Positions 1 to 64,000 of a stretch of 64,000 bases of DNA are shown here, piece by piece. The DNA lies in the NCBI GenBank assembly GCA_017508975.1, contig JAFWQU010000023.1, positions 16,075 to 80,074 on the forward strand. The letters are read 5' to 3'. How positions within the stretch are numbered: position 1 is the first letter of the stretch; each line of letters starts with the position of its first letter. A program made the position numbers and the translations under genes. This stretch comes from Clostridia bacterium (lineage in GTDB: Bacteria; Bacillota; Clostridia; Christensenellales; Aristaeellaceae). The notes beneath the pieces are model-generated. The model saw only the letters and a list, made by a program, of their open reading frames with translations. It searched no databases and was not told the origin of the DNA.

Positions 1-1544
1 AAGGTGACCAGCGGACTCGCGCCGAGGTTTTTCGCGGCGTCCTCCAGCTCATCGTCGATGGCGTAGAAGGCTGCCTTGATCATGCGCAGGGCGAATGGCA
101 ATTTGACCACCGTGTAGGCCATGACGATCAGGAAGCGGACGTTCTCCCGCATGTACATGTTCTGGCCGAAGACGTACCAGACCTCGTTGTTGAAGTAGAT
201 GCGGTAGGAGTAGCAGATCAGGATGGTGGGCAGGAGCCAGGGGAAGAGCAGGCAGGCTTCCACGATGCGGGAGCTCTTCTTCTTGCGGTTCTTGAAGATG
301 TAGTTGACCGCCACAACGACGATCACGCAGGCCAGCGCGGCGGCGAGGGCGGACAGGATGAAGCTCAGCCGGATGCCGCCCACGGTGGTCTGGTTGCTGA
401 ACACGCCGGAGATCTGCCCGGCGCGGAGCTTGGTCTTGCCGCGGCTGTTGACCCAGGAGTAGTCCTGCGAGCCGAAGTAGTTGATCAGCGTCCACTGGGA
501 GAGATCCAGGGACTTTGCACGGATCGCGGGCCAGTTCTGGAAGGAGAAGAGCACGATCATGCCCACCGGGGTCATGTAGATGATGAAGAGAATATAGGCG
601 TAGATATGCGCGAGAATGTTGGCCGCCGGATTCTGAATCTTCTGTTTGACCAGCTTGGCCTTGGTCTTGCTGACCGAGAGGTAGTGGCCCTTGCGCTCAT
701 AGTGGTTGAGGACGGTCAGCAGGATGATCGTGAACAGCGCCAGGATCACGGACAGCAGCGCGGCACGGGCCTGCGGGAAGGCCTCGTCCGCGGTGGAGGA
801 GCCCGCCAGACGCACGATCTCGGGGTTGATGGAGTTGTAGCCCAGCAGCGTCGGGGCGGACATGGCGCACAGACCGGTGATGAAGGTCATGACCGTCAGG
901 GAGAACAGCGTGGGCAGCAGGGTGGGCATAACCACCCTGAAGAGCACCTTGAAGGGCTTGGCGCCCAGGTTGCGGGCGGCCTCCACGGTATTGTAGTCGA
1001 TGCCGCGGATGGCGTTGCGCAGGAAGAGGGCGTGGTTCGAGGTGCAGGCGAAGGTCATGGTGAACAGTACGGCGGAGAAGCCGGTGAACCACTGCTTGTT
1101 CATCCCGGGGAACATCTGGGTCAGCCAGGTGGTGAGCATGCCGTTGGAGTCATAGAGGAACTGATAGCCGGTGACCAGCGCCACGCCGGAGTAGATCAGG
1201 GTGGTCATGTAGCCCAGCCGCAGGATCTTCGCGCCCTTGATATCGAAATACTCGGTCAGGAGCACGATGGAGATGCCCACGATGTTGACCGTGATCACCA
1301 GAAGGATCGCCAGCTTCAGGGAGTTCCAGAGGAAGATGGGCATGTTGCCGGCGAAGAAGAAGTTGATGACCGCCATGGGATCGGGCTGCCCGTTGGCGTT
1401 CTTCGCCGTGAAGATGGAGGTAAGCGTGTTCAGGCAGGGGATCACCATGAAGCCGAGAAACAGGTAGGCAAACAGAATCCCACCGAAGATCTTCCACAGG
1501 GAGTCGAGCTGGATGCCGCCTGTACGTTTGAGCGTCTTCTGCAT
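1..1544 (-). CDS. ABC transporter permease, fused two-domain (FbpB/ThiP-like, Fe(III)/polyamine-type importer); 3' end runs off the window
   Basis: My translation of the minus strand from the ATG at 1544 (MQKTLKRTGGIQLDSLWKIFGGILFAYLF...) stays open to position 1. It is absent from the ORF track because no stop lies in the window. It has two hydrophobic halves, each with an EAA-like loop (IDYNTVEAARNLGAKPF and IDDELEDAAKNLGASP). It starts 2 nt after the ATPase stop. Confidence 0.8.
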   Translation of the reverse strand, partial: MQKTLKRTGGIQLDSLWKIFGGILFAYLFLGFMVIPCLNTLTSIFTAKNANGQPDPMAVINFFFAGNMPIFLWNSLKLAILLVITVNIVGISIVLLTEYFDIKGAKILRLGYMTTLIYSGVALVTGYQFLYDSNGMLTTWLTQMFPGMNKQWFTGFSAVLFTMTFACTSNHALFLRNAIRGIDYNTVEAARNLGAKPFKVLFRVVMPTLLPTLFSLTVMTFITGLCAMSAPTLLGYNSINPEIVRLAGSSTADEAFPQARAALLSVILALFTIILLTVLNHYERKGHYLSVSKTKAKLVKQKIQNPAANILAHIYAYILFIIYMTPVGMIVLFSFQNWPAIRAKSLDLSQWTLINYFGSQDYSWVNSRGKTKLRAGQISGVFSNQTTVGGIRLSFILSALAAALACVIVVVAVNYIFKNRKKKSSRIVEACLLFPWLLPTILICYSYRIYFNNEVWYVFGQNMYMRENVRFLIVMAYTVVKLPFALRMIKAAFYAIDDELEDAAKNLGASPLVT

Positions 1545-1546
1545 GC

Positions 1547-2551
<1,005 letters not shown>

Positions 2552-2671
2552 AGGGCATCGTTCCTTTCCGGCAAAAAGTTGATGGAAGGGGCAGGGGATC
2601 ACCCTCATGCGGGTGATCCCCTGAAAAAGGGCGACCCCGTTTGGGAGGTCGCCCGTGGGGGATGCCGCGGA

Positions 2672-3871
2672 TTACTCAGCCTTCTGGGTCAGCGTCGCCC
2701 AGTCGAGGTTGTCCCAGTCGGGCTCGGCGGGGGCATTGGAATTGTCCTGCCAGTAGAAGCCCAGGTTGGACATGATGTTGGTCCACTCGGCGGAGTGGGC
2801 GGCCACGTACGCAGCATAGGTCATGTCGGTGCCGGGGACGGTGGTCAGGGAGCAGTTCTTCAGCGTGTAGATCACCGGGATCTCGCCCTCGTAGACTTCG
2901 TTGGCGGCCACGGTGTTGCAGGGGAAGGAGTCGAACTCCTCAGACCACGCGGCCTGGGTCTCCGCGGAGGCGAACCACTCGGCGAAGGCCTTCACGGTCT
3001 CGGTCTCCTCCTCGGAGCGGGCCGGGTTGTCCAGAATGCCGATGTACTCGGCGATGTAGTAGGTGCCGTCGTCGATCTTGACGATGTTCCAGTTCTCAGG
3101 CTGAAGCGTGCCCTTCAGGGGATGATCCGGGAAGGCCACCTCGCCGTCCTCGATCTTGCTGTACAGGGAGCTGGAGTACATGGTGGAGACCTTCACGTCG
3201 CCGCGGATCAGGGGATCGATGCCGTAGCTGTCGCCGGTGAAGGTGCCGCCCGCGCAGTAGGCCCACAGGGTCTTCCAGCCCTCGACGGAGATGCCGCCGG
3301 CCGGGGACTCGGGATCGGTGAAGGAATAGAGCATCGCGCTGTTGATGTTGGCGTTCGTGGTGCCGCCGACCTTGCCCTGACGATACCAGGGCGAGTAGCC
3401 GCTCTTCACGATGTCGGCCCAGTGCTCGAAGTGGAGCTCCTCGCCGTTGGTGCCGAACTCGTCGTTGCGGTAGAGCATCAGCACGTTCTGCACGACCAGG
3501 CCGTAGGCCTTGCCGTCATACTTGTACTCGCCGACCTCATCGGCCCAGGACGGGGTCCAGTCGATGATGGACAGGTTCTCGTACTTGCCGTCCAGCAGCT
3601 GGCCCCAGCGGGTCTCGTTCAGACCGAAGATCAGGTCGCCGTCCTTGTTCTCGTTCGCGGCCTGGATCGCGGCGGTGTCGCCGGAGATGACCGTGTTGTT
3701 ATCCATCGATACGGTGAAGCCCGCCTCCGCAGCGTGGTCGATGACCCACTGGGTACGCGCCGGATCGTTGGAGTTGGAATAGATGCGGATGGTGTAGCCG
3801 TCAGCGGACGCGAGGGACACCAGGGACAGCGCCATCATCGCCGCCAGCACAACGCACAGCCACTTCTTCAT
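2672..3871 (-). CDS. ABC transporter extracellular solute-binding protein (family 1, Fe(III)/polyamine-like)
   Basis: ORF 399 aa with an N-terminal signal peptide (MKKWLCVVLAAMMALSLVSLASADG). It is the first gene of an SBP-ATPase-permease operon. Substrate is not determinable from the sequence alone. Confidence 0.75.
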   Translation of the reverse strand: MKKWLCVVLAAMMALSLVSLASADGYTIRIYSNSNDPARTQWVIDHAAEAGFTVSMDNNTVISGDTAAIQAANENKDGDLIFGLNETRWGQLLDGKYENLSIIDWTPSWADEVGEYKYDGKAYGLVVQNVLMLYRNDEFGTNGEELHFEHWADIVKSGYSPWYRQGKVGGTTNANINSAMLYSFTDPESPAGGISVEGWKTLWAYCAGGTFTGDSYGIDPLIRGDVKVSTMYSSSLYSKIEDGEVAFPDHPLKGTLQPENWNIVKIDDGTYYIAEYIGILDNPARSEEETETVKAFAEWFASAETQAAWSEEFDSFPCNTVAANEVYEGEIPVIYTLKNCSLTTVPGTDMTYAAYVAAHSAEWTNIMSNLGFYWQDNSNAPAEPDWDNLDWATLTQKAE

Positions 3872-3991
3872 TGGGAAAAGCCTCCTTTGTTTGTTGACAT
3901 TTCACCGGTCGCCCGGTGCTTCTTGGGCAAGTATACAACATTCCGGCAGAAAAAGGAACCCTTTTCGACAAAAATTTCTGGTCCTGCGGCC

Positions 3992-4945
3992 TCAGGCCGG
4001 CGAGCCCGGAAGCTGGATCAGGGCGGCGAGGCGGTAGCGGCGTTTGAGATAACCCTCCAGGTTGCCGTAGTCGCTGACGGTGATCTCCGAGAGACCCAGA
4101 CAGTCCATGCAGGCCAGCAGGATGCAGATGCCGTGCACCACGATGTCGGCACGGCCGGGCTGGATGGTGGGCAGCGCCTGGCGCTCGGGAATGCTCAGGG
4201 CTGCGAGCCGCTGTGCCTCCGCCTCGACCCAGACTTTGGAAAGACTGGTGCCGTGCATGCGCGTCCGGTCGGTCCAGGCGGCGCTGTGGTAGCAGGCGCT
4301 GAGCACGGTGAAGGTGCCGCCCGTGCCGACCCAGCGCGGGGGAATCTGCGCCGGGTCGAGCTCGCGCAGCCCCTCCCGGAGCAGCCGGCCGGCCATGGCG
4401 CGGAGATGCGGGATGGATTCGGGACCGGAGGCGGGGGACTGCCGCTGCAGCCGTACGGCGCCCAACTGGAAGCTCCGGCTCCAGGCGGGAACCCCGTCCG
4501 CGCCGGTCACGACCTCGGTCGAGCCGCCGCCGATGTCCAGCACGCCGCAGGCGCCCGGGAAGGCGGCGCCCAGATAGGAGAGGGCGGCCTCCTCGCTCCC
4601 GGAGCAGATCTCCGGCTCAAGCCCGGCGCGCTCCCGGAGGAGGGCGGCGAAGGCCTCCGCGTTGGAGGCGTCGCGGGTGGCGGAGGTGGCGAAGAGATCC
4701 AGGGACGCCGCCGGGAGTTCCCGGGCATGGCGCGCCATCTCGGCCACGGCGGCGGCGGTGGCCTCCATGGCCTCCGGACGCAGACGGCGTTCCGCGTCCA
4801 GACCGGCGAAGAGCCGCGTGGCGACTCGCTCGCGCCGGATTCGGAAGCCCAGATTCCCCTGGATTTCGGCGACCAGCATGCGCACCGAGTTGGAACCGAT
4901 TCCGATCACAGCAGCCTTCACAGGTCTGTCCTCCTTATATTTCAT
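3992..4945 (-). CDS. ppx: Ppx/GppA family phosphatase (exopolyphosphatase-like)
   Basis: ORF 317 aa with ASKHA-fold motifs AAVIGIGSNSVRMLVAE and LDIGGGSTEVV. AAGGAGG RBS upstream. Confidence 0.8.
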   Translation of the reverse strand: MKYKEDRPVKAAVIGIGSNSVRMLVAEIQGNLGFRIRRERVATRLFAGLDAERRLRPEAMEATAAAVAEMARHARELPAASLDLFATSATRDASNAEAFAALLRERAGLEPEICSGSEEAALSYLGAAFPGACGVLDIGGGSTEVVTGADGVPAWSRSFQLGAVRLQRQSPASGPESIPHLRAMAGRLLREGLRELDPAQIPPRWVGTGGTFTVLSACYHSAAWTDRTRMHGTSLSKVWVEAEAQRLAALSIPERQALPTIQPGRADIVVHGICILLACMDCLGLSEITVSDYGNLEGYLKRRYRLAALIQLPGSPA

Positions 4946-5038
4946 ACTCAGTATCGTGTGCTAAATGGCAGCAGAGAGATTTCGCGGCCTGCGGGCCGCG
5001 ACCAGGGCTTTCCGATCGCCCTGGACCTTCGGATGCAC
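4946..5038 (+). repeat. RPT-A copy 1 (core 4976-5032)
   Basis: GAGATTTCGCGGCCTGCGGGCCGCGACCAGGGCTTTCCGATCGCCCTGGACCTTCGG, lying between the ftsL-like stop and the ppx start. The distal arm is of the ATCGTGTGCTAAATG type. Confidence 0.95.
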
Positions 5039-5099
5039 CCTTTGCATGGGGTGTACAGAGAGAAGAAATAGAATATGAAGAAAAATGCCCAGGGAGGGG

Positions 5100-5465
5100 T
5101 TACTCTCCCATGGACATTTCCTGCAGCAGAATCTGCCACTCGGTCTCGGTGTAGCTGTCCAGCAGCTCCGGATTGGTCACCTCAAAGCGCAGTTCGCCCG
5201 GCTTCAGGTAGCCCAGCTCCGTGCGGGCGCGGGTCTCGATGTAGCCCATGGAGCCCACGTTGCGCAGCTCCAGCTTCAGCGCCTGCAGCTCCTCCTCCTT
5301 GCGGGAGAGGTCGTACTGCCGGAGCAGCTCGTTGGAGTTGGCGGCGCGCAGATCCGCGCTGTTGCGGTGGAGACCGAAGGCAAACAGACCGAGCAGCGCG
5401 GCAAAAACCGGAATGACCACGATCCAGCTGACGGCGCCTTTCCGGCTGTCTTTCTGTGTGCGCAT
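5100..5465 (-). CDS. Septum formation initiator family protein (FtsB/DivIC/FtsL-like)
   Basis: This is the C-terminal 121 aa of ORF 5100..5702, starting at MRTQKDSRKGAVSWIVVIPVFAALLGLFAF. It has a single TM helix, then a coiled coil and ETRARTELGYLKPGE, typical of DivIC. The upstream part of the long ORF is Gly/Ala/Arg-rich junk. Confidence 0.7.
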   Translation of the reverse strand: MRTQKDSRKGAVSWIVVIPVFAALLGLFAFGLHRNSADLRAANSNELLRQYDLSRKEEELQALKLELRNVGSMGYIETRARTELGYLKPGELRFEVTNPELLDSYTETEWQILLQEMSMGE

Positions 5466-5488
5466 GGCTGTTTCCCCCAGTATGATGA

Positions 5489-6283
5489 TCAGATCAGAGC
5501 TTCCCAGGCGGCCCGGGTGCGGGCAAGGGCGTCCTGCCAGCGGGACAGGTGCTCCGTATCCCAGAGGCGTCCCTCCGCGATCGCGTGCCTGCAGGCGAGC
5601 AGCTGCCCGAAGGCGCCCTCCGCGAGCGCCTGCCGCATCCGCTCCGCCATCTCCTCCGGATTCGCCAGCTGCTCCGCGAGGTGCGCCAGGTTCTCGCCGC
5701 ACTCCGCCAGGAGCTCCGGGACGTCCGCGTCGTACTCCTCCTCGCGCAGCGTCTCCGCCAGCTGCAGCAGCCAGCCGGGCAGCTCCGCGTCGTCCAGCGC
5801 GGCGCCGTACCGGCCGGTCAGCCAGAGCCAGCAGGCGTCCAGGTGGTCCCAGTTGTCCATCGACCCGCCGCCGGCGAAGACGACCTCGCCCTTGTCCTGG
5901 GTGAAGTCCTCCGCGGCGTACAGCGCCACGATCAGCGGCCGGCCCGTGCTTTTGTGGAGCTGCAGCCAGTCGTGCGCCTGGAAGCGGTTGGGGGAGGTGT
6001 AGGTGAACAGCAGTGTCTCCAGCCCGCCCGGAGCGGTCTCCCGGGTCATCCGGCAGCTGCCGGGGAGCGCGTCGCCCCAGGGCCTCTGGCAGATCATCTC
6101 ATAGAGAAACTGGTCCCCCTCGCCGCCCTGGTCCCTGCTGATCCGATCGAGCTCAGCCTGCAGTTTCTCCGGCGCGGGGATCTCCTCCTCGTCGGGGTCC
6201 ATGGCGTTCTCATACAGCTCCCGCATCAGGCGGGAGAGCTCCGCCGGTGTTCCCACCGCGCAGACACGAACCTGATACCGCAT
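5489..6283 (-). CDS. Hypothetical acidic protein
   Basis: ORF 264 aa with an AGGAGG RBS 8 nt upstream of the ATG. The composition looks coding. I recognise no family. Confidence 0.55.
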   Translation of the reverse strand: MRYQVRVCAVGTPAELSRLMRELYENAMDPDEEEIPAPEKLQAELDRISRDQGGEGDQFLYEMICQRPWGDALPGSCRMTRETAPGGLETLLFTYTSPNRFQAHDWLQLHKSTGRPLIVALYAAEDFTQDKGEVVFAGGGSMDNWDHLDACWLWLTGRYGAALDDAELPGWLLQLAETLREEEYDADVPELLAECGENLAHLAEQLANPEEMAERMRQALAEGAFGQLLACRHAIAEGRLWDTEHLSRWQDALARTRAAWEALI

Positions 6284-6346
6284 GGCATCCGCCTCCTTCT
6301 TTTCGACCCTTCTATTCTACGGCGGAAACAAAATTCCTGCAAGCCC

Positions 6347-6375
6347 TTGACAGCGCGGCCCGGACGTGTTATGCT
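6347..6375 (+). promoter_or_regulatory. Sigma-A type promoter for rplJ-rplL (TTGACA-17 nt-TATGCT)
   Basis: TTGACA at 6347-6352, a 17-nt spacer, and TATGCT at 6370-6375. Confidence 0.55.
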
Positions 6376-6547
6376 TCCGGAGGTTTGACTCAGAAGAACC
6401 ATTGCCGAAGACAGCCGGTGTCCGAGAGGACTTAAGGGAGCACGCTCCGCCTGCCGAGGTGCCAAAGGATCTGCAAATGCTTTTCCCTTGCACCTGCAAT
6501 GCAAGGGTTTTCTTCACTCCCAAACCGTGAGGAGGTGCAGAGAAGCA
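6376..6547 (+). promoter_or_regulatory. Ribosomal protein L10 leader (autoregulatory 5' UTR with attenuator)
   Basis: A ~170-nt structured leader lies between the promoter and rplJ. It ends in an intrinsic-terminator-like hairpin just before the RBS. This position and architecture match the Firmicutes L10 leader. The call is made by context, not by a covariance model. Confidence 0.55.
6485..6514 (+). terminator. Attenuator hairpin inside the L10 leader
   Basis: CCCTTGCA-cctgcaa-TGCAAGGG followed by TTTTCTT, about 30 nt upstream of the rplJ start. Confidence 0.6.
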
Positions 6548-7066
6548 ATGATGAACAAAGGTGAGATGAGCAAGAACCAGGCCGCCAAGGTGGAGGCCGT
6601 CGCCGGGATTCTGGAGCAGGTCAAGGCGGCGCAGTCCATCACGGTGGTGAGCTACTCCGGTCTGACTGTGGCGCAGGTGACTGAGCTGCGGAAGCAGTGC
6701 CGCGAGCAGGGCGTGCAGTACTGCGTGCACAAGAACCGGCTGATGAAGCTGGCGCTGGAGCAGGCTGGGATTACCGGGGCGGATGATCTGCTCAACGGTC
6801 CCAACGCTTTCGTCTTCTCCGTGAAGGATCCCGTGTCCGGCCCCAAGGTCGTGAACGATTTCATCGAGAAGAACAAGCTGCAGGCCCTGGCCATCACCGG
6901 CGGCGTGTTCGAGGGCAAGCCCGCGAACGCGGCGACCATGATGACCCTGGCGAAGATGCCCAACCGGGACGAGCTGCTGGCGATGCTGGTGGGCTGCCTG
7001 CAGAGCCACATTTCCGGCCTGGTGGCCGTGCTGGATCAGATTGCCGAACAGAAGGGCGCTGCCTGA
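6548..7066 (+). CDS. rplJ: 50S ribosomal protein L10
   Basis: ORF track 6488..7066. I set the start at ATG 6548 (MMNKGEMSKNQAAKVEAV...), with GAGGAGG upstream. It lies immediately upstream of rplL. Confidence 0.9.
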   Translation: MMNKGEMSKNQAAKVEAVAGILEQVKAAQSITVVSYSGLTVAQVTELRKQCREQGVQYCVHKNRLMKLALEQAGITGADDLLNGPNAFVFSVKDPVSGPKVVNDFIEKNKLQALAITGGVFEGKPANAATMMTLAKMPNRDELLAMLVGCLQSHISGLVAVLDQIAEQKGAA

Positions 7067-7102
7067 GCGCCGCATGAAACTCTAAGAGATGGAGGTAGAA
7101 AC

Positions 7103-7474
7103 ATGGATATCCAGAGCATCATTGAAGCGATTGAGAAGATGAGCCTGATGGAAGTCAAGGAGCTGGTGGACGCACTGAAGGAGAAGTTCGGCGTGACCGG
7201 CGCCATCGCTGTGGCCGGTGGCCCCGCCCCCGCTGCTGCGGCTGCTGAGGAAGAGAAGACCGAGTTCGACGTCGTGCTGAAGGGCTTCGACGCCGCCAAG
7301 AAGATCGCCATCATCAAGGTGGTCCGCGAAGTCATCGAGGGCCTGGGCCTGAAGGAAGCCAAGGAGATCGTCGAGGGCGCGCCCAAGACCATCAAGGAAG
7401 GCATCTCCAAGGAAGAGGCCGAGAAGATCGTCGCCAAGTTCAAGGACGCCGGCGCCGAGTGCGAGATCAAGTAA
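7103..7474 (+). CDS. rplL: 50S ribosomal protein L7/L12
   Basis: ORF 123 aa. It has an Ala/Pro hinge ([17 protein letters not shown]) and a C-terminal [35 protein letters not shown]. Confidence 0.97.
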
Positions 7475-7490
7475 TCTTCACAACCAACGA

Positions 7491-7520
7491 CAGGACTGCT
7501 TCGGCAGTCCTGTTTTGTAT
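7491..7520 (+). terminator. Rho-independent terminator of rplJL
   Basis: CAGGACTGC-ttcg-GCAGTCCTG followed by TTTTGTATT. Confidence 0.85.
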
Positions 7521-7525
7521 TGTTC

Positions 7526-7616
7526 TCGGTTGAATATGCTTATCGTCAACAGTGAGATTTCGCGCCTGCGGGCGCGACCAGGGCTTTCCGATCGCCCTGG
7601 ACCTTCGGTCGCATAC
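7526..7616 (+). repeat. RPT-A copy 2 (core 7554-7608), short-stem variant
   Basis: Hairpin 1 is CGCGCC-tgcg-GGCGCG. It lies between the rplL terminator and the stop of the DUF4129 gene. Confidence 0.95.
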
Positions 7617-7651
7617 CCTATCTTGATTTGTGCTTTTACTTGAGATTGGTG

Positions 7652-8854
7652 TTACTTTCCCCGGGATAGAAACCGCTCCGCCTCCTCCGCGGTGACCGGG
7701 TGCTCGGAGTAGCGGGCGCGCTCGTAGAGGGATGCCTGATCAGCCTCGATGCGCTCGCGGGCGGTGACGCCGCGGTTCCACTCGGGATGCCTGCGCAGTA
7801 GCTCCGCAAAGCGCGCACGGATGCGCTCCCGGGGCGTTCCGGCGCGGAGGCTGCGGCGGAGCCGGGCACGCTCGCGGCGGCTCAGGGTCTCGTGGCTCTG
7901 CCGGGTGTCCTCCACCGTGTCCTCCCACTCCTCCCCGGCGGCATGCAGAAAACGCGTGAACCAGAGACGCAGCTTCTGCAGGCGTGAGAAAAGGAAACGG
8001 CAGAGCCGCCAGAGCCCCCAGAGCAGCAGGGCGCCCAGCGCGACCGGGACGACCACGGTCAGGATGCGCAGGAGCCAGTCCGGCCTCGCCTTGGCCGCCT
8101 CCTCCACGCCAAACCCCGCGAACCCGCCGCCAGCGCCGCCGCCGATCTCGCCGGTCTGCATGGGGAAGAGCCGCCCGAGCAGCTCCATCAGCTCCCACAG
8201 CATCCGCCGCAGGAAGGCCGCGACCGCCGCCAGGGCCTGGGCCAGGACGGGGATCAGCGCGATCAGCAGCACCAGGGCGCAGATCCCGACGGTGAGGAGC
8301 GTGTTGCGGTGCCGGACGCGCAGGGGCGCCTGGCCGCGCTGGGCCAGGGCCTCGCGGTTCTGCCCCATCAGGAGAAACAGCGCGAAGCCGGCGAAACAGA
8401 GCTGGACCGGCGTCTGCGTGCGGGAAAGGGGCATGCCCGGCGCCGAGGCGGAGGCGAAGATCTGGAAGACGACGAAGAAGGCCAGGAGCGTCAGGCAGAA
8501 CTGGATCGGGATCTCCCGACGGGGCTCCCAGGCGGCCATCGGCAGGCAGGCCAGCAGCAGTACGGCGTCCAGGAAGGGCACCAGCATCAGCGCAGGCTGT
8601 CCGCGCCAGGGGAGCAGCGCCAGCCCGGCTCCGACGATCGCCGCGGCCTCCAGCGCGCCGCACAGCGCCCGGCGCCTGCCGGGGATCAGAAGGCAGCTGA
8701 CGGCGCCAAGAAAGCCCAGCGCGCCGAAAAGCCAGCCCCATTCCAGACAGTCCGGGGCGGTCAGGGCGAGAAAGACGAAGACCGGGCCCGCCATGCCCAG
8801 AAACAGCAGGGCCGGGTGGCGGGCGAGCCGGAGATGCTCCAGCGTCTGTCTCAC
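7652..8854 (-). CDS. Multi-pass membrane protein with a DUF4129-like C-terminal domain (third gene of the MoxR operon)
   Basis: ORF 400 aa with about 6-8 hydrophobic helices. The Arg-rich cytoplasmic tail ends ...YERARYSEHPVTAEEAERF, as in DUF4129 proteins. Its start overlaps the DUF58 gene stop by 4 nt. Confidence 0.6.
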   Translation of the reverse strand: MRQTLEHLRLARHPALLFLGMAGPVFVFLALTAPDCLEWGWLFGALGFLGAVSCLLIPGRRRALCGALEAAAIVGAGLALLPWRGQPALMLVPFLDAVLLLACLPMAAWEPRREIPIQFCLTLLAFFVVFQIFASASAPGMPLSRTQTPVQLCFAGFALFLLMGQNREALAQRGQAPLRVRHRNTLLTVGICALVLLIALIPVLAQALAAVAAFLRRMLWELMELLGRLFPMQTGEIGGGAGGGFAGFGVEEAAKARPDWLLRILTVVVPVALGALLLWGLWRLCRFLFSRLQKLRLWFTRFLHAAGEEWEDTVEDTRQSHETLSRRERARLRRSLRAGTPRERIRARFAELLRRHPEWNRGVTARERIEADQASLYERARYSEHPVTAEEAERFLSRGK

Positions 8855-9917
8855 GCGGCAGGCCTCCTCTCCAGCGGCACCAGCATGACGTCGCAGCCCT
8901 GGCGGCGCAGCGCCTGCATGCCCTGCTGCACGTCCTCCCCGTCGTAGGCGGACAGGAGCAGGACGCTCAGCCCGGGCTCCAGCTTCAGCTCCCGGAGAAA
9001 GGTCTCAAAGCGGACCGTACGGCGCAGGCGGATCTCGGCGAGCCCGGTGAGCAGCTGCTCCTCACGCGCGGGCCCGCAGGCCGGGAGCGAGCAGGCGCTC
9101 TGCCCCTCCGCGTCCGCGAGGTTGGCGGCGTAGCCCGCGGCCATGCCCGCCCGCAGCGCCTGCAGACAGAGCGTCGCGGCCAGGGAGATGGCGTCCTCCA
9201 ACGGCGCCTGCTCCGCCTCGGAGACGTCCGCCCACTGGGACTGTGTCAGCTGCCCGTTGAGCAGGACCAGCAGCCGTACCTGGGCAGAGGGGTCGTGGAG
9301 CCGGACCTGAGGTTCGCCGGTGCGGGCGGTGGCCGGCCAGTGGATGTCCCGGATCGGGTCGCCGGGCAGGTAGGGGCGGATGCCGCGGGTGAGGAACGGA
9401 TCCTCCGACGCGCGGCGCAGCGCCCAGCTCCCCAGCTGCCGCACCACAGGCTCCGGCAGCGTGTCCCGGGGCAGCAGGCGGGGCCAGACCACGATCCGGA
9501 CGCGCTCCTCCTGCTCGCGGGTGCAGGTGAAAAAGCCGGTGATGTCGCCCACGGTCAGCGCCGCGCGGCCCACATCCCAGACGCCCCGGCGCAGGAAGCG
9601 CACCCGGTGCCGGCGGGTGATCCGCTGCCAGGGCATCACGGTGAACAGACTGTGGTGGTACATGTCCCCGGCGATATCCAGGTTCTCCTGCCGCCCGAAG
9701 CGCAGCGCGGCGGGAATGCGGCTCTCGACGCGCAGCCAGGGGATCACCAGAGGCCGGTCGTTGACCACGACCTCGGTCAGGCTGCCCTCCTCGCCGCAGA
9801 AAACCGCGGGCTTCTCGAACGCGCGCGCCACGGTCAGCCCGCGCAGCCCCCAGTGCCGCATGACGAACCCGTAGGCGAGGGTCAGCCCGATGAACACCAG
9901 CAGGGCGACCAGGATAT

Positions 9918-9921
<4 letters not shown>
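8851..9921 (-). CDS. DUF58 domain-containing protein
   Basis: This is the C-terminal 356 aa of ORF 8851..10497, starting MNILVALLVFIGLTLAYGF (TM anchor). It carries the DUF58 signature region (IRPYLPGDPIRDIHWPATARTGEPQV). The ATG overlaps the moxR stop (ATGA). Confidence 0.8.
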
Positions 9922-10854
<933 letters not shown>

Positions 10855-10874
<20 letters not shown>

Positions 10875-12027
10875 CTCCGGTCAGAGGATTATTCAACAGA
10901 CTCTTGGCCAGCTCCGCCATCAGGACGGACGCGGGGAAGAGGGCTTCAGGGGCCGCGGTGAAGCGCGGATGATGGCTGGCGTAAGGACCGCCGGTGCCGA
11001 TCCGGATGAAGATCCCGGGGCGCTTGCGCGGGGCGTCCAGGTACTCCGAGAAATCCTCGCCGCCCATGCTGCAGGGCTGGCGCTCGACCCGCAGTCCCAG
11101 CCCCTCCGCGACGGCCTTCGCCCGCTCACAGAGCCGGACGTCGTTGTACAGAGCGGGTGGACCGGCCATCCAGGTGATCTCGCAGGCGCAGCCGTGGGCC
11201 TCGCTGATGCCGCGGCAGACCCGGTGGAAGCGCTCGCGGGTCGCCGCGCGGCTCTCCGGGACCAGCGTGCGCAGCGTGCCCTCCAGCTCGCCGCGCTCGG
11301 GGATGACGTTCCAGGTGTTGCCCGCCTCCAGGTGGGTGACGGAGAGCAGCACCTGGTCGAAGGGGTCGCTGCGGCGGCTGACCAGGGTCTGAAGGGCTAG
11401 GGTGATCTCCGCCAGCACCGGGATCGGGTCCAGCCCCAGGTGGGGCGAGGCGGCGTGGGCGCCGCGGCCGGTGACGGTGACCTTGAACTGGTCCACCGCG
11501 GCCATGACCGCGCCCTCCCGGATGCCCACGGTTCCGGGCTCAAGGAAGGGATAGGTGTGCAGCGAGAGCATCAGCTCCGCCGGGTCGGTCAGGCCGGTGC
11601 GGATCATCTGCAGGGCGCCGTCGGTGATCTCCTCGGCGGGCTGGAAGAAGAGCCGGACGCGTCCGGGCAGCGTGTCCTCGGCCTCGTGCAGCAGGATGGC
11701 CGCGGCCATCAGCGCCGCGGTGTGGAAGTCATGCCCGCAGGCGTGCATGCAGCCGGGAACCTCCGAGCGGTAGGGGAGGTCCGTCTCCTCCTGGATCGGC
11801 AGAGCGTCCATGTCCGCGCGCAGCCCGATGACCGGCCCATCCCCATGGCCGATCTCGCAGACCACGCCGGTGGGGAGCGCACAGGGGAGAAGGCGGATGC
11901 CGTGCGCGGTGAGAACCTGCCGCACGAGCGCGGCGGTCTCAAACTCCTCGTTGCCCAGCTCGGGATGGCGGTGGATGGCCTCGAACCAGCCGCGCTGCTC
12001 CCGGGCGAGAGATTCGTTTTGCTTCAT
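10855..12027 (-). CDS. M20 family amidohydrolase (aminoacylase/hippurate hydrolase-like)
   Basis: ORF track 10855..12054. MHACGHDFH metal-binding motif and the M20D architecture. The start is probably MKQNESL at 12027 (GAGGA RBS). The stop overlaps the moxR start by 20 nt. Confidence 0.8.
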
Positions 12028-12082
12028 CTTATTGTCCTCGTTTCGTGGAATCATCTTTTGTAAAGGAAATATAGATTCAATA

Positions 12083-12147
12083 GCGCATGCGCCCGAAGGT
12101 CCAGGGCGATCGGAAAGCCTTGGTCGCGCCCGCAGGCGCGAAATCCC
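12083..12147 (-). repeat. RPT-A copy 3 (core 12093-12145), reverse orientation
   Basis: The plus strand reads CCGAAGGTCCAGGGCGATCGGAAAGCCTTGGTCGCGCCCGCAGGCGCGAAATC. Hairpin 2 has one G-T pair on this strand. Confidence 0.95.
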
Positions 12148-12254
12148 CCGCTATGGTTTGACAATCCTGCCGGGGAATAAGGATAAGACGGAATGGGATG
12201 GCCCATTATACCGCCTGTGGCAGAGTTTGGCAATCAAAAAGTGCATCGGGGGGC

Positions 12255-12283
12255 TTGACATTGGGGAAGGGCGGTGCTATACT
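12255..12283 (+). promoter_or_regulatory. Near-consensus sigma-A promoter (TTGACA-17 nt-TATACT) for the HMA/P-type ATPase genes
   Basis: TTGACA at 12255-12260, a 17-nt spacer, and TATACT at 12278-12283. Confidence 0.7.
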
Positions 12284-12290
12284 GCAAGCA

Positions 12291-12314
12291 TCATATGAAT
12301 GATTGTTCATATGA
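12291..12314. promoter_or_regulatory. Perfect 9-6-9 inverted repeat, candidate metalloregulator (ArsR/SmtB-like) operator
   Basis: TCATATGAA-tgattg-TTCATATGA lies immediately downstream of the -10 box and upstream of the metal-transport genes. Confidence 0.5.
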
Positions 12315-12335
12315 TAATAAGTCGAGCGGAGGGAC

Positions 12336-12560
12336 ATGACCATGAAAAAGACCTATGCCATTGATGTCGACTGCGCAAACTGTGCCAACAAGATGGAGCA
12401 GGCCGCCTGCGGGACGCCCGGCGTGGCGAAGGCGGTGGTGAATTTCATGACGCTGAAGATGACGGTGGAGTTTGCCGAGGGCGCGCAGCCGGCGGAGGTC
12501 ATGCGCGAGGTGCTGGCCCGCTGCCGCAAGGTGGAGCCCGACTGCGACATCCGGCTGTGA
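12336..12560 (+). CDS. Stand-alone heavy-metal-associated (HMA) domain protein
   Basis: ORF 74 aa with YAIDVDCANCANKMEQA (a CxxC metal site in a ferredoxin-like HMA fold). It ends with a TGA 16 nt before the ATPase start, in a different frame. Confidence 0.75.
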   Translation: MTMKKTYAIDVDCANCANKMEQAACGTPGVAKAVVNFMTLKMTVEFAEGAQPAEVMREVLARCRKVEPDCDIRL

Positions 12561-12576
12561 GGCGGAGGGCTTTTCC

Positions 12577-14442
12577 ATGAACCGCAGACAGAAAAACACG
12601 CTGGTCCGGATTATTGTCTCCGCGATGCTGCTGGCCGTCGTACACTTCCTGCCCCTGGACGGCTGGGTCAAGCTGGCAGCGTACCTGGTGCCGTACGGGA
12701 TCATCGGACATGACATCCTGCGCAAGGCGTGGAAGGGCATCCGCAACCGGCAGCCCTTCGACGAGTGCTTCCTGATGGCCTTCGCGACGCTGGGCGCGCT
12801 GGCGCTGGGACGGCTGAAGACCGGGGACTACGACGAGGCCGTGGCGGTCATGCTGTTCTACCAGATCGGCGAGTGGTTCCAGTCGATGGCGGTGGACAAG
12901 AGCCGCCGCTCGATCACTGATCTGATGAACATCCGGCCAGACAGCGCGAACCTGGAGGACGCGGAGGGCCGCTGCACCGCTGTGGACCCGGACGAGGTGC
13001 CGGTGGGTTCAATCGTGCAGGTCAACCCCGGCGACCGGATCCCGATCGACGGCGTTGTCCGCAGCGGCAGCGCGGCGCTGGATACGGCGGCGCTCACCGG
13101 CGAGAGCCTGCCCCGGGAGGCCGAGGAGGGCGACGAGGTGCTCTCCGGCTGCGTGTGCCTGACGGGCTTTCTGCGGATCGAGACGACCCGGGAGGCCGGG
13201 GATTCCACCGCGGCGCGCGTGATGGAGATGGTCGAGAACGCCTCCTCCCGCAAGAGCCGCAGCGAGGCCTTCATCAGCCGCTTCGCGCGGGTCTACACCC
13301 CCGCGGTGGTGTTCGGCGCGCTGGCGCTGGCGCTGCTGGGGCCCGCGGTGCGGCTGCTGATGGGCCTGACGCCCGAGTGGGGCGACTGGTTCATGCGGGC
13401 GCTGACCTTCCTGGTGATCTCCTGCCCCTGCGCGCTGGTGATCTCGATCCCGCTGACGTTTTTTGCGGCGATCGGGCGGGCGAGCCGCGCGGGTGTGCTG
13501 GTCAAGGGCTCCAACTACCTGGAGGCGCTGGCCAACACCCGGCTGATCGCCTTTGACAAGACCGGCACCGTGACCCAGGGCGTGTTCGAGGTGGCCGGCG
13601 TGCACCATGCCGTGCTGCCCACGGAGAAGATCCTGGAGCTGGCGGCGCTGGCGGAATCGCACTCCGGCCATCCGATCAGCCAGAGTCTGCAGAAGGCCTG
13701 CGGGAAGGAGCTGGATCCCCTGCGGGTGACCGAGGTGGAGGAGCTGGCGGGCGAGGGCGTGATCGCCCGCGTCGACGGGCGGCAGGTGGCCTGCGGCAAC
13801 GAGCGCCTGATGGCCCGGCTGGGGATCTCCGCGGAACCGTGCCGGAGCGTAGGCACCGTGGTGCACGTGGCGCTGGACGGCGCCTACGCCGGCCATATCC
13901 TGATCGCGGACAAGCTGAAGCCCACCGCGCGGGAGGCGCTGGACCAGCTGCGCGCCTGCGGCGTGCGGAAGACCGTGATGCTGACCGGCGACCGCGAGGA
14001 GGCGGCCCGGGAGGCGGCGCGGGACCTGGGCGTGGACGAGCTGTACGCGGGTCTGCTCCCGGTGGACAAGGTGGCGAAGGTTGAGGCGCTGCTGGAGGAG
14101 AAGCGTCCCCATGAGGCCCTGGGATTCGTGGGCGACGGCCTGAATGACGCGCCGGTGCTCTCCCGCGCGGACATCGGCATCGCCATGGGCGCGCTGGGCT
14201 CCGACGCGGCGATCGAGGCGGCGGACGTGGTTCTGATGGACGACGACCCCCTGCGGATCTCGACGGCGATCCGTCTGGCGCGGCGCTGCATGCGCATCGT
14301 GCGGGAAAACATCGCCTTCGCCATCGGCGTGAAGCTCATCTGCCTGCTCCTGGGCGCGCTGGGAATCGGCTCCATGTGGCTTGCGATCTTCGCCGACGTG
14401 GGCGTGATGGTGCTGGCGGTGCTCAACGCGATCCGCGTCTGA
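12577..14442 (+). CDS. Heavy-metal (Cd/Zn/Co-type) translocating P1B-type ATPase lacking an N-terminal HMA domain
   Basis: This lies within ORF 12472..14442. I set the start at ATG 12577 (MNRRQKNTLVRII...) with a GGAGGG RBS. Motifs are SCPCALVIS (CPC), FDKTGTVT, MLTGD and VGDGLNDAPVL. Confidence 0.9.
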   Translation: MNRRQKNTLVRIIVSAMLLAVVHFLPLDGWVKLAAYLVPYGIIGHDILRKAWKGIRNRQPFDECFLMAFATLGALALGRLKTGDYDEAVAVMLFYQIGEWFQSMAVDKSRRSITDLMNIRPDSANLEDAEGRCTAVDPDEVPVGSIVQVNPGDRIPIDGVVRSGSAALDTAALTGESLPREAEEGDEVLSGCVCLTGFLRIETTREAGDSTAARVMEMVENASSRKSRSEAFISRFARVYTPAVVFGALALALLGPAVRLLMGLTPEWGDWFMRALTFLVISCPCALVISIPLTFFAAIGRASRAGVLVKGSNYLEALANTRLIAFDKTGTVTQGVFEVAGVHHAVLPTEKILELAALAESHSGHPISQSLQKACGKELDPLRVTEVEELAGEGVIARVDGRQVACGNERLMARLGISAEPCRSVGTVVHVALDGAYAGHILIADKLKPTAREALDQLRACGVRKTVMLTGDREEAAREAARDLGVDELYAGLLPVDKVAKVEALLEEKRPHEALGFVGDGLNDAPVLSRADIGIAMGALGSDAAIEAADVVLMDDDPLRISTAIRLARRCMRIVRENIAFAIGVKLICLLLGALGIGSMWLAIFADVGVMVLAVLNAIRV

Positions 14443-14529
14443 GGGCCTCCAAAGGGCATAAAAACAGAACTTTTGCCGCCGAATTCGAAAAAAAGATTGA
14501 AAGCAGGCTGTTTTCCGCTTGAAAAACTG

Positions 14530-14558
14530 TTGCATTAACCGCTGGAATGGGCTATAAT
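14530..14558 (+). promoter_or_regulatory. Sigma-A promoter for hup (TTGCAT-17 nt-TATAAT)
   Basis: TTGCAT at 14530-14535 and TATAAT at 14553-14558. Confidence 0.65.
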
Positions 14559-14607
14559 AGCGTCAGAGGCGAAAGCCCCCAGAACAATTTCAGAAAGGAT
14601 GCGTAAC

Positions 14608-14907
14608 ATGAACAAGCAGGAACTGATCGAGAAGGTTTCCTCGAAGGCTGAAATCACCAAGGCGGAGGCCGCTAAGGTCGTCAGCGCTACCCTGGAGAGC
14701 ATCACTGAGGGCCTCGTGGCCGACAAAAAGGTGATCCTGGTTGGCTTTGGCACGTTTGAGGTTCGTGAGCGCGCTGCCCGCGAGGGCCGCAATCCCCGCA
14801 CCGGCGACAAGATCAAGATCGCCGCGACCAAGGTGCCCGCTTTCAAGCCCGGCAAGGACATGAAGGAAGCCGTCAACGTGAAGAAGGGCAAGAAGGCCAA
14901 GAAGTAA
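14608..14907 (+). CDS. hup: HU family DNA-binding protein with a short Lys-rich C-terminal tail
   Basis: ORF track 14599..14907. MNKQELIEKVSSKAEITKAEA...GFGTFEVRERAAREGRNPRTGDKIKI is canonical HU. ATG 14608 has better RBS spacing (GAAAGGA). The tail is NVKKGKKAKK. Confidence 0.93.
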   Translation: MNKQELIEKVSSKAEITKAEAAKVVSATLESITEGLVADKKVILVGFGTFEVRERAAREGRNPRTGDKIKIAATKVPAFKPGKDMKEAVNVKKGKKAKK

Positions 14908-14922
14908 TTCATTTGCAAAGCA

Positions 14923-14951
14923 AACGCCGTCCGCTGCGGACGGCGTTTTTC
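14923..14951 (+). terminator. Rho-independent terminator of hup
   Basis: AACGCCGTCCG-ctg-CGGACGGCGTT followed by TTTT. Confidence 0.85.
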
Positions 14952-14976
14952 GGTGCGTCAGAAGCATATCAAACGG

Positions 14977-15060
14977 ATGCTTATCGTCAACAGTGAGATT
15001 TCGCGGCCTGCGGGCCGCGACCAGGGCTTTCCGATCGCCCTGGACCTTTGGTTACATGCC
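14977..15060 (+). repeat. RPT-A copy 4 (core 14995-15051)
   Basis: Full core, ending CCTTTGG instead of CCTTCGG. It lies between the hup terminator and the stop of the 15147 gene. Confidence 0.95.
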
Positions 15061-15146
15061 TTTTCTTGATTTGCAGTTATTACCTGAGAGTAGTATCAGT
15101 ACGAATTCCAGTTTGCCTGGCCAAATGATAAACGGAAACCCGGAAG

Positions 15147-15560
15147 TCAGGCGTATACGAGCCCTTGAGACTTACTCTGAAGCGCCGGATCCTGCATGAT
15201 CCGCAGGAGTGTCCAGTCGGCCATCTCAACGGTTCCCTCGAACTCATTATATCTTGGATTGGCAATGACGAGGATGGCTCCTTCCTGAGGGCATTCATCA
15301 CTCATAAAGTTGATAATCATGCTGTCTTCACCGTTGCCGGAAAACAGATTGATGGTTCCGGTCTCATCTGCCGCAACAGCGAGGACCGGATTGAGAATCT
15401 GTGTGATTTTCAGGAGCAGCATGCAGTTGCCGCATTCTCCTCTCGCATCCAGCCATTCCAGAATCGTGACGAATTTCGGGCTTTCTTCGGCTTGAGCAAA
15501 GCATAAAACTGAAATGAGAACAAGGACAATGGAAAGCGTCCGTGCGATGGTCTTCTTCAT
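15147..15560 (-). CDS. Small secreted hypothetical protein
   Basis: ORF 137 aa with a signal peptide (MKKTIARTLSIVLVLISVLCFAQAEE) and a GGAG RBS. GC is visibly lower than in the surrounding genes. Confidence 0.6.
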   Translation of the reverse strand: MKKTIARTLSIVLVLISVLCFAQAEESPKFVTILEWLDARGECGNCMLLLKITQILNPVLAVAADETGTINLFSGNGEDSMIINFMSDECPQEGAILVIANPRYNEFEGTVEMADWTLLRIMQDPALQSKSQGLVYA

Positions 15561-15676
15561 TGGGGTTCAACTCCTTTCGTTTTGTGCAATCCCGCTAAAG
15601 CGGAGTATCAGGAGAGTTTCATAGCGGTTTTTCTTCCGACATTTCTTTGCATCGGATATCCTGACAAACCGGACGC

Positions 15677-16177
15677 TTATGTATCTATCCAGATCAGGAA
15701 CCGTTCATCTGTCCTGTCGGTAACAATACCACCGTTCGCGAAGGCCACAGCCTGGGATGCCGTGTTATTCAGGCGAATGGTTAGCAGGACTTTTTTGATT
15801 CCCATTTCATTTGCTTTCTGCAGCAGGAGCCTGAGGAGCTCTTTTCCGTATCCTTTTCCACGGTAAGCAGGAGCAATGGCGTACCCGATATGGCCGCCCG
15901 CCTTTCGCAGCGCGTCCGTCAGGTGATGTCTCAGTTTTCCGAAGCCGACAGGGGTGCCGTCCGCATAGAGCCAGTAGGTCGTCGTGGGCACTTTCCAGCC
16001 GTCCTGGATTCCCTCCCGAAGGGATTCCTGATGCCTGGCAGCCAGCCATTCCTTATATGCCTCGTAAGACATACCGTTTGCATGGTTTCCGAAACCGTTT
16101 TCTTCCTTAGGAATCTCCTGAAGCATTTGGAAGATTTCGGGTCCGTCATCCACGGACAGTCTTCTTAATTCCAGCAT
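15677..16177 (-). CDS. GNAT family N-acetyltransferase
   Basis: This is the C-terminal 166 aa of ORF 15677..16411, starting MLELRRLSVDDGPEIF. It carries the acetyl-CoA motif YRGKGYGKELL. The upstream part of the long ORF is out of character. Confidence 0.8.
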   Translation of the reverse strand: MLELRRLSVDDGPEIFQMLQEIPKEENGFGNHANGMSYEAYKEWLAARHQESLREGIQDGWKVPTTTYWLYADGTPVGFGKLRHHLTDALRKAGGHIGYAIAPAYRGKGYGKELLRLLLQKANEMGIKKVLLTIRLNNTASQAVAFANGGIVTDRTDERFLIWIDT

Positions 16178-16232
16178 TGTTTTTTCCTCTCTGTAGCATA
16201 TACCACCCGAGCCTGCCGAAAAGCAGACCGCG

Positions 16233-16895
16233 TCAGCCGCGCAGAATCCGGCGCAGGTCGCCGGGGTCGGCCCAGGACAGCCAAGGCTGCAGGCGCTCCA
16301 GCAGGCGCTCAAGGGACTCCTCCGGCTTGCGGCGGAAGGCCTCGTCGAGGTATTCCGCGCCGAACCACTTCTCGGGGGTGGTGAGCAGGGCGTTGCCCCA
16401 GCCGTAGGCATGCCCGTAGCGGTCGAGGTCGTAGACGAAGTCCTGGTTGATGATGAAGGTCTGCATCTGCAGGTGGGTCAGCGCGGTGTCGAACCCCTTG
16501 GAGAAGCCGCACTCCCGTCGGGCGACTTTGGATACCGCCGGGGCGTGCTCCTCCAGCCAGGCCATCAGGAGCTTTTCCCGGTATGGCACGAGGCCGTCCT
16601 CGCAGCGGCCTTCGAAGTCGTAGCCGTCGCGGCGCAGGTTCGCCAGGTCCGGGAAGCAGTCCAGGCTCACCCAGGCGTTCTTGCCCGCGATGAAGCGGCC
16701 GTAGACATTCCGCTTGTCCTTGGCGAGGCGGCCCTTCCACTCCCAGGGTCCGTCCGCGGACGTGAACCAGACGTCCGGCCGGATATGCTCCTCCAGCGAC
16801 CAGCCGGGAATCCGGTTGCGGAAAAAGGGCAGAATGCCGATCTGATTGACCAGCTCCTCCAGGTCCCCAATATGCGAAACTGTCCACCAGCCCAT
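16233..16895 (-). CDS. Hypothetical protein, possibly an AlkZ-related winged-helix protein
   Basis: This is the last 220 aa of the 1676-aa ORF 16233..21263, starting MGWWTVSHIGDLEELVNQIGILPFF with a GGGAGGTGA RBS. The rest of that ORF is antisense to fprA/hisS/aspS. The family assignment is from memory of similar N-termini and is weak. Confidence 0.5.
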   Translation of the reverse strand: MGWWTVSHIGDLEELVNQIGILPFFRNRIPGWSLEEHIRPDVWFTSADGPWEWKGRLAKDKRNVYGRFIAGKNAWVSLDCFPDLANLRRDGYDFEGRCEDGLVPYREKLLMAWLEEHAPAVSKVARRECGFSKGFDTALTHLQMQTFIINQDFVYDLDRYGHAYGWGNALLTTPEKWFGAEYLDEAFRRKPEESLERLLERLQPWLSWADPGDLRRILRG

Positions 16896-16974
16896 GCCGG
16901 TCACCTCCCGCTCCCCACTGTAGCACGCGGGGCGGGGATTGTCAAAGGCGGCGGCGGTTTTTTTGCTTCGGCGC

Positions 16975-17003
16975 TGTACAACCCCCGGGGAATCGTGTAT
17001 AAT
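16975..17003 (+). promoter_or_regulatory. Candidate promoter for fprA-hisS-aspS (TGTACA-17 nt-TATAAT)
   Basis: TATAAT at 16998-17003, with a weak -35 TGTACA at 16975-16980. Confidence 0.4.
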
Positions 17004-17036
17004 CACGATTGCAAATCTTGCAGAGGAGGAAGTTCC

Positions 17037-18194
17037 GTGCTGAGTGAGAACATTCGTTGGGTCGGCGTGCACGACCATGAGATCGACCTGTTCGAGGGAC
17101 AGTATGAGGTGCCGTCCGGCATGAGCTATCACAGCTGGGTGATCCTGGACGAGCAGGTGTGTGTGATGGACACGGTGGACCGCCGCTTTTCCGGGGAATA
17201 CCTGGGCAAGGTCGCGGACGCGCTGGGAGACCGGACGCCGGACTACCTGGTCGTGTCCCATGTGGAGCCGGACCACGCCTCCTCCGTGCAGGCCTTCCTC
17301 GACCGCTGGCCGGACGTCACGCTGGTGGGGAACGCCAAGACCTTCCAGATGCTGGAGAACTATTTCGTCCTGGGCGAGACCAAGCGCCGCGTGGTGAAGG
17401 AGGGCGACACCCTCCCGCTGGGCAGCCATACCCTGCGCTTCGTGCTGGCGCCTATGGTGCACTGGCCCGAGGTCATGATGAGCTATGAGGAGTCCGAGAA
17501 GCTGCTGTTCAGCGCGGACGCCTTCGGACAGTTCGGCGCAGCGGACGTCATGCCCGCGTGGGACGACGACGAGGCGCGGCGCTACTACCTGAACATTGTC
17601 GGCAAGTACGGCCCGCAGGTGCAGGGCGTGCTGAAGAAGGCCGCCGGGCTCGCAATCGACGCGATCCTCCCGCTGCACGGCCCGCAGACGCTGACGGACG
17701 CGATCCCCCACGCGCTGGAGAAGTACCAGATCTGGGCCTCCTACGCCGTGGAGGACGAGGGCGTGCTGGTTGCCTACGCCTCGCTGCACGGCAACACCGC
17801 CGCCGCGGCGGAGAAACTGGCGGACCTGCTGGACCAGAAGGGCTGCCCGGACGTGGTGCTGGCGGACTTGGCCCGGGTGGACATGGCCGAGGCGCTGGCC
17901 TGCGCTTTCCGCTACGGCAAAGTCGTCCTGTGCGCCTCCACCTACAACGCGGGCATCATGCCCTTCATGGAGGACTTCCTGCACCATCTGAAGGCCAAGA
18001 ACTGGCAGAAGCGCACCGTCGGCCTGGTGGAGAACGGCTCCTGGGCCCCGATGGCGGCGAAGGGCATGCGGGAACTGCTCGGCGGCATGAAGGAAATCAC
18101 GGTGATTGAACCGCAGGTGACGATCAAGGGCGCCCCCAAGACGAGCGATCTGCCAGCCCTGGAAGCGCTGGCGGAGAGCCTGCTGCAGGCATAA
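17037..18194 (+). CDS. fprA: FprA family A-type flavoprotein (flavodiiron protein)
   Basis: This lies within ORF 16410..18194. I set a GTG start at 17037 after an AGGAGGAA RBS. It has the di-iron motif VVSHVEPDH in a metallo-beta-lactamase-like domain, plus a C-terminal flavodoxin-like domain (VAYASLHGNTAAAAEKL). Confidence 0.85.
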   Translation: MLSENIRWVGVHDHEIDLFEGQYEVPSGMSYHSWVILDEQVCVMDTVDRRFSGEYLGKVADALGDRTPDYLVVSHVEPDHASSVQAFLDRWPDVTLVGNAKTFQMLENYFVLGETKRRVVKEGDTLPLGSHTLRFVLAPMVHWPEVMMSYEESEKLLFSADAFGQFGAADVMPAWDDDEARRYYLNIVGKYGPQVQGVLKKAAGLAIDAILPLHGPQTLTDAIPHALEKYQIWASYAVEDEGVLVAYASLHGNTAAAAEKLADLLDQKGCPDVVLADLARVDMAEALACAFRYGKVVLCASTYNAGIMPFMEDFLHHLKAKNWQKRTVGLVENGSWAPMAAKGMRELLGGMKEITVIEPQVTIKGAPKTSDLPALEALAESLLQA

Positions 18195-18209
18195 AGGAGA
18201 AAAAGAATT

Positions 18210-19484
18210 ATGATGCTGACACAAGCGCCGCGCGGGACGCGCGATGTGCTGCCGGCGGAGAGCTATCGCTGGCAATATCTGGAGAGCAAAATGCGGACGG
18301 CCGCGGCGGAGGCGGGCTACCGGGAGGTTCGGACGCCGGTCTTCGAGCACACGGAGCTGTTTCTGCGCGGCGTGGGCGATACCACGGACATCGTGCAGAA
18401 GGAGATGTACACCTTCAAGGACAAGGGCGACCGCTCCATCACGCTGAAGCCCGAGGGCACGGCGGGCGCGGTGCGCTGCCTGCTGGAGCACAACCTCTAT
18501 GCGGACGCGCTGCCCTGCAAAATGTATTATCTGGACGCGCCGATCTTCCGCTATGAGGCGCCGCAGTCCGGCCGCCTGCGGGAGCACCACCAGTTCGGCA
18601 TGGAGTGCTTCGGCGCGGCGGACGCCACGGTGGACGCGGAGCTGATCCTGCTGGCCTATCGGCTGCTGAGCGGCCTGGGCGTCAGCAACCTCTCCGTGAA
18701 CATCAACTCCATCGGCTGCCCGAAGTGCCGTCCCGCCTATCACGCAAAGCTCAAGGAGTTCCTTGCGGGCAAAGTGGAAAACCTCTGCGCGGACTGCAAA
18801 AACCGCTTCGAGCGCAACCCGCTGCGGGTGCTGGACTGCAAGGTGCCCTCCTGCCAGGAGCAGGTGAAGGACGCCCCGAGCATGCTGGACTGCCTGTGCG
18901 ACGAGTGCCGCGCGCACTTTGAAAAGCTGCAGGCCTGCCTGAAGACCGCCGGCATCCCCTACGCGATCGACAGCCGTATCGTCCGCGGCCTGGACTACTA
19001 CACCAAGACGGTCTTTGAGCTGATCACGAAGACGCCCCAGGGCAACCTGACCGTCTGCGGCGGCGGCCGCTATGACAACCTGGTGGAGCAGCTGGGCGGC
19101 GATCCGCTGCCCGCCGTGGGCTTCGGCATGGGCCTGGAGCGCGTGCTGATGCTGCTGGACGGCGAGGGCATCGCCATCCCCGAGCCCCGGCAGTACGACG
19201 TGTTCGTCACCTTCATGGGCGAGAACGACCTGAAAGCCTTTGCCCTGGTGGAGGCTCTCCGCGCCGCCGGGCTCAAGGCCGACATGGACCACTGCGGCCG
19301 CAGCCTGAAAGCCCAGTTCAAGTATGCCAACAAGATCGCCGCCGCCCTCACCGCCACCATCGGCGACGAGGAGGCCGCCTCCGGCATCGTAAAGCTCAAG
19401 AACATGAGCACCCGTGAGGAGCGGATGGTGAAGACGGAGGACGCGGCGGAGACAGTCCGGGATATGATGAAGGGGGAGGACTAA
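18210..19484 (+). CDS. hisS: Histidine--tRNA ligase
   Basis: ORF 424 aa with the class II aaRS motifs typical of HisRS (RGTRDVLP, FRYEAPQSGRLREHHQFG, GGGRYD). Confidence 0.95.
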   Translation: MMLTQAPRGTRDVLPAESYRWQYLESKMRTAAAEAGYREVRTPVFEHTELFLRGVGDTTDIVQKEMYTFKDKGDRSITLKPEGTAGAVRCLLEHNLYADALPCKMYYLDAPIFRYEAPQSGRLREHHQFGMECFGAADATVDAELILLAYRLLSGLGVSNLSVNINSIGCPKCRPAYHAKLKEFLAGKVENLCADCKNRFERNPLRVLDCKVPSCQEQVKDAPSMLDCLCDECRAHFEKLQACLKTAGIPYAIDSRIVRGLDYYTKTVFELITKTPQGNLTVCGGGRYDNLVEQLGGDPLPAVGFGMGLERVLMLLDGEGIAIPEPRQYDVFVTFMGENDLKAFALVEALRAAGLKADMDHCGRSLKAQFKYANKIAAALTATIGDEEAASGIVKLKNMSTREERMVKTEDAAETVRDMMKGED

Positions 19485-19487
19485 CCC

Positions 19488-21257
19488 ATGCAACACCGTA
19501 CCCATACCTGCAATGAACTGCGCCTGAGCGACGCGGGCAAGACGGTTGAGCTCTGCGGCTGGCTGGAGAACGTGCGCGTGGTCAGCGGCAGCCTGGCCTT
19601 TGCCATCCTGCGCGACTTCTACGGCACGACCCAGCTGGTGCTGGAGACCGAGGAGATGCTCGCGGCGTTCCGGGACCTGAACAAGGAATCCACCATCGCC
19701 GTGAAGGGCGTGGTCCGCGAGCGCGACAGCAAGAACCCGAAGATTCCCACCGGCGACATCGAGGTGGTGCCGCAGACGATGGAGGTGCTGGGCCGCTGCC
19801 GCTATAACCAGCTGCCCTTCCAGGTGAACCGCAGCAGGGAGGCCGACGAGACCCTGCGCCTGAAGTACCGCTATCTCGACCTGCGCAACCCGGCGGTCAA
19901 GGAGAACATCATCATGCGCTGCAACGTGGTGGCGGCGCTGCGCCAGGCGATGATCAGCCACGGCTTCCTGGAGATCACGACGCCGATCCTGACGGCCTCC
20001 TCCCCGGAGGGCGCCCGCGACTATCTGGTGCCGGCCCGCAAGCACCCGGGCAAGTTCTATGCCCTGCCCCAGGCGCCGCAGCAGTTCAAGCAGCTGCTGA
20101 TGACCTCCGGCTTCGACCGGTATTTCCAGATCGCGCCCTGCTTCCGGGACGAGGACGCCCGCGGCGACCGCTCCCCGGGCGAGTTCTACCAGCTCGACAT
20201 GGAGATGGCCTTCGCGTCCCAGGAGGATGTGTTCGCGGTGCTCGAGGACGTGCTGCCGCCGATCTTCGCCCAGTACGGCAAGTACAGCCGCGCCTCCGGC
20301 GCGCCGTTCCGGCGGATCCCCTATCTGGAAGCCCTGGAGCGCTACGGCACCGACAAGCCCGATCTGCGCATTGACCTGGAGATCCAGGATGTGACCCGCC
20401 TGATGGAGGGCTGCGGCTTCGGCCCCTTCGAGGGCAATGTGGTCAAGGCCGTCGTGGTCAGTGACATGACCGCCACCCGCAAGCAGATCGACAAGCTCTG
20501 CGCGGACGTGGAGGTCGTCGCCGGCGCGAAGCCCTACTGGTTCCGCCTGGACGAGAAGGGCGAGATCGCGGGCGGCATCGCGAAGTTCCTGCAGGACCGC
20601 AAGGACAAGGTCATCTCGGCGCTGGGCCTGAAGCCGGGCTGCTTCGTGGGCCTCTCCGCCGGAAACCTCGGCGCGGCGCAGAAGACCGCCGGCGTGCTCC
20701 TCAAGCAGCTGGGCGCGCTCTGCCCGAACCACATGGACGCCGAGCAGTACAGCTTCTGCTGGATCGTCGACTTCCCGATGTACGAGATCGGCGAGGAGAG
20801 CGGCGAGCTGGAATTCTGCCACAACCCCTTCTCCATGCCTAACGGCGGGCTGGAGATCCTTCAAAAAGCCGCTGCCGGCGAGGTGGATCCCCTGAGCATC
20901 ATGGCCTATCAGTACGACCTGGTGTGCAACGGTGTGGAGCTCTCCTCCGGCGCGGTGCGGAACCATGACCCGGAGATCATGATCGAGGCCTTCCAGCTCG
21001 TCCGCCTGGGCGAGGAGGACGTGAAGGCCAAGTTCCCGGCCATGTACAACGCCTTTTGCTACGGCGCGCCGCCGCACGCGGGCATCGCCCCCGGCGTCGA
21101 CCGCATGGTGATGCTGCTGGCGGGTGAGGACTCCATCCGCGAGGTCATCCCGTTCCCGATGAACAAAAACGCCCAGGACCTGCTTATGGGTGCTCCCTCC
21201 GAGGTGGAGCAGAAGCAGCTGGACGAACTGCATATCGCGCTGGTGAAGGACGAGTAA
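19488..21257 (+). CDS. aspS: Aspartate--tRNA ligase
   Basis: ORF 589 aa with an OB anticodon-binding N-terminus, QSPQ-like LPQAPQQFKQLLM, FRDEDARGDRSPGEFYQLDME, and C-terminal GGAPPHAGIAPGVDR. Confidence 0.95.
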   Translation: MQHRTHTCNELRLSDAGKTVELCGWLENVRVVSGSLAFAILRDFYGTTQLVLETEEMLAAFRDLNKESTIAVKGVVRERDSKNPKIPTGDIEVVPQTMEVLGRCRYNQLPFQVNRSREADETLRLKYRYLDLRNPAVKENIIMRCNVVAALRQAMISHGFLEITTPILTASSPEGARDYLVPARKHPGKFYALPQAPQQFKQLLMTSGFDRYFQIAPCFRDEDARGDRSPGEFYQLDMEMAFASQEDVFAVLEDVLPPIFAQYGKYSRASGAPFRRIPYLEALERYGTDKPDLRIDLEIQDVTRLMEGCGFGPFEGNVVKAVVVSDMTATRKQIDKLCADVEVVAGAKPYWFRLDEKGEIAGGIAKFLQDRKDKVISALGLKPGCFVGLSAGNLGAAQKTAGVLLKQLGALCPNHMDAEQYSFCWIVDFPMYEIGEESGELEFCHNPFSMPNGGLEILQKAAAGEVDPLSIMAYQYDLVCNGVELSSGAVRNHDPEIMIEAFQLVRLGEEDVKAKFPAMYNAFCYGAPPHAGIAPGVDRMVMLLAGEDSIREVIPFPMNKNAQDLLMGAPSEVEQKQLDELHIALVKDE

Positions 21258-21272
21258 CCTCACCCCCTGTCC

Positions 21273-21364
21273 CCCTCTCCTTTACTGTGAAAATACATCG
21301 TATTTTCATTGATCGTGGTCAATAATACGGACGTATTATTGATGATGATTTCAGGAGAGGGGGA
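21273..21364 (+). repeat. RPT-B copy 1: low-GC ~85-nt element closed by a 10-bp GC stem, containing a perfect palindrome
   Basis: CCCCTCTCCT (21273-21282) pairs with AGGAGAGGGG (21354-21363). Inside are GAAAATAC-atc-GTATTTTC and TCAATAATAC-ggac-GTATTATTGA (21320-21343). ATTTTGTGTT follows, so it may double as the aspS terminator. Confidence 0.7.
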
Positions 21365-21375
21365 TTTTGTGTTGC

Positions 21376-21477
21376 ACTGATCTCAGTTTAGAACGCTTAT
21401 TGTCAGTAGTGAGATTTCGCGGCCTGCGGGCCGCGACCAGGGCTTTCCGATCGCCCTGGACCTTCGGCCGCATACTG
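21376..21477 (+). repeat. RPT-A copy 5 (core 21411-21467)
   Basis: Full core with a distal arm of the CTCAGTTTAGAACGCTTATTGTCAG type. Confidence 0.95.
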
Positions 21478-21509
21478 TTAGCGAATTTGTATTTATTCTT
21501 GAAATTAGC

Positions 21510-21538
21510 AAAAAACTCCCCTTCATAAAGAAGAGGAG
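21510..21538 (-). terminator. Rho-independent terminator of the PstS-like gene
   Basis: On the minus strand: CTCCTCTT-ctttatg-AAGGGGAG (one G-U pair) followed by TTTTTT. Confidence 0.7.
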
Positions 21539-21554
21539 AGATTAAGGATGGGTT

Positions 21555-22634
21555 TTATCTCAGCGTCACATACCCCGCCTGGGCGACGCAGGCCTGGCCC
21601 TCGTCGGAGACGAGCCAGTCGACAAAGCGCTCGGCGGTCTCGTTGCCTTTCACGTAAACCGCGTAGTAGTAGACGGTGTAGGGGTAGGCGCCGCTGCGCA
21701 GGTTCTCCGGGGTGGGGGCGGCGCCGTCCACGGCGAGGACCTTCAGGCTGCCGTCCTTGTAGAGCGCGTCCACGTAGTAGAGATAGGAGTAGCCCAGGGC
21801 GTTGACGGCGTTGGTGTAGTTGCCGACCTGCCGGACGAGGTCCGCCATGCCGTCGGCGATGTAGTTCTGCGCGGCGGCGGTGAGCTGCAGGCCGTCCATC
21901 ACCATCTCCTCCATGGCGGTCTGGCTGCCGGAGCCGTGGGGGCGCTGGTAGGGGACGATCACAGCGTCCTCCCTGCCGCCGACCTCGCTCCAGAGGAGCG
22001 TGCCGCCGGTGTAGATCGAGCGGATCTGCTCTGCGGTGAGCCCGTCGACCGGGTTCTCGCTGTTGACGAGAAAGACGAAAGCGTCGTAGCAGACGGGGAC
22101 CATCACGAACTCCACGCCCGCCTCCACGGCGGCCTGCCGCTCGTCGGCGTTGGGGCCGGTGCCCAGGACAATATCGATCGGGTGCGTGTCGTCCATCATG
22201 ACGTTCCGGGAGACCAGGGTCACCATGGGGTTGGCCTTGCCCTGGGTCAGCCTGTCATAGGCGAAGGGCGTGGTGGAGAAGCTGACGAAGCCGTTCAGGT
22301 CCTCCTCCGGCAGGTCAAGCCACTGCCGGGCCAGCTCCATGGCCAGCGGGACGCAGACGGTCGAGCCGTCGATGGAGGGGTACTCGCCCCAGTCCCCGAT
22401 GAAGAGGGACTCGTCGCCCTCCAGGGGCCGGGTCCCGCCGAGCTGGAAGTCCGACGGCGTCTCCACAAAGCGCTGCCAGCCCTCCCCGCGGGCGAGGGAC
22501 TGGTTGATCTGGCTCCAGGAGCCGGAGGATGCGGGCTCGGTTTCGTCGGGTTCGGACTCGGCCAGCGCGGGCAGACAGCTCAGTGTCAGGCACAGCGCCA
22601 GCAGCAGCGGCAGAAGCTTGCGACAGATTGTCAT
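21555..22634 (-). CDS. Secreted PstS-family (PBP_like_2) substrate-binding domain protein
   Basis: ORF 359 aa with a signal peptide (LLPLLLALCLTLSCLPALAE). The C-terminal two thirds resemble phosphate-binding-protein-like folds (YDAFVFLVNSENPV..LTAEQIRSIYTG..W). GGAGGAG RBS. Confidence 0.65.
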   Translation of the reverse strand: MTICRKLLPLLLALCLTLSCLPALAESEPDETEPASSGSWSQINQSLARGEGWQRFVETPSDFQLGGTRPLEGDESLFIGDWGEYPSIDGSTVCVPLAMELARQWLDLPEEDLNGFVSFSTTPFAYDRLTQGKANPMVTLVSRNVMMDDTHPIDIVLGTGPNADERQAAVEAGVEFVMVPVCYDAFVFLVNSENPVDGLTAEQIRSIYTGGTLLWSEVGGREDAVIVPYQRPHGSGSQTAMEEMVMDGLQLTAAAQNYIADGMADLVRQVGNYTNAVNALGYSYLYYVDALYKDGSLKVLAVDGAAPTPENLRSGAYPYTVYYYAVYVKGNETAERFVDWLVSDEGQACVAQAGYVTLR

Positions 22635-22667
22635 GGTGATCTCCTCCTGATGGGTATAATTCAGAAA

Positions 22668-22790
22668 TCTAATACTAATCTCAGTTTAGAACGTTTATTG
22701 TCAACAGAGAGATTTCGCGGCCTGCGGGCCGCGACCAGGTCCGCAGCCGGACTGGCGGTTTTCCGATCGCCCTGGACCTTCGGTGACATC
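22668..22790 (+). repeat. RPT-A copy 6 (core 22709-22783) with an ~18-nt insertion inside hairpin 2
   Basis: CCAGG-[TCCGCAGCCGGACTGGCG]-GTTTTCCGATCGCCCTGG. It lies between the LRR gene stop and the PstS-like gene start. Confidence 0.9.
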
Positions 22791-22825
22791 GGCTGCCTGA
22801 AGGATAGATCTTCTTTCTGAAAGCG

Positions 22826-24865
22826 TTATTCTTCGGCCTGCGCGACTTCGCGTACGGATTGGGTTTCGGTCCAGAAGGTGCCCCGGGCGGTGCGGACCTG
22901 CGTCCAGCCGTCCCGCTCCGCGAGAATCTCGCACTGCTCGCCGGTGTAGGTGTGGGCCGCCTCGGCGCCGCCGGGCGCGTCACGGAGCAGGATCCGCTCC
23001 TGCGGTGCGGCGGCAAGGAGCACGCCCAGGCGCAGCCGGTCGCCGGTATGCTCGCGGAAGAGGGACAGGGACGGGTCCCCGAGAAAGAGATCCCGGTCGT
23101 CGTCCTCGCTGTAGAAGTTCGCGTAGCAGCCGTTGACCTCGTAGAATTCCAGGCCGGGATTGTTCTCGAAGCCGCAGTCGGCCCAGTGGAAGAGGCTCGC
23201 CCCGGTATAGCCCAGGATCGCGCTGTCGTCCAGCCAGCCCTCCTGCACATCCGGGCTGACATAGGCCCGCCAGCGGCCGTTCTGATGGACGCTGCCGATC
23301 CAATGGCAGGTGCCGGGGGCCAGCTCCGCCACAACCTCGCCGCTCCGGGAATCCGGGTAAACGGGCACAGGCCCCTCGCCGTCGATCCAGACATAGCGGC
23401 CAAGGGAGTCTTCGTCCTCATCCTCCTCGTCGTCATCCCTGGTCTGAATGGCCTCGCCGTTGTCGCCCAGGTAGTGCGTGAAATCCGTGACTCCGTCCAC
23501 GCCGCCCATCCCCTCCAGAAGATATTGCAGATGGGCGGGCAGCGACAGGCGCTCGAGGCTCACGCAGTCGACGAAGGCGTACTCGCTCAGCTCCCGCACG
23601 GTCAGCGGAACCGTGAGGCTCTGCAGCCGGCCGCAGCCCGAGAAGGCGTAGGCGCCGATCTTCCGCAGACCGATGGGCAGCGTGATGCTCTGCAGGGGGA
23701 TGTCCATGCTGTCGTGGGAGAAAGCGGACGCGCCGATTTCGAGGGTGCCGGAGGGCACCTGGTAGGCGAGGGAATCGCTGTCGTTGCAGTAGGCGATCAG
23801 CACCGTGCCGTCCCCGGAGAAGAGCACGCCGTCCCGGGTGGTGTAGATAGGGTTGCCCGGCTCCGCCTCAAAGGCCTTGACGTTCGTGTAGTCCCAGTCG
23901 GAGGGCTCGAGCGTGCCGGTAAAGCCCGCCGGGATGACAACCCGGCCGATGTTCGTGCCGTAAAAGCACTGATAGAAATCGGCGGAGGAATTGGGCAGGA
24001 ACAGATCGCCGATCGTGATGCGCGAGAGGGACTCCGAGCCGATGTATCTGAGACTGTCCGGCAGGCGCAGGGCCCGCAGCGAGGGATACTCAGTTAGACC
24101 GGGCCCGGACAGACGGCCGGTGACGGAGCCCACCGGGGGCAGCGAGAGATCGGCGCCGTCCCGGCCGTACTTGTTATACTGCCGGGAGGAGAAGGGATTC
24201 CACTCACCGAGGATCGCGACGCCCTCCTCGAAGGTGAGTACGCCGTCCTCCAGGGTCCAGACCGGGACGTCCTCCGCCGCGTCCGCGGGGAGAAAGCCCC
24301 AGACGGTTTTGCCCTCGAGCTGCGTCTCCGCGTAAATCCAGCCGAAAGCGTCGCGCTCTCCGGCGGGGAGCAGGCCGATCACAATGTCCCCGGCGCGCAG
24401 CTCCGCGATGGCGCGGCCGCTGAAGCGCGGATCGTCCGTCAGGGTCACATCGCGGGTCAGACGCAGCTTCTCCCGGACCGGACAGAATTCATAGGAATAG
24501 TCGTCGGCCTCCGGACAGGCCACATGGATCCAGCCGATGCGCCGGGAGGCGCCGGAGGTGCTGTACTCGATCAGCCGCCACTCGTGGTCCGGCGTGACCG
24601 CCAGCTGATAGAAGGGGTCAGCCATGGAGACCCGCGCCTTGCCTTCCGCGCCGCGCCAGCTGTCCTCATAGGGCGCGCTGTAGACCGGGTAGCGGACTGT
24701 GGAAGGGACCCGCAAATCCAGGGCGGAAACCTGCTCCATGTTGTTAAAGCGCAGCGCGTCCCACTGATCGAGCAGCCAGGGACCGCCGCTCTCCGGCTCC
24801 TCCGCCAGCGCCGCACCCAGCGCGAGCAGCAGCAGAAGGACCGTCAAAACTGCTTTTTTCGTCAT
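22826..24865 (-). CDS. Secreted leucine-rich-repeat (BspA-type) protein with SH3b-like domains
   Basis: ORF track 22826..25042. I set the start at MTKKAVLTVLLLLLALGAALAEE (24865) after an AGGAGG RBS. The central LRR units include LQSITLPIGLRKIGAYAFSGCGRLQSLTVP. SH3b-like segments occur at both ends. Confidence 0.8.
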   Translation of the reverse strand: MTKKAVLTVLLLLLALGAALAEEPESGGPWLLDQWDALRFNNMEQVSALDLRVPSTVRYPVYSAPYEDSWRGAEGKARVSMADPFYQLAVTPDHEWRLIEYSTSGASRRIGWIHVACPEADDYSYEFCPVREKLRLTRDVTLTDDPRFSGRAIAELRAGDIVIGLLPAGERDAFGWIYAETQLEGKTVWGFLPADAAEDVPVWTLEDGVLTFEEGVAILGEWNPFSSRQYNKYGRDGADLSLPPVGSVTGRLSGPGLTEYPSLRALRLPDSLRYIGSESLSRITIGDLFLPNSSADFYQCFYGTNIGRVVIPAGFTGTLEPSDWDYTNVKAFEAEPGNPIYTTRDGVLFSGDGTVLIAYCNDSDSLAYQVPSGTLEIGASAFSHDSMDIPLQSITLPIGLRKIGAYAFSGCGRLQSLTVPLTVRELSEYAFVDCVSLERLSLPAHLQYLLEGMGGVDGVTDFTHYLGDNGEAIQTRDDDEEDEDEDSLGRYVWIDGEGPVPVYPDSRSGEVVAELAPGTCHWIGSVHQNGRWRAYVSPDVQEGWLDDSAILGYTGASLFHWADCGFENNPGLEFYEVNGCYANFYSEDDDRDLFLGDPSLSLFREHTGDRLRLGVLLAAAPQERILLRDAPGGAEAAHTYTGEQCEILAERDGWTQVRTARGTFWTETQSVREVAQAEE

Positions 24866-24940
24866 CCGCACAGCCTCCTTTATCGCTTTTTGATTGGTTA
24901 TCATCATAGCACAATCCCCGGTTCGCGTCAAATTGAACGG

Positions 24941-24970
24941 TTGCCTCATGGGTCCGGAGTATGTTATAAT
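24941..24970 (+). promoter_or_regulatory. Promoter for the dnaD-like operon (TTGCCT-18 nt-TGtTATAAT, extended -10)
   Basis: TTGCCT at 24941-24946, and TATAAT at 24965-24970 preceded by TGT. Confidence 0.6.
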
Positions 24971-25001
24971 ACCGCGAGAGACCCAGGGGGGAGGAATCGG
25001 C

Positions 25002-26456
25002 TTGCTGGAGTTCGACAGCCAGTTTGCGCTGTATGACGTCACGCCCGTGGCGAATTGCTTTATCCGGGATTATCTGCCGGGGACCGACGGCGAAAAAGTG
25101 AAGGTTTATCTCTACGGCCTGATGTGCTGCATGCACCCGCAGCCGGACCTGACCCTGGCGGGGATTGCCGCGGCGCTGCAGATGGAGGAGCGGGAGGTGC
25201 TGGACGCCTTCCGGCACTGGGAGTTCATGGGGCTGGTGCAGCGGGTGAGCGACAATCCGCTTCTTTTCCGCTATGTGCATCCGATCTGGCGGAGCCTCCC
25301 GGAGGGCGCTGTGGAGATCGACCGGGCGAGCCAGGCCTTTATGGAGGACCTCTACGCGGCCTTCGGCGGACAGCGGGACCTGACCGGCGCGGAGAAGCGC
25401 AAGGCCTGGGAGTGGGTGGAGGAGGACGGCTTCCCCACCGAGGTGGTGCTGGTGCTGGTCAAGCACCTGGTGGCCACCCGCGGGCTGAACTTCCCCTTCG
25501 GCGGCAAGGAGGCGCTGCGCCTGGTAGAGCTCCTGCGGGCGGAGCAGGTGAAGACCGTGGAGGGCGCCCTCGAGGTGCTGGGCCGCGAGCAGGAGATCGA
25601 GGAGGGCGCGGCCGCGGTGCTGCGGCGTTTCCGGCAGCGGCGGCATCTGCCCAGCCAGGACGAGATCGACCTGTACCGCAAATGGCGCCGCGACTGGGGC
25701 TTCTCCCGGGACGACATTCTCGCGGCCTGCGCCGAGACGACCAAGGGCGCGCCCAACTTCGGCTACCTGGACGGGGTGCTGAAGGGCATCCACGAGCGCG
25801 GCGGTGCCGTCGGGCAGGACAGGGAGGAGAACGATCTGGTCCGGGAGATGCTCCACGCGCTGGGCGCGAAGAACGTCTCGATCAACGACGGGACGCGTGC
25901 CATCTACCGTCAGATGACGGAGCTCTATCCCCACGAGGTGGTGCTGCTGGCGGCCCGGGAGTGCTCGGCCAAGGGACGGGGCGTCGACGACGTCCTCGAC
26001 GGCCTGGAGCGCTGGAAGAAGCGCGGCCTGCAGGACATTGGGGAGATCCGGCGCTTTATCGACGAATACAACGCGCAGAGCGCGCTCCTGAAAAAACTCG
26101 CGGAGATCTGGGGCAAGCCCGTGCCCACGAGCCAGGCGAACCGGGCATTCCTGGAGAAGTGGCAGCGCGAACTGGGCATGGACGAGGCGCTGATCCTGCA
26201 CTGCGCGGCCTTTGCCCAGGGCGCGGAGAAGAACATGCCCTATCTGGACCGGCTGCTGGTCTCCTTCGCCGGACAGGGCGTCCGGACGGCGGAGGCGGCG
26301 GACGAGGCGAACGCGGCCTGGAAGCGGAAACAGGGCGGAGGCGGAAAGACCGTGTCCGCGCAGCAGTATGAACAGCGCGACTACAGCGGGGAGACCGAGG
26401 ACCTGCCGGACTGGGTCATGAAGCGGTGGAAGGAGATGCAGCAGAATGGCCAGTGA
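25002..26456 (+). CDS. DnaD/DnaB(Firmicutes)-type replication initiation / primosome protein
   Basis: This lies within ORF 24894..26456. A TTG start at 25002 follows a GGGAGGAA RBS. It has repeated DnaD-like C-terminal domains and lies immediately upstream of, and overlapping, the helicase-loader gene. Confidence 0.7.
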   Translation: MLEFDSQFALYDVTPVANCFIRDYLPGTDGEKVKVYLYGLMCCMHPQPDLTLAGIAAALQMEEREVLDAFRHWEFMGLVQRVSDNPLLFRYVHPIWRSLPEGAVEIDRASQAFMEDLYAAFGGQRDLTGAEKRKAWEWVEEDGFPTEVVLVLVKHLVATRGLNFPFGGKEALRLVELLRAEQVKTVEGALEVLGREQEIEEGAAAVLRRFRQRRHLPSQDEIDLYRKWRRDWGFSRDDILAACAETTKGAPNFGYLDGVLKGIHERGGAVGQDREENDLVREMLHALGAKNVSINDGTRAIYRQMTELYPHEVVLLAARECSAKGRGVDDVLDGLERWKKRGLQDIGEIRRFIDEYNAQSALLKKLAEIWGKPVPTSQANRAFLEKWQRELGMDEALILHCAAFAQGAEKNMPYLDRLLVSFAGQGVRTAEAADEANAAWKRKQGGGGKTVSAQQYEQRDYSGETEDLPDWVMKRWKEMQQNGQ

Positions 26457-27408
26457 GTGGATTGCACGCCTGGAGGAGCATTACCGGCTGCTGCAGGAGC
26501 GCAGCCGGCAGGAGGAGAGCCGCCGCCGCGCGCAGGCCGAGGCGGAGTGCCCGGAGCTGGCGGAGACGCTGGCCGCGCGGCAGCAGATGGTCTTCCGGGG
26601 CGTCCAGCAGATGCTGGCCGGCCAGGGGGACGCGGTGGACCTGCCCGGGAAGATGGAAACTCTCAACCGGAAAATCCGGGATCTGCTGCGCGCCAACGGC
26701 CATCCGGAGGACTGGCTGGAGCCGGTCTACGCGTGCGCGAAATGCCGGGATACGGGCTTCACCGGGGAGAACCCGCGGACGGAGTGCGACTGCCGCCGGC
26801 GGCTGCGCATCCGGCTGCAGACCGAGGACCTGGGCGTCACCACCCAGGGACACAGCTTCGAGACCTTCGATCCGGAGGTGTTCCCGGACGATCCGTTGGA
26901 GGGCGGCCTCACCCAGCGGCAGCTCATGTGCGTGTACCGCGATCAGCTGCGCAACTGGGCGTCCGAGGCGCCGGAGGTGCCCGACCGCACGATCGTGCTC
27001 AGCGGCAAGAGCGGTCTGGGGAAAACCTATCTGCTGCACTGCATTGCGGACGCGCTGATGCGCCGCGGCGTGCCCTGCGTGCTGACGAGCGCGTTCCAGT
27101 CCCTGACCGCCTTCCGGCGCGCGGAGTTCGACCGGGACGACGCGGACTGGCAGAGTCTCTGCGAGGTGCAGGTGCTGCTGCTGGACGACCTGGGGAGCGA
27201 GCCACTTTACCAGAACGTGACCGTGGAGCAGTTCTACCAGCTGATCGAGCAGCGCATGCAAGCGCGGCTGTGCACGGTGATCAGCACGAACCTGACCAAG
27301 GAAGAGCTTAAGTCCCGCTACACGGAGCGCATTGCCTCGCGTCTGACGGACCGCCGCCAGTGCAACTGGATGCCGCTCAAGGGTGTGGACATCCGCAGAA
27401 GGGGGTGA
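26446..27408 (+). CDS. DnaC/DnaI-type helicase loader (IstB-like AAA+ ATPase)
   Basis: ORF 320 aa with a Cys-rich zinc motif (CAKCRDTGF...CDC), Walker A LSGKSGLGKTYL and Walker B VLLLDDLG. Confidence 0.8.
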   Translation: MASEWIARLEEHYRLLQERSRQEESRRRAQAEAECPELAETLAARQQMVFRGVQQMLAGQGDAVDLPGKMETLNRKIRDLLRANGHPEDWLEPVYACAKCRDTGFTGENPRTECDCRRRLRIRLQTEDLGVTTQGHSFETFDPEVFPDDPLEGGLTQRQLMCVYRDQLRNWASEAPEVPDRTIVLSGKSGLGKTYLLHCIADALMRRGVPCVLTSAFQSLTAFRRAEFDRDDADWQSLCEVQVLLLDDLGSEPLYQNVTVEQFYQLIEQRMQARLCTVISTNLTKEELKSRYTERIASRLTDRRQCNWMPLKGVDIRRRG

Positions 27409-27412
27409 GCGC

Positions 27413-27763
27413 ATGGCCGTCATTCAGATCTATGTCTCGAAGAAGAATTTTGATCAGCAGAAGGCGGAGCGCTATTTCAAGGAGCGCCGGATTCAGGTGC
27501 AGCTCCTGGACCTCAAGCGCCACAAGCTCGGTCCCCGGGAGATCGAGACCCTGGCCCGCGGGCTCGGCGGTGTGCAGAATCTGCTGGATCGGGAGGATAA
27601 GCGCGTGAAGGAGCATCCCGCCTGCTATTGCACAGATGCAGCGCTTCTGACCGAGATGATCCAGGAGAATCCGTGGCTTCTCCGCTCGCCGATCCTGCGC
27701 TGCGGCAGCAAGGTCACGGTCGGCTATCAGCCGGAGGTTTGGGCTGGGTGGACTGCGGGGTGA
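27413..27763 (+). CDS. ArsC/Spx/MgsR family protein (lacks the CxxC motif)
   Basis: ORF track 27383..27763. I set the start at MAVIQIYVSKKNFDQQKAERYFKERRIQVQLLDL (27413). It has the thioredoxin-like ArsC-family N-terminus, but no redox cysteine pair at the usual position. Confidence 0.6.
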   Translation: MAVIQIYVSKKNFDQQKAERYFKERRIQVQLLDLKRHKLGPREIETLARGLGGVQNLLDREDKRVKEHPACYCTDAALLTEMIQENPWLLRSPILRCGSKVTVGYQPEVWAGWTAG

Positions 27764-27805
27764 GGGAGATTCACTCTTTTGGAGAGAGTGTGATACTTCC
27801 AGAGG

Positions 27806-27860
27806 GGGATTTCGCGCCTGCGGGCGCGACCAGGGCTTTCCGATCGCCCCGGACCTTCGG
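27806..27860 (+). repeat. RPT-A copy 7 (first unit of the tandem array)
   Basis: Short-stem hairpin 1. The 3' arm of hairpin 2 is GCCCCGG, which gives A-C on this strand and G-T on the opposite strand. Confidence 0.95.
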
Positions 27861-27899
27861 GGGAATTCACTCTTTTGGAGAGGTGGATGTTTTCAGAGG

Positions 27900-27956
27900 G
27901 GGATTTCGCGGCCTGCGGGCCGCGACCAGGGCTTTCCGATCGCCCTGGACCTTCGG
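27900..27956 (+). repeat. RPT-A copy 8 (second unit of the tandem array)
   Basis: Canonical core. Confidence 0.95.
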
Positions 27957-28014
27957 GGAATTCACCTTTTTGGAGAGGTCGGTAGTTGAGGTAAGAAATT
28001 AAATTGAGAATCAG

Positions 28015-28046
28015 AAAGCCTGTTCCGTAGATGAGCAGGCTTTTTC
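28015..28046 (+). terminator. Rho-independent terminator downstream of the arsC-like gene and tandem repeats
   Basis: AAAGCCTG-ttccgtagatgag-CAGGCTTT followed by TTTCT. Confidence 0.65.
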
Positions 28047-28164
28047 TATATCGGGAATCAAATTGTTAAAAATCTGTTTCATAAATTCACAAATTCAGAA
28101 GGCTCAGCTCGGAACATCTATGGTAATTCCGAACAAGAATAACAAATCAAGTAAGGGGAGGGGG

Positions 28165-28230
28165 ATTGCCCGAAGAGTCCAGAGGCGATCGGAAAGCCTC
28201 TGGTCGCGCCCGCAGGCGCGAAATCTCTTG
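28165..28230 (-). repeat. RPT-A copy 9, reverse orientation, long-stem hairpin 2 variant
   Basis: CCGAAGAGTCCAGAGGCGATCGGAAAGCCTCTGGTCGCGCCCGCAGGCGCGAAATC. Confidence 0.95.
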
Positions 28231-28314
28231 TTCTATTCTTTTGAAAAAACTAACTGCGATAATGAAATAATGCGTAATATATGAAAATAATCAACAAATA
28301 TGTCACAGAAAGGA

Positions 28315-28343
28315 TTGACATTGACACAATTTTGTAATATATT
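28315..28343 (+). promoter_or_regulatory. Promoter for the SH3/PG-binding protein gene (TTGACA-17 nt-TATATT)
   Basis: TTGACA at 28315-28320 (a second TTGACA follows directly) and TATATT at 28338-28343, in an AT-rich spacer. Confidence 0.55.
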
Positions 28344-28370
28344 TGAAATGCATCAGAGGAGGTGAGACGG

Positions 28371-29369
28371 ATGCACGGGCTCTTTCCGAGAAGGAGGCTG
28401 CTGGGTCTGGCAGCGATTATGCTGGCATTGCTCCTTTTCCCGCTGATCGCCATAGGCGAGAACGGAGTAGTGTCGACATCCTCCCTGGTGCTCCGTTCCA
28501 AAGCCTCTGCGGACAGTGCTCCGCTGCAGACGCTCTCCCGGGGTACAAGCCTGCAGATCACGGGCACCAGCGGACAGTGGTATCGGGTTTCCTACGGCAA
28601 GTACAGGGGCTACGTGATGAAGAAGTACGTCACGCTGTCCGGATCCAGGTCGAGCAGCTCCAGCTCGAAGAGCGGGTCCAGCCAGCAGACGTCCAAGGAG
28701 AAGTCCCTGATTGCCACCCTGCGGTCGATCGGCCGCCCGAAGGCGTGCACCTCCGGATCCTCCGGAGACACAGAGAGCAACGTCAAGAAGCTCCAGCGCT
28801 GCCTCACCGCCTGCGGGTACTACAAGGGCAAGATCGACGGAGTGTACGGGTCATCGACCCGGAGCGCGGTCTCCAGGCTTCAGCGGGCAAAAGGCCTGAA
28901 CGCCACAGGCATTGCCACGAAGCAGACGATCGGCGCGATGTTCGGCGAGAAACTCCCTGAGGATTATGTTACGGAGCGGCTGGACTGGTTCCACGGCGGC
29001 CAAGACAGAATCCCCAAGGGCGCAGTCTTTCAGGTGAAGGACTGCTGGACGGGACGGATCTTCCAGTGCAGGCGCTGGAGCGGCGCGAACCACATGGACA
29101 GCATGCCGCTGACCAAGGACGACACGAGAGTCATGAAGTCCATCTACGGGCAGTGGTCCTGGCGCAGACGCCCGGTCCTGGTGATGTACCAGGGGCGCGT
29201 GTACGCCGCCTCCATGAACGGCATGCCGCACGGCACGACGACCATCAAGAACAACAACTTCCCCGGACACTTCTGCATTCACTTCTACGGCAGCATGACA
29301 CACGGGACCAAGCGGGTGGACGAGAACCATCAGAGCTGCGTGTCCACCGCGATGCACTACGCCTGGTAA
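28371..29369 (+). CDS. Secreted protein with SH3b and peptidoglycan-binding (PG_binding_1) domains and an uncharacterised C-terminal domain
   Basis: ORF track 28362..29369. ATG 28371 follows an AGGAGGTGA RBS. It has a signal/TM segment, then SH3b (LQITGTSGQWYRVSYGKYRGYVMKKYV), a Ser-rich linker, PG-binding (VKKLQRCLTACGYYKGKIDGVYGSSTRSAVSRLQRAKGL), and a ~140-aa His/Trp-rich C-terminal domain. Confidence 0.7.
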   Translation: MHGLFPRRRLLGLAAIMLALLLFPLIAIGENGVVSTSSLVLRSKASADSAPLQTLSRGTSLQITGTSGQWYRVSYGKYRGYVMKKYVTLSGSRSSSSSSKSGSSQQTSKEKSLIATLRSIGRPKACTSGSSGDTESNVKKLQRCLTACGYYKGKIDGVYGSSTRSAVSRLQRAKGLNATGIATKQTIGAMFGEKLPEDYVTERLDWFHGGQDRIPKGAVFQVKDCWTGRIFQCRRWSGANHMDSMPLTKDDTRVMKSIYGQWSWRRRPVLVMYQGRVYAASMNGMPHGTTTIKNNNFPGHFCIHFYGSMTHGTKRVDENHQSCVSTAMHYAW

Positions 29370-29388
29370 CAAAATCTCCATCTTTAAG

Positions 29389-29414
29389 ACCGCCCTCCGC
29401 CTGGGCGGTTTTTC
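29389..29414 (+). terminator. Rho-independent terminator
   Basis: ACCGCCC-tccgcct-GGGCGGT followed by TTTTT. Confidence 0.8.
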
Positions 29415-29426
29415 CTGTATTGCGCT

Positions 29427-29455
29427 TTGACAGGAGGGGCGCCCTATGCTACAAT
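29427..29455 (+). promoter_or_regulatory. Near-consensus promoter for the clostripain-like gene (TTGACA-17 nt-TACAAT)
   Basis: TTGACA at 29427-29432 and TACAAT at 29450-29455. Confidence 0.7.
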
Positions 29456-29465
29456 GCCCGTGAAG

Positions 29466-29534
29466 CCTAAATCATCTTCAATAATACAACGGTATTATTG
29501 TCCACGATAATGAGAATGTGATGTGCTTCTACAG
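29466..29534 (-). repeat. RPT-B copy 2 (reverse orientation), forming most of the 5' UTR of the clostripain-like gene
   Basis: By eye, its reverse complement aligns with 21283-21353 at roughly 80% identity. It includes the palindrome CAATAATAC-aacg-GTATTATTG (29479-29500). Confidence 0.65.
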
Positions 29535-29552
29535 GAATCGGGAGGGATCGGA

Positions 29553-31487
29553 ATGAAACGCCTGCTTCTGGGCGTGCTGCTGTGCGCAGCCCTGCTGATA
29601 TTCGGAGCAGCGGCGCTGGCGGAGGCCAACACCACCCTGCTGGTCTATATGGTCGGCACGGACATCGAGACCAGTGCCTGCGTCGATCTCCTGGAGATGG
29701 CGGACGCCAAGAACGACGAGGAGATCAACATCGTCGTGCTGGCGGGCGGAACGAAGAAATGGCGCCTGCAGGAGCTCAAGGGCGGCGTGCGCAACCTGGC
29801 GGTGATCCGCAACGGACGGATCGATACGGTGACCTCCTGGGGCCGCAAATCCATGGGCAGCGCCCAGAGCCTGTCCGAGTTCCTGACCTACGGACTGAAG
29901 GAGTACCCGGCGCAGCGCACGATGCTGGTGCTCTGGGACCACGGCGCGGGCTCGGAGGGCGGCGTGTGCTTCGACGAGATGTGGGGGGACGACGGCCTCT
30001 CGATCACGGAGATCAACCAGGCTCTGTCCATGACGGAGCAGGAGGTCGGGGATTTCCACCTGGACCTTTTCGGCTGTGACGCCTGCCTGATGGCAACCTA
30101 CGAGATGGCGGCCATGCTCTCGGGATACCAGATCGACTGGTTCGTGGCGAGCCAGGAGGTGGAGCCCAGCGCGGGCTGGGAGTACAGCTCCTGGCTGAAG
30201 GAGCTCGGCCGCGACCCGTTCCTGCCCACGGAGGTGCTCTGCCGGCGGATCGCGGATACCTATATGAAGGCCTCCCTCCGGAAGGACCCGGACGACATGC
30301 TGACCATGAGCGCGGTCTCGCTGAGGCGGATGCGCGAACTGCGGGCGAGTGTCGAGGACTTCGCGATCCAACTGACCGGATGCCTGCAGGAGGGAAACCT
30401 CGCGGAGGTGCGCCGCGCGCGCAGCCGGATGTATGCCTTCGGATCGAAATCGGACGACAGCTGGGACATGGTGGATCTGGCCGCGGTGCTGAAGGCCTAC
30501 GAGCATCTGGCGCCGGAGGAGAGCGCCCGGGCGCAGCGCTGCCTGCGCGAGGCGGTGCTCGTCAATACGCAGACGGAGAATCTGGACACCTGCTCCGGCC
30601 TTTCAATCCTGATTCCGCAGGACACAACAGACAGCTTCCGGGAGAACAGCGATGGCTTCGAGCTCTCGTTCTGCGCGCACAACTGGGCGGACTTTGTGCG
30701 GGGCTATGTGAGCCTCCTGCAGGGCGGCTCCTACACCTTCAGCGCCTCGGTGCCCGTCCGGGTCGTCGAGGAGGAGGAGACTCCCTTCTTCCCGCTGCAG
30801 AGCGCGCCGGAGACCGTCTCCTACGAGGCGTCTCCGCCAGAGGAGGAGACGGCGCCGGCGACCGCTGCCGCGGAGTATCAGTTCACCGCGCAGCTGAACC
30901 CGGAGGATCTCAAATATCTGGACGATGTGGAGGGCCTTCTGCTCCTGGACGGCAGCGACGAGGAGATCGAGTGCTATGTGGATCTCGGCACGCTGCGGAA
31001 CAACCGGATCGACTGGGAGACTGGCACGGTGTACAGTCTCTTCGACGGCAGCTGGCCGGTGCTCGGGGATCAGCTGGTGCCGGTGTACGACCAGGTGCTC
31101 AACGAGCGGATCCACCGCAGCCTGATCCCGGTGAAGGTCAACGGCGAGCGGACCTACCTGGTGGTGGACTTCTCCGGGGACGGCACGGGCCGTGTCCTGG
31201 GCACCAACGCGGGCTATGACAGCCACGGCCTGCCCATCCGCGACACGCTGCACCTGCAGCCGGGCGACCGGGTGATCCCGGTGTATACGATGTTCTACCG
31301 TGACGACGCGGGGGAGATCCAGGAGACGGACTTTGACGGCGACGAGTTCCTCTGGGAGGAGGACATGACCGTGACCCATGAGCGCCTGGAGGATGAACAG
31401 CTGATGATTCCCGCGTACTTCTGCTTCTCCTTCACGGACCTGTTCGGCAATGAGACGCTCGGCGAGATGATCGCCTTCGAGTTTTGA
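29553..31487 (+). CDS. Secreted clostripain family (C11) cysteine peptidase
   Basis: ORF track 29523..31487. I set the start at MKRLLLGVLLCAALLIFGAAALAEA (29553) after a GGGAGGGA RBS. The catalytic His (LVLWDHGAG) and Cys (LFGCDACLMA) are in C11 order. Confidence 0.85.
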   Translation: MKRLLLGVLLCAALLIFGAAALAEANTTLLVYMVGTDIETSACVDLLEMADAKNDEEINIVVLAGGTKKWRLQELKGGVRNLAVIRNGRIDTVTSWGRKSMGSAQSLSEFLTYGLKEYPAQRTMLVLWDHGAGSEGGVCFDEMWGDDGLSITEINQALSMTEQEVGDFHLDLFGCDACLMATYEMAAMLSGYQIDWFVASQEVEPSAGWEYSSWLKELGRDPFLPTEVLCRRIADTYMKASLRKDPDDMLTMSAVSLRRMRELRASVEDFAIQLTGCLQEGNLAEVRRARSRMYAFGSKSDDSWDMVDLAAVLKAYEHLAPEESARAQRCLREAVLVNTQTENLDTCSGLSILIPQDTTDSFRENSDGFELSFCAHNWADFVRGYVSLLQGGSYTFSASVPVRVVEEEETPFFPLQSAPETVSYEASPPEEETAPATAAAEYQFTAQLNPEDLKYLDDVEGLLLLDGSDEEIECYVDLGTLRNNRIDWETGTVYSLFDGSWPVLGDQLVPVYDQVLNERIHRSLIPVKVNGERTYLVVDFSGDGTGRVLGTNAGYDSHGLPIRDTLHLQPGDRVIPVYTMFYRDDAGEIQETDFDGDEFLWEEDMTVTHERLEDEQLMIPAYFCFSFTDLFGNETLGEMIAFEF

Positions 31488-31517
31488 CGGCAAGCGTTAG
31501 CGGAAAGGAAAGAACCG

Positions 31518-32498
31518 ATGCCGATCCGAATTAAGACAAAAATGCCCGTAATCCAGCGCCTGGCGGACGAGAATATCTTCGTGATGCCGGAGAGCCGCGC
31601 CTCGAGCCAGGACATCCGGGAACTGCACATCGCGATCCTGAACCTGATGCCCAACAAGGAGGACACGGAGCTGCAGCTGCTGCGTCTGCTGTCCAACACG
31701 CCGCTGCAGGTGCGGATCACCTTCCTGCGCCTGGACTCCCACCGCTCCAAGCATACGTCGGAGGAGTACCTGAGCCGCTTCTACGAGCCCTTCTCCGCGG
31801 TGAAGGACAGCAATTTCGACGGCCTGGTGATCACCGGCGCGCCGGTGGAGACGCTGCCCTTCCACGAGGTGGATTACTGGGAGGAGCTGACTGAGCTGAT
31901 GCGGTGGACGGACACGCACGTGACCTCCACGATGCACATCTGCTGGGCGGCGCAGGCGGGGCTGTATTTCCACTACGGGATTGACAAGCACCTGCTGCCG
32001 CAGAAACTCTCCGGCATCTACCGCCACTCCACGCTCTACCAGGACGAGATCCTGACCCGGGGCTTCAACGACCGCTTCTTCGCGCCGCACTCGCGGTACA
32101 CCGGGGTGAGCCGCGAGGAGATTCTGGCCCATCCGAAGCTGACGCTGCTGGCGGAGTCGGACAAGGCGGGTCCCTATCTGATCCAGGACAAGCAGGCCAA
32201 CCGGCTCTTCGTCACGGGGCATCCCGAGTACAGCCGCTTTACGCTGGACGGGGAGTATCGACGGGACCAGGGGAAGGGGATCGATCCGAATCTCCCGAAT
32301 CACTACTACCGGGACGATGACCCGGCGCGCAGCCCGGTCTTCCAGTGGAAGGCCCACGCGTTCCTGCTCTTCTCCAACTGGCTGAACTATGCGGTCTACC
32401 AGGTGACCCCCTACGACCTCTCGCAGGTCGCGGAGGAGAAAGCCCGTGTCCGCTGGGAGACCCATGCCACCCCGACCCCGGGACTGCCGGTGTTCTGA
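31518..32498 (+). CDS. metA: Homoserine O-acyltransferase (MetA family)
   Basis: ORF 326 aa with IAILNLMPNK, VITGAPVE and the catalytic Cys in HICWAAQAGL. Confidence 0.9.
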   Translation: MPIRIKTKMPVIQRLADENIFVMPESRASSQDIRELHIAILNLMPNKEDTELQLLRLLSNTPLQVRITFLRLDSHRSKHTSEEYLSRFYEPFSAVKDSNFDGLVITGAPVETLPFHEVDYWEELTELMRWTDTHVTSTMHICWAAQAGLYFHYGIDKHLLPQKLSGIYRHSTLYQDEILTRGFNDRFFAPHSRYTGVSREEILAHPKLTLLAESDKAGPYLIQDKQANRLFVTGHPEYSRFTLDGEYRRDQGKGIDPNLPNHYYRDDDPARSPVFQWKAHAFLLFSNWLNYAVYQVTPYDLSQVAEEKARVRWETHATPTPGLPVF

Positions 32499-32524
32499 CA
32501 GAATTGCCAGACAGGAGACAGAAT

Positions 32525-32597
32525 TAATACTGATCTCAGTTTAGAATGCTCATTGTCAGCAGTAAGATTTCGCGCCCGCAGGCGCGAAAACCTTCTG
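32525..32597 (+). repeat. RPT-A copy 14, truncated (distal arm plus hairpin 1 only)
   Basis: TAATACTGATCTCAGTTTAGAATGCTCATTGTCAGCAGTAAGATTTCGCGCCCGCAGGCGCGAAAACC. Hairpin 2 is missing and the hairpin 1 loop is inverted. Confidence 0.8.
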
Positions 32598-32632
32598 TAT
32601 GAATTCAAAATTCTATGAGCAAAACGGCATAC

Positions 32633-32679
32633 AAAAACCGGCGGGACGGCTTTACAGGCACGTCCCGCCGGAAGTTTTT
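32633..32679. terminator. Bidirectional rho-independent terminator between metA and the TPR-like lipoprotein gene
   Basis: CCGGCGGGACG (32638-32648) pairs with CGTCCCGCCGG (32661-32671). It is flanked by an A-run on the left and a T-run on the right. Confidence 0.8.
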
Positions 32680-32682
32680 GGC

Positions 32683-34608
32683 TTACTTGTTCTCGTTCGC
32701 GGTGGTGGTCAGCGCGGTGGCCTCGGCGGCGGGCTCATTGTCCTGCGCGGCCTCGCTGTCGGCGGCCGGCGGCTCCTCGGCGGTCTCCGTGGTCTCGGCG
32801 GCCGGAGCCTCGGCGGGGGTCTCCTCCGCGGTCTGGGTCGCGGCGGGAGCCGCGCCCGGGAGCTTGGACTCGGCGCTCGCCAGCAGGTCCACGGCGTCCT
32901 CGTAGTCGCCCGCCTCGCGGAAGGCCTCCACGGCAGCCGCCCAGTCCTCGGCGGCGACGTACCGCTTGCCCATCTCGTAGTAAATCTCCTTGATGCGGGT
33001 GGCGCTGCTGCCGTAGCCGTCCGCCTTGATGAACGCGGCGAGCGCGCCCTCGAGGTCATCGTCCGCCATCAGGCGGTTGCCCTGGCGGTAGAAGGGCTCG
33101 GTCACGCGGTCCGCGGCGTCCAGATAGGCGCCGGCGGCCGTGAAGGCGGCGCTGGCCTCCTCCCAGGAGGAGGTCTTCATCATGGCCTCGGCCTTGCGGT
33201 AGTAGACACCGCCGGAGGCCTGCAGGGCGGAATCGCTGTAGCTGCCCAGCGCCTGGTACTGCGCGATGGCGCCCTCATAGTCCCCGGCGTCCTCCAGGGC
33301 CTTGGCCTTGCGGTAGAGGGACTCGTTGGAGAGCTGCGCGGCATCGGCGTAATTGTACAGGGCGGCGAAGGCGTCGTGAGCCTCGTCGAACTTGTTCTCG
33401 CTCATCAGGGCCTTGGCGGCGGTGTAGGCGTCCACCAGGGCCTGAGCCTTGGCGGCGCTGCCCTCGAAGTCGCCCGCCAGGAGATAGTTGTCATAGGCGC
33501 CCGCGTAGTCGTTGGCGGCGTAGGCCGCGTCGGCGAGCTTCGCGTAGCACTTCTGCATGGGCTCCTTGACGCCCGGATAGTCACCCAGGGCGGCGAGCTT
33601 GGCCAGGGCGCCGGTGTAGTCCCCGCTCTCCACGAGCGCCAGCGCGCGCTGGAAGCTGCAGTCCCGCAGACGGGCGGCGGCCTCCTCCATGCCGTTGACG
33701 TTCAGCAGGGCGAAGAGCGGCTCGGCGTCGTCCACGCGGCCCGCGGTCAGCGCCTGGTCGGCCAGGTCATAGGACTTCGTGAACATGAGCTTCTCGTCGG
33801 TGGTATACTTCATGCCCAGCAGGGAGTTGAAGGTCATGGCCAGGGCGTCGGACCAGCCGTTCTCGTTGTAGTCGGCGGCGGCGGTGGCAAAGAGCTCGTC
33901 CAGCCGGCGGTCGGCCAGGCTCAGGCGGCGGTCGTCGGAATCACGGAAGACGGGGATGGAGCCGAAGACCTCGTCCGCGCCGGCGAAATCGCTGCCGGCT
34001 TCCTTGGCCAGGCCGTCATAGTAGGTGGCCTGCAGGGCGGCATCCTGGAAATCGCCCAGCGCGCGCAGCGCCTGCACGGCGGTGGCGTAGTCGCCGTCGG
34101 CGGCCAGCTTCATGGCCCGGGCATACATCTGATAGCGGCTGGCGTCCTCATAGCCTGCCACCTTGCCGAAGCCCTCGGCGGCGGCGTCGAAGCTGCCCTC
34201 CAGCAGGGCAACCTTGGCGGCGGCGTAGGTGGTTTCATAGCCGGCCAGCTTGCTGTCGAAGCAGCGCTTTGCGCTGTCCTGGAAATCTCCCAGGGCGGCG
34301 AAGGCGGCCTGCGCGCCGGTGTAGTCGCCGTTCTGCTGCAGGGCCAGCGCGTCCACATAGCCGACCCAGGCGGCGGCATCCTCATAGCTGCCCAGCGCGG
34401 TGAAGGCAGCGCGGGCATCCGCGGTCTGCCCGGCGGAGAAGAGCCGGACGGCCTCGGCGTAGCGGTCCGCGTCGGTCACCACCGGCGCCGCGGGCTCCTC
34501 GGGGACGTCGGCGGACTTCGCCGCCGGCTGCTGGGCACAGGAACTGAACAACAGCGCCGCGATCAGCAGCAGCGCGGTCAGGGTCAACCATTTGCGAGTC
34601 TTTTTCAT
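32683..34608 (-). CDS. Lipoprotein built from TPR-like helical repeats with an Ala/Glu/Thr-rich C-terminal tail
   Basis: ORF track 32683..34845. I set the start at MKKTRKWLTLTALLLIAALLFSSCAQ (34608, lipobox LFSSC) after a GGGAGGA RBS. It has more than 10 repeats of the form GDYxxAxxxFxxLGDYxDA. Confidence 0.75.
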   Translation of the reverse strand: MKKTRKWLTLTALLLIAALLFSSCAQQPAAKSADVPEEPAAPVVTDADRYAEAVRLFSAGQTADARAAFTALGSYEDAAAWVGYVDALALQQNGDYTGAQAAFAALGDFQDSAKRCFDSKLAGYETTYAAAKVALLEGSFDAAAEGFGKVAGYEDASRYQMYARAMKLAADGDYATAVQALRALGDFQDAALQATYYDGLAKEAGSDFAGADEVFGSIPVFRDSDDRRLSLADRRLDELFATAAADYNENGWSDALAMTFNSLLGMKYTTDEKLMFTKSYDLADQALTAGRVDDAEPLFALLNVNGMEEAAARLRDCSFQRALALVESGDYTGALAKLAALGDYPGVKEPMQKCYAKLADAAYAANDYAGAYDNYLLAGDFEGSAAKAQALVDAYTAAKALMSENKFDEAHDAFAALYNYADAAQLSNESLYRKAKALEDAGDYEGAIAQYQALGSYSDSALQASGGVYYRKAEAMMKTSSWEEASAAFTAAGAYLDAADRVTEPFYRQGNRLMADDDLEGALAAFIKADGYGSSATRIKEIYYEMGKRYVAAEDWAAAVEAFREAGDYEDAVDLLASAESKLPGAAPAATQTAEETPAEAPAAETTETAEEPPAADSEAAQDNEPAAEATALTTTANENK

Positions 34609-34867
34609 CGTAAAATCCTCCCGTCTGTACGATGTTCTCCTCATATTAGAAGATGTTTTTTCTTCTGAGCCAGTATACCATGAGCAGGGCCTTTTCGCAA
34701 GCAAACGGACACCGCCGGCCCCGGACGCGCGGAATCCCGGCGGCGGGAGAAAAAGCAAGAAGTGGCAAGGATTCCGGCAAGGACTGCCGGATTCGAATCT
34801 CGACCGAAAGAGAAACTTTAGACTTCTGTAACAAAACCGTAACACACCAAAATTGCGGGTGGAACGC

Positions 34868-34896
34868 TTGACCCTGTTCGGGCTGTCTGATACAAT
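34868..34896 (+). promoter_or_regulatory. Promoter (TTGACC-17 nt-TACAAT) for the acyltransferase-like / fucosidase genes
   Basis: TTGACC at 34868-34873 and TACAAT at 34891-34896. Confidence 0.6.
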
Positions 34897-34981
34897 ATAT
34901 TGTCCCGTTTATTCCTTCTTTCATTATTTATTCTTGTTTTATATGAATTCATCGGACGGCGGGACAGAAAGCGAGGCAACT

Positions 34982-35875
34982 ATGTTTGGATTCCGGCCAG
35001 ACGGGCGGCGGCTGAAGGGGATCGACCCGATCGTGCAGATTACCCCCTACCTAATGCCCATGCGCTGCGACGCGCAGGTGTTCCTGGAGCACAAGATCGA
35101 CTGGGAGGCCATGACGCGCTATATCGCGGAGAAGCAGCAGGAAGGGCAGCGGCTGACCCACATGCAGATCATCATCGCGGCTTACGTGCGCACGGTGAGC
35201 CAGCACCCAGAGGTCAACCGCTTCATCATGAACAAGCAGTATTACTCCCGGACAAACTGCACAGTGGCCTTCACGATGCTGAAGGACCCGCAGGACGCCG
35301 GCAAGGGCGAGACGGCGGTGAAGATCTTCTTCGACCCGAGCGACACGATCTGGGACGTGCGGGACCGCTGCGAGCGGACCGTGCACGACAACCGGGGCGA
35401 CCAGCCCAAGAACTTCCTGGACAAGCTCGCGGCCTTCCTGTTCAAGATCCCGGGCCTGCCCACGGCGGTGGTGGGGACCGTCCGGCTGCTGGACCGCTAC
35501 GGGATCTGCCCGGGCTTCCTGATCCACGAGCTGCCCTTCCACACGGGCATGTTCATCACCAACAACGCCTCCATCGGCCTGCACCATGTGAACCACCACA
35601 TCTACAACTTCGGCAACACCAGCCTGTTCTTCGGCATGGGCCTGGTGGAGCGCATCGCGGTGGTGGAGGGCGGCAAGACGCGGATGAAACGCTTCCTGCC
35701 CATCGGCATCACCGCGGACGAGCGCGTGTGCGCCGGCTCCTACTACGCGGGCTTCTTCGCCGACATGGTGCGCTTCCTGTCGCATCCGGAGCTGCTGGAG
35801 ACCCCGCCGGAGAAGGTCCTCTACGACAAGCGCGCGGAGTACCACGTGCCGAAGGTCAAACCTGTGGAGGAGTAA
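34982..35875 (+). CDS. 2-oxoacid dehydrogenase acyltransferase catalytic-domain-like (CAT-fold) protein
   Basis: ORF track 34853..35875. The start is probably MFGFRPDGRRLKGIDP (34982). The size and the pattern (..NASIGLHHVNHHIYNFG..) resemble stand-alone E2-catalytic-domain-like proteins. The assignment is moderate. Confidence 0.55.
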   Translation: MFGFRPDGRRLKGIDPIVQITPYLMPMRCDAQVFLEHKIDWEAMTRYIAEKQQEGQRLTHMQIIIAAYVRTVSQHPEVNRFIMNKQYYSRTNCTVAFTMLKDPQDAGKGETAVKIFFDPSDTIWDVRDRCERTVHDNRGDQPKNFLDKLAAFLFKIPGLPTAVVGTVRLLDRYGICPGFLIHELPFHTGMFITNNASIGLHHVNHHIYNFGNTSLFFGMGLVERIAVVEGGKTRMKRFLPIGITADERVCAGSYYAGFFADMVRFLSHPELLETPPEKVLYDKRAEYHVPKVKPVEE

Positions 35876-35879
35876 GCGC

Positions 35880-37277
35880 ATGGACTGGCGGGAGGACCTG
35901 CCGCGCGCGGCGGTGACGCCGCACCTGCGGCAGCTGCGCCATCAGGCGCTGGAGTTTTACGGATTCATCCACTTCACGGTCAACACGTTCACGGACCGGG
36001 AGTGGGGAGACGGGACAGAGTCCCCGGCGGTTTTCAACCCCTCGGAGCTGGACGCCCGCCAGTGGGCACGGGCGCTGAAGAGCGCCGGGATGCGCGGCAT
36101 GATCCTCACCTGCAAGCACCACGACGGCTTCTGCCTCTGGCCGAGCCGCTGGACGGAGCACTCGGTGAAGAACAGCCCCTGGAAAAACGGACAGGGGGAC
36201 GTGGTGCGCGAGGCGGCGGAGGCCTGCCGGACGGAGGGGCTGCGCTTCGGGGTGTACTGCTCGCCCTGGGACCGGCACGATCCGCGCTACGGCCAGGGAA
36301 AAGCCTACGACGACTATTTCGTGGCGCAGCTGGAGGAGCTGCTGGGGAACTACGGCGAGATCTTCTCGGTCTGGTTCGACGGCGCCTGCGGCGAGGGCGC
36401 GAACGGGAAAAAGCAGCACTACGACTGGGAGCGCTACTACGAGACCGTCCGCCGGCTGCAGCCCGGCGCCTGCATCAGCGTGTGCGGCCCCGACGTCCGC
36501 TGGTGCGGAAACGAGGCGGGGGACACCCGCGAGGCCGAGTGGAGCGTGGTGCCGCGGCGCACCATGGACACGGAGAAGATCGCCTCCCGGAGCCAGCAGA
36601 GCGACGATACAGCGTTCCGGCAGCGCAGAATCCGGGCGCAGGACCGCGACCTGGGCAGCCGCGAGGCGCTCCGGGGCGAGGACGATCTGATCTGGTATCC
36701 GGCGGAGGTCAACACCTCCATCCGGCCGGGTTGGTTCTGGTACGAGGCCGAGAACAGCCGCGTCCGGAGCGCGGAGGAGCTCTTCCGGATCTATGTCCGC
36801 TCGGTAGGCGGCAACGCGACCTTCCTGCTGAATGTGCCGCCGGACCGCCGGGGCCTGATCTGCGGGGAGGACCTGGCGGTGCTGCGGGAGCTCGGGGAGC
36901 GGGTGCACGTCCTCGAACAGGCGGCGCTTCCGGCGGACGCGGTCTGGTCCGGCACACCGGGCCGCCCGGGCTGCGAGGCCGGGACGGGCTGCTGGATGCC
37001 GCCTGACGGGGTGACCGAGGCCGAGCTCACGGCGCAGTGGCGGGAGCCGCAGCCGGCGTCCTGGGTGGTCCTGCAGGAGGACATCACCCGCGGCCAGCGC
37101 GTGGAGCGCTTCGAGGTCGAACTGTGCGGCCCGGACGGCTGGAAAAAGGCCGGCGAGGGACTGACCGTCGGCTGGAAGCGCATCCTGCCGGCCGCGGAGG
37201 GCGCCTGCACGGGCATCCGCGTCCGGATCCGGGACAGCCGGGTGGCGCCCACGCTGAAACTTGTCGGGATCTGTTGA
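35880..37277 (+). CDS. Alpha-L-fucosidase (GH29)
   Basis: ORF 465 aa with KHHDGFCLWPS and WFDGA motifs in a GH29-like order, plus a C-terminal beta-domain. Confidence 0.8.
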   Translation: MDWREDLPRAAVTPHLRQLRHQALEFYGFIHFTVNTFTDREWGDGTESPAVFNPSELDARQWARALKSAGMRGMILTCKHHDGFCLWPSRWTEHSVKNSPWKNGQGDVVREAAEACRTEGLRFGVYCSPWDRHDPRYGQGKAYDDYFVAQLEELLGNYGEIFSVWFDGACGEGANGKKQHYDWERYYETVRRLQPGACISVCGPDVRWCGNEAGDTREAEWSVVPRRTMDTEKIASRSQQSDDTAFRQRRIRAQDRDLGSREALRGEDDLIWYPAEVNTSIRPGWFWYEAENSRVRSAEELFRIYVRSVGGNATFLLNVPPDRRGLICGEDLAVLRELGERVHVLEQAALPADAVWSGTPGRPGCEAGTGCWMPPDGVTEAELTAQWREPQPASWVVLQEDITRGQRVERFEVELCGPDGWKKAGEGLTVGWKRILPAAEGACTGIRVRIRDSRVAPTLKLVGIC

Positions 37278-37334
37278 TTGACAGCCTCCTTTTGATAGGG
37301 TAAGATAGCCCTTGCAATTGGAGGCTTTTTGTGT

Positions 37335-39104
37335 ATGAGACGTGAAATCCGGCTGGCCGCGCACTATGTAAAACGATACTGGTTCTTCTATCTGGCGGGC
37401 ATCGTCTCCCTGACGGCGGTGGACCTGCTGGTGGTGCAGATGCCGCTGATCACCGGCGAGATTGTGGACGGACTGGACAAACAGCTGCTGGCCGCGGAGG
37501 GCATCCGGCGGCTGCTTTTCCGCATGCTCTGGATGGGCGCGGCCATCGCGGTGGGACGCTTCGGCTGGCGCTTCTTTTTCTTCGGCTCCTCGCGCAGCAT
37601 CGAGCGGGACGTGCGCAACGACCTCTTCGGACATCTTGAGACGCTGTCCATGCGCTACTACAACGAGCACAAGACCGGTGACCTGATGGCGCACTTCACC
37701 TCCGACCTGGGGGCGGTCCGGCAGCTGCTCGGCATGACGATTATCACGACCTTCGACGCCTCGGTGGAACTGATCCTGGTGCTGTACCGGATGATCCGCT
37801 ATGTGGACGCCCGGCTGACCGTGGTGGCGGTGATTCCGCTGATTATCATCATCTTCGGCGACGTGGCGTTCGGCAAGGCCATGCACCGGCGCTTCCTGGC
37901 CAAGCAGGAGGCCTTCGCCTCCCTGACGGACCAGAGCCAGGAGGCGATCAGCGGCATCCGGGTGATCAAGGCCTTTGTCCAGGAGCGCAAGGAGCTCATG
38001 GCCTTCGCGAAGGCGGCGCGGAACTGCCGGGACAAGAACCTGGCGGTCTCGCGGCTGGTCTCGAACGTGTTCCCGGCACTGGACCTGATCATCGGCGTGT
38101 CGAGCCTGCTGACGCTGCTCTACGGCGGCTGGCTGGCCATCAACGGCGAGATCACCGTGGGACAGTTCGTGGCGTTCAACAGCTATATCGGCATGCTGGT
38201 CTGGCCGATGATCGCGGTGGGGGAGGCGGTATCCAACATCTCCCAGGGCCTGGCGTCCCTCAAGCGCATCGGCGTGATCCTCGACGAGAAGCCGGACATT
38301 GTCGATGAGGGCGATCCCGCGGTGAAGGAGCTCCGGGGCGGCATCACGCTGGAGGGCCTGAGCTTCTCCTATCCCGGCGCGGAGGACCATCCGGCGCTCA
38401 GGAACGTCAGCGTGACCGTCGCCCCCGGGGAGACCCTGGCGATCCTGGGCCGGACCGGCAGCGGCAAGACCACGCTGGTGAACCTGCTGGAGCGGCTGTG
38501 GGACACAGAGGATCCCGACATGATCCGCCTGGACGGGCGGCCGATCCGCGAGATCCCGCTGGAGGTCCTGCGGCGGGATATTGCCTATGTGCCGCAGGAT
38601 CACTTCCTCTTCTCGGACACCGTGGCGCGCAATATCGGCTTCGGGGTGGAGAATGCGGAACAGGCGGAGATCGAGCAGGCGGCCCGGGAGGCCTGCGTGC
38701 ACGACAATATCCTGGAGTTTCCCGAGGGTTATGAGACGGTGCTGGGCGAGCGCGGCGTGACGATCTCCGGCGGCCAGAAGCAGCGCACGGCCATCGCGCG
38801 GGCGCTGATGAAGCGCGCGCCGATCCTGATTCTGGACGACAGTCTCTCCGCCGTGGACACGGACACGGAGGAACAGATCCTGCGGAATCTGCGGCAGATC
38901 CGCGCGGGCATGACCACGCTGATCATCGCGCACCGGATCTCCACGATCCAGCACGCGGACCATATCCTCGTGCTTGAGGACGGGCAGAAGGCGGAGTACG
39001 GCACCCACGCGGAGCTCCTGGCGAAACAGGGCATCTACCGCGACATCTACGAGAAGCAGCAGCTGGAGCGCCAGCTGCAGGAGGAAGGCGGTGACGCGCT
39101 GTGA
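37335..39104 (+). CDS. ABC exporter, fused permease/ATPase (subunit 1 of a heterodimeric pair)
   Basis: ORF track 37329..39104. It has six TM helices and then an NBD with GRTGSGKTT, ISGGQKQR and ILILDDSLSAVD. Confidence 0.9.
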   Translation: MRREIRLAAHYVKRYWFFYLAGIVSLTAVDLLVVQMPLITGEIVDGLDKQLLAAEGIRRLLFRMLWMGAAIAVGRFGWRFFFFGSSRSIERDVRNDLFGHLETLSMRYYNEHKTGDLMAHFTSDLGAVRQLLGMTIITTFDASVELILVLYRMIRYVDARLTVVAVIPLIIIIFGDVAFGKAMHRRFLAKQEAFASLTDQSQEAISGIRVIKAFVQERKELMAFAKAARNCRDKNLAVSRLVSNVFPALDLIIGVSSLLTLLYGGWLAINGEITVGQFVAFNSYIGMLVWPMIAVGEAVSNISQGLASLKRIGVILDEKPDIVDEGDPAVKELRGGITLEGLSFSYPGAEDHPALRNVSVTVAPGETLAILGRTGSGKTTLVNLLERLWDTEDPDMIRLDGRPIREIPLEVLRRDIAYVPQDHFLFSDTVARNIGFGVENAEQAEIEQAAREACVHDNILEFPEGYETVLGERGVTISGGQKQRTAIARALMKRAPILILDDSLSAVDTDTEEQILRNLRQIRAGMTTLIIAHRISTIQHADHILVLEDGQKAEYGTHAELLAKQGIYRDIYEKQQLERQLQEEGGDAL

Positions 39105-40930
39105 AGAAGCAAAACGGGCGCGACCGTCTCTTCGGCGGACAGGAGGCGCGGGAGGCCGCGGCGGAGATCCACTATGAGGGCAGGGCGCTGCCGAGACTGA
39201 TGCGCTATATGAAGTCCCACTGGAAGACGCTGCTGCTCTGCTTCGGGCTGGTGCTGGCGGTGACGGGGCTGGACCTGAGCCGGCCGGTGCTGATCGGCAA
39301 CGCGATCGACCGCTATATCACCGGGGAGGGCGTCGCGGCGATTCCGCCGGAGGTGCGCTTTGCCGGCATCCTGAAGGCCGCCGCGCTCTATGTGGCGGTG
39401 CTGGTGGTGCTCTTCCTGTGCAACCGCGCGCAGTTCTGGCTGATGCAGCGCACGGGCCAGCGGATCATCTGCCAGATCCGCGAGGAGATTTTCGCCCACG
39501 TGGAGTCGCTGACGATGCGTTTCTTCGACATCACGCCGGTGGGCAAGATCGTGACGCGGCTGACCAACGATGTGGACGCCATCAACGACGTCTTCGCCAA
39601 CAGCCTCGTGCAGCTGTTCAAGAACAGCGTGAAGATGGTGGGCCTGGTGGTGATCATGAGCCTGCTGAACCTGCGGCTGACGGGCTACGCGCTGGTGCTG
39701 GTGCCGCTGGTGGCGGTGCTGACCGTGCTCTTCCGAAAGCTCAGCCGGCAGGCCTTCCAGATCACGCGCTCACGGCTCTCCGACCTGAATACCTATCTCT
39801 CCGAGCACCTCTCCGGCATGCGGGTGATCCAGCTGTTCAACCGGGAGCGGCAGAAGTACGAGGAGTTTGAGGGCAAGAACGGCGGGCTCTACCGGGCGGG
39901 CTTCCGGGAGCTGATGATCAACGCGACCTTCCGGCCGATCCTGTATTTCATCTCCGTGGTCGCGCTGATCCTGCTGATGGACCAGGGCGGCGGCGAGGTG
40001 CTGCGGGGCAGCCTGAGCATCGGCACGCTGTACATCTTCATCAACTATATGGACAACCTCTTCCAGCCGATTCAGGAGCTGGCGGAGCAGTTCGCGAACC
40101 TTCAAAATGCGATCGCCTCGGCGGAGAAAATCTTCACGCTGCTGGACACGAAGCCCCTGCTGACCGACCCGGAGGAGCCGGCGCACGTGCGGCCGATCCG
40201 CGGGCGCATCGAGTTCGACCACGTCTGGTTCGCCTACCAGGGCGAGGAGTGGGTGCTGCGGGACGTGTCCTTCGTGATCGAGCCGGGACAGCGCATCGCC
40301 TTCGTAGGCGCGACCGGCGCGGGCAAGAGCTCGATCCTGAACCTGATCGGCCGGTACTACGACGTGCAGAAGGGCACTATCCGCGTGGACGGGGTGGATA
40401 TCCGGCAGATGAGCCGGGAGGAGCTGCGTTCCGCCATCGGGCAGGTACAGCAGGACGTCTTTATCTTTACGGGCGACATCCAGTCCAATATCCGCCTGCG
40501 GGACGAGCAGATCACGGACGAGATGGTCCGCGAGGCGGCGCGGGAGGTCAACGCCGCCCGGTTCATCGACCGGCTGCCCGGCGGCTACGCGCACCCGGTG
40601 ACGGAGCGGGGCAGCACCCTCTCCGCCGGCCAGCGGCAGCTGCTCTCCTTCGCCCGGACGCTGGCGCGGGATCCGGCGATCCTCGTGCTGGACGAGGCCA
40701 CCTCCAACATCGACACGGAGACCGAGCAGTGGATCCAGGAGGCGGTGGAGCATCTGATGCGCGGCCGGACCACGATCATGGTGGCGCACCGCCTGTCCAC
40801 GATCCAGCACGCGGACCTCATCATGGTCATGCACCACGGAAAGATCTGCGAGAGCGGCACCCATCAGGAGCTGCTGGAGCAGGACGGCATCTACAAAAAA
40901 CTCTACCAGCTGCAGCTGGCAGAGCATTGA
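39101..40930 (+). CDS. ABC exporter, fused permease/ATPase (subunit 2)
   Basis: ORF 609 aa. The GTG start overlaps the upstream stop (GTGA). NBD motifs are GATGAGKSS, LSAGQRQL and ILVLDEATSNID. Confidence 0.9.
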   Translation: MKKQNGRDRLFGGQEAREAAAEIHYEGRALPRLMRYMKSHWKTLLLCFGLVLAVTGLDLSRPVLIGNAIDRYITGEGVAAIPPEVRFAGILKAAALYVAVLVVLFLCNRAQFWLMQRTGQRIICQIREEIFAHVESLTMRFFDITPVGKIVTRLTNDVDAINDVFANSLVQLFKNSVKMVGLVVIMSLLNLRLTGYALVLVPLVAVLTVLFRKLSRQAFQITRSRLSDLNTYLSEHLSGMRVIQLFNRERQKYEEFEGKNGGLYRAGFRELMINATFRPILYFISVVALILLMDQGGGEVLRGSLSIGTLYIFINYMDNLFQPIQELAEQFANLQNAIASAEKIFTLLDTKPLLTDPEEPAHVRPIRGRIEFDHVWFAYQGEEWVLRDVSFVIEPGQRIAFVGATGAGKSSILNLIGRYYDVQKGTIRVDGVDIRQMSREELRSAIGQVQQDVFIFTGDIQSNIRLRDEQITDEMVREAAREVNAARFIDRLPGGYAHPVTERGSTLSAGQRQLLSFARTLARDPAILVLDEATSNIDTETEQWIQEAVEHLMRGRTTIMVAHRLSTIQHADLIMVMHHGKICESGTHQELLEQDGIYKKLYQLQLAEH

Positions 40931-40932
40931 TT

Positions 40933-41046
40933 CATACTAATCTCATTTTGAATGCTTATTGTCAACAGTGAGATTTCGCGGCCTGCGGGCCGCGACCAGG
41001 GCTTTCCGATCGCCCTGGACCTTCGGGTGCACCTTTTTGGAGAGAA
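40933..41046 (+). repeat. RPT-A copy 10 (core 40970-41026)
   Basis: Canonical core with a TTTGAATGCTTATTGTCAACAG arm and a 3' GTGCACCTTTTTGGAGAG extension. It begins 3 nt after the ABC exporter stop. Confidence 0.95.
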
Positions 41047-41077
41047 TCATGTTTCAGATGAAAAACCAATCCAAAAG

Positions 41078-41105
41078 GCAGCGGGTCATGAGCCCGCTGC
41101 TTTTC
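41078..41105 (+). terminator. Rho-independent terminator between the inverted RPT-A pair
   Basis: GCAGCGGG-tcatgag-CCCGCTGC followed by TTTTC, with an A-run upstream, so it is possibly bidirectional. Confidence 0.7.
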
Positions 41106-41145
41106 TGCCTATGCGATTCCCAAACGGACATACATCAATAGGGGG

Positions 41146-41210
41146 AATGCCCGAAGAGTCCAGAGGCGATCGGAAAGCCTCTGGTCGCGCCCGCAGGCGC
41201 GAAATTCTCC
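41146..41210 (-). repeat. RPT-A copy 11, reverse orientation, long-stem hairpin 2 variant
   Basis: Nearly identical to copy 9. It ends 11 nt before the GH13 stop codon. Confidence 0.95.
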
Positions 41211-41220
41211 TGTGGACGGT

Positions 41221-42762
41221 TCAGCCTTCAAGAACCATGCAGACCGTCTGTCCCTGTACGCAGAGCCCCTTGTCCGTGAGGGAGGCGCTTTCGCCGACGG
41301 CGGAGAGAATCTGGCCTTTGACCTGCCAGACACAGGGAGCGGCGGCGGGATTCACGACGACCGTGATCCGCTCGGAACCGGCGCTGCGGCGGTAGACCAG
41401 GGGATAGCCCTCGTCGGCGAGCAGCTCGAAATCACCGGTGTTGTCCAGCGCGGGGTGCGCGCGGCGCAGGGCGGTCAGCGCCTGTACGGTGCGCCAGAGA
41501 CTGTCCGGGTCGGCCTGCTGGTCGGCGACGTTCGGCCGCTCCGGGTCGGCGTCCTGGGCGATGTAGAGCCGTTCGGCGGGCGCGGCGCTGAAGCCGGCGT
41601 TGGCCGTGCGGTCCCACTGCATCGGGGAGCGGGAGCCGGTGCGCTCGTAGCCGCCCTCCACGGAGTGGATGCCCTCGAGATAGCGCATGCCGATCTCGTC
41701 GCCGTAGTAGATGAACGGCACGCCTGGCATCGTCAGCAGGAAGGCGAAGACAAGGCGGATCTCCTCCGGCGTCAGATATTTCGCCAGGCGCGCCATGTCG
41801 TGGTTGCCGGAGGGGAAGGCGATCAGCCCGTTGGGGCCTGCCTTCTTCCGACAGGCGAGGTAGTGCGCCATGAAGGCGGCGGCGCTGCCCTTCCCCCGGG
41901 CGGAGAAATAGGGCTCCTCGCACCGGAAGAGGTCGTTGTAGTGGCTCGGACCGAAGTGCAGCAGGAAGTCCATGTGGAAGCCGCCCTCCAGGGACTTCTC
42001 CGGATCGCCCCACTCGGAGACCATCGCGGCGCCGGGGTGCGTCTTGTCCAGCCAGGCGCGGATGCCCTGCCACAGGCGGATCGTGCCCTTCTTCTCCGGG
42101 TCGTTCTTGACCATGGCGTGGGCCATGTCCACCCGGAAGCCGTCGCAGCCCAGGCTCAGCCAGAAGTCCATGATCCGCTTCATCTCGGCGATGTTCGCCT
42201 GCGGGCCGGGCGCGTCTGGGGACTGCTGCCAGGGGCGGTCGATCTCCTCGAAGCCGTAGTTCAGCGCGGGCTGGTGGCTGAAGAAGTTCACCAGACAGCT
42301 GCCGTTCCGCTCCGAGATGCCGTGCAGGAAGCTGGCGCCCTCCATGCGCTCCCAGACGTTGTCGGTCCAGACATAGCGGTCGGTCCAGGCGTTGCGGTCC
42401 CCCTTGCAGGATTCGGCGAATCCGGGGTGGTCGATGGCGGTGTGCCCCGGAACCAGATCGAGAAAGACATGCATGCCCCGGCGGTGCGCCTCGGCGAAGA
42501 GCTCCTTCAGGTCCTCGTTGGTGCCGTAGCGGGGCGCGGCGGTGTAGAAGTCCAGCACGTCGTAGCCCGCGTCGCGGAAGGGCGAGGCAAAGCAGGGATT
42601 CAGCCACAGCGCGTTGCAGCCCAGTTCCTGGATCACCGGAAGCTTCCGCAGAATGCCCCGGAAGTCCCCGATGCCGTCCGCGTTGGTGTCGCAGAAGGAC
42701 TGCGGATAGATTTCATAAAAGATGGCGTGGTCCAGCCAGGCCGGATGCGATGCGAATTCCAT
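41221..42762 (-). CDS. GH13 alpha-amylase family enzyme (alpha-glucosidase / oligo-1,6-glucosidase-like)
   Basis: This lies within ORF 41221..42990. I set the start at MEFASHPAWLDHAIFYEIYPQSF (42762) after an AGGAGG RBS. GH13 regions present are DGIGDF, GMHVFLDLVPGH, GFRVDMAH and SEWGD. Confidence 0.85.
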   Translation of the reverse strand: MEFASHPAWLDHAIFYEIYPQSFCDTNADGIGDFRGILRKLPVIQELGCNALWLNPCFASPFRDAGYDVLDFYTAAPRYGTNEDLKELFAEAHRRGMHVFLDLVPGHTAIDHPGFAESCKGDRNAWTDRYVWTDNVWERMEGASFLHGISERNGSCLVNFFSHQPALNYGFEEIDRPWQQSPDAPGPQANIAEMKRIMDFWLSLGCDGFRVDMAHAMVKNDPEKKGTIRLWQGIRAWLDKTHPGAAMVSEWGDPEKSLEGGFHMDFLLHFGPSHYNDLFRCEEPYFSARGKGSAAAFMAHYLACRKKAGPNGLIAFPSGNHDMARLAKYLTPEEIRLVFAFLLTMPGVPFIYYGDEIGMRYLEGIHSVEGGYERTGSRSPMQWDRTANAGFSAAPAERLYIAQDADPERPNVADQQADPDSLWRTVQALTALRRAHPALDNTGDFELLADEGYPLVYRRSAGSERITVVVNPAAAPCVWQVKGQILSAVGESASLTDKGLCVQGQTVCMVLEG

Positions 42763-42886
42763 CAGAATGCCTCCTTGCGGGTGGGATGCGCCTATCATAC
42801 ACCTATGCAGACTTATGCGCAAGGACCTCTTTCCTCCACACGGAGATGTCGGATCTGGCACGAACCGCACCGAAAGCGTCATAGAC

Positions 42887-42924
42887 TGCATAATATACTG
42901 CATAAATGAATGCAAATATGCATA
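42887..42924. promoter_or_regulatory. Candidate tandem ARG boxes (ArgR/AhrC operator)
   Basis: The AT-rich TGCATAATATACTGCATA and AATGAATGCAAATATGCATA lie just upstream of the argG promoter. A further ATGCAGAATGCGTGTAT overlaps the promoter spacer. Confidence 0.4.
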
Positions 42925-42949
42925 TATATAAAAAATCTCCGGAAAGTAC

Positions 42950-42978
42950 TTGACAATCATGCAGAATGCGTGTATATT
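42950..42978 (+). promoter_or_regulatory. Promoter for argG (TTGACA-17 nt-TATATT)
   Basis: TTGACA at 42950-42955 and TATATT at 42973-42978. Confidence 0.65.
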
Positions 42979-43013
42979 TTCAGCGTACAAACGGAACAGG
43001 GAGGAACTTACCG

Positions 43014-44240
43014 ATGAAGGCAGCGAAAGAGATCAAGAAAATTGTCCTGGCCTACTCCGGCGGGCTGGATACCTCGATCATTATCCCCTGGCTGAAAGAG
43101 AACTACGAGGGCTGCGAGGTCATCGCGGTCTCCGGCAACGTGGGTCAGGCGGACGAGCTGGAGGGCCTGGAGGAGAAAGCGCTGGCGACCGGCGCCTCCA
43201 AGCTGTATGTGCTGGACCTGACGGACGACTATGTGGAGAATTACATCATCCCCACCATGCAGGCCGGCGCCGTCTATGAGGACTATCTGCTGGGCACCAG
43301 CCACGCGCGGCCCTGCATCGCCAAGGGACTGGTGGAGATCGCCCTGAAGGAGGGCGCCGACGCCATCTGTCACGGCTGCACCGGCAAGGGCAACGACCAG
43401 GTCCGCTTCGAGCTGGCCATCAAGCACTTCGCGCCGCAGATGACGATCATTGCCCCCTGGCGGATCTGGGACATCAAGAGCCGCGAGGAGGAGATCGAGT
43501 ACGCCGAGGCGCACCACGTCCCGCTGAAGATCAACCGCGAGACCAACTACTCCAAGGACAAGAACCTCTGGCACCTGAGCCACGAGGGCCTGGACCTGGA
43601 GGACACCGGCAACGAGCCGCAGTACGAGAAGCCCGGCTTCCTGGAGATGGGCATCTCCCCGCTGCAGGCCCCCGACGAGCCCACCTACGTGGAGATCGAG
43701 TTTGAGCAGGGCGTCCCGGTGTCGGTGGACGGCGTGCGCATGAGCCCGAAGGAAGTCATCCTGAAGCTCAACGAACTCGGCGGCGCGAACGGCATCGGCA
43801 TTATCGACATCGTGGAGAACCGGCTGGTGGGCATGAAGTGCCGCGGCGTCTATGAGACCCCCGGCGGCACCATCCTCTACAAGGCCCACGAGGCGCTCGA
43901 GTCCATCTGCCTGGACAAGATGACCCTGCATGAGAAGCAGCGGCTGTCCATCACCTTCGCCGAGCTGGTCTACAACGGCCAGTGGTTCACCCCCCTGCGG
44001 GAGGCGCTCTCCGCCTTCGTCACCAAGACCCAGGAGAAGGTGACCGGCAAGGTGCGGCTGAAGCTCTACAAGGGCAACATCATCAAGGCCGGCACCTGGA
44101 GCCCCAACAGCCTCTACTCCGAGGCGATCGCGACCTTCGGCGCCAGCGACTACGACCAGACCGACGCCAACGGCTTCATCAACCTCTTCGGCCTGCCGAT
44201 CAAGGTGCAGGCGATGGTGGACGCCGCGAACAACAAGTGA
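43014..44240 (+). CDS. argG: Argininosuccinate synthase
   Basis: ORF track 42966..44240. I set the start at [21 protein letters not shown] (43014) after a GGGAGGAA RBS. The [12 protein letters not shown] motif is present. Confidence 0.95.
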
Positions 44241-44298
44241 ATCCGCGGCCCAGCGCCGCCGGAAGGATAGACAGAATCAGAATTAAGGAGGAATCCCC

Positions 44299-45054
44299 AT
44301 GAAGAAACTGTTTGCTCTGCTGCTCTGCGCCGCGATGCTGTGCGCTTCCCTCTCCGCGCTGGCGGAGGCTCCCGCCTATGCGACCGTCGAGGCCGGCAAG
44401 CTGACCATCTCCACCAGCCCCGATTTCCCGCCCTTCGAGTACACTGACGACGCGGACAACATCATCGGCATCGAGCCCGACCTGATCGCGCTGATCGGCG
44501 AAAAGATCGGCCTGGAGCCCAACTGGATCGCGATGGACTTTGACGCCGCGCTGGTCGCTCCGCAGACCGGCAAGACCGACATCGTCGTCTCCGGCGTGAC
44601 CGTGCGCGAGGACCGCAAGGCCATGTTCGACTTCACCCACACCTACGTGAGCATCCACCAGGCGATCCTGGTGAAGGAGGGCTCCGAGATCAACCAGGAG
44701 AACCTCGGCGAGTATCTGATCGGCGTCCAGTCCGGCACCACGGGCCACATCTACGCCGAGGAAGACTACGGCACGGACCACGTTGCCGCCTATGACAAGT
44801 ACGGCATGGCGGTGGCGGCCCTGACCAACGGCCAGGTGGACTGCATCCTGATGGACGACATGGTGGCGCAGGCCTACGCCAAGCGGGTGCCCGGCCTGGT
44901 GGTGCTCCCGACCAGCTACGAGCAGGAGGACTTCGCCTTCGGTCTGGCCAAGGGCCACGAGGAGCTGCTCAACGCCATCAACGCCGCGCTGGACGAGCTG
45001 ATCGCCGACGGCACGGTGGAGGAGATCATCGTCAAGTATCAGACCGCTGAGTAA
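44299..45054 (+). CDS. Amino acid ABC transporter substrate-binding protein
   Basis: ORF 251 aa with a signal peptide and a PBP type 2 (family 3) pattern (FPPFEY..., DIVVSGVTV..R). Confidence 0.85.
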   Translation: MKKLFALLLCAAMLCASLSALAEAPAYATVEAGKLTISTSPDFPPFEYTDDADNIIGIEPDLIALIGEKIGLEPNWIAMDFDAALVAPQTGKTDIVVSGVTVREDRKAMFDFTHTYVSIHQAILVKEGSEINQENLGEYLIGVQSGTTGHIYAEEDYGTDHVAAYDKYGMAVAALTNGQVDCILMDDMVAQAYAKRVPGLVVLPTSYEQEDFAFGLAKGHEELLNAINAALDELIADGTVEEIIVKYQTAE

Positions 45055-45165
45055 TCTTCCCATCGCACTCCGCGAAGGAGCGGCTCCGGGCCGCTCCTTT
45101 CTGGTTCAGTCGGAGGACATGGCCCGTGAGGACGGCGGAACAGATTTTGGAAAGGTGCTGACCCC

Positions 45166-45927
45166 ATGGAACAGTATCAGGCTTGGAAAGCCCTGGTTGT
45201 GTCCGGCAAGGCCGACCTGTGGCAGCAGTTTTATGTCAAGTTTTATCAGGCATTTGTGGAGGGAGACCGCTGGAGGCAGTATCTGCAGGGCGTCGGTACC
45301 ACGCTTCTGGTCACCGCGATGGCGCTGCTGCTGGGCGTCCTGCTGGGCCTGATCGTGTCCATCGTGCGCACCGCGTACGACCAGCAGCGTCCCGGCCACC
45401 GCAACCCGCTGCTGGCGGTGCTCAACGGCTTTTTCAAGGTTTACGTGACCGTCATCCGCGGCACCCCGATGATGGTGCAGCTGATGATCATGGGTCTGGT
45501 GATCTTTGCCTCCAGCCGCAATTTCGCGCTGGTGGGCGCGCTGGCGCTGGGCATCAACTCGGGCGCCTACACTTCGGAGATCATCCGCGGCGGCCTGATG
45601 TCCGTGGACATCGGACAGATGGAGGCAGGACGCAGCCTGGGCATGAACTACGCGGACACCATGCGCTTTATCATCGTTCCCCAGGCGGTGAAGGCAATCC
45701 TGCCCGCCCTGGGCAACGAGTTTATCGTGCTGCTCAAGGACACCTCGCTGATCAGCGTCATCGCCGGCAAGGAGCTGATGTACGCGGCGAAGACCATCAG
45801 CAGCCGGACCTACGAGTATCTGTTCCCTTACATCGGCGTGGCGCTCATCTACCTGCTCCTCGTCATGCTGTTCACCTGGGTGCTGGGCATCTTCGAGAGG
45901 AGGCTGCGGGCAAGTGATCGTCGTTAA
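45166..45927 (+). CDS. Amino acid ABC transporter permease (HisM/GlnP family)
   Basis: ORF 253 aa, hydrophobic, with an EAA loop ([24 protein letters not shown]). Confidence 0.85.
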
Positions 45928-46636
45928 CAAGCTGTGCAAGTCCTTCGGCAAGCTGGAGGTGCTCCACAACGTCTCCGAGCACATTGAAAAGGGCGAGTGC
46001 GTGGTGCTCATAGGCCCCTCCGGCTCGGGAAAATCCACGTTCCTCCGGTGCCTGAACCTCCTGGAGGAGCCCACCTCCGGCGAGATCCTCTTTGACGGGG
46101 TTTCGATGACAAGCCCGAGTACGGACATCAACAGGATGCGCCAGAAGATGGGCATGGTGTTCCAGCACTTCAACCTCTTCCCGAATATGACGATCCTGAG
46201 GAACATCACCCTGGCGCCCACCCGCACGGGCATCATGGTCCGGGAGCAGGCGGAAGCGCGCGCGATGGAGCTCCTGCAGCGCGTGGGCCTGGCGGACAAG
46301 GCAAGCGCCTATCCGGCGCAGCTCTCCGGCGGCCAGAAGCAGCGCGTGGCGATCGTCCGGGCGCTGTGCATGCAGCCCGAGGTCATGCTCTTCGACGAGC
46401 CGACCTCCGCCCTGGACCCGGAGATGGTGGGCGAGGTGCTGGACGTGATGAAGAGCCTCGCCATGGCCGGCATGACCATGGTGGTGGTCACCCACGAGAT
46501 GGGCTTTGCCCGCGAGGTGGCCAACCGCGTGCTGTTCCTGGACGGCGGCGAGATCGTCGAGCAGGGCGACCCGCACAATATCTTCTACAACCCGCAGAGC
46601 GAGCGGCTGAAATCCTTCCTGGCGAAGGTACTGTGA
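45914..46636 (+). CDS. Amino acid ABC transporter ATP-binding protein (GlnQ-like)
   Basis: ORF 240 aa with [20 protein letters not shown] and [11 protein letters not shown]. It overlaps the permease gene by 14 nt. Confidence 0.9.
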
Positions 46637-46673
46637 AAACAAGTCTTCGGATACAAACACAAATCAGGAAACG

Positions 46674-46776
46674 GCATGTATCCGAAGGTCCAGGGCGATC
46701 GGAAAGCCCTGGTCGCGGCCCGCAGGCTGCGAAATCTCTCTGCTGACATTTCGTACACGATATTGTGATCGGTATG
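46674..46776 (-). repeat. RPT-A copy 12 (core 46682-46738), reverse orientation
   Basis: It fills the glnQ-like/argF intercistronic gap. Hairpin 1 has one G-T pair on the plus strand (GGCTGCG). Confidence 0.95.
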
Positions 46777-46788
46777 AGGAGGAGGACC

Positions 46789-47778
46789 ATGAATCTGAAA
46801 GGACGCAGCTTTCTGACGCTGCTGGACTATACCCCGGAGGAGATCACGGAGCTGCTGGATCTTGCGGCCTCCCTCAAGGCGCAGAAAAAGGCGGGCATCA
46901 CCCACCGTTTCTGCGAGGGAAAGAATGTCGCGCTGATCTTCGAGAAGACCTCCACCCGCACCCGCTGCGCCTTCGAGGTGGCCGCGGCGGACCTGGGCAT
47001 GCACCCGGTCTACCTGGACCCCAAGAGCAGCCAGATCGGCAAGAAGGAGTCGATCCCGGACACCGCGCGGGTGCTGGGCCGGATGTTCGACGGCATCGAG
47101 TACCGCGGCTTCGGTCAGGAGATCGTGGAGGCGCTGGCGGAGTACTCCGGCGTGCCGGTCTGGAACGGCCTGACCAACGAGTACCACCCCACGCAGATTC
47201 TGGCGGACTTCCTGACCGTCCGCGAGCACTTTGGGAGCCTGAAGGACCGCAAGCTGGTCTACCTCGGCGACGCGCGCTACAACATGGGTGACTCCCTGAT
47301 GGTCGGCTGCGCGAAGATGGGGATGCGCTTCGTGGCCTGCGCGCCGGAGAAGTATTTCCCGAACCCGGACCTGATCGCGAAGTGTCAGGCGATCGCCGCG
47401 GAGACCGGCGCGGAGCTGGCCTTCGAGACGGATCCGGAGAAGGCGGTGGCGGGTGCGGACGTCCTCTACACGGACGTCTGGGTCTCGATGGGCGAGCCGG
47501 ACGAGGTCTGGGCGGAGCGGATCGCCGATCTGACGCCCTACCGGGTGACGGAGAAGCTCATGGCCGCTGCCGGCCCCCAGTGCCGCTTCATGCACTGCCT
47601 GCCCGCGTTCCACGACCTGAAGACCGCCATCGGCCGCGAGATCTACGAAAAGTTCGGCATCGAATGCATGGAGGTGGAGGACGCGGTCTTTGAGGGCCCG
47701 CAGTCCATCGTCTTCGACGAGGCGGAGAACCGCATGCACACGATCAAGGCCGTGATGGCCGCGACTCTGGGAATCTGA
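46789..47778 (+). CDS. argF: Ornithine carbamoyltransferase
   Basis: ORF track 46765..47778. I set the start at [19 protein letters not shown] (46789). STRTR, HPTQ and HCLP motifs are all present. Confidence 0.93.
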
Positions 47779-47813
47779 AGCCGGTTTCAAGCAAAGGCTG
47801 CAAATCCAGCAAC

Positions 47814-47930
47814 AGCATGTATCCGAAGGTCCAGGGCGATCGGAAAGCCCTGGTCGCGGCCCGCAGGCCGCGAAATCTCCCTGTTGACATTTAGCACACG
47901 ATACTGAGATCAGTATGAGATCAGTATCAG
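47814..47930 (-). repeat. RPT-A copy 13 (core 47823-47879), reverse orientation, with a duplicated distal end
   Basis: Canonical core. The distal arm ends in the duplication GATACTGAGATCAGTATGAGATCAGTATCAG. It lies between the argF stop and the bidirectional terminator. Confidence 0.95.
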
Positions 47931-47949
47931 AATGAACTGGGACCAAATG

Positions 47950-47982
47950 AAAGGGACCTCCTCGCGGAGGCCCCTTTTGTTT
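47950..47982. terminator. Bidirectional terminator between argF and the PrsA-like gene
   Basis: GGGACCTCC-tcgc-GGAGGCCCC (one mismatch) is followed by TTTTGTTT on the plus strand. The minus strand has TTTCATTT. Confidence 0.65.
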
Positions 47983-47991
47983 GGGGTGAAA

Positions 47992-49473
47992 TCAGTCGTC
48001 CAGCACCTTCAGGTCCGCCAGGGTAACCTGAGCGGCGTCGACCCACTGCTGCACCTGGTTGTCATAGAAGGTATCCTTCTTGGTGGAGAGCAGCTCGCTG
48101 CGGATGGCCTCGGAAACCCCGGCCAGGTCCACAGTGCCCTCGGCCACATCGCCGACGTATTGGGCAACCACGAAGCCGTCCTTGGTGCGGACGGGCTCGG
48201 TCACGCTGCCGGCTTCTGTCAGCGCCATCACGGCCGCGACGGTCTCGGAAGCGGGCGTGGTGCCGGTGTAGCCCTCGCAGACCGCATAGGTGGAAGCGGT
48301 CTCACCCTCGGCGGGGGACATGTTGGGATCCCCGTTGTACTCGGCGGACAGGGTATCCCAGTCGCCGCCGTCCTTCAGGGCGGTGTACAGCTCCTGCGCC
48401 TTGGGCTCCACGGCGGCGTAGGCGGCGGTCTCAACCTCGGCGCGCTTGGCCTCGTAGGCGGCCTTCAGGGCGCGGGCTTCGGCCAGGGACTTGGCGTCCG
48501 CGGCCACGCTCTCCTCGACGCCCTCGCCGAAGGCGGTCTCGCTGCTGACCACGGTCAGGGCGGAGACGCTGCCGTCCTCACGGTTGAGGATCTCGTCGGT
48601 GGAGAGGGTGACGGTCACCTGGTCCACCAGCTCATCCACGTTCTCTACGCCGGCGGTGGTCAGGTTGCCGGTCAGGGTATTGATCGCGCTGTTCTGGGCG
48701 CTGATGCGGGAATCCAGGCCGCTGAGCAGTTTGTCATCGATCTCGCCGAACTCCACGAGGATCCACTTGACCTCGCGGTAGCCGGCCGGCCGGTAGTAAA
48801 CCGTGCTGCCGCCGTTGACGCTCTTGCCGTAGGCGCTCAGGTCGCTCTCGTAGCTGGTCTTCGCGTTGGCCACGCGGGTGTCGAACTCCGCCTGGACTTC
48901 CTCGTCGGTGACGGCAACGCTCTGGGTGACGAAATCCTTGAAACGGTTGGTGCGCAGGGACTCCAGCTTCTGGGCGCGCAGACCCTCCAGATCGGTGCCG
49001 AGCATCTCGGCGGTCTGGCGGTCAATCTCCGCCTGCAGCTCGTCGCCCTCCAGCTCGGAGCCGGACAGGTAGTAGTTCTGGATGAACTCGGAGTAGGTGC
49101 GCCAGGTATCCTGAACCTCGGCCTCGTCGGTCTCCGTGAGGGCGAGCTCCGGCTGGCCGGCCTCGAACTCCTTCATGTGCTGCGCGATAACTTCGTTCTT
49201 CTTCATGTCCCCGATCACGAGATCACGGGCACTTTTGATCAGATCGGGGTTGCTCGTGTCGATATTGCCGCCGTAGTAGGAGCGGTAATAGGCCGCGTAT
49301 TCTGCCACATAATCCTCGACCGCCTCGTTTACCTGCCCCTTGGTGAAGACCGTGCCGTTGACGGTGAGCACGGGGGTCGCCGCGTCCACCTCGGGGTCTT
49401 TCACGATCAGGGAACAGCTGCTGAGCAGCAGGCAGGCCGCCAGGAGGCAGGCCAGCAAAGCGCGCTTTTGCAT
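47992..49473 (-). CDS. SurA N-terminal domain / PrsA-like chaperone lipoprotein
   Basis: ORF track 47992..49551. I set the start at MQKRALLACLLAACLLLSSCS (49473, lipobox LSSC). It has a SurA_N-like N-terminus. I could not identify a parvulin PPIase signature with confidence. Confidence 0.6.
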   Translation of the reverse strand: MQKRALLACLLAACLLLSSCSLIVKDPEVDAATPVLTVNGTVFTKGQVNEAVEDYVAEYAAYYRSYYGGNIDTSNPDLIKSARDLVIGDMKKNEVIAQHMKEFEAGQPELALTETDEAEVQDTWRTYSEFIQNYYLSGSELEGDELQAEIDRQTAEMLGTDLEGLRAQKLESLRTNRFKDFVTQSVAVTDEEVQAEFDTRVANAKTSYESDLSAYGKSVNGGSTVYYRPAGYREVKWILVEFGEIDDKLLSGLDSRISAQNSAINTLTGNLTTAGVENVDELVDQVTVTLSTDEILNREDGSVSALTVVSSETAFGEGVEESVAADAKSLAEARALKAAYEAKRAEVETAAYAAVEPKAQELYTALKDGGDWDTLSAEYNGDPNMSPAEGETASTYAVCEGYTGTTPASETVAAVMALTEAGSVTEPVRTKDGFVVAQYVGDVAEGTVDLAGVSEAIRSELLSTKKDTFYDNQVQQWVDAAQVTLADLKVLDD

Positions 49474-49670
49474 AGGACGTCTCTCCATTCTTATAGGTTC
49501 TTTCAGGGGTTCCCCGGCATTATAGCGCATGTTGGCCGTTCGCGCAAGCAAGAAAAACGATCCGGAGGGATCCGGAACGGAAAAAGCCGAAAAAACTTGC
49601 GCTGAGAGGCAAAATCGGGTAAACTGACAGGGATGGATCCACGGGGTTCATTTTAGGAGGAGGGGTCGCT

Positions 49671-50813
49671 ATGCCGTTTATCCGCAAGATCGTTGTGACC
49701 GGCGGGCCGTGCGCGGGAAAAACCACGGGCCTGAGCTGGATTCAGAATGCTTTCTCCCAGCGGGGATGGCGGGTGCTGATCGTTCCGGAGACGGCCACGG
49801 AGCTGATCTCCGGCGGCGTGACGCCCTGGACCTGCGGCACGAACCTGGACTACCAGCTGGGCCAGATGCGCCTGCAGGTGACCAAGGAGCAGATCTTTCT
49901 CGCGGCTGCGCAGAGTATGCCGGACGAGAAGATTCTGCTGGTCTGCGACCGCGGCGCGCTGGACAACAAGGCGTATATGAACGCCGAGGAGTTCGCCACG
50001 GTGCTGCGGACGCTGCAGCTGGACGAGATGGAGCTGCGGGACAGCTACGACGCCGTGTTCCACCTGGAGACGGCGGCCAAGGGCGCGGTGGACGCCTACA
50101 CCCTGGCCAACAACCAGGCGCGCTACGAGACGGCGGACGAGGCCTGCGCGCTCGACGACCGGATCATCGCGGCCTGGACCGGACACCAGCATCTGCGCGT
50201 GATCGGCAACGCGATGGATTTCGAGAACAAGCTCAAGCGGCTCCTGTGGGAGATCGGCTCCGCCATCGGCGCGGACGAGCACTTCGAGATCGAGCGGAAG
50301 TTCCTGATCGCCACCCCGGACATCGCCTGGCTGGAGCAGCAGCCCAACTGCCACCGGGTGGAGATCATCCAGACCTACCTGCGCACGGAGGAGGGCATCG
50401 AGAAGCGGGTCCGCCAGCGCGGCGAGAACGGCCACTTCCTCTACTACGAGACCACCAAGAAGCCCATCAGCGGCGTGAAGCGCGTGGAGACCGAGCGGCG
50501 GCTGACCTCGAAGGAGTATCTCGAACTGTTGATGAACGCGGACACCACCCGCCGGCAGCTGCGGAAGACGCGCTTCTGCTATACCTGGAAGAAGCAGAGC
50601 TTTGAGATCGACATCTACCCCTTCTGGCAGCACCAGGCGGTGGTGGAGATCGAACTGCAGACCGAGGACGACCCGATCTATTTCCCGCCGGAACTGCATA
50701 TCCTGCGCGAGGTGACGGACGATCCGGCGTACAAGAACGCCGCCCTGGCGCTGCAGATTCCGGAGGAGGAGCCCATCAGCTCAGACGCAGCGCCTTCCGG
50801 AGCCGCAGACTGA
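49671..50813 (+). CDS. Fusion protein: P-loop NTPase (AAA_28/NadR-kinase-like) + CYTH (triphosphate tunnel metalloenzyme) domain
   Basis: ORF 380 aa. The N-terminus IVVTGGPCAGKTT is a Walker A. The second half begins FEIERKFLI (the ExExK CYTH signature) and continues with alternating charged beta-strands (EIIQTYL, VRQRGE, FEIDIYP, VVEIEL). Confidence 0.75.
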   Translation: MPFIRKIVVTGGPCAGKTTGLSWIQNAFSQRGWRVLIVPETATELISGGVTPWTCGTNLDYQLGQMRLQVTKEQIFLAAAQSMPDEKILLVCDRGALDNKAYMNAEEFATVLRTLQLDEMELRDSYDAVFHLETAAKGAVDAYTLANNQARYETADEACALDDRIIAAWTGHQHLRVIGNAMDFENKLKRLLWEIGSAIGADEHFEIERKFLIATPDIAWLEQQPNCHRVEIIQTYLRTEEGIEKRVRQRGENGHFLYYETTKKPISGVKRVETERRLTSKEYLELLMNADTTRRQLRKTRFCYTWKKQSFEIDIYPFWQHQAVVEIELQTEDDPIYFPPELHILREVTDDPAYKNAALALQIPEEEPISSDAAPSGAAD

Positions 50814-51312
50814 GCAGCACAGCCAGGGCGATCTTGACCGCGTCCCAGGGCAGGAAGGGCCATACGCACAGCCGCAGGCAGACCGACAGGCTGACCTGCT
50901 GGCTGATGAGAAACCAGACGGTGCCCAGCGCGTAGCAGGCGAGCACCCCCGCCGCCATCGCGGCCGCCTGCACCTGCCAGGCGGCGCCCCAGCGGCGGAT
51001 GCCCGCGGAGACCAGCACCGCGGCCGGGAGATAGCCCAGCAGATAGCCGCCCGTGGGCCCCAGCAGCTTGCCGAGTCCGCTGCCGAAGCCGGAGAAAACC
51101 GGCACGCCCACCGCTCCCAGAAGCAGATAGGCCGCGAGGCTGAGCGCGGCCTCGCCCGGCGGCAGCAGCGCGCCGGCCAGCAGCACCGGCAGAAGCGAGA
51201 GCGAGAAGGGGACCGGTCCGAGATTCAGCGTGAGCTGCGAGCACAGGGCGACCAGCGCGGTGAACAGCGCGCAGCGGGCGAGCGCTCCGGCGGAGCGGGA
51301 ACTACGGCGCAT
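50776..51312 (-). CDS. bioY: Biotin transporter BioY (ECF S-component)
   Basis: ORF 178 aa, six hydrophobic helices, with PVPFSLSLLPVLLAG and GPTGGYLLGY motifs typical of BioY. Confidence 0.85.
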   Translation of the reverse strand: MRRSSRSAGALARCALFTALVALCSQLTLNLGPVPFSLSLLPVLLAGALLPPGEAALSLAAYLLLGAVGVPVFSGFGSGLGKLLGPTGGYLLGYLPAAVLVSAGIRRWGAAWQVQAAAMAAGVLACYALGTVWFLISQQVSLSVCLRLCVWPFLPWDAVKIALAVLLSLRLRKALRLS

Positions 51313-51327
51313 GAGGAAACCTCCTTT

Positions 51328-51359
51328 GCGTAAACCGGAAGTACGGATCCGGTTTACGC
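51328..51359. promoter_or_regulatory. Candidate BirA operator upstream of bioY
   Basis: GCGTAAACCGG-N10-CCGGTTTACGC, that is GTAAACC-N14-GGTTTAC. This matches the classical TGTAAACC-N14/15-GGTTTACA biotin operator architecture and lies 16 nt upstream of the bioY start. Confidence 0.6.
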
Positions 51360-51411
51360 ATTATCCCTTTTTTTCGGTGAATTGTCAACCAGGAGCGCGG
51401 GAGATGAGCGA

Positions 51412-52845
51412 TTGAGCACCCGAAAAAACACCCTCTACAATGTAGCCTACCGGATGTTCTCGGTGCTGCTGCCGCTGGTGACGGCGCCCTTCCTCTCCCG
51501 GACGGTGGGCCAGGCGGGCGTCGGCCTGTACAGTTACGCCTGGAACATCAGCTACTTTTTCTGCCTGGTGGCGATGCTGGGCCTGGAGAACTACGGCACC
51601 CGGGCGATCGCGGCCTGCCGGGAGCGGCCGGAGGAGCTCAACCGCACCTTCAGCGGCATCTGGCGGATGCAATTGTGCGTCGCGGGCGCGGTGCTGGCCG
51701 TCTGGCTGGTGTATGTGCTGGCGGTGGCGGACGAGGAGCGGACAATCGCCTGGCCGCTGACGATGATGTCCGTGTCCTGCCTGATCAACCTGGACTGGGC
51801 GCTGATGGGCCTGGAGCAGTTCCGGCCGATCGCCCTGCGCAACACGGCGGTCAAGCTGATCGCCGCGGCCTGCGTCTTCCTGCTGATCCGGAGCAAGGAC
51901 GATCTGTGGATCTACGGCTTCGCCTGGTCCGCGGCGACCCTGGTGGGCTGCCTGCTGAGCGCCGCCTCCCTGCGGGGCAGGGTGCGTCTCGTGCCCGTGT
52001 CCCGGTCCGAGGTGCAGCGCCACCTGCGGCCCTGCGCGCTGCTGGCGGTCTCGGTGATCGCGGTGAGTGTCTACCGGACGATGGACAAGGTCATGGTCGG
52101 CGCGATGGCGGGCATGGAACAGAACGGCCTGTACGAGAACGCGGAGAAGATCGTCTACTGCCTCTCCGGGTTCATCTCCGCGGTGGGCACGGTGATGCTG
52201 CCGAAGATCTCCGCCCTGCAGAAGAAGGGCGAGACGGAGCGGATCCGCGTGCACATGGACAAGACCATGCAGGCGATCCTCTGCATGACCGGCGCGATGG
52301 CCTTCGGGCTGGCGGCGGTGGCGGACCGGCTCTGTCCGCTGTTCTACGGCGAGGACTTCACGGGTTCCGCCCCGCTGATGGTGCCCCTCGGCTTCACGCT
52401 GATGATGATCGGCTTCGCGAATGTGGTCCGCACCCAGTGGATCCTGCCGCAGGAGCGCGACCGGGTGGTGGTGCGCAGCGTCTGCGCCGGCGCGGCGGTG
52501 AACCTCGCCGCCAACCTGCTGCTGATCCCCCGGATGCAGGCGATGGGCGCGGTGGTGGGCACGCTCCTGGCGGAGTTCACGGTGCCGCTGGCCCAGGCGA
52601 TTCAGCTCCGGGGCGAGCTGCCCTACCGGCGCTACCTGGCGCATGTGGCGACCTATGCGGTGCCGGGCCTCGCGATGCTCGGGGCGGTGCGGCTGCTGGG
52701 CCGCTGGGTGCCGGTCAGCTGGCCGGGACTGGTCCTGCAGATGGCGGTGGGCGCCGCCCTGTACGGCGCGCTCTGCCTGGGCTGGTGGAAAATCACGAAA
52801 AACCCGCTTCTGCGATTGCTCAAGCGGAACGGAGGAAAACCATGA
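51412..52845 (+). CDS. Oligosaccharide flippase (MOP/Wzx family polysaccharide biosynthesis protein)
   Basis: ORF track 51382..52845 (TTG). It has about 12-14 TM helices with a Wzx-like N-terminus (NTLYNVAYRMFSVLLPLVTAPFLSRTVG). The start is uncertain (TTG 51382 or TTG 51412). Confidence 0.75.
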   Translation: MSTRKNTLYNVAYRMFSVLLPLVTAPFLSRTVGQAGVGLYSYAWNISYFFCLVAMLGLENYGTRAIAACRERPEELNRTFSGIWRMQLCVAGAVLAVWLVYVLAVADEERTIAWPLTMMSVSCLINLDWALMGLEQFRPIALRNTAVKLIAAACVFLLIRSKDDLWIYGFAWSAATLVGCLLSAASLRGRVRLVPVSRSEVQRHLRPCALLAVSVIAVSVYRTMDKVMVGAMAGMEQNGLYENAEKIVYCLSGFISAVGTVMLPKISALQKKGETERIRVHMDKTMQAILCMTGAMAFGLAAVADRLCPLFYGEDFTGSAPLMVPLGFTLMMIGFANVVRTQWILPQERDRVVVRSVCAGAAVNLAANLLLIPRMQAMGAVVGTLLAEFTVPLAQAIQLRGELPYRRYLAHVATYAVPGLAMLGAVRLLGRWVPVSWPGLVLQMAVGAALYGALCLGWWKITKNPLLRLLKRNGGKP

Positions 52846-54287
52846 GAAGACTGGCAATCTGGACGCTGCTGCTCCTGCTGCTGGGCGGTGTGGCCTGTGC
52901 CCGCGCGGAGAAGATGGTGACGCTGACCTTCACCGGGGACTGCACCCTGGGCTCGGAGGAGCGGAAGCGCGCGCAGCCTGCCTCCTTCGACAGCAAGGCG
53001 GCGGAGATGGGCTACGACTATTTCTTCCGGAATTACCAGGAGCTTTTCGCCGCGGACGACGCGACCATCATCAACCTGGAGGGCGTGCTCTCCGATTCCC
53101 CCGCGGAGGAGAACAAGACCAAGACCTACCGTTTCCGCGGCCCGCGGGAGTTCGTGAATATTATCAAGAGCGTCTCCATCGAGGCGGCGGTGCTGGCCAA
53201 CAACCACACCCAGGACTACGGCAAGCAGGGTCTGGAGAGCACCAAGGACACCCTGGAGGGCGAGGGTATCCTCTGGGGACGGCTCAACAAAATTCTCTAT
53301 ATCGACAAGGGCGATATCCGCGTGGCCGTAATCTCCATGGATTCCGGCAGCCTGAACAGCAGCTTTGACTGGCTGAACAGCGAGATCGTGCGGCTCAAGC
53401 AGGAGAAGCTGGCGGACGCGGTGGTGATCGTCTATCACGGCGGCTCGGAGTACGCGGCCCGGCACAACGACACCCAGCAGCGCTATGTGGACAACTGGAC
53501 GAAGCGGGGCGCGGACCTGGTGATCATGCACCACCCCCATGTGGTGCAGGGCATCGGTCTGGTCCACGGGCGGACGGTCTGCTATTCCCTGGGTAATTTC
53601 GTCTTCGGCGGCAACTGCGAGATCCGAACGGATTTCTGGCGCGATATCTACAATGTGACGGCGCTTTACGCCCTGGTGGTGCAGGTGGATCTGTACTTCT
53701 CCGACGACGGCGAATACCAGGGCCAGCAGGTGCGCCTGTATCCGACGTTCATCTCCGGGTCCGCGGACGAGACCGTCAACGACTATCAGCCGCGCCTGGT
53801 GAGCGGCGCGGAGGCGGGACGGGTGCTGGAGGCGGTCCAGTACGACACGCCCTTCATGCTGCCCGTGCCCGACGAGACCGGCTGCGTGCACCTGCCCTAC
53901 CTGCGGGCGGACGGCAGCACGCACGCGCCGCGCGTCCGGAACGTACTGGCGAAGGCCGAGGAAAAGAAGGAGACTACGGAACCCGAACCGGTCCCCGCGA
54001 TGGAGCCCGGGACCCGGACGATCCGCCTGACGCCCGGCGGCATGGTGCTCGAGACCGAACCGGAGTGGACCGGGGTGACGCAGGAGGCCGCGCCCGTGCA
54101 GGAGCAGGCTCCGGAGGAACAGACGGTGGAGGTGACCGGGACCGCGGTGCTCCCGGAGGGTGCCTGGCATCATCCGCCGGCCCAGAAGGTGGAGCGGACC
54201 CGGAAGTACCTGATTCAGCCGTCGCAGAGCGGCGGGAAGAACGAGGGCGGACAGTCCTCGGAACCGATCATAGAGCAGGGGGACTGA
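52842..54287 (+). CDS. CapA family (PGA_cap, metallophosphatase-like) secreted protein with a long low-complexity C-terminal extension
   Basis: This is the C-terminal 481 aa of ORF 51675..54287. I set the start at MRRLAIWTLLLLLLGGVACA (ATG 52842, overlapping the flippase stop as ATGA). CapA-like motifs are LTFTGDC, VLANNHTQDYG and IVYHGGSEY..MHHPHVVQG. Confidence 0.8.
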   Translation: MRRLAIWTLLLLLLGGVACARAEKMVTLTFTGDCTLGSEERKRAQPASFDSKAAEMGYDYFFRNYQELFAADDATIINLEGVLSDSPAEENKTKTYRFRGPREFVNIIKSVSIEAAVLANNHTQDYGKQGLESTKDTLEGEGILWGRLNKILYIDKGDIRVAVISMDSGSLNSSFDWLNSEIVRLKQEKLADAVVIVYHGGSEYAARHNDTQQRYVDNWTKRGADLVIMHHPHVVQGIGLVHGRTVCYSLGNFVFGGNCEIRTDFWRDIYNVTALYALVVQVDLYFSDDGEYQGQQVRLYPTFISGSADETVNDYQPRLVSGAEAGRVLEAVQYDTPFMLPVPDETGCVHLPYLRADGSTHAPRVRNVLAKAEEKKETTEPEPVPAMEPGTRTIRLTPGGMVLETEPEWTGVTQEAAPVQEQAPEEQTVEVTGTAVLPEGAWHHPPAQKVERTRKYLIQPSQSGGKNEGGQSSEPIIEQGD

Positions 54288-54288
54288 C

Positions 54289-56166
54289 ATGCGGCTGGAG
54301 GATGTGCGCTCCCCCCAGGACATCAAGGGACTGTCCATGGAGGAGATGGAAGGCCTGGCCCGGCAGATCCGTGAGACGCTGGTCAATACCGTGGCGGAGC
54401 GCGGCGGGCACCTAGCCTCCAATCTGGGCGTGGTGGAGCTGACGCTGGCGATCCACCGGGTGTTTGACATGCCCAGGGATCGCCTGGTTTTTGACGTCGG
54501 CCATCAGTCCTATGTCCACAAGCTGATCACGGGGCGCTACTGGCGTTTCCACTCCCTGCGCTCCTTCGGCGGAATCTCCGGTTTCCCGAAACGGGGAGAG
54601 AGCGAGTACGATGTGTTCGAGACCGGGCATGCCTCCACCGCAATCTCGGCGGCGCTGGGGCTGGCCCGGGCGCGGGACATCCTCGGGGAGGACCGGAATG
54701 TGGTCTGCGTGGTGGGCGATGGCGCCATGACCGGCGGCATGTGCTACGAGGCGCTCAACGACGCGGGCACGAGCGGCACCCGGCTGATCGTGATCCTTAA
54801 CGACAACGAGATGTCTATCTCGGAGAATGTCGGCGCCCTCTCCCGGCATCTGACGGACCTGCGGGTCAGCAAGGGCTGGACCAGCACCAAGAAGGCGGTC
54901 AAATCCCGCCTGAGCAAGATCCCGGTGGTGGGCAAGCCGATCTACCGCTTTATCCATCTCACCAAGAGCATGATCAAGTCGGCGGTGATTCCCGAGGGCT
55001 TCTTCACCTCGCTGGGGTTCACCTATTTCGGACCAATCGACGGGCACCAGCAGGCCTCGCTGGAGCACACGCTGCGGCAGGCGAAGAACCTGGACGGCCC
55101 CGTCGTGATCCACGTGCTGACCCAGAAGGGCCACGGCTACGACAAGGCGGAGCAGCAGCCGGAGCGCTTCCACGGCATCCCGCCCTTCTATGTGGAGACC
55201 GGCAACGCGCGGGAGCAGAGCCGGCTGCCGTCCTTCGGCCAGGTGATGGCGGAGGAGCTGGTCCAGCTGGCGCAGCGGGACGAGCACATCACGGCGATTA
55301 CGGCGGCCATGGCCAGCGGGACCGGTCTGGACCGTTTCGGGCGGGAATGCCCCCGGCGGCTGATCGACGTGGGCATCGCGGAGGAGCATGCCGTGACGCT
55401 GGCGGCGGGCATGGCGGCGGGCGGGCTGCGCCCCTATGTCGCGATTTACGCCACCTTCTTCCAGCGCGCCTACGATCAATTGATCCACGACGTGGCGATG
55501 CAGCGGCTGCCGGTCGTGTTCCTGCTGGACCGGGCGGGGCTGGTCGGCGAGGACGGCGCCACGCACCACGGCGTCTTCGACCTCGCGATGGCGCTGCCGG
55601 TGCCGGGACTGACGGTGCTGGCCCCGCGGGATCTGCAGGAGCTGCGGCTGATGCTGCGCTGGACCCCGCAGGCGGAGGGTCCGGTGCTGATCCGCTACGG
55701 GCGCAAGAGCACGGATCTGCAGGCGCGCTATCCCATCCGGCGCTTCCAGCCGGGGCGCTGGGAGGTGCTGGAGGCCGGGGAGGACTGCGCGCTGCTGGCG
55801 GTGGGCTCCATGGTGACCACGGCGGTGGAGGTGCGCGACCTGCTGCGGCGGGCGGGCATCCGCGCGGCGGTGGTGAACTGCTCCACGGTCAAGCCGCTGG
55901 ACACCGCCCTGCTGACGGCCTTCGCGGACCGGCCGATCTTCACGCTGGAGGAGCATGTGCTGACGGGCGGCTTCGGCAGCGCGGTGACGGAGGCGCTGCT
56001 GGCGGATGAGATGCCGCCGCCCCGGATCACGTTCGGACTGCCGGATACCTTCGTGCAGCACGGTTCCAGGACGCAGCTGCTGCGCTATCTCGGCCTGCGG
56101 CCGGAGCAGCTGGTGCGCCGCATCCAGGCGGTGCTGCACACGGGGGAGGAGGCCGACCATGGCTGA
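54289..56166 (+). CDS. dxs: 1-deoxy-D-xylulose-5-phosphate synthase
   Basis: ORF 625 aa with GGHLASNLGVVELT, the TPP motif VVGDGAMTGGMCYEALNDAG, and the IAEEHAVT transketolase-like pyrimidine domain. Confidence 0.95.
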   Translation: MRLEDVRSPQDIKGLSMEEMEGLARQIRETLVNTVAERGGHLASNLGVVELTLAIHRVFDMPRDRLVFDVGHQSYVHKLITGRYWRFHSLRSFGGISGFPKRGESEYDVFETGHASTAISAALGLARARDILGEDRNVVCVVGDGAMTGGMCYEALNDAGTSGTRLIVILNDNEMSISENVGALSRHLTDLRVSKGWTSTKKAVKSRLSKIPVVGKPIYRFIHLTKSMIKSAVIPEGFFTSLGFTYFGPIDGHQQASLEHTLRQAKNLDGPVVIHVLTQKGHGYDKAEQQPERFHGIPPFYVETGNAREQSRLPSFGQVMAEELVQLAQRDEHITAITAAMASGTGLDRFGRECPRRLIDVGIAEEHAVTLAAGMAAGGLRPYVAIYATFFQRAYDQLIHDVAMQRLPVVFLLDRAGLVGEDGATHHGVFDLAMALPVPGLTVLAPRDLQELRLMLRWTPQAEGPVLIRYGRKSTDLQARYPIRRFQPGRWEVLEAGEDCALLAVGSMVTTAVEVRDLLRRAGIRAAVVNCSTVKPLDTALLTAFADRPIFTLEEHVLTGGFGSAVTEALLADEMPPPRITFGLPDTFVQHGSRTQLLRYLGLRPEQLVRRIQAVLHTGEEADHG

Positions 56167-56965
56167 GAAACAGCGGGCGGACGTGGCGCTGACCCAGCGG
56201 GGGCTCGCCGCGAGCCGCGAGAAAGCCCAGGCCGCCATCATGGCGGGCGAGGTCTATTCGGGCCTGCGGCGGATCGACAAGCCCTCCGAGCTGATCGGAC
56301 CGGAGGAGGAGCTGACGGTCCGCGCGCCGGCGCACCCCTGGGTCGGACGCGGCGGGCTCAAGCTCGAGAAGGCGGTCGAGGCCTTCGGCGCGGACCTGAC
56401 GGGGCGTGTGTGCATGGATCTGGGCTGCGCGACGGGCGGCTTCACGGACGTCTGCCTGCAGCACGGTGCCGCGCACGTGTACGCGATCGACGTGGGCTAT
56501 GGACAGTTCGACTGGAAGCTGCGGCAGGATCCGCGGGTGACGCTCATGGAGCGCACCAACGCGCGGATGCTCACGCCGGACATGTTTCCCCTGCACCCGA
56601 CGGTGGCGGTGATGGATGTGAGCTTTATCTCCATCCGGCTGATCCTGCCGGTGGCGGCGGGGATCCTGGGGCCGGAGGGCGTGTTCTACACCCTGATCAA
56701 GCCGCAGTTCGAGGCCGGCCGGGGCAAGGTCGGCAAGCACGGCGTCGTCCGGGACCCGCTGGTGCACCAGGAGGTGCTCGGCGGCATCCGGGATTTCTGC
56801 CGGGGCATGGACTGGCGCATGGTGAAGCTCGACTTCTCGCCGGTGACCGGCCCGAAGGGGAACATCGAGTTTCTGGCGGAGCTGCGCCCGGCGGCGGCAG
56901 CCGGCGAGGAAGTGGGGGACGAGGCGATCCGCGCCTGCGTCCGGATCGCGCACGAGCGGCTGTGA
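56159..56965 (+). CDS. tlyA: TlyA family rRNA (cytidine-2'-O)-methyltransferase
   Basis: This lies within ORF 56006..56965. ATG 56159 (MAEKQRADVALTQRGLAASREKAQ) opens an S4 domain, followed by the SAM motif DLGCATGGFTD. It overlaps the dxs stop by 8 nt. Confidence 0.88.
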   Translation: MAEKQRADVALTQRGLAASREKAQAAIMAGEVYSGLRRIDKPSELIGPEEELTVRAPAHPWVGRGGLKLEKAVEAFGADLTGRVCMDLGCATGGFTDVCLQHGAAHVYAIDVGYGQFDWKLRQDPRVTLMERTNARMLTPDMFPLHPTVAVMDVSFISIRLILPVAAGILGPEGVFYTLIKPQFEAGRGKVGKHGVVRDPLVHQEVLGGIRDFCRGMDWRMVKLDFSPVTGPKGNIEFLAELRPAAAAGEEVGDEAIRACVRIAHERL

Positions 56966-56969
56966 ACAC

Positions 56970-56998
56970 TTGCCAAGAGCGGCTTTCGGTGTTATGAT
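56970..56998 (+). promoter_or_regulatory. Internal promoter for glnS-gltX (TTGCCA-17 nt-TATGAT)
   Basis: TTGCCA at 56970-56975 and TATGAT at 56993-56998. Confidence 0.5.
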
Positions 56999-57030
56999 GG
57001 GAGCGATTTTCAAAGCAGGAGGCGAACCCC

Positions 57031-58764
57031 ATGGAGGATAAGGATCGCAGCAACTTTATCTGGGATATGATCGACAAGGATCTGGCGGAGGGCGTCTACA
57101 GCGAGGTGCACACCCGCTTTCCGCCAGAGCCCAACGGCTATATGCATATCGGACACTGCAAGGCGCTGATCATGAACTTCCTGACGGCGGAGAAGTTCGG
57201 CGGCAAGTGCAACCTGCGCTTCGACGACACCAACCCCGCCAAGGAGGACATGGAGTTCGTCCGCAATATCGAGAAGGACATCCGCTGGCTGGGCTTCGAC
57301 TGGACCGGCGGCCTGTTCTACGCCTCGGACTACTATGACCTCTGCTACGAGATCGCGGAGGACTGGATTCTGCGCGGCCTGGCCTATGTGGACGAGCTCT
57401 CCAAGGAGGAGATGCGCGCCTACCGCGGCACCCTCACGGAGCCCGGCAAAAACAGCCCCTGGCGGGACCGTCCCGCGGAGGAGAGCCTGGCGCTGTTCCG
57501 GCGGATGCGCGCCGGGGAGTTCCCGGAGGGCAGCCTGACCCTGCGGATGAAGATCGACATGGCCTCGCCCAACGTGGTGATGCGCGATCCGGCCATGTAC
57601 CGCATCCTCTATAAGGAGCACTGGCGCACGGGCAAGAAATGGTGCATCTATCCGATGTACGACTTCTCGCACCCCATCGGCGACGCCATGGAGGGCATCA
57701 CCCACTCCCTGTGCTCCCTGGAGTATGAAATCCACCGCCCGCTCTACGACTGGGTGGTGGAGCACGCGAAGAACAAGCTGCCCGGTCATCCGCGGCAGAT
57801 TGAGTTCGCCCGGCTGAACCTGACCGGCACCATCATGAGCAAGCGCTATCTCCGCCAGCTGGTGGAGGGCGGCTATGTGCGGGGCTGGGACGATCCCCGC
57901 ATGCCCACCCTGTCCGCGCTGCGCCGCCGGGGCTACACCGGCGAGGCGATCCGCGACTTCGTCAGCCGCATCGGCATGTCCAAGGCGGACTCCGTGGTGG
58001 ACTACGCGCTCCTGGAGAGCTGCGTGCGCGACGACCTGGGCGAGCGCTCCCCGCGCGCGATGGCGGTGCTGCGCCCCCTGAAGGTGATCCTGACCAACTG
58101 GCCGGAGGGTGAGACGAAGACCCTCACGGTGGAGAACCACCCGGACCACCCCGAGATGGGCACCCACACGGTCACCATCGGGCGGGAGATCTGGATCGAG
58201 CAGGACGACTTCATGGAGGAGCCGGTCAAGAAGTATCAGCGCATGTTCCCCGGCAACGAGGTGCGGCTGAAGGGCGCGTACATCGTGCGCTGCGACGGTT
58301 GCGAGAAGGACGGGGACGGGAACGTCACCGCGGTGCTGTGCACGGTGGATTTCTCCACCGAGAGCGGCACCCCCGGCGCGGACCGCAAGATCAAGGGCAA
58401 GACCCTGCACTGGGTGAACTGCGCGGATGCGGTGCCCTTCGAGGCCAGGCTGTATGAGCCTCTGCTGGCGGAGGACGACGAGCTGTCCGCTGAGGCGGAC
58501 CCCGAGGCGGCGGATCCCGAGACCGAGGGCGAGAGCGCTCCCGCGCCCGCCAAGAAGGATTTCATCAGCCGCCTGAATCCCAACAGCCTCACGGTGGTCC
58601 ACGGCTATGCGGAGCCCGTGATCCGTCAGACGGAGGTGGGCGGCACCTTCCAGTTCCTGCGCAACGGCTATTTCTGCAAGGACCCCGACAGCACCCCGGA
58701 TATGCCGGTGTTCAACCGGACGGTGGGCCTGCGGGACACGTTCGCGAAGCAGACGAAGAGATAA
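57031..58764 (+). CDS. glnS: Glutamine--tRNA ligase
   Basis: ORF 577 aa with PPEPNGYMHIGH (HIGH), LNLTGTIMSKR (KMSKS-like) and a GlnRS-type C-terminal beta-barrel anticodon domain. It carries an acidic insertion near 58465-58560. Confidence 0.92.
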   Translation: MEDKDRSNFIWDMIDKDLAEGVYSEVHTRFPPEPNGYMHIGHCKALIMNFLTAEKFGGKCNLRFDDTNPAKEDMEFVRNIEKDIRWLGFDWTGGLFYASDYYDLCYEIAEDWILRGLAYVDELSKEEMRAYRGTLTEPGKNSPWRDRPAEESLALFRRMRAGEFPEGSLTLRMKIDMASPNVVMRDPAMYRILYKEHWRTGKKWCIYPMYDFSHPIGDAMEGITHSLCSLEYEIHRPLYDWVVEHAKNKLPGHPRQIEFARLNLTGTIMSKRYLRQLVEGGYVRGWDDPRMPTLSALRRRGYTGEAIRDFVSRIGMSKADSVVDYALLESCVRDDLGERSPRAMAVLRPLKVILTNWPEGETKTLTVENHPDHPEMGTHTVTIGREIWIEQDDFMEEPVKKYQRMFPGNEVRLKGAYIVRCDGCEKDGDGNVTAVLCTVDFSTESGTPGADRKIKGKTLHWVNCADAVPFEARLYEPLLAEDDELSAEADPEAADPETEGESAPAPAKKDFISRLNPNSLTVVHGYAEPVIRQTEVGGTFQFLRNGYFCKDPDSTPDMPVFNRTVGLRDTFAKQTKR

Positions 58765-58780
58765 GGAAAGAGGAAAGACC

Positions 58781-60244
58781 ATGGAAGTCAGAACCCGCTT
58801 TGCCCCCAGCCCGACGGGCTTCATGCATCTGGGCGGCGTGCGCACCGCGCTCTACGCCTACCTGTTTGCGAAACAGAACAACGGCAAGTTTATCCTGCGC
58901 ATCGAGGACACGGACCAGGAACGCTATGTCGACGGCGCGGTGGAGGTCATCTATGACACCCTGAGGGCCTGCGGGCTGAACTGGGACGAGGGTCCGGACA
59001 TCGGCGGCCCCGTCGGCCCCTATGTGCAGTCCGAGCGCAAGGCGACCTACCTGCCCTACGCGCAGCAGCTGGTCCGCAGCGGCCACGCCTATTACTGCTT
59101 CTGCTCCAAGGAGGAGATCGAGGCGCGCCGCGAGGCGGTCGAGGCGGCCGGCGGCACCTGGAAATACGACAAGCACTGCCTGCATCTGACCCCCGAGCAG
59201 GTGGAGGAGAAGCTGGCGGCGGGCATCCCGTGGACGATCCGCATGAACGCGCCCACCGAGGGCGAGACCAGCTACCACGACACCGTGTTCGGCGACATGA
59301 CCTTCCAGAACGCGGAGGCCATGGACGACATGGTGCTCATCAAGCAGGACGGCATGCCCACCTACAACTTCGCCAACGTCATCGACGACCACCTGATGGG
59401 CATCACCCACGTCATGCGCGGCATGGAGTACCTGTCCTCGACGCCCCGCTACAACTATCTGTACACGGCGCTGGGCTGGGATATCCCGGAGTACATCCAC
59501 CTGCCCACGGTGATGCGCGACGCCACCCACAAGCTGTCCAAGCGGGACGGCGACGCCTACTATTCCGACTACATCGACAAGGGCTACCTGACCGAGGCGC
59601 TGATCAACTACCTGGCGCTGGTCGGCTGGAATCCCGGCGACGAACGGGAGTTCTTCACCCTGCCGGAGCTGGTGGAGGCCTTTGACGTGCACCGCTTGAA
59701 CAAGTCCCCGGGCATCTTCGACGTGAACAAGCTGACCTGGTTCAACGCGGAGTACATCCGCCGGATGGATCCCGCGCGCTATCTCGAGCTGGCGACGCCC
59801 TGGTTCGACCAGGCGCTGGCGGGGAAGAACATCGACTACCGCCGCCTGGCGGAGCTGATGCAGGAGCGCACCGAAATCTTCAACCAGGTGCCGGGCATGG
59901 TGCGGTTCCTCGCGGAGCTCCCGGATTACGACGTGGAGCTGTACACGCACAAGAAGATGAAGACCAACCCAGAGGTGGCGAAAACCGCGCTCACGCTGTG
60001 CAAGCCGGTGCTGGAGGCCATCGCGCCGGAGGACTGGAACGAGCAGGTGCTGCACGACCGGCTGATGGAGGCCATCGCCGCCAGCGGCATGAAGAACGGC
60101 GCGGTGCTCTGGCCGCTGCGCATCGCCATCTCCGGCCAGGCTTCCACCCCCGGCGGCGCCATGGAGATCGCCTACCTCCTGGGCAAGGAGGAGACCCTGC
60201 GGCGGCTGGACGCCGGGATGGAGAAGCTGGAGGCACAGGCGTAA
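58781..60244 (+). CDS. gltX: Glutamate--tRNA ligase
   Basis: ORF 487 aa with RFAPSPTGFMHLGGVRTA (HIGH variant) and HKLSKRDG (KMSKS). Confidence 0.95.
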   Translation: MEVRTRFAPSPTGFMHLGGVRTALYAYLFAKQNNGKFILRIEDTDQERYVDGAVEVIYDTLRACGLNWDEGPDIGGPVGPYVQSERKATYLPYAQQLVRSGHAYYCFCSKEEIEARREAVEAAGGTWKYDKHCLHLTPEQVEEKLAAGIPWTIRMNAPTEGETSYHDTVFGDMTFQNAEAMDDMVLIKQDGMPTYNFANVIDDHLMGITHVMRGMEYLSSTPRYNYLYTALGWDIPEYIHLPTVMRDATHKLSKRDGDAYYSDYIDKGYLTEALINYLALVGWNPGDEREFFTLPELVEAFDVHRLNKSPGIFDVNKLTWFNAEYIRRMDPARYLELATPWFDQALAGKNIDYRRLAELMQERTEIFNQVPGMVRFLAELPDYDVELYTHKKMKTNPEVAKTALTLCKPVLEAIAPEDWNEQVLHDRLMEAIAASGMKNGAVLWPLRIAISGQASTPGGAMEIAYLLGKEETLRRLDAGMEKLEAQA

Positions 60245-60534
60245 TGGCGACCACGCTGTGGGTGCGGGTGATCCGGCACCACCGCACCTGGCGGCAGGCG
60301 GAGGTGCCCTGCGCACGGGATACGGTGACCGAGGCGCTGGACACGGCCTGTCAGCAGCTGGACCTCTCGCGTCCGCTCTGGCTGGACAAGAACCAGCGCG
60401 AGTGGGACGAGTTCGGCCAGACGCGGTTCCTGCCGGACGCCTTCCTGGAGACGGTGGATTTTGACCGCCTGGAGATCGAGTACATCGACACCGAGGCGAA
60501 GAAAAAGCGCTCCCGGGATCCCCGGAACGCGTAG
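60244..60534 (+). CDS. Small hypothetical protein (96 aa), translationally coupled to gltX
   Basis: This is the C-terminal part of ORF 59998..60534. The ATG at 60244 overlaps the gltX TAA (TAATG). The sequence MATTLWVRVIRHHRTWRQAEVPCARD... matches no family I recognise. Confidence 0.5.
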   Translation: MATTLWVRVIRHHRTWRQAEVPCARDTVTEALDTACQQLDLSRPLWLDKNQREWDEFGQTRFLPDAFLETVDFDRLEIEYIDTEAKKKRSRDPRNA

Positions 60535-60571
60535 TGTTCCTTTCCCGGAGCATGGATATCGACAACAGGGT

Positions 60572-60636
60572 GAATCCGAAGGTCCAGGGCGATCGGAAAG
60601 CCCTGGTCGCGCCCGCAGGCGCGAAAACCCTCTGTT
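60572..60636 (-). repeat. RPT-A copy 15 (core 60576-60634), reverse orientation, short-stem variant
   Basis: CCGAAGGTCCAGGGCGATCGGAAAGCCCTGGTCGCGCCCGCAGGCGCGAAAACC, lying between the small ORF and pepV. Confidence 0.95.
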
Positions 60637-60682
60637 CAAATACCCATGTTCCGGGAAAAAACAGGACGAGGAGGTTGCGACC

Positions 60683-62053
60683 ATGCTGGACGAGAGGATT
60701 GCGTCCCTGATTGACAGCTACGCTGAGGAGTATGCGGCGATGCTCACCCGCTGGGTGCAGGTGCCCTCGCTCAAGGCCGAGCCGGAGGACGGCGCGCCCT
60801 TCGGAACCGCCGTGCGGCGCATGCTGGACATGGCGATGGTGGACTGCGAGACCTTCGGCATGCTGACCCATGTCTATGACGGATACGCCTGTGACGCCAC
60901 CCTGGGCGACGACGCGCAGGAGCCGCTGGCGGTGCTGGCGCATCTGGACGTCGTGCCCGCCGGGGACGGCTGGGAGACGCCGCCCTTCACCGCGGTGCGC
61001 AAGGGCGACCGGATCTACGGCCGCGGCACCGGCGACGACAAGGGTCCGGCGCTGTGCGCGCTGTTTGCGATGCGCGCGATCCGCGAGGCCGGCGTCCCGC
61101 TGAAGAAGCCGATCCGGCTGATCCTGGGCTGCGACGAGGAGTCGGGCTGGGAGGATATGGACTGGTACTGTGACCACGCGCACATGCCGCCCGTGGGCTT
61201 CTCCCCGGACGCGTCCTTCCCGCTGATCAACACCGAGAAGGCGATGATCCACACCATGGCCGAGGGTACGCTCTCCCCGGACGGACTGCAGGTGAAACAG
61301 CTGTGGACCGGCGAGCGGATGAACGTGATCCCCGGCGTGTGCGAGGCGCTGCTGGCGGGCGGCGAGGCGCTGGCCGGGCAGATCCGCGCCTGGTCCGAGA
61401 AGACCGGCCTGCCCTACACAGCGGAGGTCACGGATGAGGGCGTGCGGGTGACGGCGCTGGGCATTCCCGGCCACTCGGCCTACCCCGAGGCCTGCCGCAA
61501 CGCGATCGGCATGATGCTGGTGCTGCTGCGTGAGCTGGGCGTGCAGGGCGATCTGAAGACCCTGGCGGACGCCTACCCGCTGGAATACGACGGCAAGGCC
61601 CTCGGCATCGCCTGCGCGGATGAGATGAGCGGCCCGCTGACCTGCAATATCGGCATCCTGCACGTCCGGGACGGCCGCTTCAGCGCCTCGCTGGACTGCC
61701 GTGTGCCGGTGACGGCGGATCTGGATACGCTGATCGCGTCGATCCGCGAACACCTGCCGGGGCTCAAGCTGGTGGGACTCTCGACCACCCCCGGCCACCA
61801 TGTGCCCCCGGAGAGCGAACTGGTGACGGCGCTGCTGGCGGCGTACCACGAGGAGACCAGCCTGCCGGCCGTTCCCCAGTCCACCGGCGGCGGCACCTAC
61901 GCCAAGGTGCTCAAGCAGGGCGTCGCCTTCGGCGCGGGCTTCCCCGGCGACGAGGACCTGGCGCACCAGGCCAACGAGTACGTGGAGCTGCCGAAGATGA
62001 TCCTGGCGGCGAAAATTTACGCCAACGCGATGCTGCGGCTTTGCCGGGCGTAA
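60683..62053 (+). CDS. pepV: M20 family dipeptidase (PepV/Sapep-like)
   Basis: This lies within ORF 60461..62053. ATG 60683 follows a GAGGAGG RBS. Motifs are AHLDVVPAG, GRGTGDDKGP and GCDEESG. Confidence 0.85.
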   Translation: MLDERIASLIDSYAEEYAAMLTRWVQVPSLKAEPEDGAPFGTAVRRMLDMAMVDCETFGMLTHVYDGYACDATLGDDAQEPLAVLAHLDVVPAGDGWETPPFTAVRKGDRIYGRGTGDDKGPALCALFAMRAIREAGVPLKKPIRLILGCDEESGWEDMDWYCDHAHMPPVGFSPDASFPLINTEKAMIHTMAEGTLSPDGLQVKQLWTGERMNVIPGVCEALLAGGEALAGQIRAWSEKTGLPYTAEVTDEGVRVTALGIPGHSAYPEACRNAIGMMLVLLRELGVQGDLKTLADAYPLEYDGKALGIACADEMSGPLTCNIGILHVRDGRFSASLDCRVPVTADLDTLIASIREHLPGLKLVGLSTTPGHHVPPESELVTALLAAYHEETSLPAVPQSTGGGTYAKVLKQGVAFGAGFPGDEDLAHQANEYVELPKMILAAKIYANAMLRLCRA

Positions 62054-62056
62054 CCA

Positions 62057-62085
62057 TTGACAGGAAAACATTCCCATGATATGAT
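62057..62085 (+). promoter_or_regulatory. Promoter for the lysine leader/asd-dapA (TTGACA-17 nt-TATGAT)
   Basis: TTGACA at 62057-62062 and TATGAT at 62080-62085. Confidence 0.7.
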
Positions 62086-62095
62086 AAGTCGAATT

Positions 62096-62270
62096 CAGAG
62101 GCGCGCTGTGCATGCGTACCGCGGCGGAGGATCGGGCGATCCGGGGAGGCCGCGGGAGAGGGCTCAGCGCCGAAGGGACCGTCCGCCCGGGACGGCCGCC
62201 TGGGCGTCATCCAAACAGGATGCCGACTGTCACCGGGCAGATGTCCGGCGGAGCACTGAAGCGCCAGCGG
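62096..62270 (+). promoter_or_regulatory. Lysine riboswitch (L-box) aptamer
   Basis: The conserved L-box blocks occur in order: AGAGGCGC (62097), GGGAGAGGGCTCAGCGCCGAAGG, CTGGGCG, CTGTCAC and GGAGCACTGAAGCGCC. The position upstream of asd-dapA fits the lysine regulon. Confidence 0.8.
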
Positions 62271-62299
62271 CGGCGGGGGAGACCCGCGGCCCGGTCTTT

Positions 62300-62327
62300 A
62301 AGCATCGCCGGCGAGCGATGCTTTTTG
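62300..62327 (+). terminator. Riboswitch expression-platform terminator
   Basis: GCATCGC-cggcga-GCGATGC followed by TTTTTGT, about 18 nt before the asd RBS. Confidence 0.8.
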
Positions 62328-62344
62328 TGAAAGGAGCAGTCAAT

Positions 62345-63442
62345 ATGCAGCAATACAGGGTCGGAATCATCGGCGCGACGGGCATGGTGGGCCAGCGGTT
62401 TATTCTGCTGCTGCAGAACCACCCCTGGTTTAAGATCACCGCGCTGGCGGCCTCGGCGTCCTCCAGCGGCAAGCCCTACCGGGAGGCTGTCGGGAACCGC
62501 TGGGCCTTCGACGAGGCGATTCCGGCGTCCGTGGCGGAGATGACCGTGCTGGACGCGGCGGATATCCCGGCGGTGGCGGAGCGCGTGGACTTCGTCTTCT
62601 GCGCGGTCAATATGAAAAAGGACGAGACCCGCGCCCTAGAGGAGGCCTACGCGCGCCACGAGGTGCCGGTGGTCTCCAACAACAGCGCCTGCCGTGGCCT
62701 GCAGGACGTGCCGATGGTGATCCCGGAGATCAACGCGGCGCACCTGGACGTGATTCCGACGCAGCGCAGGCGCCTGGGCACGGAGCGCGGATTCATCGCG
62801 GTGAAGCCCAACTGCTCCATCCAGTCCTACGTGCCTGCCCTGACCCCGTTGCTCTCCTTTAAGCCGACCCAGATCATCGTCTGCACCTACCAGGCCATCA
62901 GCGGCGCGGGCAAGACCTTCCGCACCTGGCCGGAGATGGTGGACAACGTGATCCCTTACATCGGCGGTGAGGACGAGAAGAGCGAGACCGAGCCCCTGAA
63001 GATCTGGGGCCATCTGGAGCAGGGCGCCGATGGCCCGGTCATCGTCAACGCCGCGCAGCCGGTGATCAGCGCCCAGTGCCTGCGGGTCGCCTGCTCGGAC
63101 GGCCACATGGCGGCGGTCTCGGTGAAGTTCGCCCGCAAGCCCTCCGCGGAGGAGATCCTGACCGCGTGGAACAGCTATGAGACCGAGGCGCAGCGGCTGG
63201 AACTGCCCAGCGCGCCGAAGCCCTTCCTGCAGTATTTTGAGGATCCCTCCCGGCCGCAGACCCGCCTGGACCGTGACTTCGAGCGCGGCTTCGGCATCTC
63301 GATCGGCCGCCTGCGGGAGGACCGGGTGCTGGACTGGCGCTTTGTCTGCCTGAGCCACAACACGGTCCGCGGCGCGGCGGGCGGCGCCATGCTCACGGCG
63401 GAGCTCCTGTGCCGCACGGGCTGGATCCAGGCCAGAGGATAA
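62345..63442 (+). CDS. asd: Aspartate-semialdehyde dehydrogenase
   Basis: This lies within ORF 62057..63442. ATG 62345 follows an AAAGGAG RBS. It has the Rossmann motif [14 protein letters not shown] and the active-site Cys in KPNCSIQ. Confidence 0.93.
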
Positions 63443-63454
63443 GGAGGAGAGTGG

Positions 63455-64000
63455 ATGAAGGCATTGTTTGAGGGCTGCGCAACCGCGCTGATCACCCCCT
63501 TCCGCGGCGGCGAGGTGGATTATCCCGCCCTGGACGCCCTGGTGGAGCGGCAGATCGAGGCCGGCATCGACGCGCTGGTCGCCGCGGGCACCACGGGCGA
63601 GCCCGCCACCATGACCTGGGAGGAGCACCTGAACGTGATCCGCCGGGTGGTGGAAGTGGCGAACCACCGGGTGCCGGTCATCGCCGGCACGGGCAGCAAC
63701 TCCACCAGTGAGGCGGTGCATGCCGCGCACATGTCCGAGGAGTTCGGCGCGGACGCCCAGCTGGTGGTCACCCCCTACTACAACAAGACCAGCCAGGAGG
63801 GCCTGGTGGCGCACTTCAACGCGGTCGCGGACGCGGCGACGCTGCCGGTGATCGTCTATAACGTCCCCAGCCGCACCGGCATCAATATCGGTCCCTGGGC
63901 TCTGGAGCAGATCTGCCGTCATCCCAAGGTGGTGGCGGTGAAGGAGGCCTCCAGCGACGTGGGCCAGGCGCTGGACAAGCTGCGCCTGGTGGGGGACAAC
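63455..64000 (+). CDS. dapA: 4-hydroxy-tetrahydrodipicolinate synthase, 3' end off the window
   Basis: My translation from ATG 63455 (MKALFEGCATALITPFRGGEVDYPALDALVERQIEAGIDALVAAGTTGEPATM...VIVYNVPSRTG) stays open to the window end. AGGAGGAG RBS. Confidence 0.92.
   Translation, partial: MKALFEGCATALITPFRGGEVDYPALDALVERQIEAGIDALVAAGTTGEPATMTWEEHLNVIRRVVEVANHRVPVIAGTGSNSTSEAVHAAHMSEEFGADAQLVVTPYYNKTSQEGLVAHFNAVADAATLPVIVYNVPSRTGINIGPWALEQICRHPKVVAVKEASSDVGQALDKLRLVGDN

Follow-up and report, generated by a model that had tools for sequence, protein, structure and literature searches.

A new family of MITE-like insertions in gut Clostridia carries a conserved hairpin and pseudoknot core

Introduction

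The described elements most similar to the one reported here, compared by description, are the Correia/NEMIS repeats of Neisseria, ERIC/IRU of enterobacteria, RUP/BOX of Streptococcus pneumoniae, and bcr1 of the Bacillus cereus group. The present element shares with them a length of about 100-150 bp, the lack of an ORF, inverted-repeat ends, and a short target duplication, as well as many intergenic copies that often lie at gene 3' ends, the capacity to fold as long hairpin RNAs, an orientation-dependent relation to genes, and presence/absence polymorphism among relatives. Unlike these repeats, it is best conserved at its centre rather than at its ends, one core of ~60 nt recurs in several unrelated shells across at least 35 species, the core contains a covariation-supported H-type pseudoknot with a helix-scaled linker, and 1.4 Mb of loci yielded no cognate IS. 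REP/BIME sequences are likewise short, very abundant extragenic hairpin repeats with compensatory stem changes near gene ends, but the present element has no conserved GTAG head, consists of two hairpins and a pseudoknot instead of one imperfect palindrome, has inverted-repeat ends and a 3-bp duplication, and has no RAYT gene in the window (the whole 64-kb stretch of DNA analysed) or the other loci examined.

At the level of the fold, comparable pseudoknots with a linker in the groove are known in luteovirus frameshift signals, the preQ1 and SAM-II riboswitches, telomerase RNA, and ToxI antitoxin repeats. These combine a stem, a loop-to-tail helix, and a linker parallel to the 5' strand of stem 1, with linker length tied to stem length and linker sequence to stem base pairs, all of which is shared by the present core; in contrast to them, it occurs as hundreds of dispersed copies in any gene neighbourhood and not as the leader of a specific gene or a toxin-adjacent tandem array. 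The hammerhead, twister, HDV-like, and pistol ribozymes are similar in being about 60 nt long, pseudoknotted, multi-copy, and associated with mobile DNA, with invariant unpaired bases, but no Rfam match to the core appears even at E≤10 and its helix order fits none of them. Gut Clostridia are uncultured, and to our knowledge their interspersed repeats have for this reason received almost no study. Here, we present a previously undescribed small mobile element from these bacteria that is best read as a new structured MITE family.

Results

An earlier note on this DNA had counted 15 copies of a 57-nt double-hairpin repeat, and our searches recovered the same number, comprising 14 full copies and one copy with hairpin 1 only (32550-32608), with none expected by chance. 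The hairpin-2 pattern CCAGGGCTTTCCGATCGCCCTGG, with up to 3 mismatches allowed, gave 11 matches in the window versus 0.00 in shuffles, the hairpin-1 pattern gave 8 versus 0.00, and the loop TTTCCGATC with its context located 14 copies; nhmmer and Infernal returned the identical 14 together with the partial copy, spanning 4962-60644. The 57-nt repeat is real, but it forms only the centre of a MITE-like insertion of ~120-140 bp, which ends in inverted repeats and is flanked by a 3-bp target duplication. The stem variants described previously were also recovered, with a short, 6-bp hairpin 1 (CGCGCC/GGCGCG) in seven copies (six full and the partial one) and an 8-bp P2, CCAGAGGC/GCCTCTGG, in two (28159-28241 and 41140-41222). 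The copies and their parts are as follows.

4962..5043, + strand: copy 1, covariance-model match between the stop of a DivIC-like gene and the start of a Ppx/GppA gene, both on the - strand, so that the copy is antisense to both
4982..5001, + strand: hairpin P1 of copy 1, UCGCGGCC-UGCG-GGCCGCGA, 8 bp, cUNCGg-type tetraloop
5002..5024, + strand: hairpin P2 of copy 1, CCAGGGC-UUUCCGAUC-GCCCUGG, with no spacer after P1
5012..5015, + strand: pseudoknot 5' strand of copy 1, CCGA, in the P2 loop, from covariation
5025..5028, + strand: linker L3 of copy 1, ACCU, mirroring the P2 purine arm
5029..5032, + strand: pseudoknot 3' strand of copy 1, UCGG, from covariation
7540..7619, + strand: copy 2, between a convergent L7/L12 gene and a 400-aa gene; whole unit bounded by inverted repeats at about 7518-7651
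12082..12161, - strand: copy 3, in the divergent spacer between an M20 peptidase gene and a copZ-like gene, with its own inverted-repeat flanks
14961..15095, + strand: whole unit of copy 4; core 14981-15062; TCA at 14958-14960 and 15096-15098
21397..21478, + strand: copy 5, between convergent aspS and a PBP-like gene; whole unit about 21374-21509
22695..22794, + strand: copy 6, a variant with an extra 18-nt hairpin in the 5' arm of P2
27792..27871, + strand: copy 7, which forms with copy 8 a tandem pair of 94-nt period
27886..27967, + strand: copy 8, second of the tandem pair with copy 7
28159..28241, - strand: copy 9, 8-bp P2 variant (AGAGG) with linker ACUCU
32550..32608, + strand: copy 10, partial, left shell and P1 alone, with P2 and its loop precisely missing
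40956..41037, + strand: copy 11, which directly follows the stop codon of an ABC transporter gene and precedes a shared terminator
41140..41222, - strand: copy 12, 8-bp P2 variant, which directly follows the stop codon of an alpha-amylase gene and precedes the shared terminator
46637..46774, - strand: whole 138-bp unit of copy 13; core 46671-46752; between the ABC_tran stop codon and the argF ribosome-binding site
46634-46636 and 46775-46777: TGA target duplication of copy 13; empty site in relatives
47779..47915, - strand: whole 137-bp unit of copy 14; core 47812-47893
47776-47778 and 47916-47918: TGA target duplication of copy 14, the first being the argF stop codon
About 47919-47930: solo end fragment after copy 14
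60541..60658, - strand: whole unit of copy 15; core 60565-60644; a shell of different inverted repeats, TTTCCCGGAGCATGGATAT ... ATACCCATGTTCCGGGAAA; no copy in the orthologous spacer of relatives

The variant of copy 6 was also present at another locus (L093) in a different species.

An alignment of 150 copies, built with a covariance model, revealed standard pairs in 98.5% of 2708 pair cells compared with 90.9% in shuffles (none of 500 shuffles reached 98.5%) and double-sided changes at 15 of 21 pairs, although many copies are related by descent, so that such counts overestimate how many changes arose independently. Pairing fell to 31-57% when the 3' partners were shifted by 1-3 columns. All 8 pairs of P1 changed on both sides, its loops were UGCG, UACG, or UUCG and always closed by C-G, and P2 directly abutted P1. 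Unpaired nucleotides (UUUCGC, GCGACC, and the loop UUU..UC) were invariant across at least 35 species, in which the ~60-nt core was far better conserved than the shells. The proposal that selection acts on a folded nucleic acid was thereby strengthened, and a peptide is not the selected product, as had also been proposed, since length variants read the invariant loop in differing frames; a P1 variant with 2 additional nt likewise shifts the reading frame. The centre of the element, the 60-base core, is thus under strong selection for a hairpin and pseudoknot fold, which makes it a good candidate for a new structured RNA. An additional helix (P0) between the purine-rich leader and the tail CCUU, which would form a three-way junction, was rejected, with 71.9% of cells paired versus 72.2% in shuffles and 1 double-change pair versus 2.1 expected.

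The pseudoknot, absent from the earlier note, is of the H type and consists of a 4-bp helix between CCGA in the P2 loop and UCGG in the 3' tail. The 9-nt loop, described previously as invariant, is identical in all 14 window copies that carry P2 but varies across genomes in covariation with the tail, and the tail ACCTTCGG is no spacer but the 3' strand that pairs with this loop. Pair 58-83 was C-G in 129 copies of the 150-copy alignment and G-C in 11, with no mixed pairs, and the 11 G-C copies all come from a single MAG that also has C-G copies; two further forms, U-A (6 contigs of one lineage) and U.G (several lineages), came from a targeted metagenome scan. Pair 61-80 was A-U in 128 copies and G.U in 12, and in the pseudoknot G.U pairs were more frequent than A.C mismatches. 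A competing c(UUCG)g mini-hairpin was discarded, being broken by CCUUCGC variants without compensation.

The length of L3 equalled that of P2 minus 3 in 131 of 134 copies, with P2 and L3 lengths of 7 and 4 in 33 copies, 8 and 5 in 8, and 9 and 6 in 90, leaving 3 exceptions. These three length classes comprise at least six sequence classes, including AGGG/ACCU, AAAGGG/AAACCU, AGAGG/ACUCU, AGGGGG/ACCCCU, and AGAGGG/ACUCCU, in which the linker mirrors the purine arm of P2 in parallel register and gains one base per added base pair. Judged from the sequences, such scaling and mirroring are as would be expected of a strand lying in a helix groove.

Each unit is 118-138 bp long, lacks an ORF, and has two layers, namely a lineage-specific inverted-repeat shell outside (shell A, TACYRATCTCAGT ... 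ACTTGAGATTGGTA) and the near-identical core of ~60 nt inside. Over all copies, flank complementarity exceeded that of shuffles modestly (duplex energy -19.6 vs -17.4 kcal/mol, p = 3e-4). Clean 3-bp target duplications, TGA or TCA, were found at copies 4, 13, and 14 of the window. At the copy 13 locus, the 138-bp TGA-flanked unit contrasts with 13-16 nt in relatives, and the duplication was checked against three empty orthologous sites; the 96aa-M20 spacer of copy 15 provided a second empty site, and no copies were found in 63 kb from three close relatives. The inverted-repeat shells, target duplications, and empty sites together identify the units as MITE-like insertions, which are short, ORF-free, and high in copy number, with terminal inverted repeats. 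Gene calls agreed with the previous statement that the window holds no transposase or RAYT gene, and neither recurred near copies elsewhere; across about 1.4 Mb of loci, the neighbours were housekeeping genes with no cognate transposase among them, all but one of the end-motif matches adjoined a core or fell within a copy's unit, and none bounded a transposase.

Copies were found in at least 35 species-level MAGs, all from uncultured Clostridia of the gut and rumen, and the element has expanded in the host genome to 15 copies in 64 kb. Its lack of resemblance to any named Rfam family, suggested previously, was confirmed by the absence of an Rfam 15 match at the gathering score. Across the entire window, only two families, the Lysine riboswitch and the L10 leader, reached gathering, both away from the copies, and at E≤10, with three sequence variants, the sole overlap with the core was a chance hairpin match (Xoo1, 18 bits; gathering 70).

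All 15 window copies are intergenic by the gene calls of the source metagenome contigs, consistent with the earlier placement outside genes. One copy is overlapped by a spurious 30-aa call, the sole overlap in the window. Among 150 copies in other genomes, 12 lay within ORF calls, every one of which was a start-codon overcall or a short doubtful ORF. Orientation was strongly biased. The gene lying beyond the element's 3' end was convergent, so that the two 3' ends faced each other, in 93 of 122 cases and co-directional in 29, and copies between tandem genes were antisense in 36 cases and sense in 15. This bias was equal in three shell classes, and the orientation rule fits 12 of the 15 window copies by the contigs' own gene calls. 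Distances to stop codons were broad, and where neighbouring genes have canonical terminators, copies occurred on either side of them. No U-tract follows P1 or P2 on either strand (ACC..., AAAUC..., or CCUUCGG stands there instead), indicating that the element is not a canonical intrinsic terminator; a terminator scan flagged separate canonical terminators and one weak shell hairpin, and nothing else. No conserved promoter was found at a fixed distance from the core.

Discussion

We favor, with a probability of roughly 0.55, the reading that this new structured MITE family carries a core that functions as a single folded strand, most probably RNA, whose effects depend on orientation. The selected molecule would be RNA read from the 'forward' strand, acting in cis and in an orientation-dependent manner on any transcript containing the core by blocking, ending, or processing it, so that the copies that persist would mostly be those from which reading of the forward strand does not continue into a downstream gene. 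The C-G-closed UNCG-type loops of P1 and the excess of G.U over A.C in the pseudoknot favor forward-strand RNA. Single mismatches in P1 and P2 were about 17 A.C and about 11 G.U, and because A.C is at least as common, the stems carry no strand signal. Since the forward strand is mostly antisense in tandem-gene settings, the forward RNA would need its own promoter or read-in transcription. A further, tentative proposal is that the 60-nt core may represent a new functional RNA class, a coaxial hairpin with a triplex-like H-type pseudoknot riding different mobile shells, whose own biochemical activity (e.g., self-cleavage, stalling or termination of RNA polymerase, blocking or recruiting of RNase) could make the effect on neighbouring genes orientation-dependent.

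The lack of a G.U preference over A.C in the stems would also suit an unlikely explanation, in which the fold is selected in single-stranded DNA, extruded or lagging-strand, as a recognition or processing structure for a mobilising enzyme (HUH/Y1-type or another transposase), so that only copies keeping the fold would propagate. Conservation of the core and not the ends across different shells fits a core that determines mobility, and the family is expanded in particular lineages and missing in close relatives. However, inverted-repeat ends with 3-bp duplications mark cut-and-paste DDE transposition, a mechanism that requires no structure within the element. Loops of the cUNCGg type and an H-type pseudoknot whose linker tracks the groove are hallmarks of RNA. 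Window copies moreover track local gene direction and not the replication strand (9 on +, 6 on -, with uniformly positive GC skew), and about 1.4 Mb of loci revealed neither an HUH nor a Y1 gene. We regard as doubtful, and as less probable than selection in DNA, the idea that the core is an autonomous functional RNA hitch-hiking in mobile shells, acting either as a small ribozyme that cleaves itself or as the decoy or ligand of a host protein (RNase, RNA polymerase, or RNA chaperone). It would account for a compact, pseudoknotted core with many invariant unpaired nucleotides across at least 35 species, for the tolerance of an optional extra hairpin at one site in two species, and for the avoidance by the forward strand of sites upstream of co-directional genes, as a cleaving or destabilising RNA would produce; small ribozymes are also typically multi-copy and repeat-associated. 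Against it, the core, even at E≤10, resembles neither the hammerhead, twister, twister-sister, pistol, hatchet, and HDV-like ribozymes nor any other model in Rfam; it also offers no inferable cleavage site and lacks a conserved promoter.

The remaining explanations dispense with selection on this fold or assign the element to a familiar class. MITEs are usually long imperfect palindromes, the shells here pair mutually better than shuffled partners, and many copies are near-identical, so that few independent events would be needed if templated (quasi-palindrome) repair between the arms and amplification of a few master copies had produced a purely selfish palindromic MITE with an unselected fold. 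Such correction cannot explain covariation of the loop with a non-palindromic tail 17-21 nt away, or the concerted three-way change in which the linker follows both arms of P2 in parallel register, or a core far better conserved than its shells across at least 35 species; the covariation of pseudoknot and linker already leaves this explanation largely refuted and very improbable. Most improbable of all, even taken together, are a RAYT-mobilised element of the REP/BIME type, a transcription-terminator family, and a short peptide gene on the reverse strand, which would fit a high-copy, extragenic, hairpin-forming repeat near gene 3' ends whose reverse strand often opens with ATG a few bases before the core. 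The double hairpin with pseudoknot, the inverted-repeat ends with target duplication, and the absence of a GTAG-type head and of any RAYT or Y1 gene among the called genes of the window or other loci contradict the first, and the missing U-run after both hairpins on both strands contradicts the second. As a peptide, the loop would be read as GAT-CGG-AAA with a 7-bp P2 and as CGA-TCG-GAA with a 9-bp P2, its frame is shifted by P1 length variants, and a ribosome-binding site is absent.

Returning to a core that acts as a folded strand, most likely RNA, its hundreds of copies, with covariation in both hairpin helices, in the pseudoknot, and in the linker that tracks the groove, form a natural mutagenesis experiment from which a precise three-dimensional model is predicted to follow. 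If the core has its own activity, it would be a new small RNA class and the element a mobile one whose functional RNA module rewires transcript fate at hundreds of loci; if inactive, it would still clearly exemplify selection on a bacterial MITE at the level of structure and provide a useful marker for annotating and binning these MAGs. The element probably also contributes to contig breaks in MAG assemblies.

Copies of the repeat and covariation of its two hairpins

A search anchored on the loop TTTCCGATC with its surrounding sequence recovered 14 full copies of the repeat in the window, each with a core of about 60 nt that comprises a hairpin (P1), a second hairpin (P2) and a loop-tail pseudoknot (CCGA/UCGG). 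A profile search of the window added one further copy, at about 32550-32608, in which the left flank and hairpin 1 are present and hairpin 2 is precisely absent, so that the 15 copies counted by eye in the earlier note are borne out as 14 full copies and one partial copy. The hairpin-2 string (up to three mismatches) matched 11 times and the hairpin-1 string 8 times in the window, versus 0.00 matches for each in dinucleotide-preserving shuffles. The stem variants described earlier were recovered as well: hairpin 1 has 6 bp in seven copies (six full copies and the partial one), and hairpin 2 has 8 bp in two of the extracted window copies. Several copies carried larger rearrangements.

Rearranged copies (window coordinates unless a locus is named)
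22695-22794, + strand: extra-hairpin variant, with the P2 5' arm interrupted by an 18-20-nt hairpin, GUCCGCAGCCGGAC; loop and tail kept
L093 (locus of another species), 2340-2439, - strand: extra-hairpin variant with the same insertion GUCCGCAGCCGGAC
27790-27970, + strand: tandem pair of copies (period 94 nt); GAATTCACYCTTTTGGAGAG occurs three times, between the two and on either side
32525-32608, + strand: partial element with the left shell (the inverted-repeat flank of the core) and P1, loop CGCA instead of UGCG; P2 and its loop missing (GCGCGA-AA-ACCUUC)

Because the extra hairpin is common to two species, the P2 5' arm seems to be a site at which the fold tolerates expansion. The tandem pair appears to be a local duplication, in tandem, of either a whole unit or a different shell type, and the partial element may have arisen by deletion or may represent an ancestral form.

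A covariance model of the two hairpins only was built from 96 distinct copies, and 150 hits were then realigned and scored for 21 pairs (8 bp in P1, 9 bp in P2 and 4 bp in the loop-tail helix). Standard pairs occupied 98.5% of 2708 cells, versus 90.9% in column shuffles, a level reached by none of 500 shuffles; both sides had changed in 15 of the 21 pairs, and pairing fell to 31-57% when the 3' partners were shifted by 1-3 columns. This check of the paired stem changes, which had been read as selection on a folded nucleic acid, supported the fold in all the aligned copies taken together. The middle pairs of P1 occurred as G-C, C-G, A-U and U-A, and even its nearly invariant base covaried, from UUUCGC..GCGA to UUUAGC..GCUA in locus L027, with UUUCGU..ACGA in L054, L056 and L036 and UUCCGC..GCGG in L022, L024 and a group of copies from the metagenome-assembled genome (MAG) RUG13572. 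In some copies, the first pairs of P2 were flipped to G-C, G-U-C/G-A-C or G-G/C-C. No unpaired base separates P1 from P2, so coaxial stacking of the two is possible. The minimum-free-energy fold of some copies also contained a helix P0 between a purine-rich leader and the tail CCUU; as the closing helix of a three-way junction it was rejected for want of covariation.

The loop-tail pseudoknot and its linker

The 9-nt loop of P2, described in the earlier note as invariant, was so in the window but not across genomes, where its fourth base was C in 129 copies, all with the tail ...UUCGG, and G in 11, all with the tail ...UUCGC; mixed copies numbered zero. All 11 G/C copies came from one MAG, RUG13572, which also holds C/G copies, and the G/C state was found on both P1/P2 backgrounds. 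The pairing predicts matching tails for loops with A or U at the fourth position, and a model-filtered scan of the metagenome collection found a U-A pair (loop UUUUCGAUC with tail UUCGA) in one human-gut lineage represented by six contigs, U.G at the same position in five or six lineages, and A opposite C in two. The neighbouring pair (loop A, tail U) was G.U in 12 copies and unpaired in 4. One position of the CCGA/UCGG helix thus shows four pair types, and a second one varies by wobble. As a self-contained c(UUCG)g hairpin, the tail CCUUCGG is broken by the CCUUCGC variants; this candidate was rejected, since the loop supplies the compensation for the G-to-C change and the would-be closing C does not.

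The linker between the P2 3' arm and the UCGG tail had a length equal to that of P2 minus 3, namely 4 nt with 7 bp (33 copies), 5 nt with 8 bp (8 copies) or 6 nt with 9 bp (90 copies), with three exceptions. Its sequence also tracked the P2 purine arm, with both strands read 5' to 3'.

Classes of P2 purine arm and linker (arm/linker)
AGGG/ACCU
AAAGGG/AAACCU
AGAGG/ACUCU
AGGGG/ACCCU
AGGGGG/ACCCCU
AGAGGG/ACUCCU

Pairing of linker and tail with the P2 5' arm as an antiparallel partner would fit most of these classes and fails for AGAGGG/ACUCCU, which fits the parallel register only and so rules out an alternative antiparallel helix of Watson-Crick pairs. The third loop of an H-type pseudoknot spans the first stem from base to top, parallel to the 5' strand of that stem. 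A linker that tracks the base pairs at one nucleotide per pair may accordingly lie in the groove as a triplex-like strand.

Distribution and recent expansion

A degenerate pattern fixing only TTTCGC, GCGACC and the loop was searched in a one-genome-per-species collection, and more than 105 stretches matched it among the matches listed. Two of them, in an Ignavibacteriaceae MAG and a Hyphomicrobium MAG, failed confirmation by the covariance model; the others fell, among the matches listed, in at least 35 distinct MAGs under labels such as Clostridia, Bacillota, Christensenellales, Candidatus Egerieenecus and 'Faecalibacterium sp. CAG:74'. As far as sources can be read from record titles or contig names, these MAGs originated from ruminant gut (rumen, omasum, colon, rectum), water-deer rectum and Hadza samples. 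The core was also present in six IMG/VR contigs (L188-L193) and, from human faecal viromes, in 11 short contigs recorded as 'Bacteriophage sp.' and lacking annotation (MT837061, MT838741, MT839045 and eight others); these may be true phages, prophage flanks or bacterial contamination. The plasmid collection yielded no match. In the 743 kb of window and fetched loci, the covariance model found 169 copies. One of these loci, L067 (CALVVZ010000166.1, 6782 bp), is a perfect inverted self-duplication around position ~3400, that is, an assembly chimera, so its four repeat hits are really two.

Three loci of 21 kb each (L113, L114 and L115; 63 kb in total) contained no copy, against a density of one per 4.3 kb in the window. 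Their source organisms are closely related to that of the window (85-89% identity of the argF product), and one comes from the same sample series. The expansion of the element is therefore recent and lineage-specific.

Mobile units with variable ends

In the commonest window type, the core is flanked on each side by about 35-40 nt that are mutual inverted repeats (TACYRATCTCAGT... / ...ACTTGAGATTGGTA). In three relatives, only 13-16 nt separate the ABC-transporter stop codon from the argF start; the same spacer in the window carries a 138-bp insert at 46637-46774 with TGA on both sides. Clean duplications were likewise found for TGA at 47776 and 47916 and for TCA at 14958 and 15096. In two of these three insertions, the stop codon of the upstream gene (TGA at 46634-46636 and 47776-47778) was the target and was regenerated, and both flank argF in the same orientation. 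A solo left-end fragment, TACTGATC, lies at 47916-47930 (+ strand coordinates) directly outside the target duplication of the copy following argF, which suggests an earlier insertion or an excision footprint at the same spot. The inverted-repeat shell of the last window copy (60541-60559 and 60640-60658) is of quite another type. Two relatives lack this copy, and their orthologous spacers measure 27 and 99 nt versus 148 nt in the window.

Other genomes had shells with TTGCAAG palindromes, whose 3' side carries a hairpin and a T-run, or another shell beginning GGCTGTCGCGCTAAGCGCATAAAG..., and the flanks of all copies paired modestly better than shuffled partners. Genomes with TTGCAAG-shell units have composite intergenic repeat blocks; in L067 (MAG BRZ_BV bin18), a second, unrelated terminator-like repeated hairpin, AAAGTGGCGACGCCACTTTTTTGACACGCTG, occurs alongside such units at 75-110 and 345-395. 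With their inverted-repeat shells, empty sites and duplications, the units behave as MITEs, of an unusual sort in that the interior is conserved and the ends vary. No insertion sequence with matching ends, which would be bounded by TACTGATCTCAG with a 3-bp T(C/G)A duplication, was found in the loci searched, and clustering of 643 neighbouring ORFs gave housekeeping families only and no recurrent gene family near the copies. The annotated gene calls likewise bore out the reported absence of a transposase from the window. One annotation there invites misreading.

24948-27408, + strand: protein with a faint DnaB_2 Pfam hit, followed by a protein hitting PF01695 (IstB_IS21) at 26446-27408

It is an easy mistake to take the latter for an IS21 helper or transposition gene; by context, the two are presumably the Firmicute dnaB-dnaI helicase-loader or replication-restart pair instead.

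Orientation relative to genes

Genes were called with a simple GC-frame caller, which on the window reproduced most contig gene calls with correct strands. Beyond the 3' end of the forward strand, on which P1, P2 and the UCGG tail read 5' to 3', the next gene was more often convergent (93 cases) than co-directional (29); on the 5' side, there was no clear bias (64 versus 50). Between tandem genes, 36 copies were antisense and 15 sense. There was an excess of convergent spacers (26), and few were divergent (6). The bias was present in all three shell classes and, by the contigs' own gene calls, in 12 of the 15 window copies. Replication strand was unsupported as its cause in the window, where nine copies lie on the + strand and six on the - strand under a uniform GC skew; the bias follows local gene direction. 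Distances to stop codons were broad, and copies stood both before and after canonical terminators, so the element is not a fixed 3'-UTR module. In the simplest reading, selection would act against forward-strand copies that precede a co-directional gene, and their forward transcript may be harmful to downstream expression.

Molecule, mechanism and classification

The main rival to a transcribed structure is a single-stranded-DNA fold used in mobilisation. In silico folding was about equal for both strands, and the single mismatches of P1 and P2 (A.C about 17, G.U about 11) were uninformative as to the strand under selection. On the forward strand, the P1 loop was UGCG, UACG or UUCG and always C-G closed, and cUNCGg loops are a very stable class; its complement is not known as a stable loop. 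In the pseudoknot, G.U pairs greatly outnumbered A.C. This loop class and the G.U excess speak for the forward strand as RNA. The mechanism we prefer is a putative cis-acting, orientation-dependent RNA structure; the core may also have a new autonomous RNA activity.

Other identities were considered. A tRNA-like element was rejected, as ARAGORN found no such gene and the P2 loop is unlike a T-loop, and a reverse-strand peptide was ruled out on reading frames. Outward TTGACA-like hexamers occur in the commonest window shell with a -10-like box spaced 19-20 nt, and a promoter in the shell was rejected; a promoter scan at the copies found none, and a terminator profile around 119 copies gave no clear pattern. 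The suspicion that no named Rfam family covers the element held: Rfam 15 at gathering thresholds returned, over the whole window, only a lysine riboswitch and an L10 leader, both elsewhere, and a permissive scan (E<=10) of copies of three sequence types gave no meaningful overlap with the core. No published description was found for the loop string or for MITE/pseudoknot/Clostridia, with one possibly relevant 2026 preprint outside coverage. The element belongs to neither REP/RAYT nor any Rfam family and, set against structured MITEs (Correia, ERIC, RUP/BOX, bcr1), is best classed as a new variant of that kind with an elaborate structure. The finding is real and richer than first described, and the element's existence, distribution, three helices, linker rule, mobility and orientation bias are well supported.

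Gene context in the window

Gene calls and Pfam annotation for almost the whole window (G+C 60-71%, GC skew positive throughout) were taken from ENA metagenome contigs, to which exact protein matches assign it; near-identical proteins also occur in NCBI entries titled MAG: Clostridia bacterium. By these calls, all 15 copies are intergenic, as had been claimed, the sole overlap being a spurious 30-aa call on one copy. The neighbouring genes are housekeeping genes, including those for ribosomal proteins L10 and L7/L12, HU, hisS, aspS, argG, argF, ABC transporters, gltX, glnS and a dipeptidase. The lysine riboswitch (82 bits; 62088-62266, +) precedes an asd-dapA-dapB operon, an ordinary arrangement that confirms Firmicute-type regulation in a 64% G+C genome. 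The L10 leader (6387-6523, +) lies upstream of rplJ-rplL and, at 45.5 bits, just exceeds the gathering score of 44; the second copy of the repeat lies directly past the rplL terminator.

Follow-up and report, generated by a model that had tools for sequence, protein, structure and literature searches.

Do the short hairpin-forming repeats scattered through this locus, here called RPT-A, act as an RNA whose function depends on the transcribed strand, or are they dispersed DNA repeats? The initial annotation preferred the former, arguing from stem substitutions compatible with G-U pairing on one strand only and from an orientation that mostly follows transcription. From our analysis of the window (the whole stretch of 64 kb) and of other genomes, RPT-A is best read as a new family of dispersed DNA repeats, small and hairpin-forming, similar to REP, ERIC, BOX and MITE elements, in some uncultured rumen and gut Clostridia. 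The repeat, the three wobbles and the orientation list of the initial annotation were all recovered, but neither pattern holds family-wide; of its interpretation, very likely transcription, structural constraint and a weak G-U excess stand, but strand specificity does not.

Copies and structure of RPT-A

A search with nhmmer and a covariance model returned 14 full or near-full copies and one partial copy in the 64 kb, which is about one per 4 kb. At no more than one mismatch the window has 18 matches to CCGAAGGTCC (7.3 expected) and 14 to GCGAAATC (2.4 expected); no shuffle equalled either count. Genes called in the window were compared with those deposited at ENA for the identical scaffold. 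Copies 12 and 13 of the initial numbering are our copies 13 and 14, and no counterpart of its copy 14 was found in the window. All copies listed were found by both methods.

4936..5061, minus strand: copy 1, long type, core 4978-5032 (covariance-model match 4974-5036, 83 bits); between two minus-strand genes, sense orientation
7514..7644, minus strand: copy 2, long type, core 7556-7608, hairpin 1 in 6-bp form; within the 3' UTR of the minus-strand gene 7652-8854, upstream of the bidirectional terminator 7489-7514
12055..12190, plus strand: copy 3, core 12093-12145; divergent spacer
14959..15087, minus strand: copy 4, long type, core 14997-15051, 5' motif CCAAAGG; promoter-like site in the tail, 14990 to 14963
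21371..21504, minus strand: copy 5, long type, core 21413-21467; downstream of the terminator (21538 to 21516) of the minus-strand gene 21555-22634
22668..22819, minus strand: copy 6, long type, core 22711-22783; intercistronic, sense; hairpin-forming insertion of 18-19 nt in the 3' arm of hairpin 2 and one G.A mismatch
27768..27893, minus strand: copy 7, core 27808-27860; antisense, inside the 3' UTR of the plus-strand gene 27413-27763, in tandem with copy 8 at a 96-nt period
27887..27998, minus strand: copy 8, core 27902-27956; antisense in the same 3' UTR, upstream of a terminator-like hairpin at about 28010-28046 (seen by eye, not flagged by the terminator scan)
28135..28232, plus strand: copy 9, variant subfamily, CCCGAAGAGT-CCAGAGGC-GATCGGAAA-GCCTCTGG; 8-bp stem through matching insertions in both arms
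32553..32601, no strand assigned: partial copy, tail to 32525; hairpin 1 alone (CGCGCC/GGCGCG) between AGAAGGT and GAAATC, hairpin 2 precisely missing
40930..41065, minus strand: copy 11, core 40972-41026; antisense, 3' UTR of the plus-strand gene 39101-40930, upstream of the bidirectional terminator 41078-41100
41136..41223, plus strand: copy 12, variant subfamily (CCAGAGGC stem); antisense, 3' UTR of the minus-strand gene 41221-42762, back to back with copy 11 across the terminator 41078-41100
46637..46774, plus strand: copy 13, core 46682-46736
47783..47925, plus strand: copy 14, long type, core 47823-47877; downstream of the ornithine carbamoyltransferase gene, in its 3' UTR, ahead of the terminator 47957-47970
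60536..60673, plus strand: copy 15, core 60576-60627, with its own 15-bp closing stem, TTTCCCGGAGCATGG / CCATGTTCCGGGAAA

The core spans 55-61 nt and reads CCGAAGG, T, hairpin 2 with the loop GATCGGAAA, T, and hairpin 1 with the loop CGCA. Hairpin 2 has a stem of 7-9 bp whose top, GGC-GATCGGAAA-GCC, does not vary, and hairpin 1 a GC stem of 6-7 bp. For the 5' CCGAAGG two pairings are conceivable: a C-GAA-G mini-hairpin of its own, or CCGA with the UCGG in the hairpin 2 loop. In many copies the core is the tip of a longer stem built by lineage-specific flanks, bringing the total to 135-165 nt; these complementary flanks come in covarying variants, real pairs having a mean of -13.15 kcal/mol against -11.62 kcal/mol for permuted ones (p = 0.0025).

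Both hairpins are clearly under structural constraint. Aligning the 134 covariance-model matches (some 120 of them convincing copies) shows invariant loops and strong covariation of both stems: 10 of the 13 pairs have compensatory changes, and 98% of cells are paired. Neither strand folds better than the other, whether modelled as RNA or as DNA, and the hairpins reach about -30 kcal/mol on either strand. No Rfam family matches RPT-A.

Insertions, patchiness and arrays

RPT-A copies are insertions relative to related genomes. Copy 13 is a clean 138-nt insertion exactly between the TGA that ends an ABC ATPase gene and the ribosome-binding site, AGGAGG, of the gene for ornithine carbamoyltransferase, where the spacer of relatives measures 13-16 nt. 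The distribution is lineage-restricted and patchy, with zero copies in 974 kb around AspRS homologues and a single one (L157) in about 177 kb around ornithine carbamoyltransferase homologues; copy-free loci include L155 and L156, with 83-87% DNA identity to the window, and a copy is present in L030, which is 84% identical to it. The spacer of copy 15 is also occupied in L030 and L060, the L060 copy being inverted and having different flanks. Copies duplicate in tandem (arrays in L064, L027, L059, L061 and L033), different subfamilies cluster in alternating orientation (L013, L025, L028, L032, L020 and, in the window, 27.8-28.2 kb and 40.9-41.2 kb), and truncated copies and copies with nested insertions exist. 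Insertion relative to relatives, patchiness, inversion at a shared site and tandem arrays contradict the initial view that RPT-A is something other than a purely DNA-level repeat.

No transposase or mobilising gene lies at the flanks of the copies, where the genes are housekeeping ones, and a tblastn search over 510 kb with one approximate IS200 TnpA sequence, a weak test in itself, gave no match. No target-site duplication could be defined, and no insertion polymorphism appeared within the species, for which the one further assembly found does not differ from the window. All of these negatives count against the mobile-element reading.

We propose that RPT-A elements are probably non-coding structured dispersed repeats, that is, non-autonomous mobile or formerly mobile DNA of the REP/BIME, ERIC, BOX and MITE kind. 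Their spread would require a putative trans-acting enzyme recognising the folded module. Such recognition would account for stem sequences that covary around conserved loops and a conserved stem geometry. After insertion, copies would be co-transcribed within UTRs, and their hairpins, at about -30 kcal/mol on either strand, may form orientation-independent barriers to mRNA decay or processing sites for it, in the manner of REP and ERIC elements. Such an effect in UTRs would be a side effect or a secondary use rather than an RNA function tied to one strand.

MAGs of 51-68% G+C share the same first 40 nt of the core, which at one site are 100% identical despite flanking genes that are only 70-84% identical. 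This conservation exceeds what neutral decay predicts for a selfish element and counts against the mobile-element reading; either the element spread recently, or its copies evolved in concert, or the sequence itself is truly under selection.

Position relative to genes

The family is almost wholly intergenic (2 of 124 matches overlap a called ORF) and its copies lie where genes end or between cistrons, in both orientations. Convergent spacers are occupied in 20 of 46 cases and divergent ones in 5 of 43 (p = 0.0009), so gene 3' ends are preferred; copies sit between stop codon and intrinsic terminator in either orientation, and others between cistrons. Many are very likely transcribed on account of these positions, as was initially suggested, but the strand-specific role attached to that transcription is not supported.

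A rival reading is that the repeats were domesticated for an orientation-independent RNA role and kept for it, their predicted hairpins blocking 3'-to-5' exonucleases or directing RNase cleavage in UTRs. Such a role would set how strongly adjacent genes are expressed relative to one another, on the model of E. coli REP in malEFG, and is compatible with the reading as mobile DNA. Besides the positions between stop codon and terminator or between cistrons, it is favoured by several copies that separate a solute-binding-protein gene or an ABC gene from the following cistron (L050; window 22.7 kb and 46.7 kb), by the covarying stems and equal folding of both strands, and by the C(UUCG)G and C(UGCG)G tetraloops that inspection of the sequence reveals in the antisense RNA. 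However, hairpin stability alone leaves the invariant 9-nt loop and CCGAAGG unexplained, and the same operons run without the element in relatives; we consider this role unlikely.

Orientation and wobble pairs

A strand-specific cis-acting RNA appears quite unlikely to us, whether the CCGAAGG...GAAAUC transcript is taken as a stabiliser (3' UTR or intercistronic), a site of processing or a motif bound by a protein. By the window gene calls, checked against those of ENA, the orientations initially listed are correct. Copies at 4978, 7556, 14997, 21413, 22711, 46682, 47823 and 60576 are co-directional with the upstream gene, and those at 27808, 27902, 40972 and 41152 are opposite to it, all four being antisense in 3' UTRs, which speaks against a sense-strand function. 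The 9 sense and 4 antisense copies of the window, which would favour such a function, are within chance (p = 0.27). In the family-wide sample, which takes in about 120 copies of the window and of some 25 further MAGs, with arrays collapsed, 22 sense copies stand against 23 antisense ones in co-directional (tandem) spacers and 10 against 10 in convergent spacers, so that orientation does not follow transcription. The initial annotation had named such a lack of orientation bias as part of what would refute its reading.

The three single-sided stem changes are as first described, each a G.T pair on the strand that reads CCGAAGG and A.C on its complement: CCAGGGC/GCCTTGG in hairpin 2 of copy 3 (12093, plus), CCGGGGC/GCCCTGG in hairpin 2 of copy 7 (27860, minus), and CGCGGCC/GGCTGCG in hairpin 1 of copy 13 (46682, plus). 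Three of three has about a one-in-four chance, as was stated at the time (p = 0.25, two-sided); copy 6, with its insertion and G.A mismatch, had been suspected as a counter-example and is neutral for the argument. Among the 97 best covariance-model matches there are 21 G-U, 10 A-C and 4 other mismatches (p = 0.07), with G-U to A-C at 11:6 when each distinct substitution type is counted once. A weak excess on that strand thus persists family-wide, but it is carried only by hairpin 2 (12:3), hairpin 1 showing none (9:7), and the mRNA strand is not tracked (12 wobbles on it, 7 off, not significant). The 12:3 ratio hints that one strand matters; G.T is, however, the best-tolerated mismatch in a single-stranded DNA hairpin too, so the excess is unable to separate RNA from single-stranded DNA. 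The invariance of the unpaired nucleotides, GGA within the hairpin 2 loop among them, and the ability of GAAGG in several subfamilies to pair with a CCUUY tail, closing a three-way junction, also suit a strand-specific RNA, but the inverted L060 copy at a shared site and close relatives having the same operons with no element do not.

A possible binding site or catalytic RNA

BIMEs have been reported as double-stranded DNA sites for host proteins such as a nucleoid protein, gyrase or IHF-like proteins. RPT-A might likewise be a putative site of this kind, organising the chromosome and not acting as RNA, which we regard as very improbable: the BIME-like clusters of alternating orientation, an orientation-free function and the palindromic CGATCG among the invariant blocks are in its favour, but the compensatory changes in 10 of 13 pairs across both stems point to selection on intrastrand pairing and not on duplex sequence, and close relatives do without the element.

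Twister and hammerhead ribozymes are often multi-copy. A new small catalytic or ligand-binding RNA, for instance a self-cleaving ribozyme, would fit the compact multi-helix fold with invariant unpaired nucleotides, the possible H-type pseudoknot of CCGA with UCGG, a linker that generally grows with the hairpin 2 stem (7 bp: AGGT; 8 bp: AGAGT or AGGGT; 9 bp: AGGTTT or AGGAGT) and the joint change of C1 to G and loop G to C in L148:793-859, but is exceedingly improbable given that no Rfam ribozyme or riboswitch matches even at E up to 10, that both orientations are equally common in transcripts and that single changes in this putative pseudoknot are uncompensated in about six copies. The pseudoknot is not uniquely supported, because C1-to-G is also compensated by G7 to C in the CCGAAGG mini-hairpin. 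Departures from the linker rule occur in L046 (6-nt linker, 8 bp) and L063 (7 nt, 9 bp).

Comparison with known repeat systems

BOX and SPRITE of Streptococcus pneumoniae are, like RPT-A, modular structured intergenic repeats of a Gram-positive host, with variable module number and stable predicted folds, but their sequence and module structure are unrelated to it, and the orientation bias relative to neighbouring genes reported for them is not seen in the RPT-A family. The MITEs Correia/NEMIS (Neisseria) and RUP (S. pneumoniae) resemble it in being intergenic and co-transcribed (RPT-A very likely so), in measuring 100-170 nt and in being insertions relative to relatives, and the long type of RPT-A has MITE-like complementary termini, GATACnATTCTCAG ... 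CTGAGATnAGTATC. Unlike MITEs, RPT-A shows no definable target-site duplication, no insertion sequence whose ends match and which could be its parent was found, and its termini vary between copies around a constant internal core, the opposite of what MITEs usually show.

ERIC/IRU elements of Enterobacteria and Vibrio, imperfect palindromes of about 130 nt that fold into a long hairpin, share with RPT-A an intergenic location, in either orientation, within transcribed DNA (very likely so for RPT-A), variation in size through internal insertions at fixed sites, and the lack of a known transposase and of a clear target-site duplication. RPT-A differs in its unrelated sequence, its taxon, its conserved multi-hairpin apex on variable closing stems and a much higher local density (one copy per 4 kb in the window).

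The REP/BIME elements and REPINs of E. coli, Pseudomonas and Stenotrophomonas are mobilised by RAYT (TnpA-REP) Y1 transposases. A REP is a single imperfect palindrome of 20-40 nt, whereas RPT-A has 55-61 nt with two different hairpins and a 5' motif, carries no GTAG/CGTC tag, keeps its loops invariant and its stems variable, belongs to an uncultured Clostridia lineage unlike the REP hosts, and had no RAYT gene found with it. In both systems, nonetheless, we see high-copy extragenic hairpins at gene 3' ends and between cistrons, in both orientations and (for RPT-A very likely) transcribed within mRNAs, with clusters of subtypes in alternating orientation, tandem clusters and a lineage-specific spread.

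Copies and architecture of RPT-A

According to our analysis RPT-A, a structured intergenic repeat, occurs at 15 places in the window (16 matches to a profile made from 11 copies, confirmed by a covariance model), which gives a density of 15 copies in 64 kb, or about one copy per 4 kb. With at most one mismatch allowed, the motif CCGAAGGTCC has 18 matches in the window against 7.3 expected and the motif GCGAAATC has 14 against 2.4, and 0 shuffles were as high in either case.

RPT-A in the window, copies 1 to 15 in order, each located by profile and covariance model
4978-5032, minus strand, core
7556-7608, minus strand, core
12093-12145, plus strand, core
14997-15051, minus strand, core
21413-21467, minus strand, core
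22711-22783, minus strand, core
27808-27860, minus strand, core
27902-27956, minus strand, core
28171-28225, plus strand, core, 8-bp-stem variant
32553-32601, copy without hairpin 2
40972-41026, minus strand, core
41152-41205, plus strand, core, 8-bp-stem variant
46682-46736, plus strand, core
47823-47877, plus strand, core
60576-60627, plus strand, core

The core comprises 55-61 nt, with a 5′ motif followed by two unlike hairpins, hairpin 2 and then hairpin 1: CCGAAGG-T-[CCAGGGC GATCGGAAA GCCCTGG]-T-[CGCG(G)CC CGCA GG(C)CGCG]-AAATC. The consensus runs from CCGAAGGTCCAGGGCGATCGGAAAGCCCTGGTCGCG to CGCGAAATC, and the variant copies at 28171 and 41152 possess the 8-bp stem CCAGAGGC/GCCTCTGG.

Several copies are modified. 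At 32553-32601 hairpin 2 is precisely absent (AGAAGGT-TT-TCGCGCC...GGCGCGAAATC), and L005:2772-2814 (L-numbers denote loci or contigs of other MAGs or metagenomes) is similar, which hints that the element is put together from modules or that its T-flanked hairpins have recombined. Extra hairpin-forming segments, placed at or beside the GATCGGAAA loop or between both hairpins, were found inside the copies at window 22711-22783 (copy 6, with an 18-19 nt insertion of the same kind as in L014:2347), L014:2347-2427, L002:2415-2526 and L050:2345-2549; the last two are interrupted by insertions of 50-170 nt that have a 'hairpin + GGGTAAC' motif in common. Such inserts may represent a second small element aiming at this loop. 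Another hairpin motif, CACTCT-N7-AGAGTG / CTCTCCAAAA(A)GRGTG, lies at window 27770-27790, 27866-27885 and 41030-41048, in the 5′ flank of exactly the three main-type copies that are antisense in 3′ UTRs (7, 8 and 11), and may represent a flank peculiar to one subfamily. Copy 4 has in its tail (window 14963-14990, minus strand) a promoter-like TTGACG, 16 nt, TG-n-TATGCT directed outward from the element; the tails of the other long-type copies have a TTGACA for which no matching -10 box is present.

In the window and in high-G+C MAGs the whole unit measures 135-165 nt and its ends, GATACnATTCTCAG ... CTGAGATnAGTATC, are complementary, with paired variants in L044 (ATACTGATTTT/AAGATCAGTAT), L056 (CTGTTCT/AGAACAG) and L014 (ATCTCAA/TTGAGAT) and a quite different closing stem of 15 bp in copy 15. 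The ends vary between copies, and many copies of other MAGs have the core alone in common. RNAalifold on a MAFFT alignment of the long type returned only the two core hairpins and no flank pairing; the pairing emerged when copies were taken individually. In 95 copies the 40-nt upstream and downstream flanks pair at -13.15 kcal/mol on average, as compared with -11.62 kcal/mol with the downstream flank of another copy (p = 0.0025) and -10.69 kcal/mol with their own downstream flank reversed (p = 1.4e-5). A closing stem drawn by eye (CAACAG/CTGTTG etc.) was rejected as covariation, since its register differs between copies.

The family beyond the window

Copies outside the window were searched for with a pattern that leaves both arms of hairpin 2 free, and at least 64 stretches in at least about 25 MAGs match it. 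These MAGs, obtained from rumen and gut samples, go under the names Clostridia, Christensenellales, Bacillota or Oscillospiraceae and have 51-68% G+C (the window has about 64%). CAMKAE01, JAEWAH01, OMYT01 and JBGVCH01 are among the MAGs with the element, and GCA_017539465.1 counts as an element-free sister of similar divergence. Among the matches listed, about 120 copies are convincing, window included; the set as a whole holds 124 profile hits and 134 covariance-model matches, of which the weakest are doubtful.

Both stems are real. In 53 distinct main-type copies 98.4% of the stem cells are paired and five pairs are altered on both sides; the alignment of the full 134 covariance-model matches, which is fitted to the model and leans towards it, has both-side changes in 10 of 13 pairs, and the pairing beats both shuffle and slide controls. 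Hairpin 1 appears as CGCGGCC, CGCGCC, CGCGTC/GACGCG, CGCGGTC/GACCGCG, CGCGCTC/GAGCGCG, CGCACC/GGTGCG and CGCGAT/ATCGCG, and hairpin 2 has stems of 7, 8 or 9 bp (CCAGGGC, CCAGAGGC, CCAGGGGC, CCAAAGGGC, CCAGAGGGC, GCGAGGGT, TAAGGGGGC), while CCGAAG, GGC-GATCGGAAA-GCC and the CGCA loop are unchanged across copies. Over its first 40 nt the core does not differ between MAGs of 51-68% G+C, nor at one site where the flanking genes are only 70-84% identical; such identity in very different genomes needs recent spread, concerted evolution or selection.

At L063:262-322 and L013:3704-3764 another 5′ module, GGGCGGCAGCCCCGG, takes the place of CCGAAGGT, with the same loop and hairpin 1. Variant copies were also found on human faecal scaffolds named 'UNVERIFIED Bacteriophage sp.' (L147, MT837061.1; L148, MT838741.1; and MT839045.1), with 5-6 of them within 4.9 kb of L148. 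These scaffolds are probably bacterial DNA, not phage, and they widen the range of the family to the human gut. Neither the plasmid database nor viral contigs gave any RPT-A match.

Genomic setting and insertion sites

The genes of the window are of a housekeeping character (rplJL, AspRS, HisRS, ABC transporters, ornithine carbamoyltransferase, HU, P-type ATPase), and an ENA ruminant gut metagenome scaffold is identical to window 9488-31257. NCBI lists the proteins of the window under 'MAG: Clostridia bacterium'. At gathering thresholds Rfam matches only two elements in the window: a lysine riboswitch at 62088-62266 (plus strand, RF00168, 82 bits), with a strong promoter-like site ahead of it at 62057-62085 and a gene after it at 62318-63442, and an L10 leader at 6387-6523 (plus strand, RF00557, 45.5 bits, barely over the gathering score) upstream of rplJ-rplL. 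Copy 2 is found directly beyond the rplL terminator, on the opposite strand. By coordinate arithmetic the end of the ENA scaffold named above should fall at about window position 40988, inside copy 11, and the MAG contigs L025, L058, L015 and L033 also terminate in RPT-A copies; short-read assembly seems to fail at the repeat.

Comparison with relatives demonstrates how patchy the element is. No copy was present in 80 metagenomic loci (974,100 nt) around AspRS genes 75-83% identical to that of the window, nor in 21 kb of L155/L156, which have syntenic genes and 83-87% DNA identity to the window; a single copy, in L157, was found among 12 ornithine carbamoyltransferase loci with genes 85-89% identical (about 177 kb), and one is present in L030, which is 84% identical. 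An empty site could be compared with a filled one: in four relatives the distance from the stop of the ABC ATPase to the start of ornithine carbamoyltransferase is 13-16 nt (TGA-GGAGG...ATG), and the window has 138 nt (46637-46774) placed exactly between TGA and AGGAGG. The spacer after the small ORF 60244-60534 is occupied in the window, L030 and L060, with the L060 copy inverted relative to the others and unrelated flanks around the cores, which argues for separate insertion events or for turnover at a preferred location.

The copies are extragenic (122 of 124 hits are outside called ORFs) and occupy 20 of 46 convergent, 45 of 283 tandem and 5 of 43 divergent spacers (p = 0.0009 for convergent against divergent). 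They form tandem arrays in L064 (6 copies, period about 131 nt), L027, L059, L061, L033 and the window (period 96 nt), and mixed-subfamily clusters of alternating orientation in L013, L025, L028, L032, L020 and the window (27.8-28.2 kb and 40.9-41.2 kb). No consistent direct repeat was seen outside the element ends as a target-site duplication; the filled site 46637-46774 shares no bases other than TGA, which are part of the consensus end GTATGA. Genes flanked by copies include no RAYT (Y1 transposase), Pfam on 30 flanking proteins gave housekeeping domains only, tblastn with an approximate IS200 TnpA query had 0 matches in 510 kb, and 1.6 Mb of sequence contained no autonomous insertion sequence that has these ends and could be the parent.

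Orientation and single-sided stem changes

The initial annotation had read RPT-A as a strand-specific transcribed RNA element, on the ground of three single-sided stem changes that keep a wobble on one strand only and of copies that mostly point along transcription. The observations themselves are accurate: the three changes are present, each giving G.T on the CCGAAGG strand, and the list of orientations agrees with independent gene calls, made by codon usage and consistent with the ENA calls over 22 kb; only a 'copy 14' of that numbering was not located in the window. Nine copies run in the direction of the gene that precedes them, four are opposite (27808, 27902, 40972, 41152) and the one at 12093 lies in a divergent spacer. 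Neither the three wobbles of three (p = 0.25) nor the 9:4 orientation (p = 0.27) goes beyond chance on its own, and three wobbles with 13 orientations of one window are too small a sample.

Family-wide no orientation bias is left. After collapsing arrays, and with convergent-spacer copies scored against the nearer gene, there are 22 sense to 23 antisense copies in tandem spacers and 10:10 in convergent ones; in the long-type subfamily outside the window a tally by hand gave about 6 sense against 9 antisense, which is no sense excess. According to a terminator scan and direct reading, sense copies 2, 4 and 14 and antisense copies 7, 8, 11 and 12 are situated between a stop codon and an intrinsic terminator, so that both strands of the element would be transcribed as 3′ UTR. 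An RNA role independent of orientation, which is compatible with a mobile repeat, is possible in this setting, and we regard it as rather unlikely.

In the 97 best copies the mismatches, read on the CCGAAGG strand, are 21 G-U, 10 A-C and 4 other, an excess in the claimed direction that stays at p = 0.07; it is carried by hairpin 2 (12:3, p = 0.035), with 9:7 in hairpin 1. The ratio is 11:6 with each distinct substitution counted once, and several events come from one tandem array (L064), which overstates independence. In copies with an assignable transcribed strand, 12 wobbles are on the mRNA strand and 7 on the other, which is not a significant difference. G.T is the mildest mismatch in a DNA hairpin as well, therefore even a real G-U excess cannot tell RNA from single-stranded DNA. 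The strand-specific cis-acting RNA is mostly without support from the family-wide data, in which the orientation to the carrying transcript is not consistent, and we find it unlikely, a little more so than a role indifferent to strand.

The 5′ CCGAAGG motif

Three readings of the 5′ motif can be suggested, none of them established. In a pseudoknot CCGA would pair with UCGG of the hairpin 2 loop: in general, longer stems go with longer linkers between CCGA and the stem (4 nt for 7 bp, 5 nt for 8 bp, 6 nt for 9 bp), but L046 (6-nt linker, 8 bp) and L063 (7 nt, 9 bp) are exceptions to this rule and about six copies have uncompensated single changes in the helix. In a mini-hairpin CCGAAGG would fold as C-GAA-G, a kind that is very stable in DNA; the opposite strand of the motif is a C(UUCG)G tetraloop. 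In a closing helix GAAGG would pair with a CCUUY tail, as it can in several subfamilies, and close a three-way junction. At L148:793-859 (GCGAAGC ... GACCGCAAA) C1 is changed to G along with G7 to C and a loop G to C, and this triple change fits both the mini-hairpin and the pseudoknot.

Discussion

RPT-A is inserted DNA that is restricted to a lineage, indifferent to orientation, inclined to gene ends and constrained in structure. We favour, with moderate confidence, the reading that it belongs with the structured, non-autonomous repeats of the REP/BIME, ERIC or MITE type. We propose that a putative trans-acting enzyme would recognise the folded module, which would account for constant loops together with covarying stems, and that the inserted copies may then serve in mRNA as stable hairpins; the predicted fold has about -30 kcal/mol on either strand. 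What speaks against a mobile repeat is that no mobilising enzyme was found among the genes flanked by copies or in the 510 kb searched and that the first 40 nt of the core are unusually conserved.

The constant fold could also mean a new clostridial repeat with a putative dedicated enzyme, REPIN-RAYT-like with another structured substrate, or else a new small catalytic RNA carried on a mobile repeat, to which together we give a small chance. Such an enzyme would recognise a specific three-dimensional fold that one strand (ssDNA or RNA) adopts, and that fold would be marked by the invariant CCGAAGG and GAUCGGAAA loop, the roughly matched linker and stem lengths and the triple co-variation in L148. 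Next to the pairing of both stems, a protein-binding site in duplex DNA seems to us very improbable. A new ribozyme or ligand-binding RNA deserves hardly any credence; Rfam at E up to 10 gave no meaningful match over two RPT-A copies.

Other candidates were rejected outright: a known RNA family (Rfam negative, no tRNA or tmRNA by ARAGORN); a hammerhead-like core (CCGAAGG against CUGANGA, GAAA after the stem), with the order of parts wrong and no Rfam hit; an intrinsic terminator, as a U-run is absent after either hairpin on both strands; a CRISPR-like array, whose 'spacers' are repeated too and so are tandem duplications; and a small ORF through the core (ATG-N3-CCG-AAG..., 'MxPKVQGDRKALVA'), whose ATG is offset by 6 or 7 nt according to subfamily and whose frame is shifted between the 6-bp and 7-bp forms of hairpin 1.

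RPT-A is apparently a real and undescribed repeat family: a full-text literature search for its loop sequence gave unrelated occurrences only, and one on REP-like repeats in Clostridia/Firmicutes general REP/RAYT and stem-loop work only. If confirmed, it would be a well-defined and very dense family for an uncultured Clostridia lineage of the ruminant and human gut, in which no such element was described before. The repeat inserts downstream of stop codons, ahead of ribosome-binding sites or terminators, and so probably changes the mRNA ends of many operons. Its patchy presence at 83-87% genome identity makes it useful as a marker and offers a natural setting for following repeat invasion and persistence.

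Comparison with known systems

Integron attC sites have the R''/L''-L'/R' arrangement with GTTRRRY in uniformly oriented cassette arrays, whereas RPT-A has no GTTRRRY or RYYYAAC ends and its copies lie in mixed orientation among housekeeping genes; an attC site was rejected because its defining ends are missing. MITEs have terminal inverted repeats, a target-site duplication of fixed length and a parent autonomous insertion sequence. The ends of the long type of RPT-A are complementary and their variants covary, but these ends differ between copies; no consistent target-site duplication was seen, and no parent insertion sequence in 1.6 Mb. The ERIC sequence is unrelated. The palindrome of REP/REPIN-RAYT systems is single, short (20-40 nt) and imperfect, in contrast to the two unlike hairpins in 55-61 nt of the RPT-A core, and PMC3733652 describes the REP palindrome as having a conserved tetranucleotide, GTAG or CGTC, at its foot; the RPT-A consensus has neither tag. 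RPT-A works like REP/BIME and ERIC yet stands outside the definitions of both, and what it has in common with REP/BIME is a high-copy, extragenic presence in clusters of alternating orientation.
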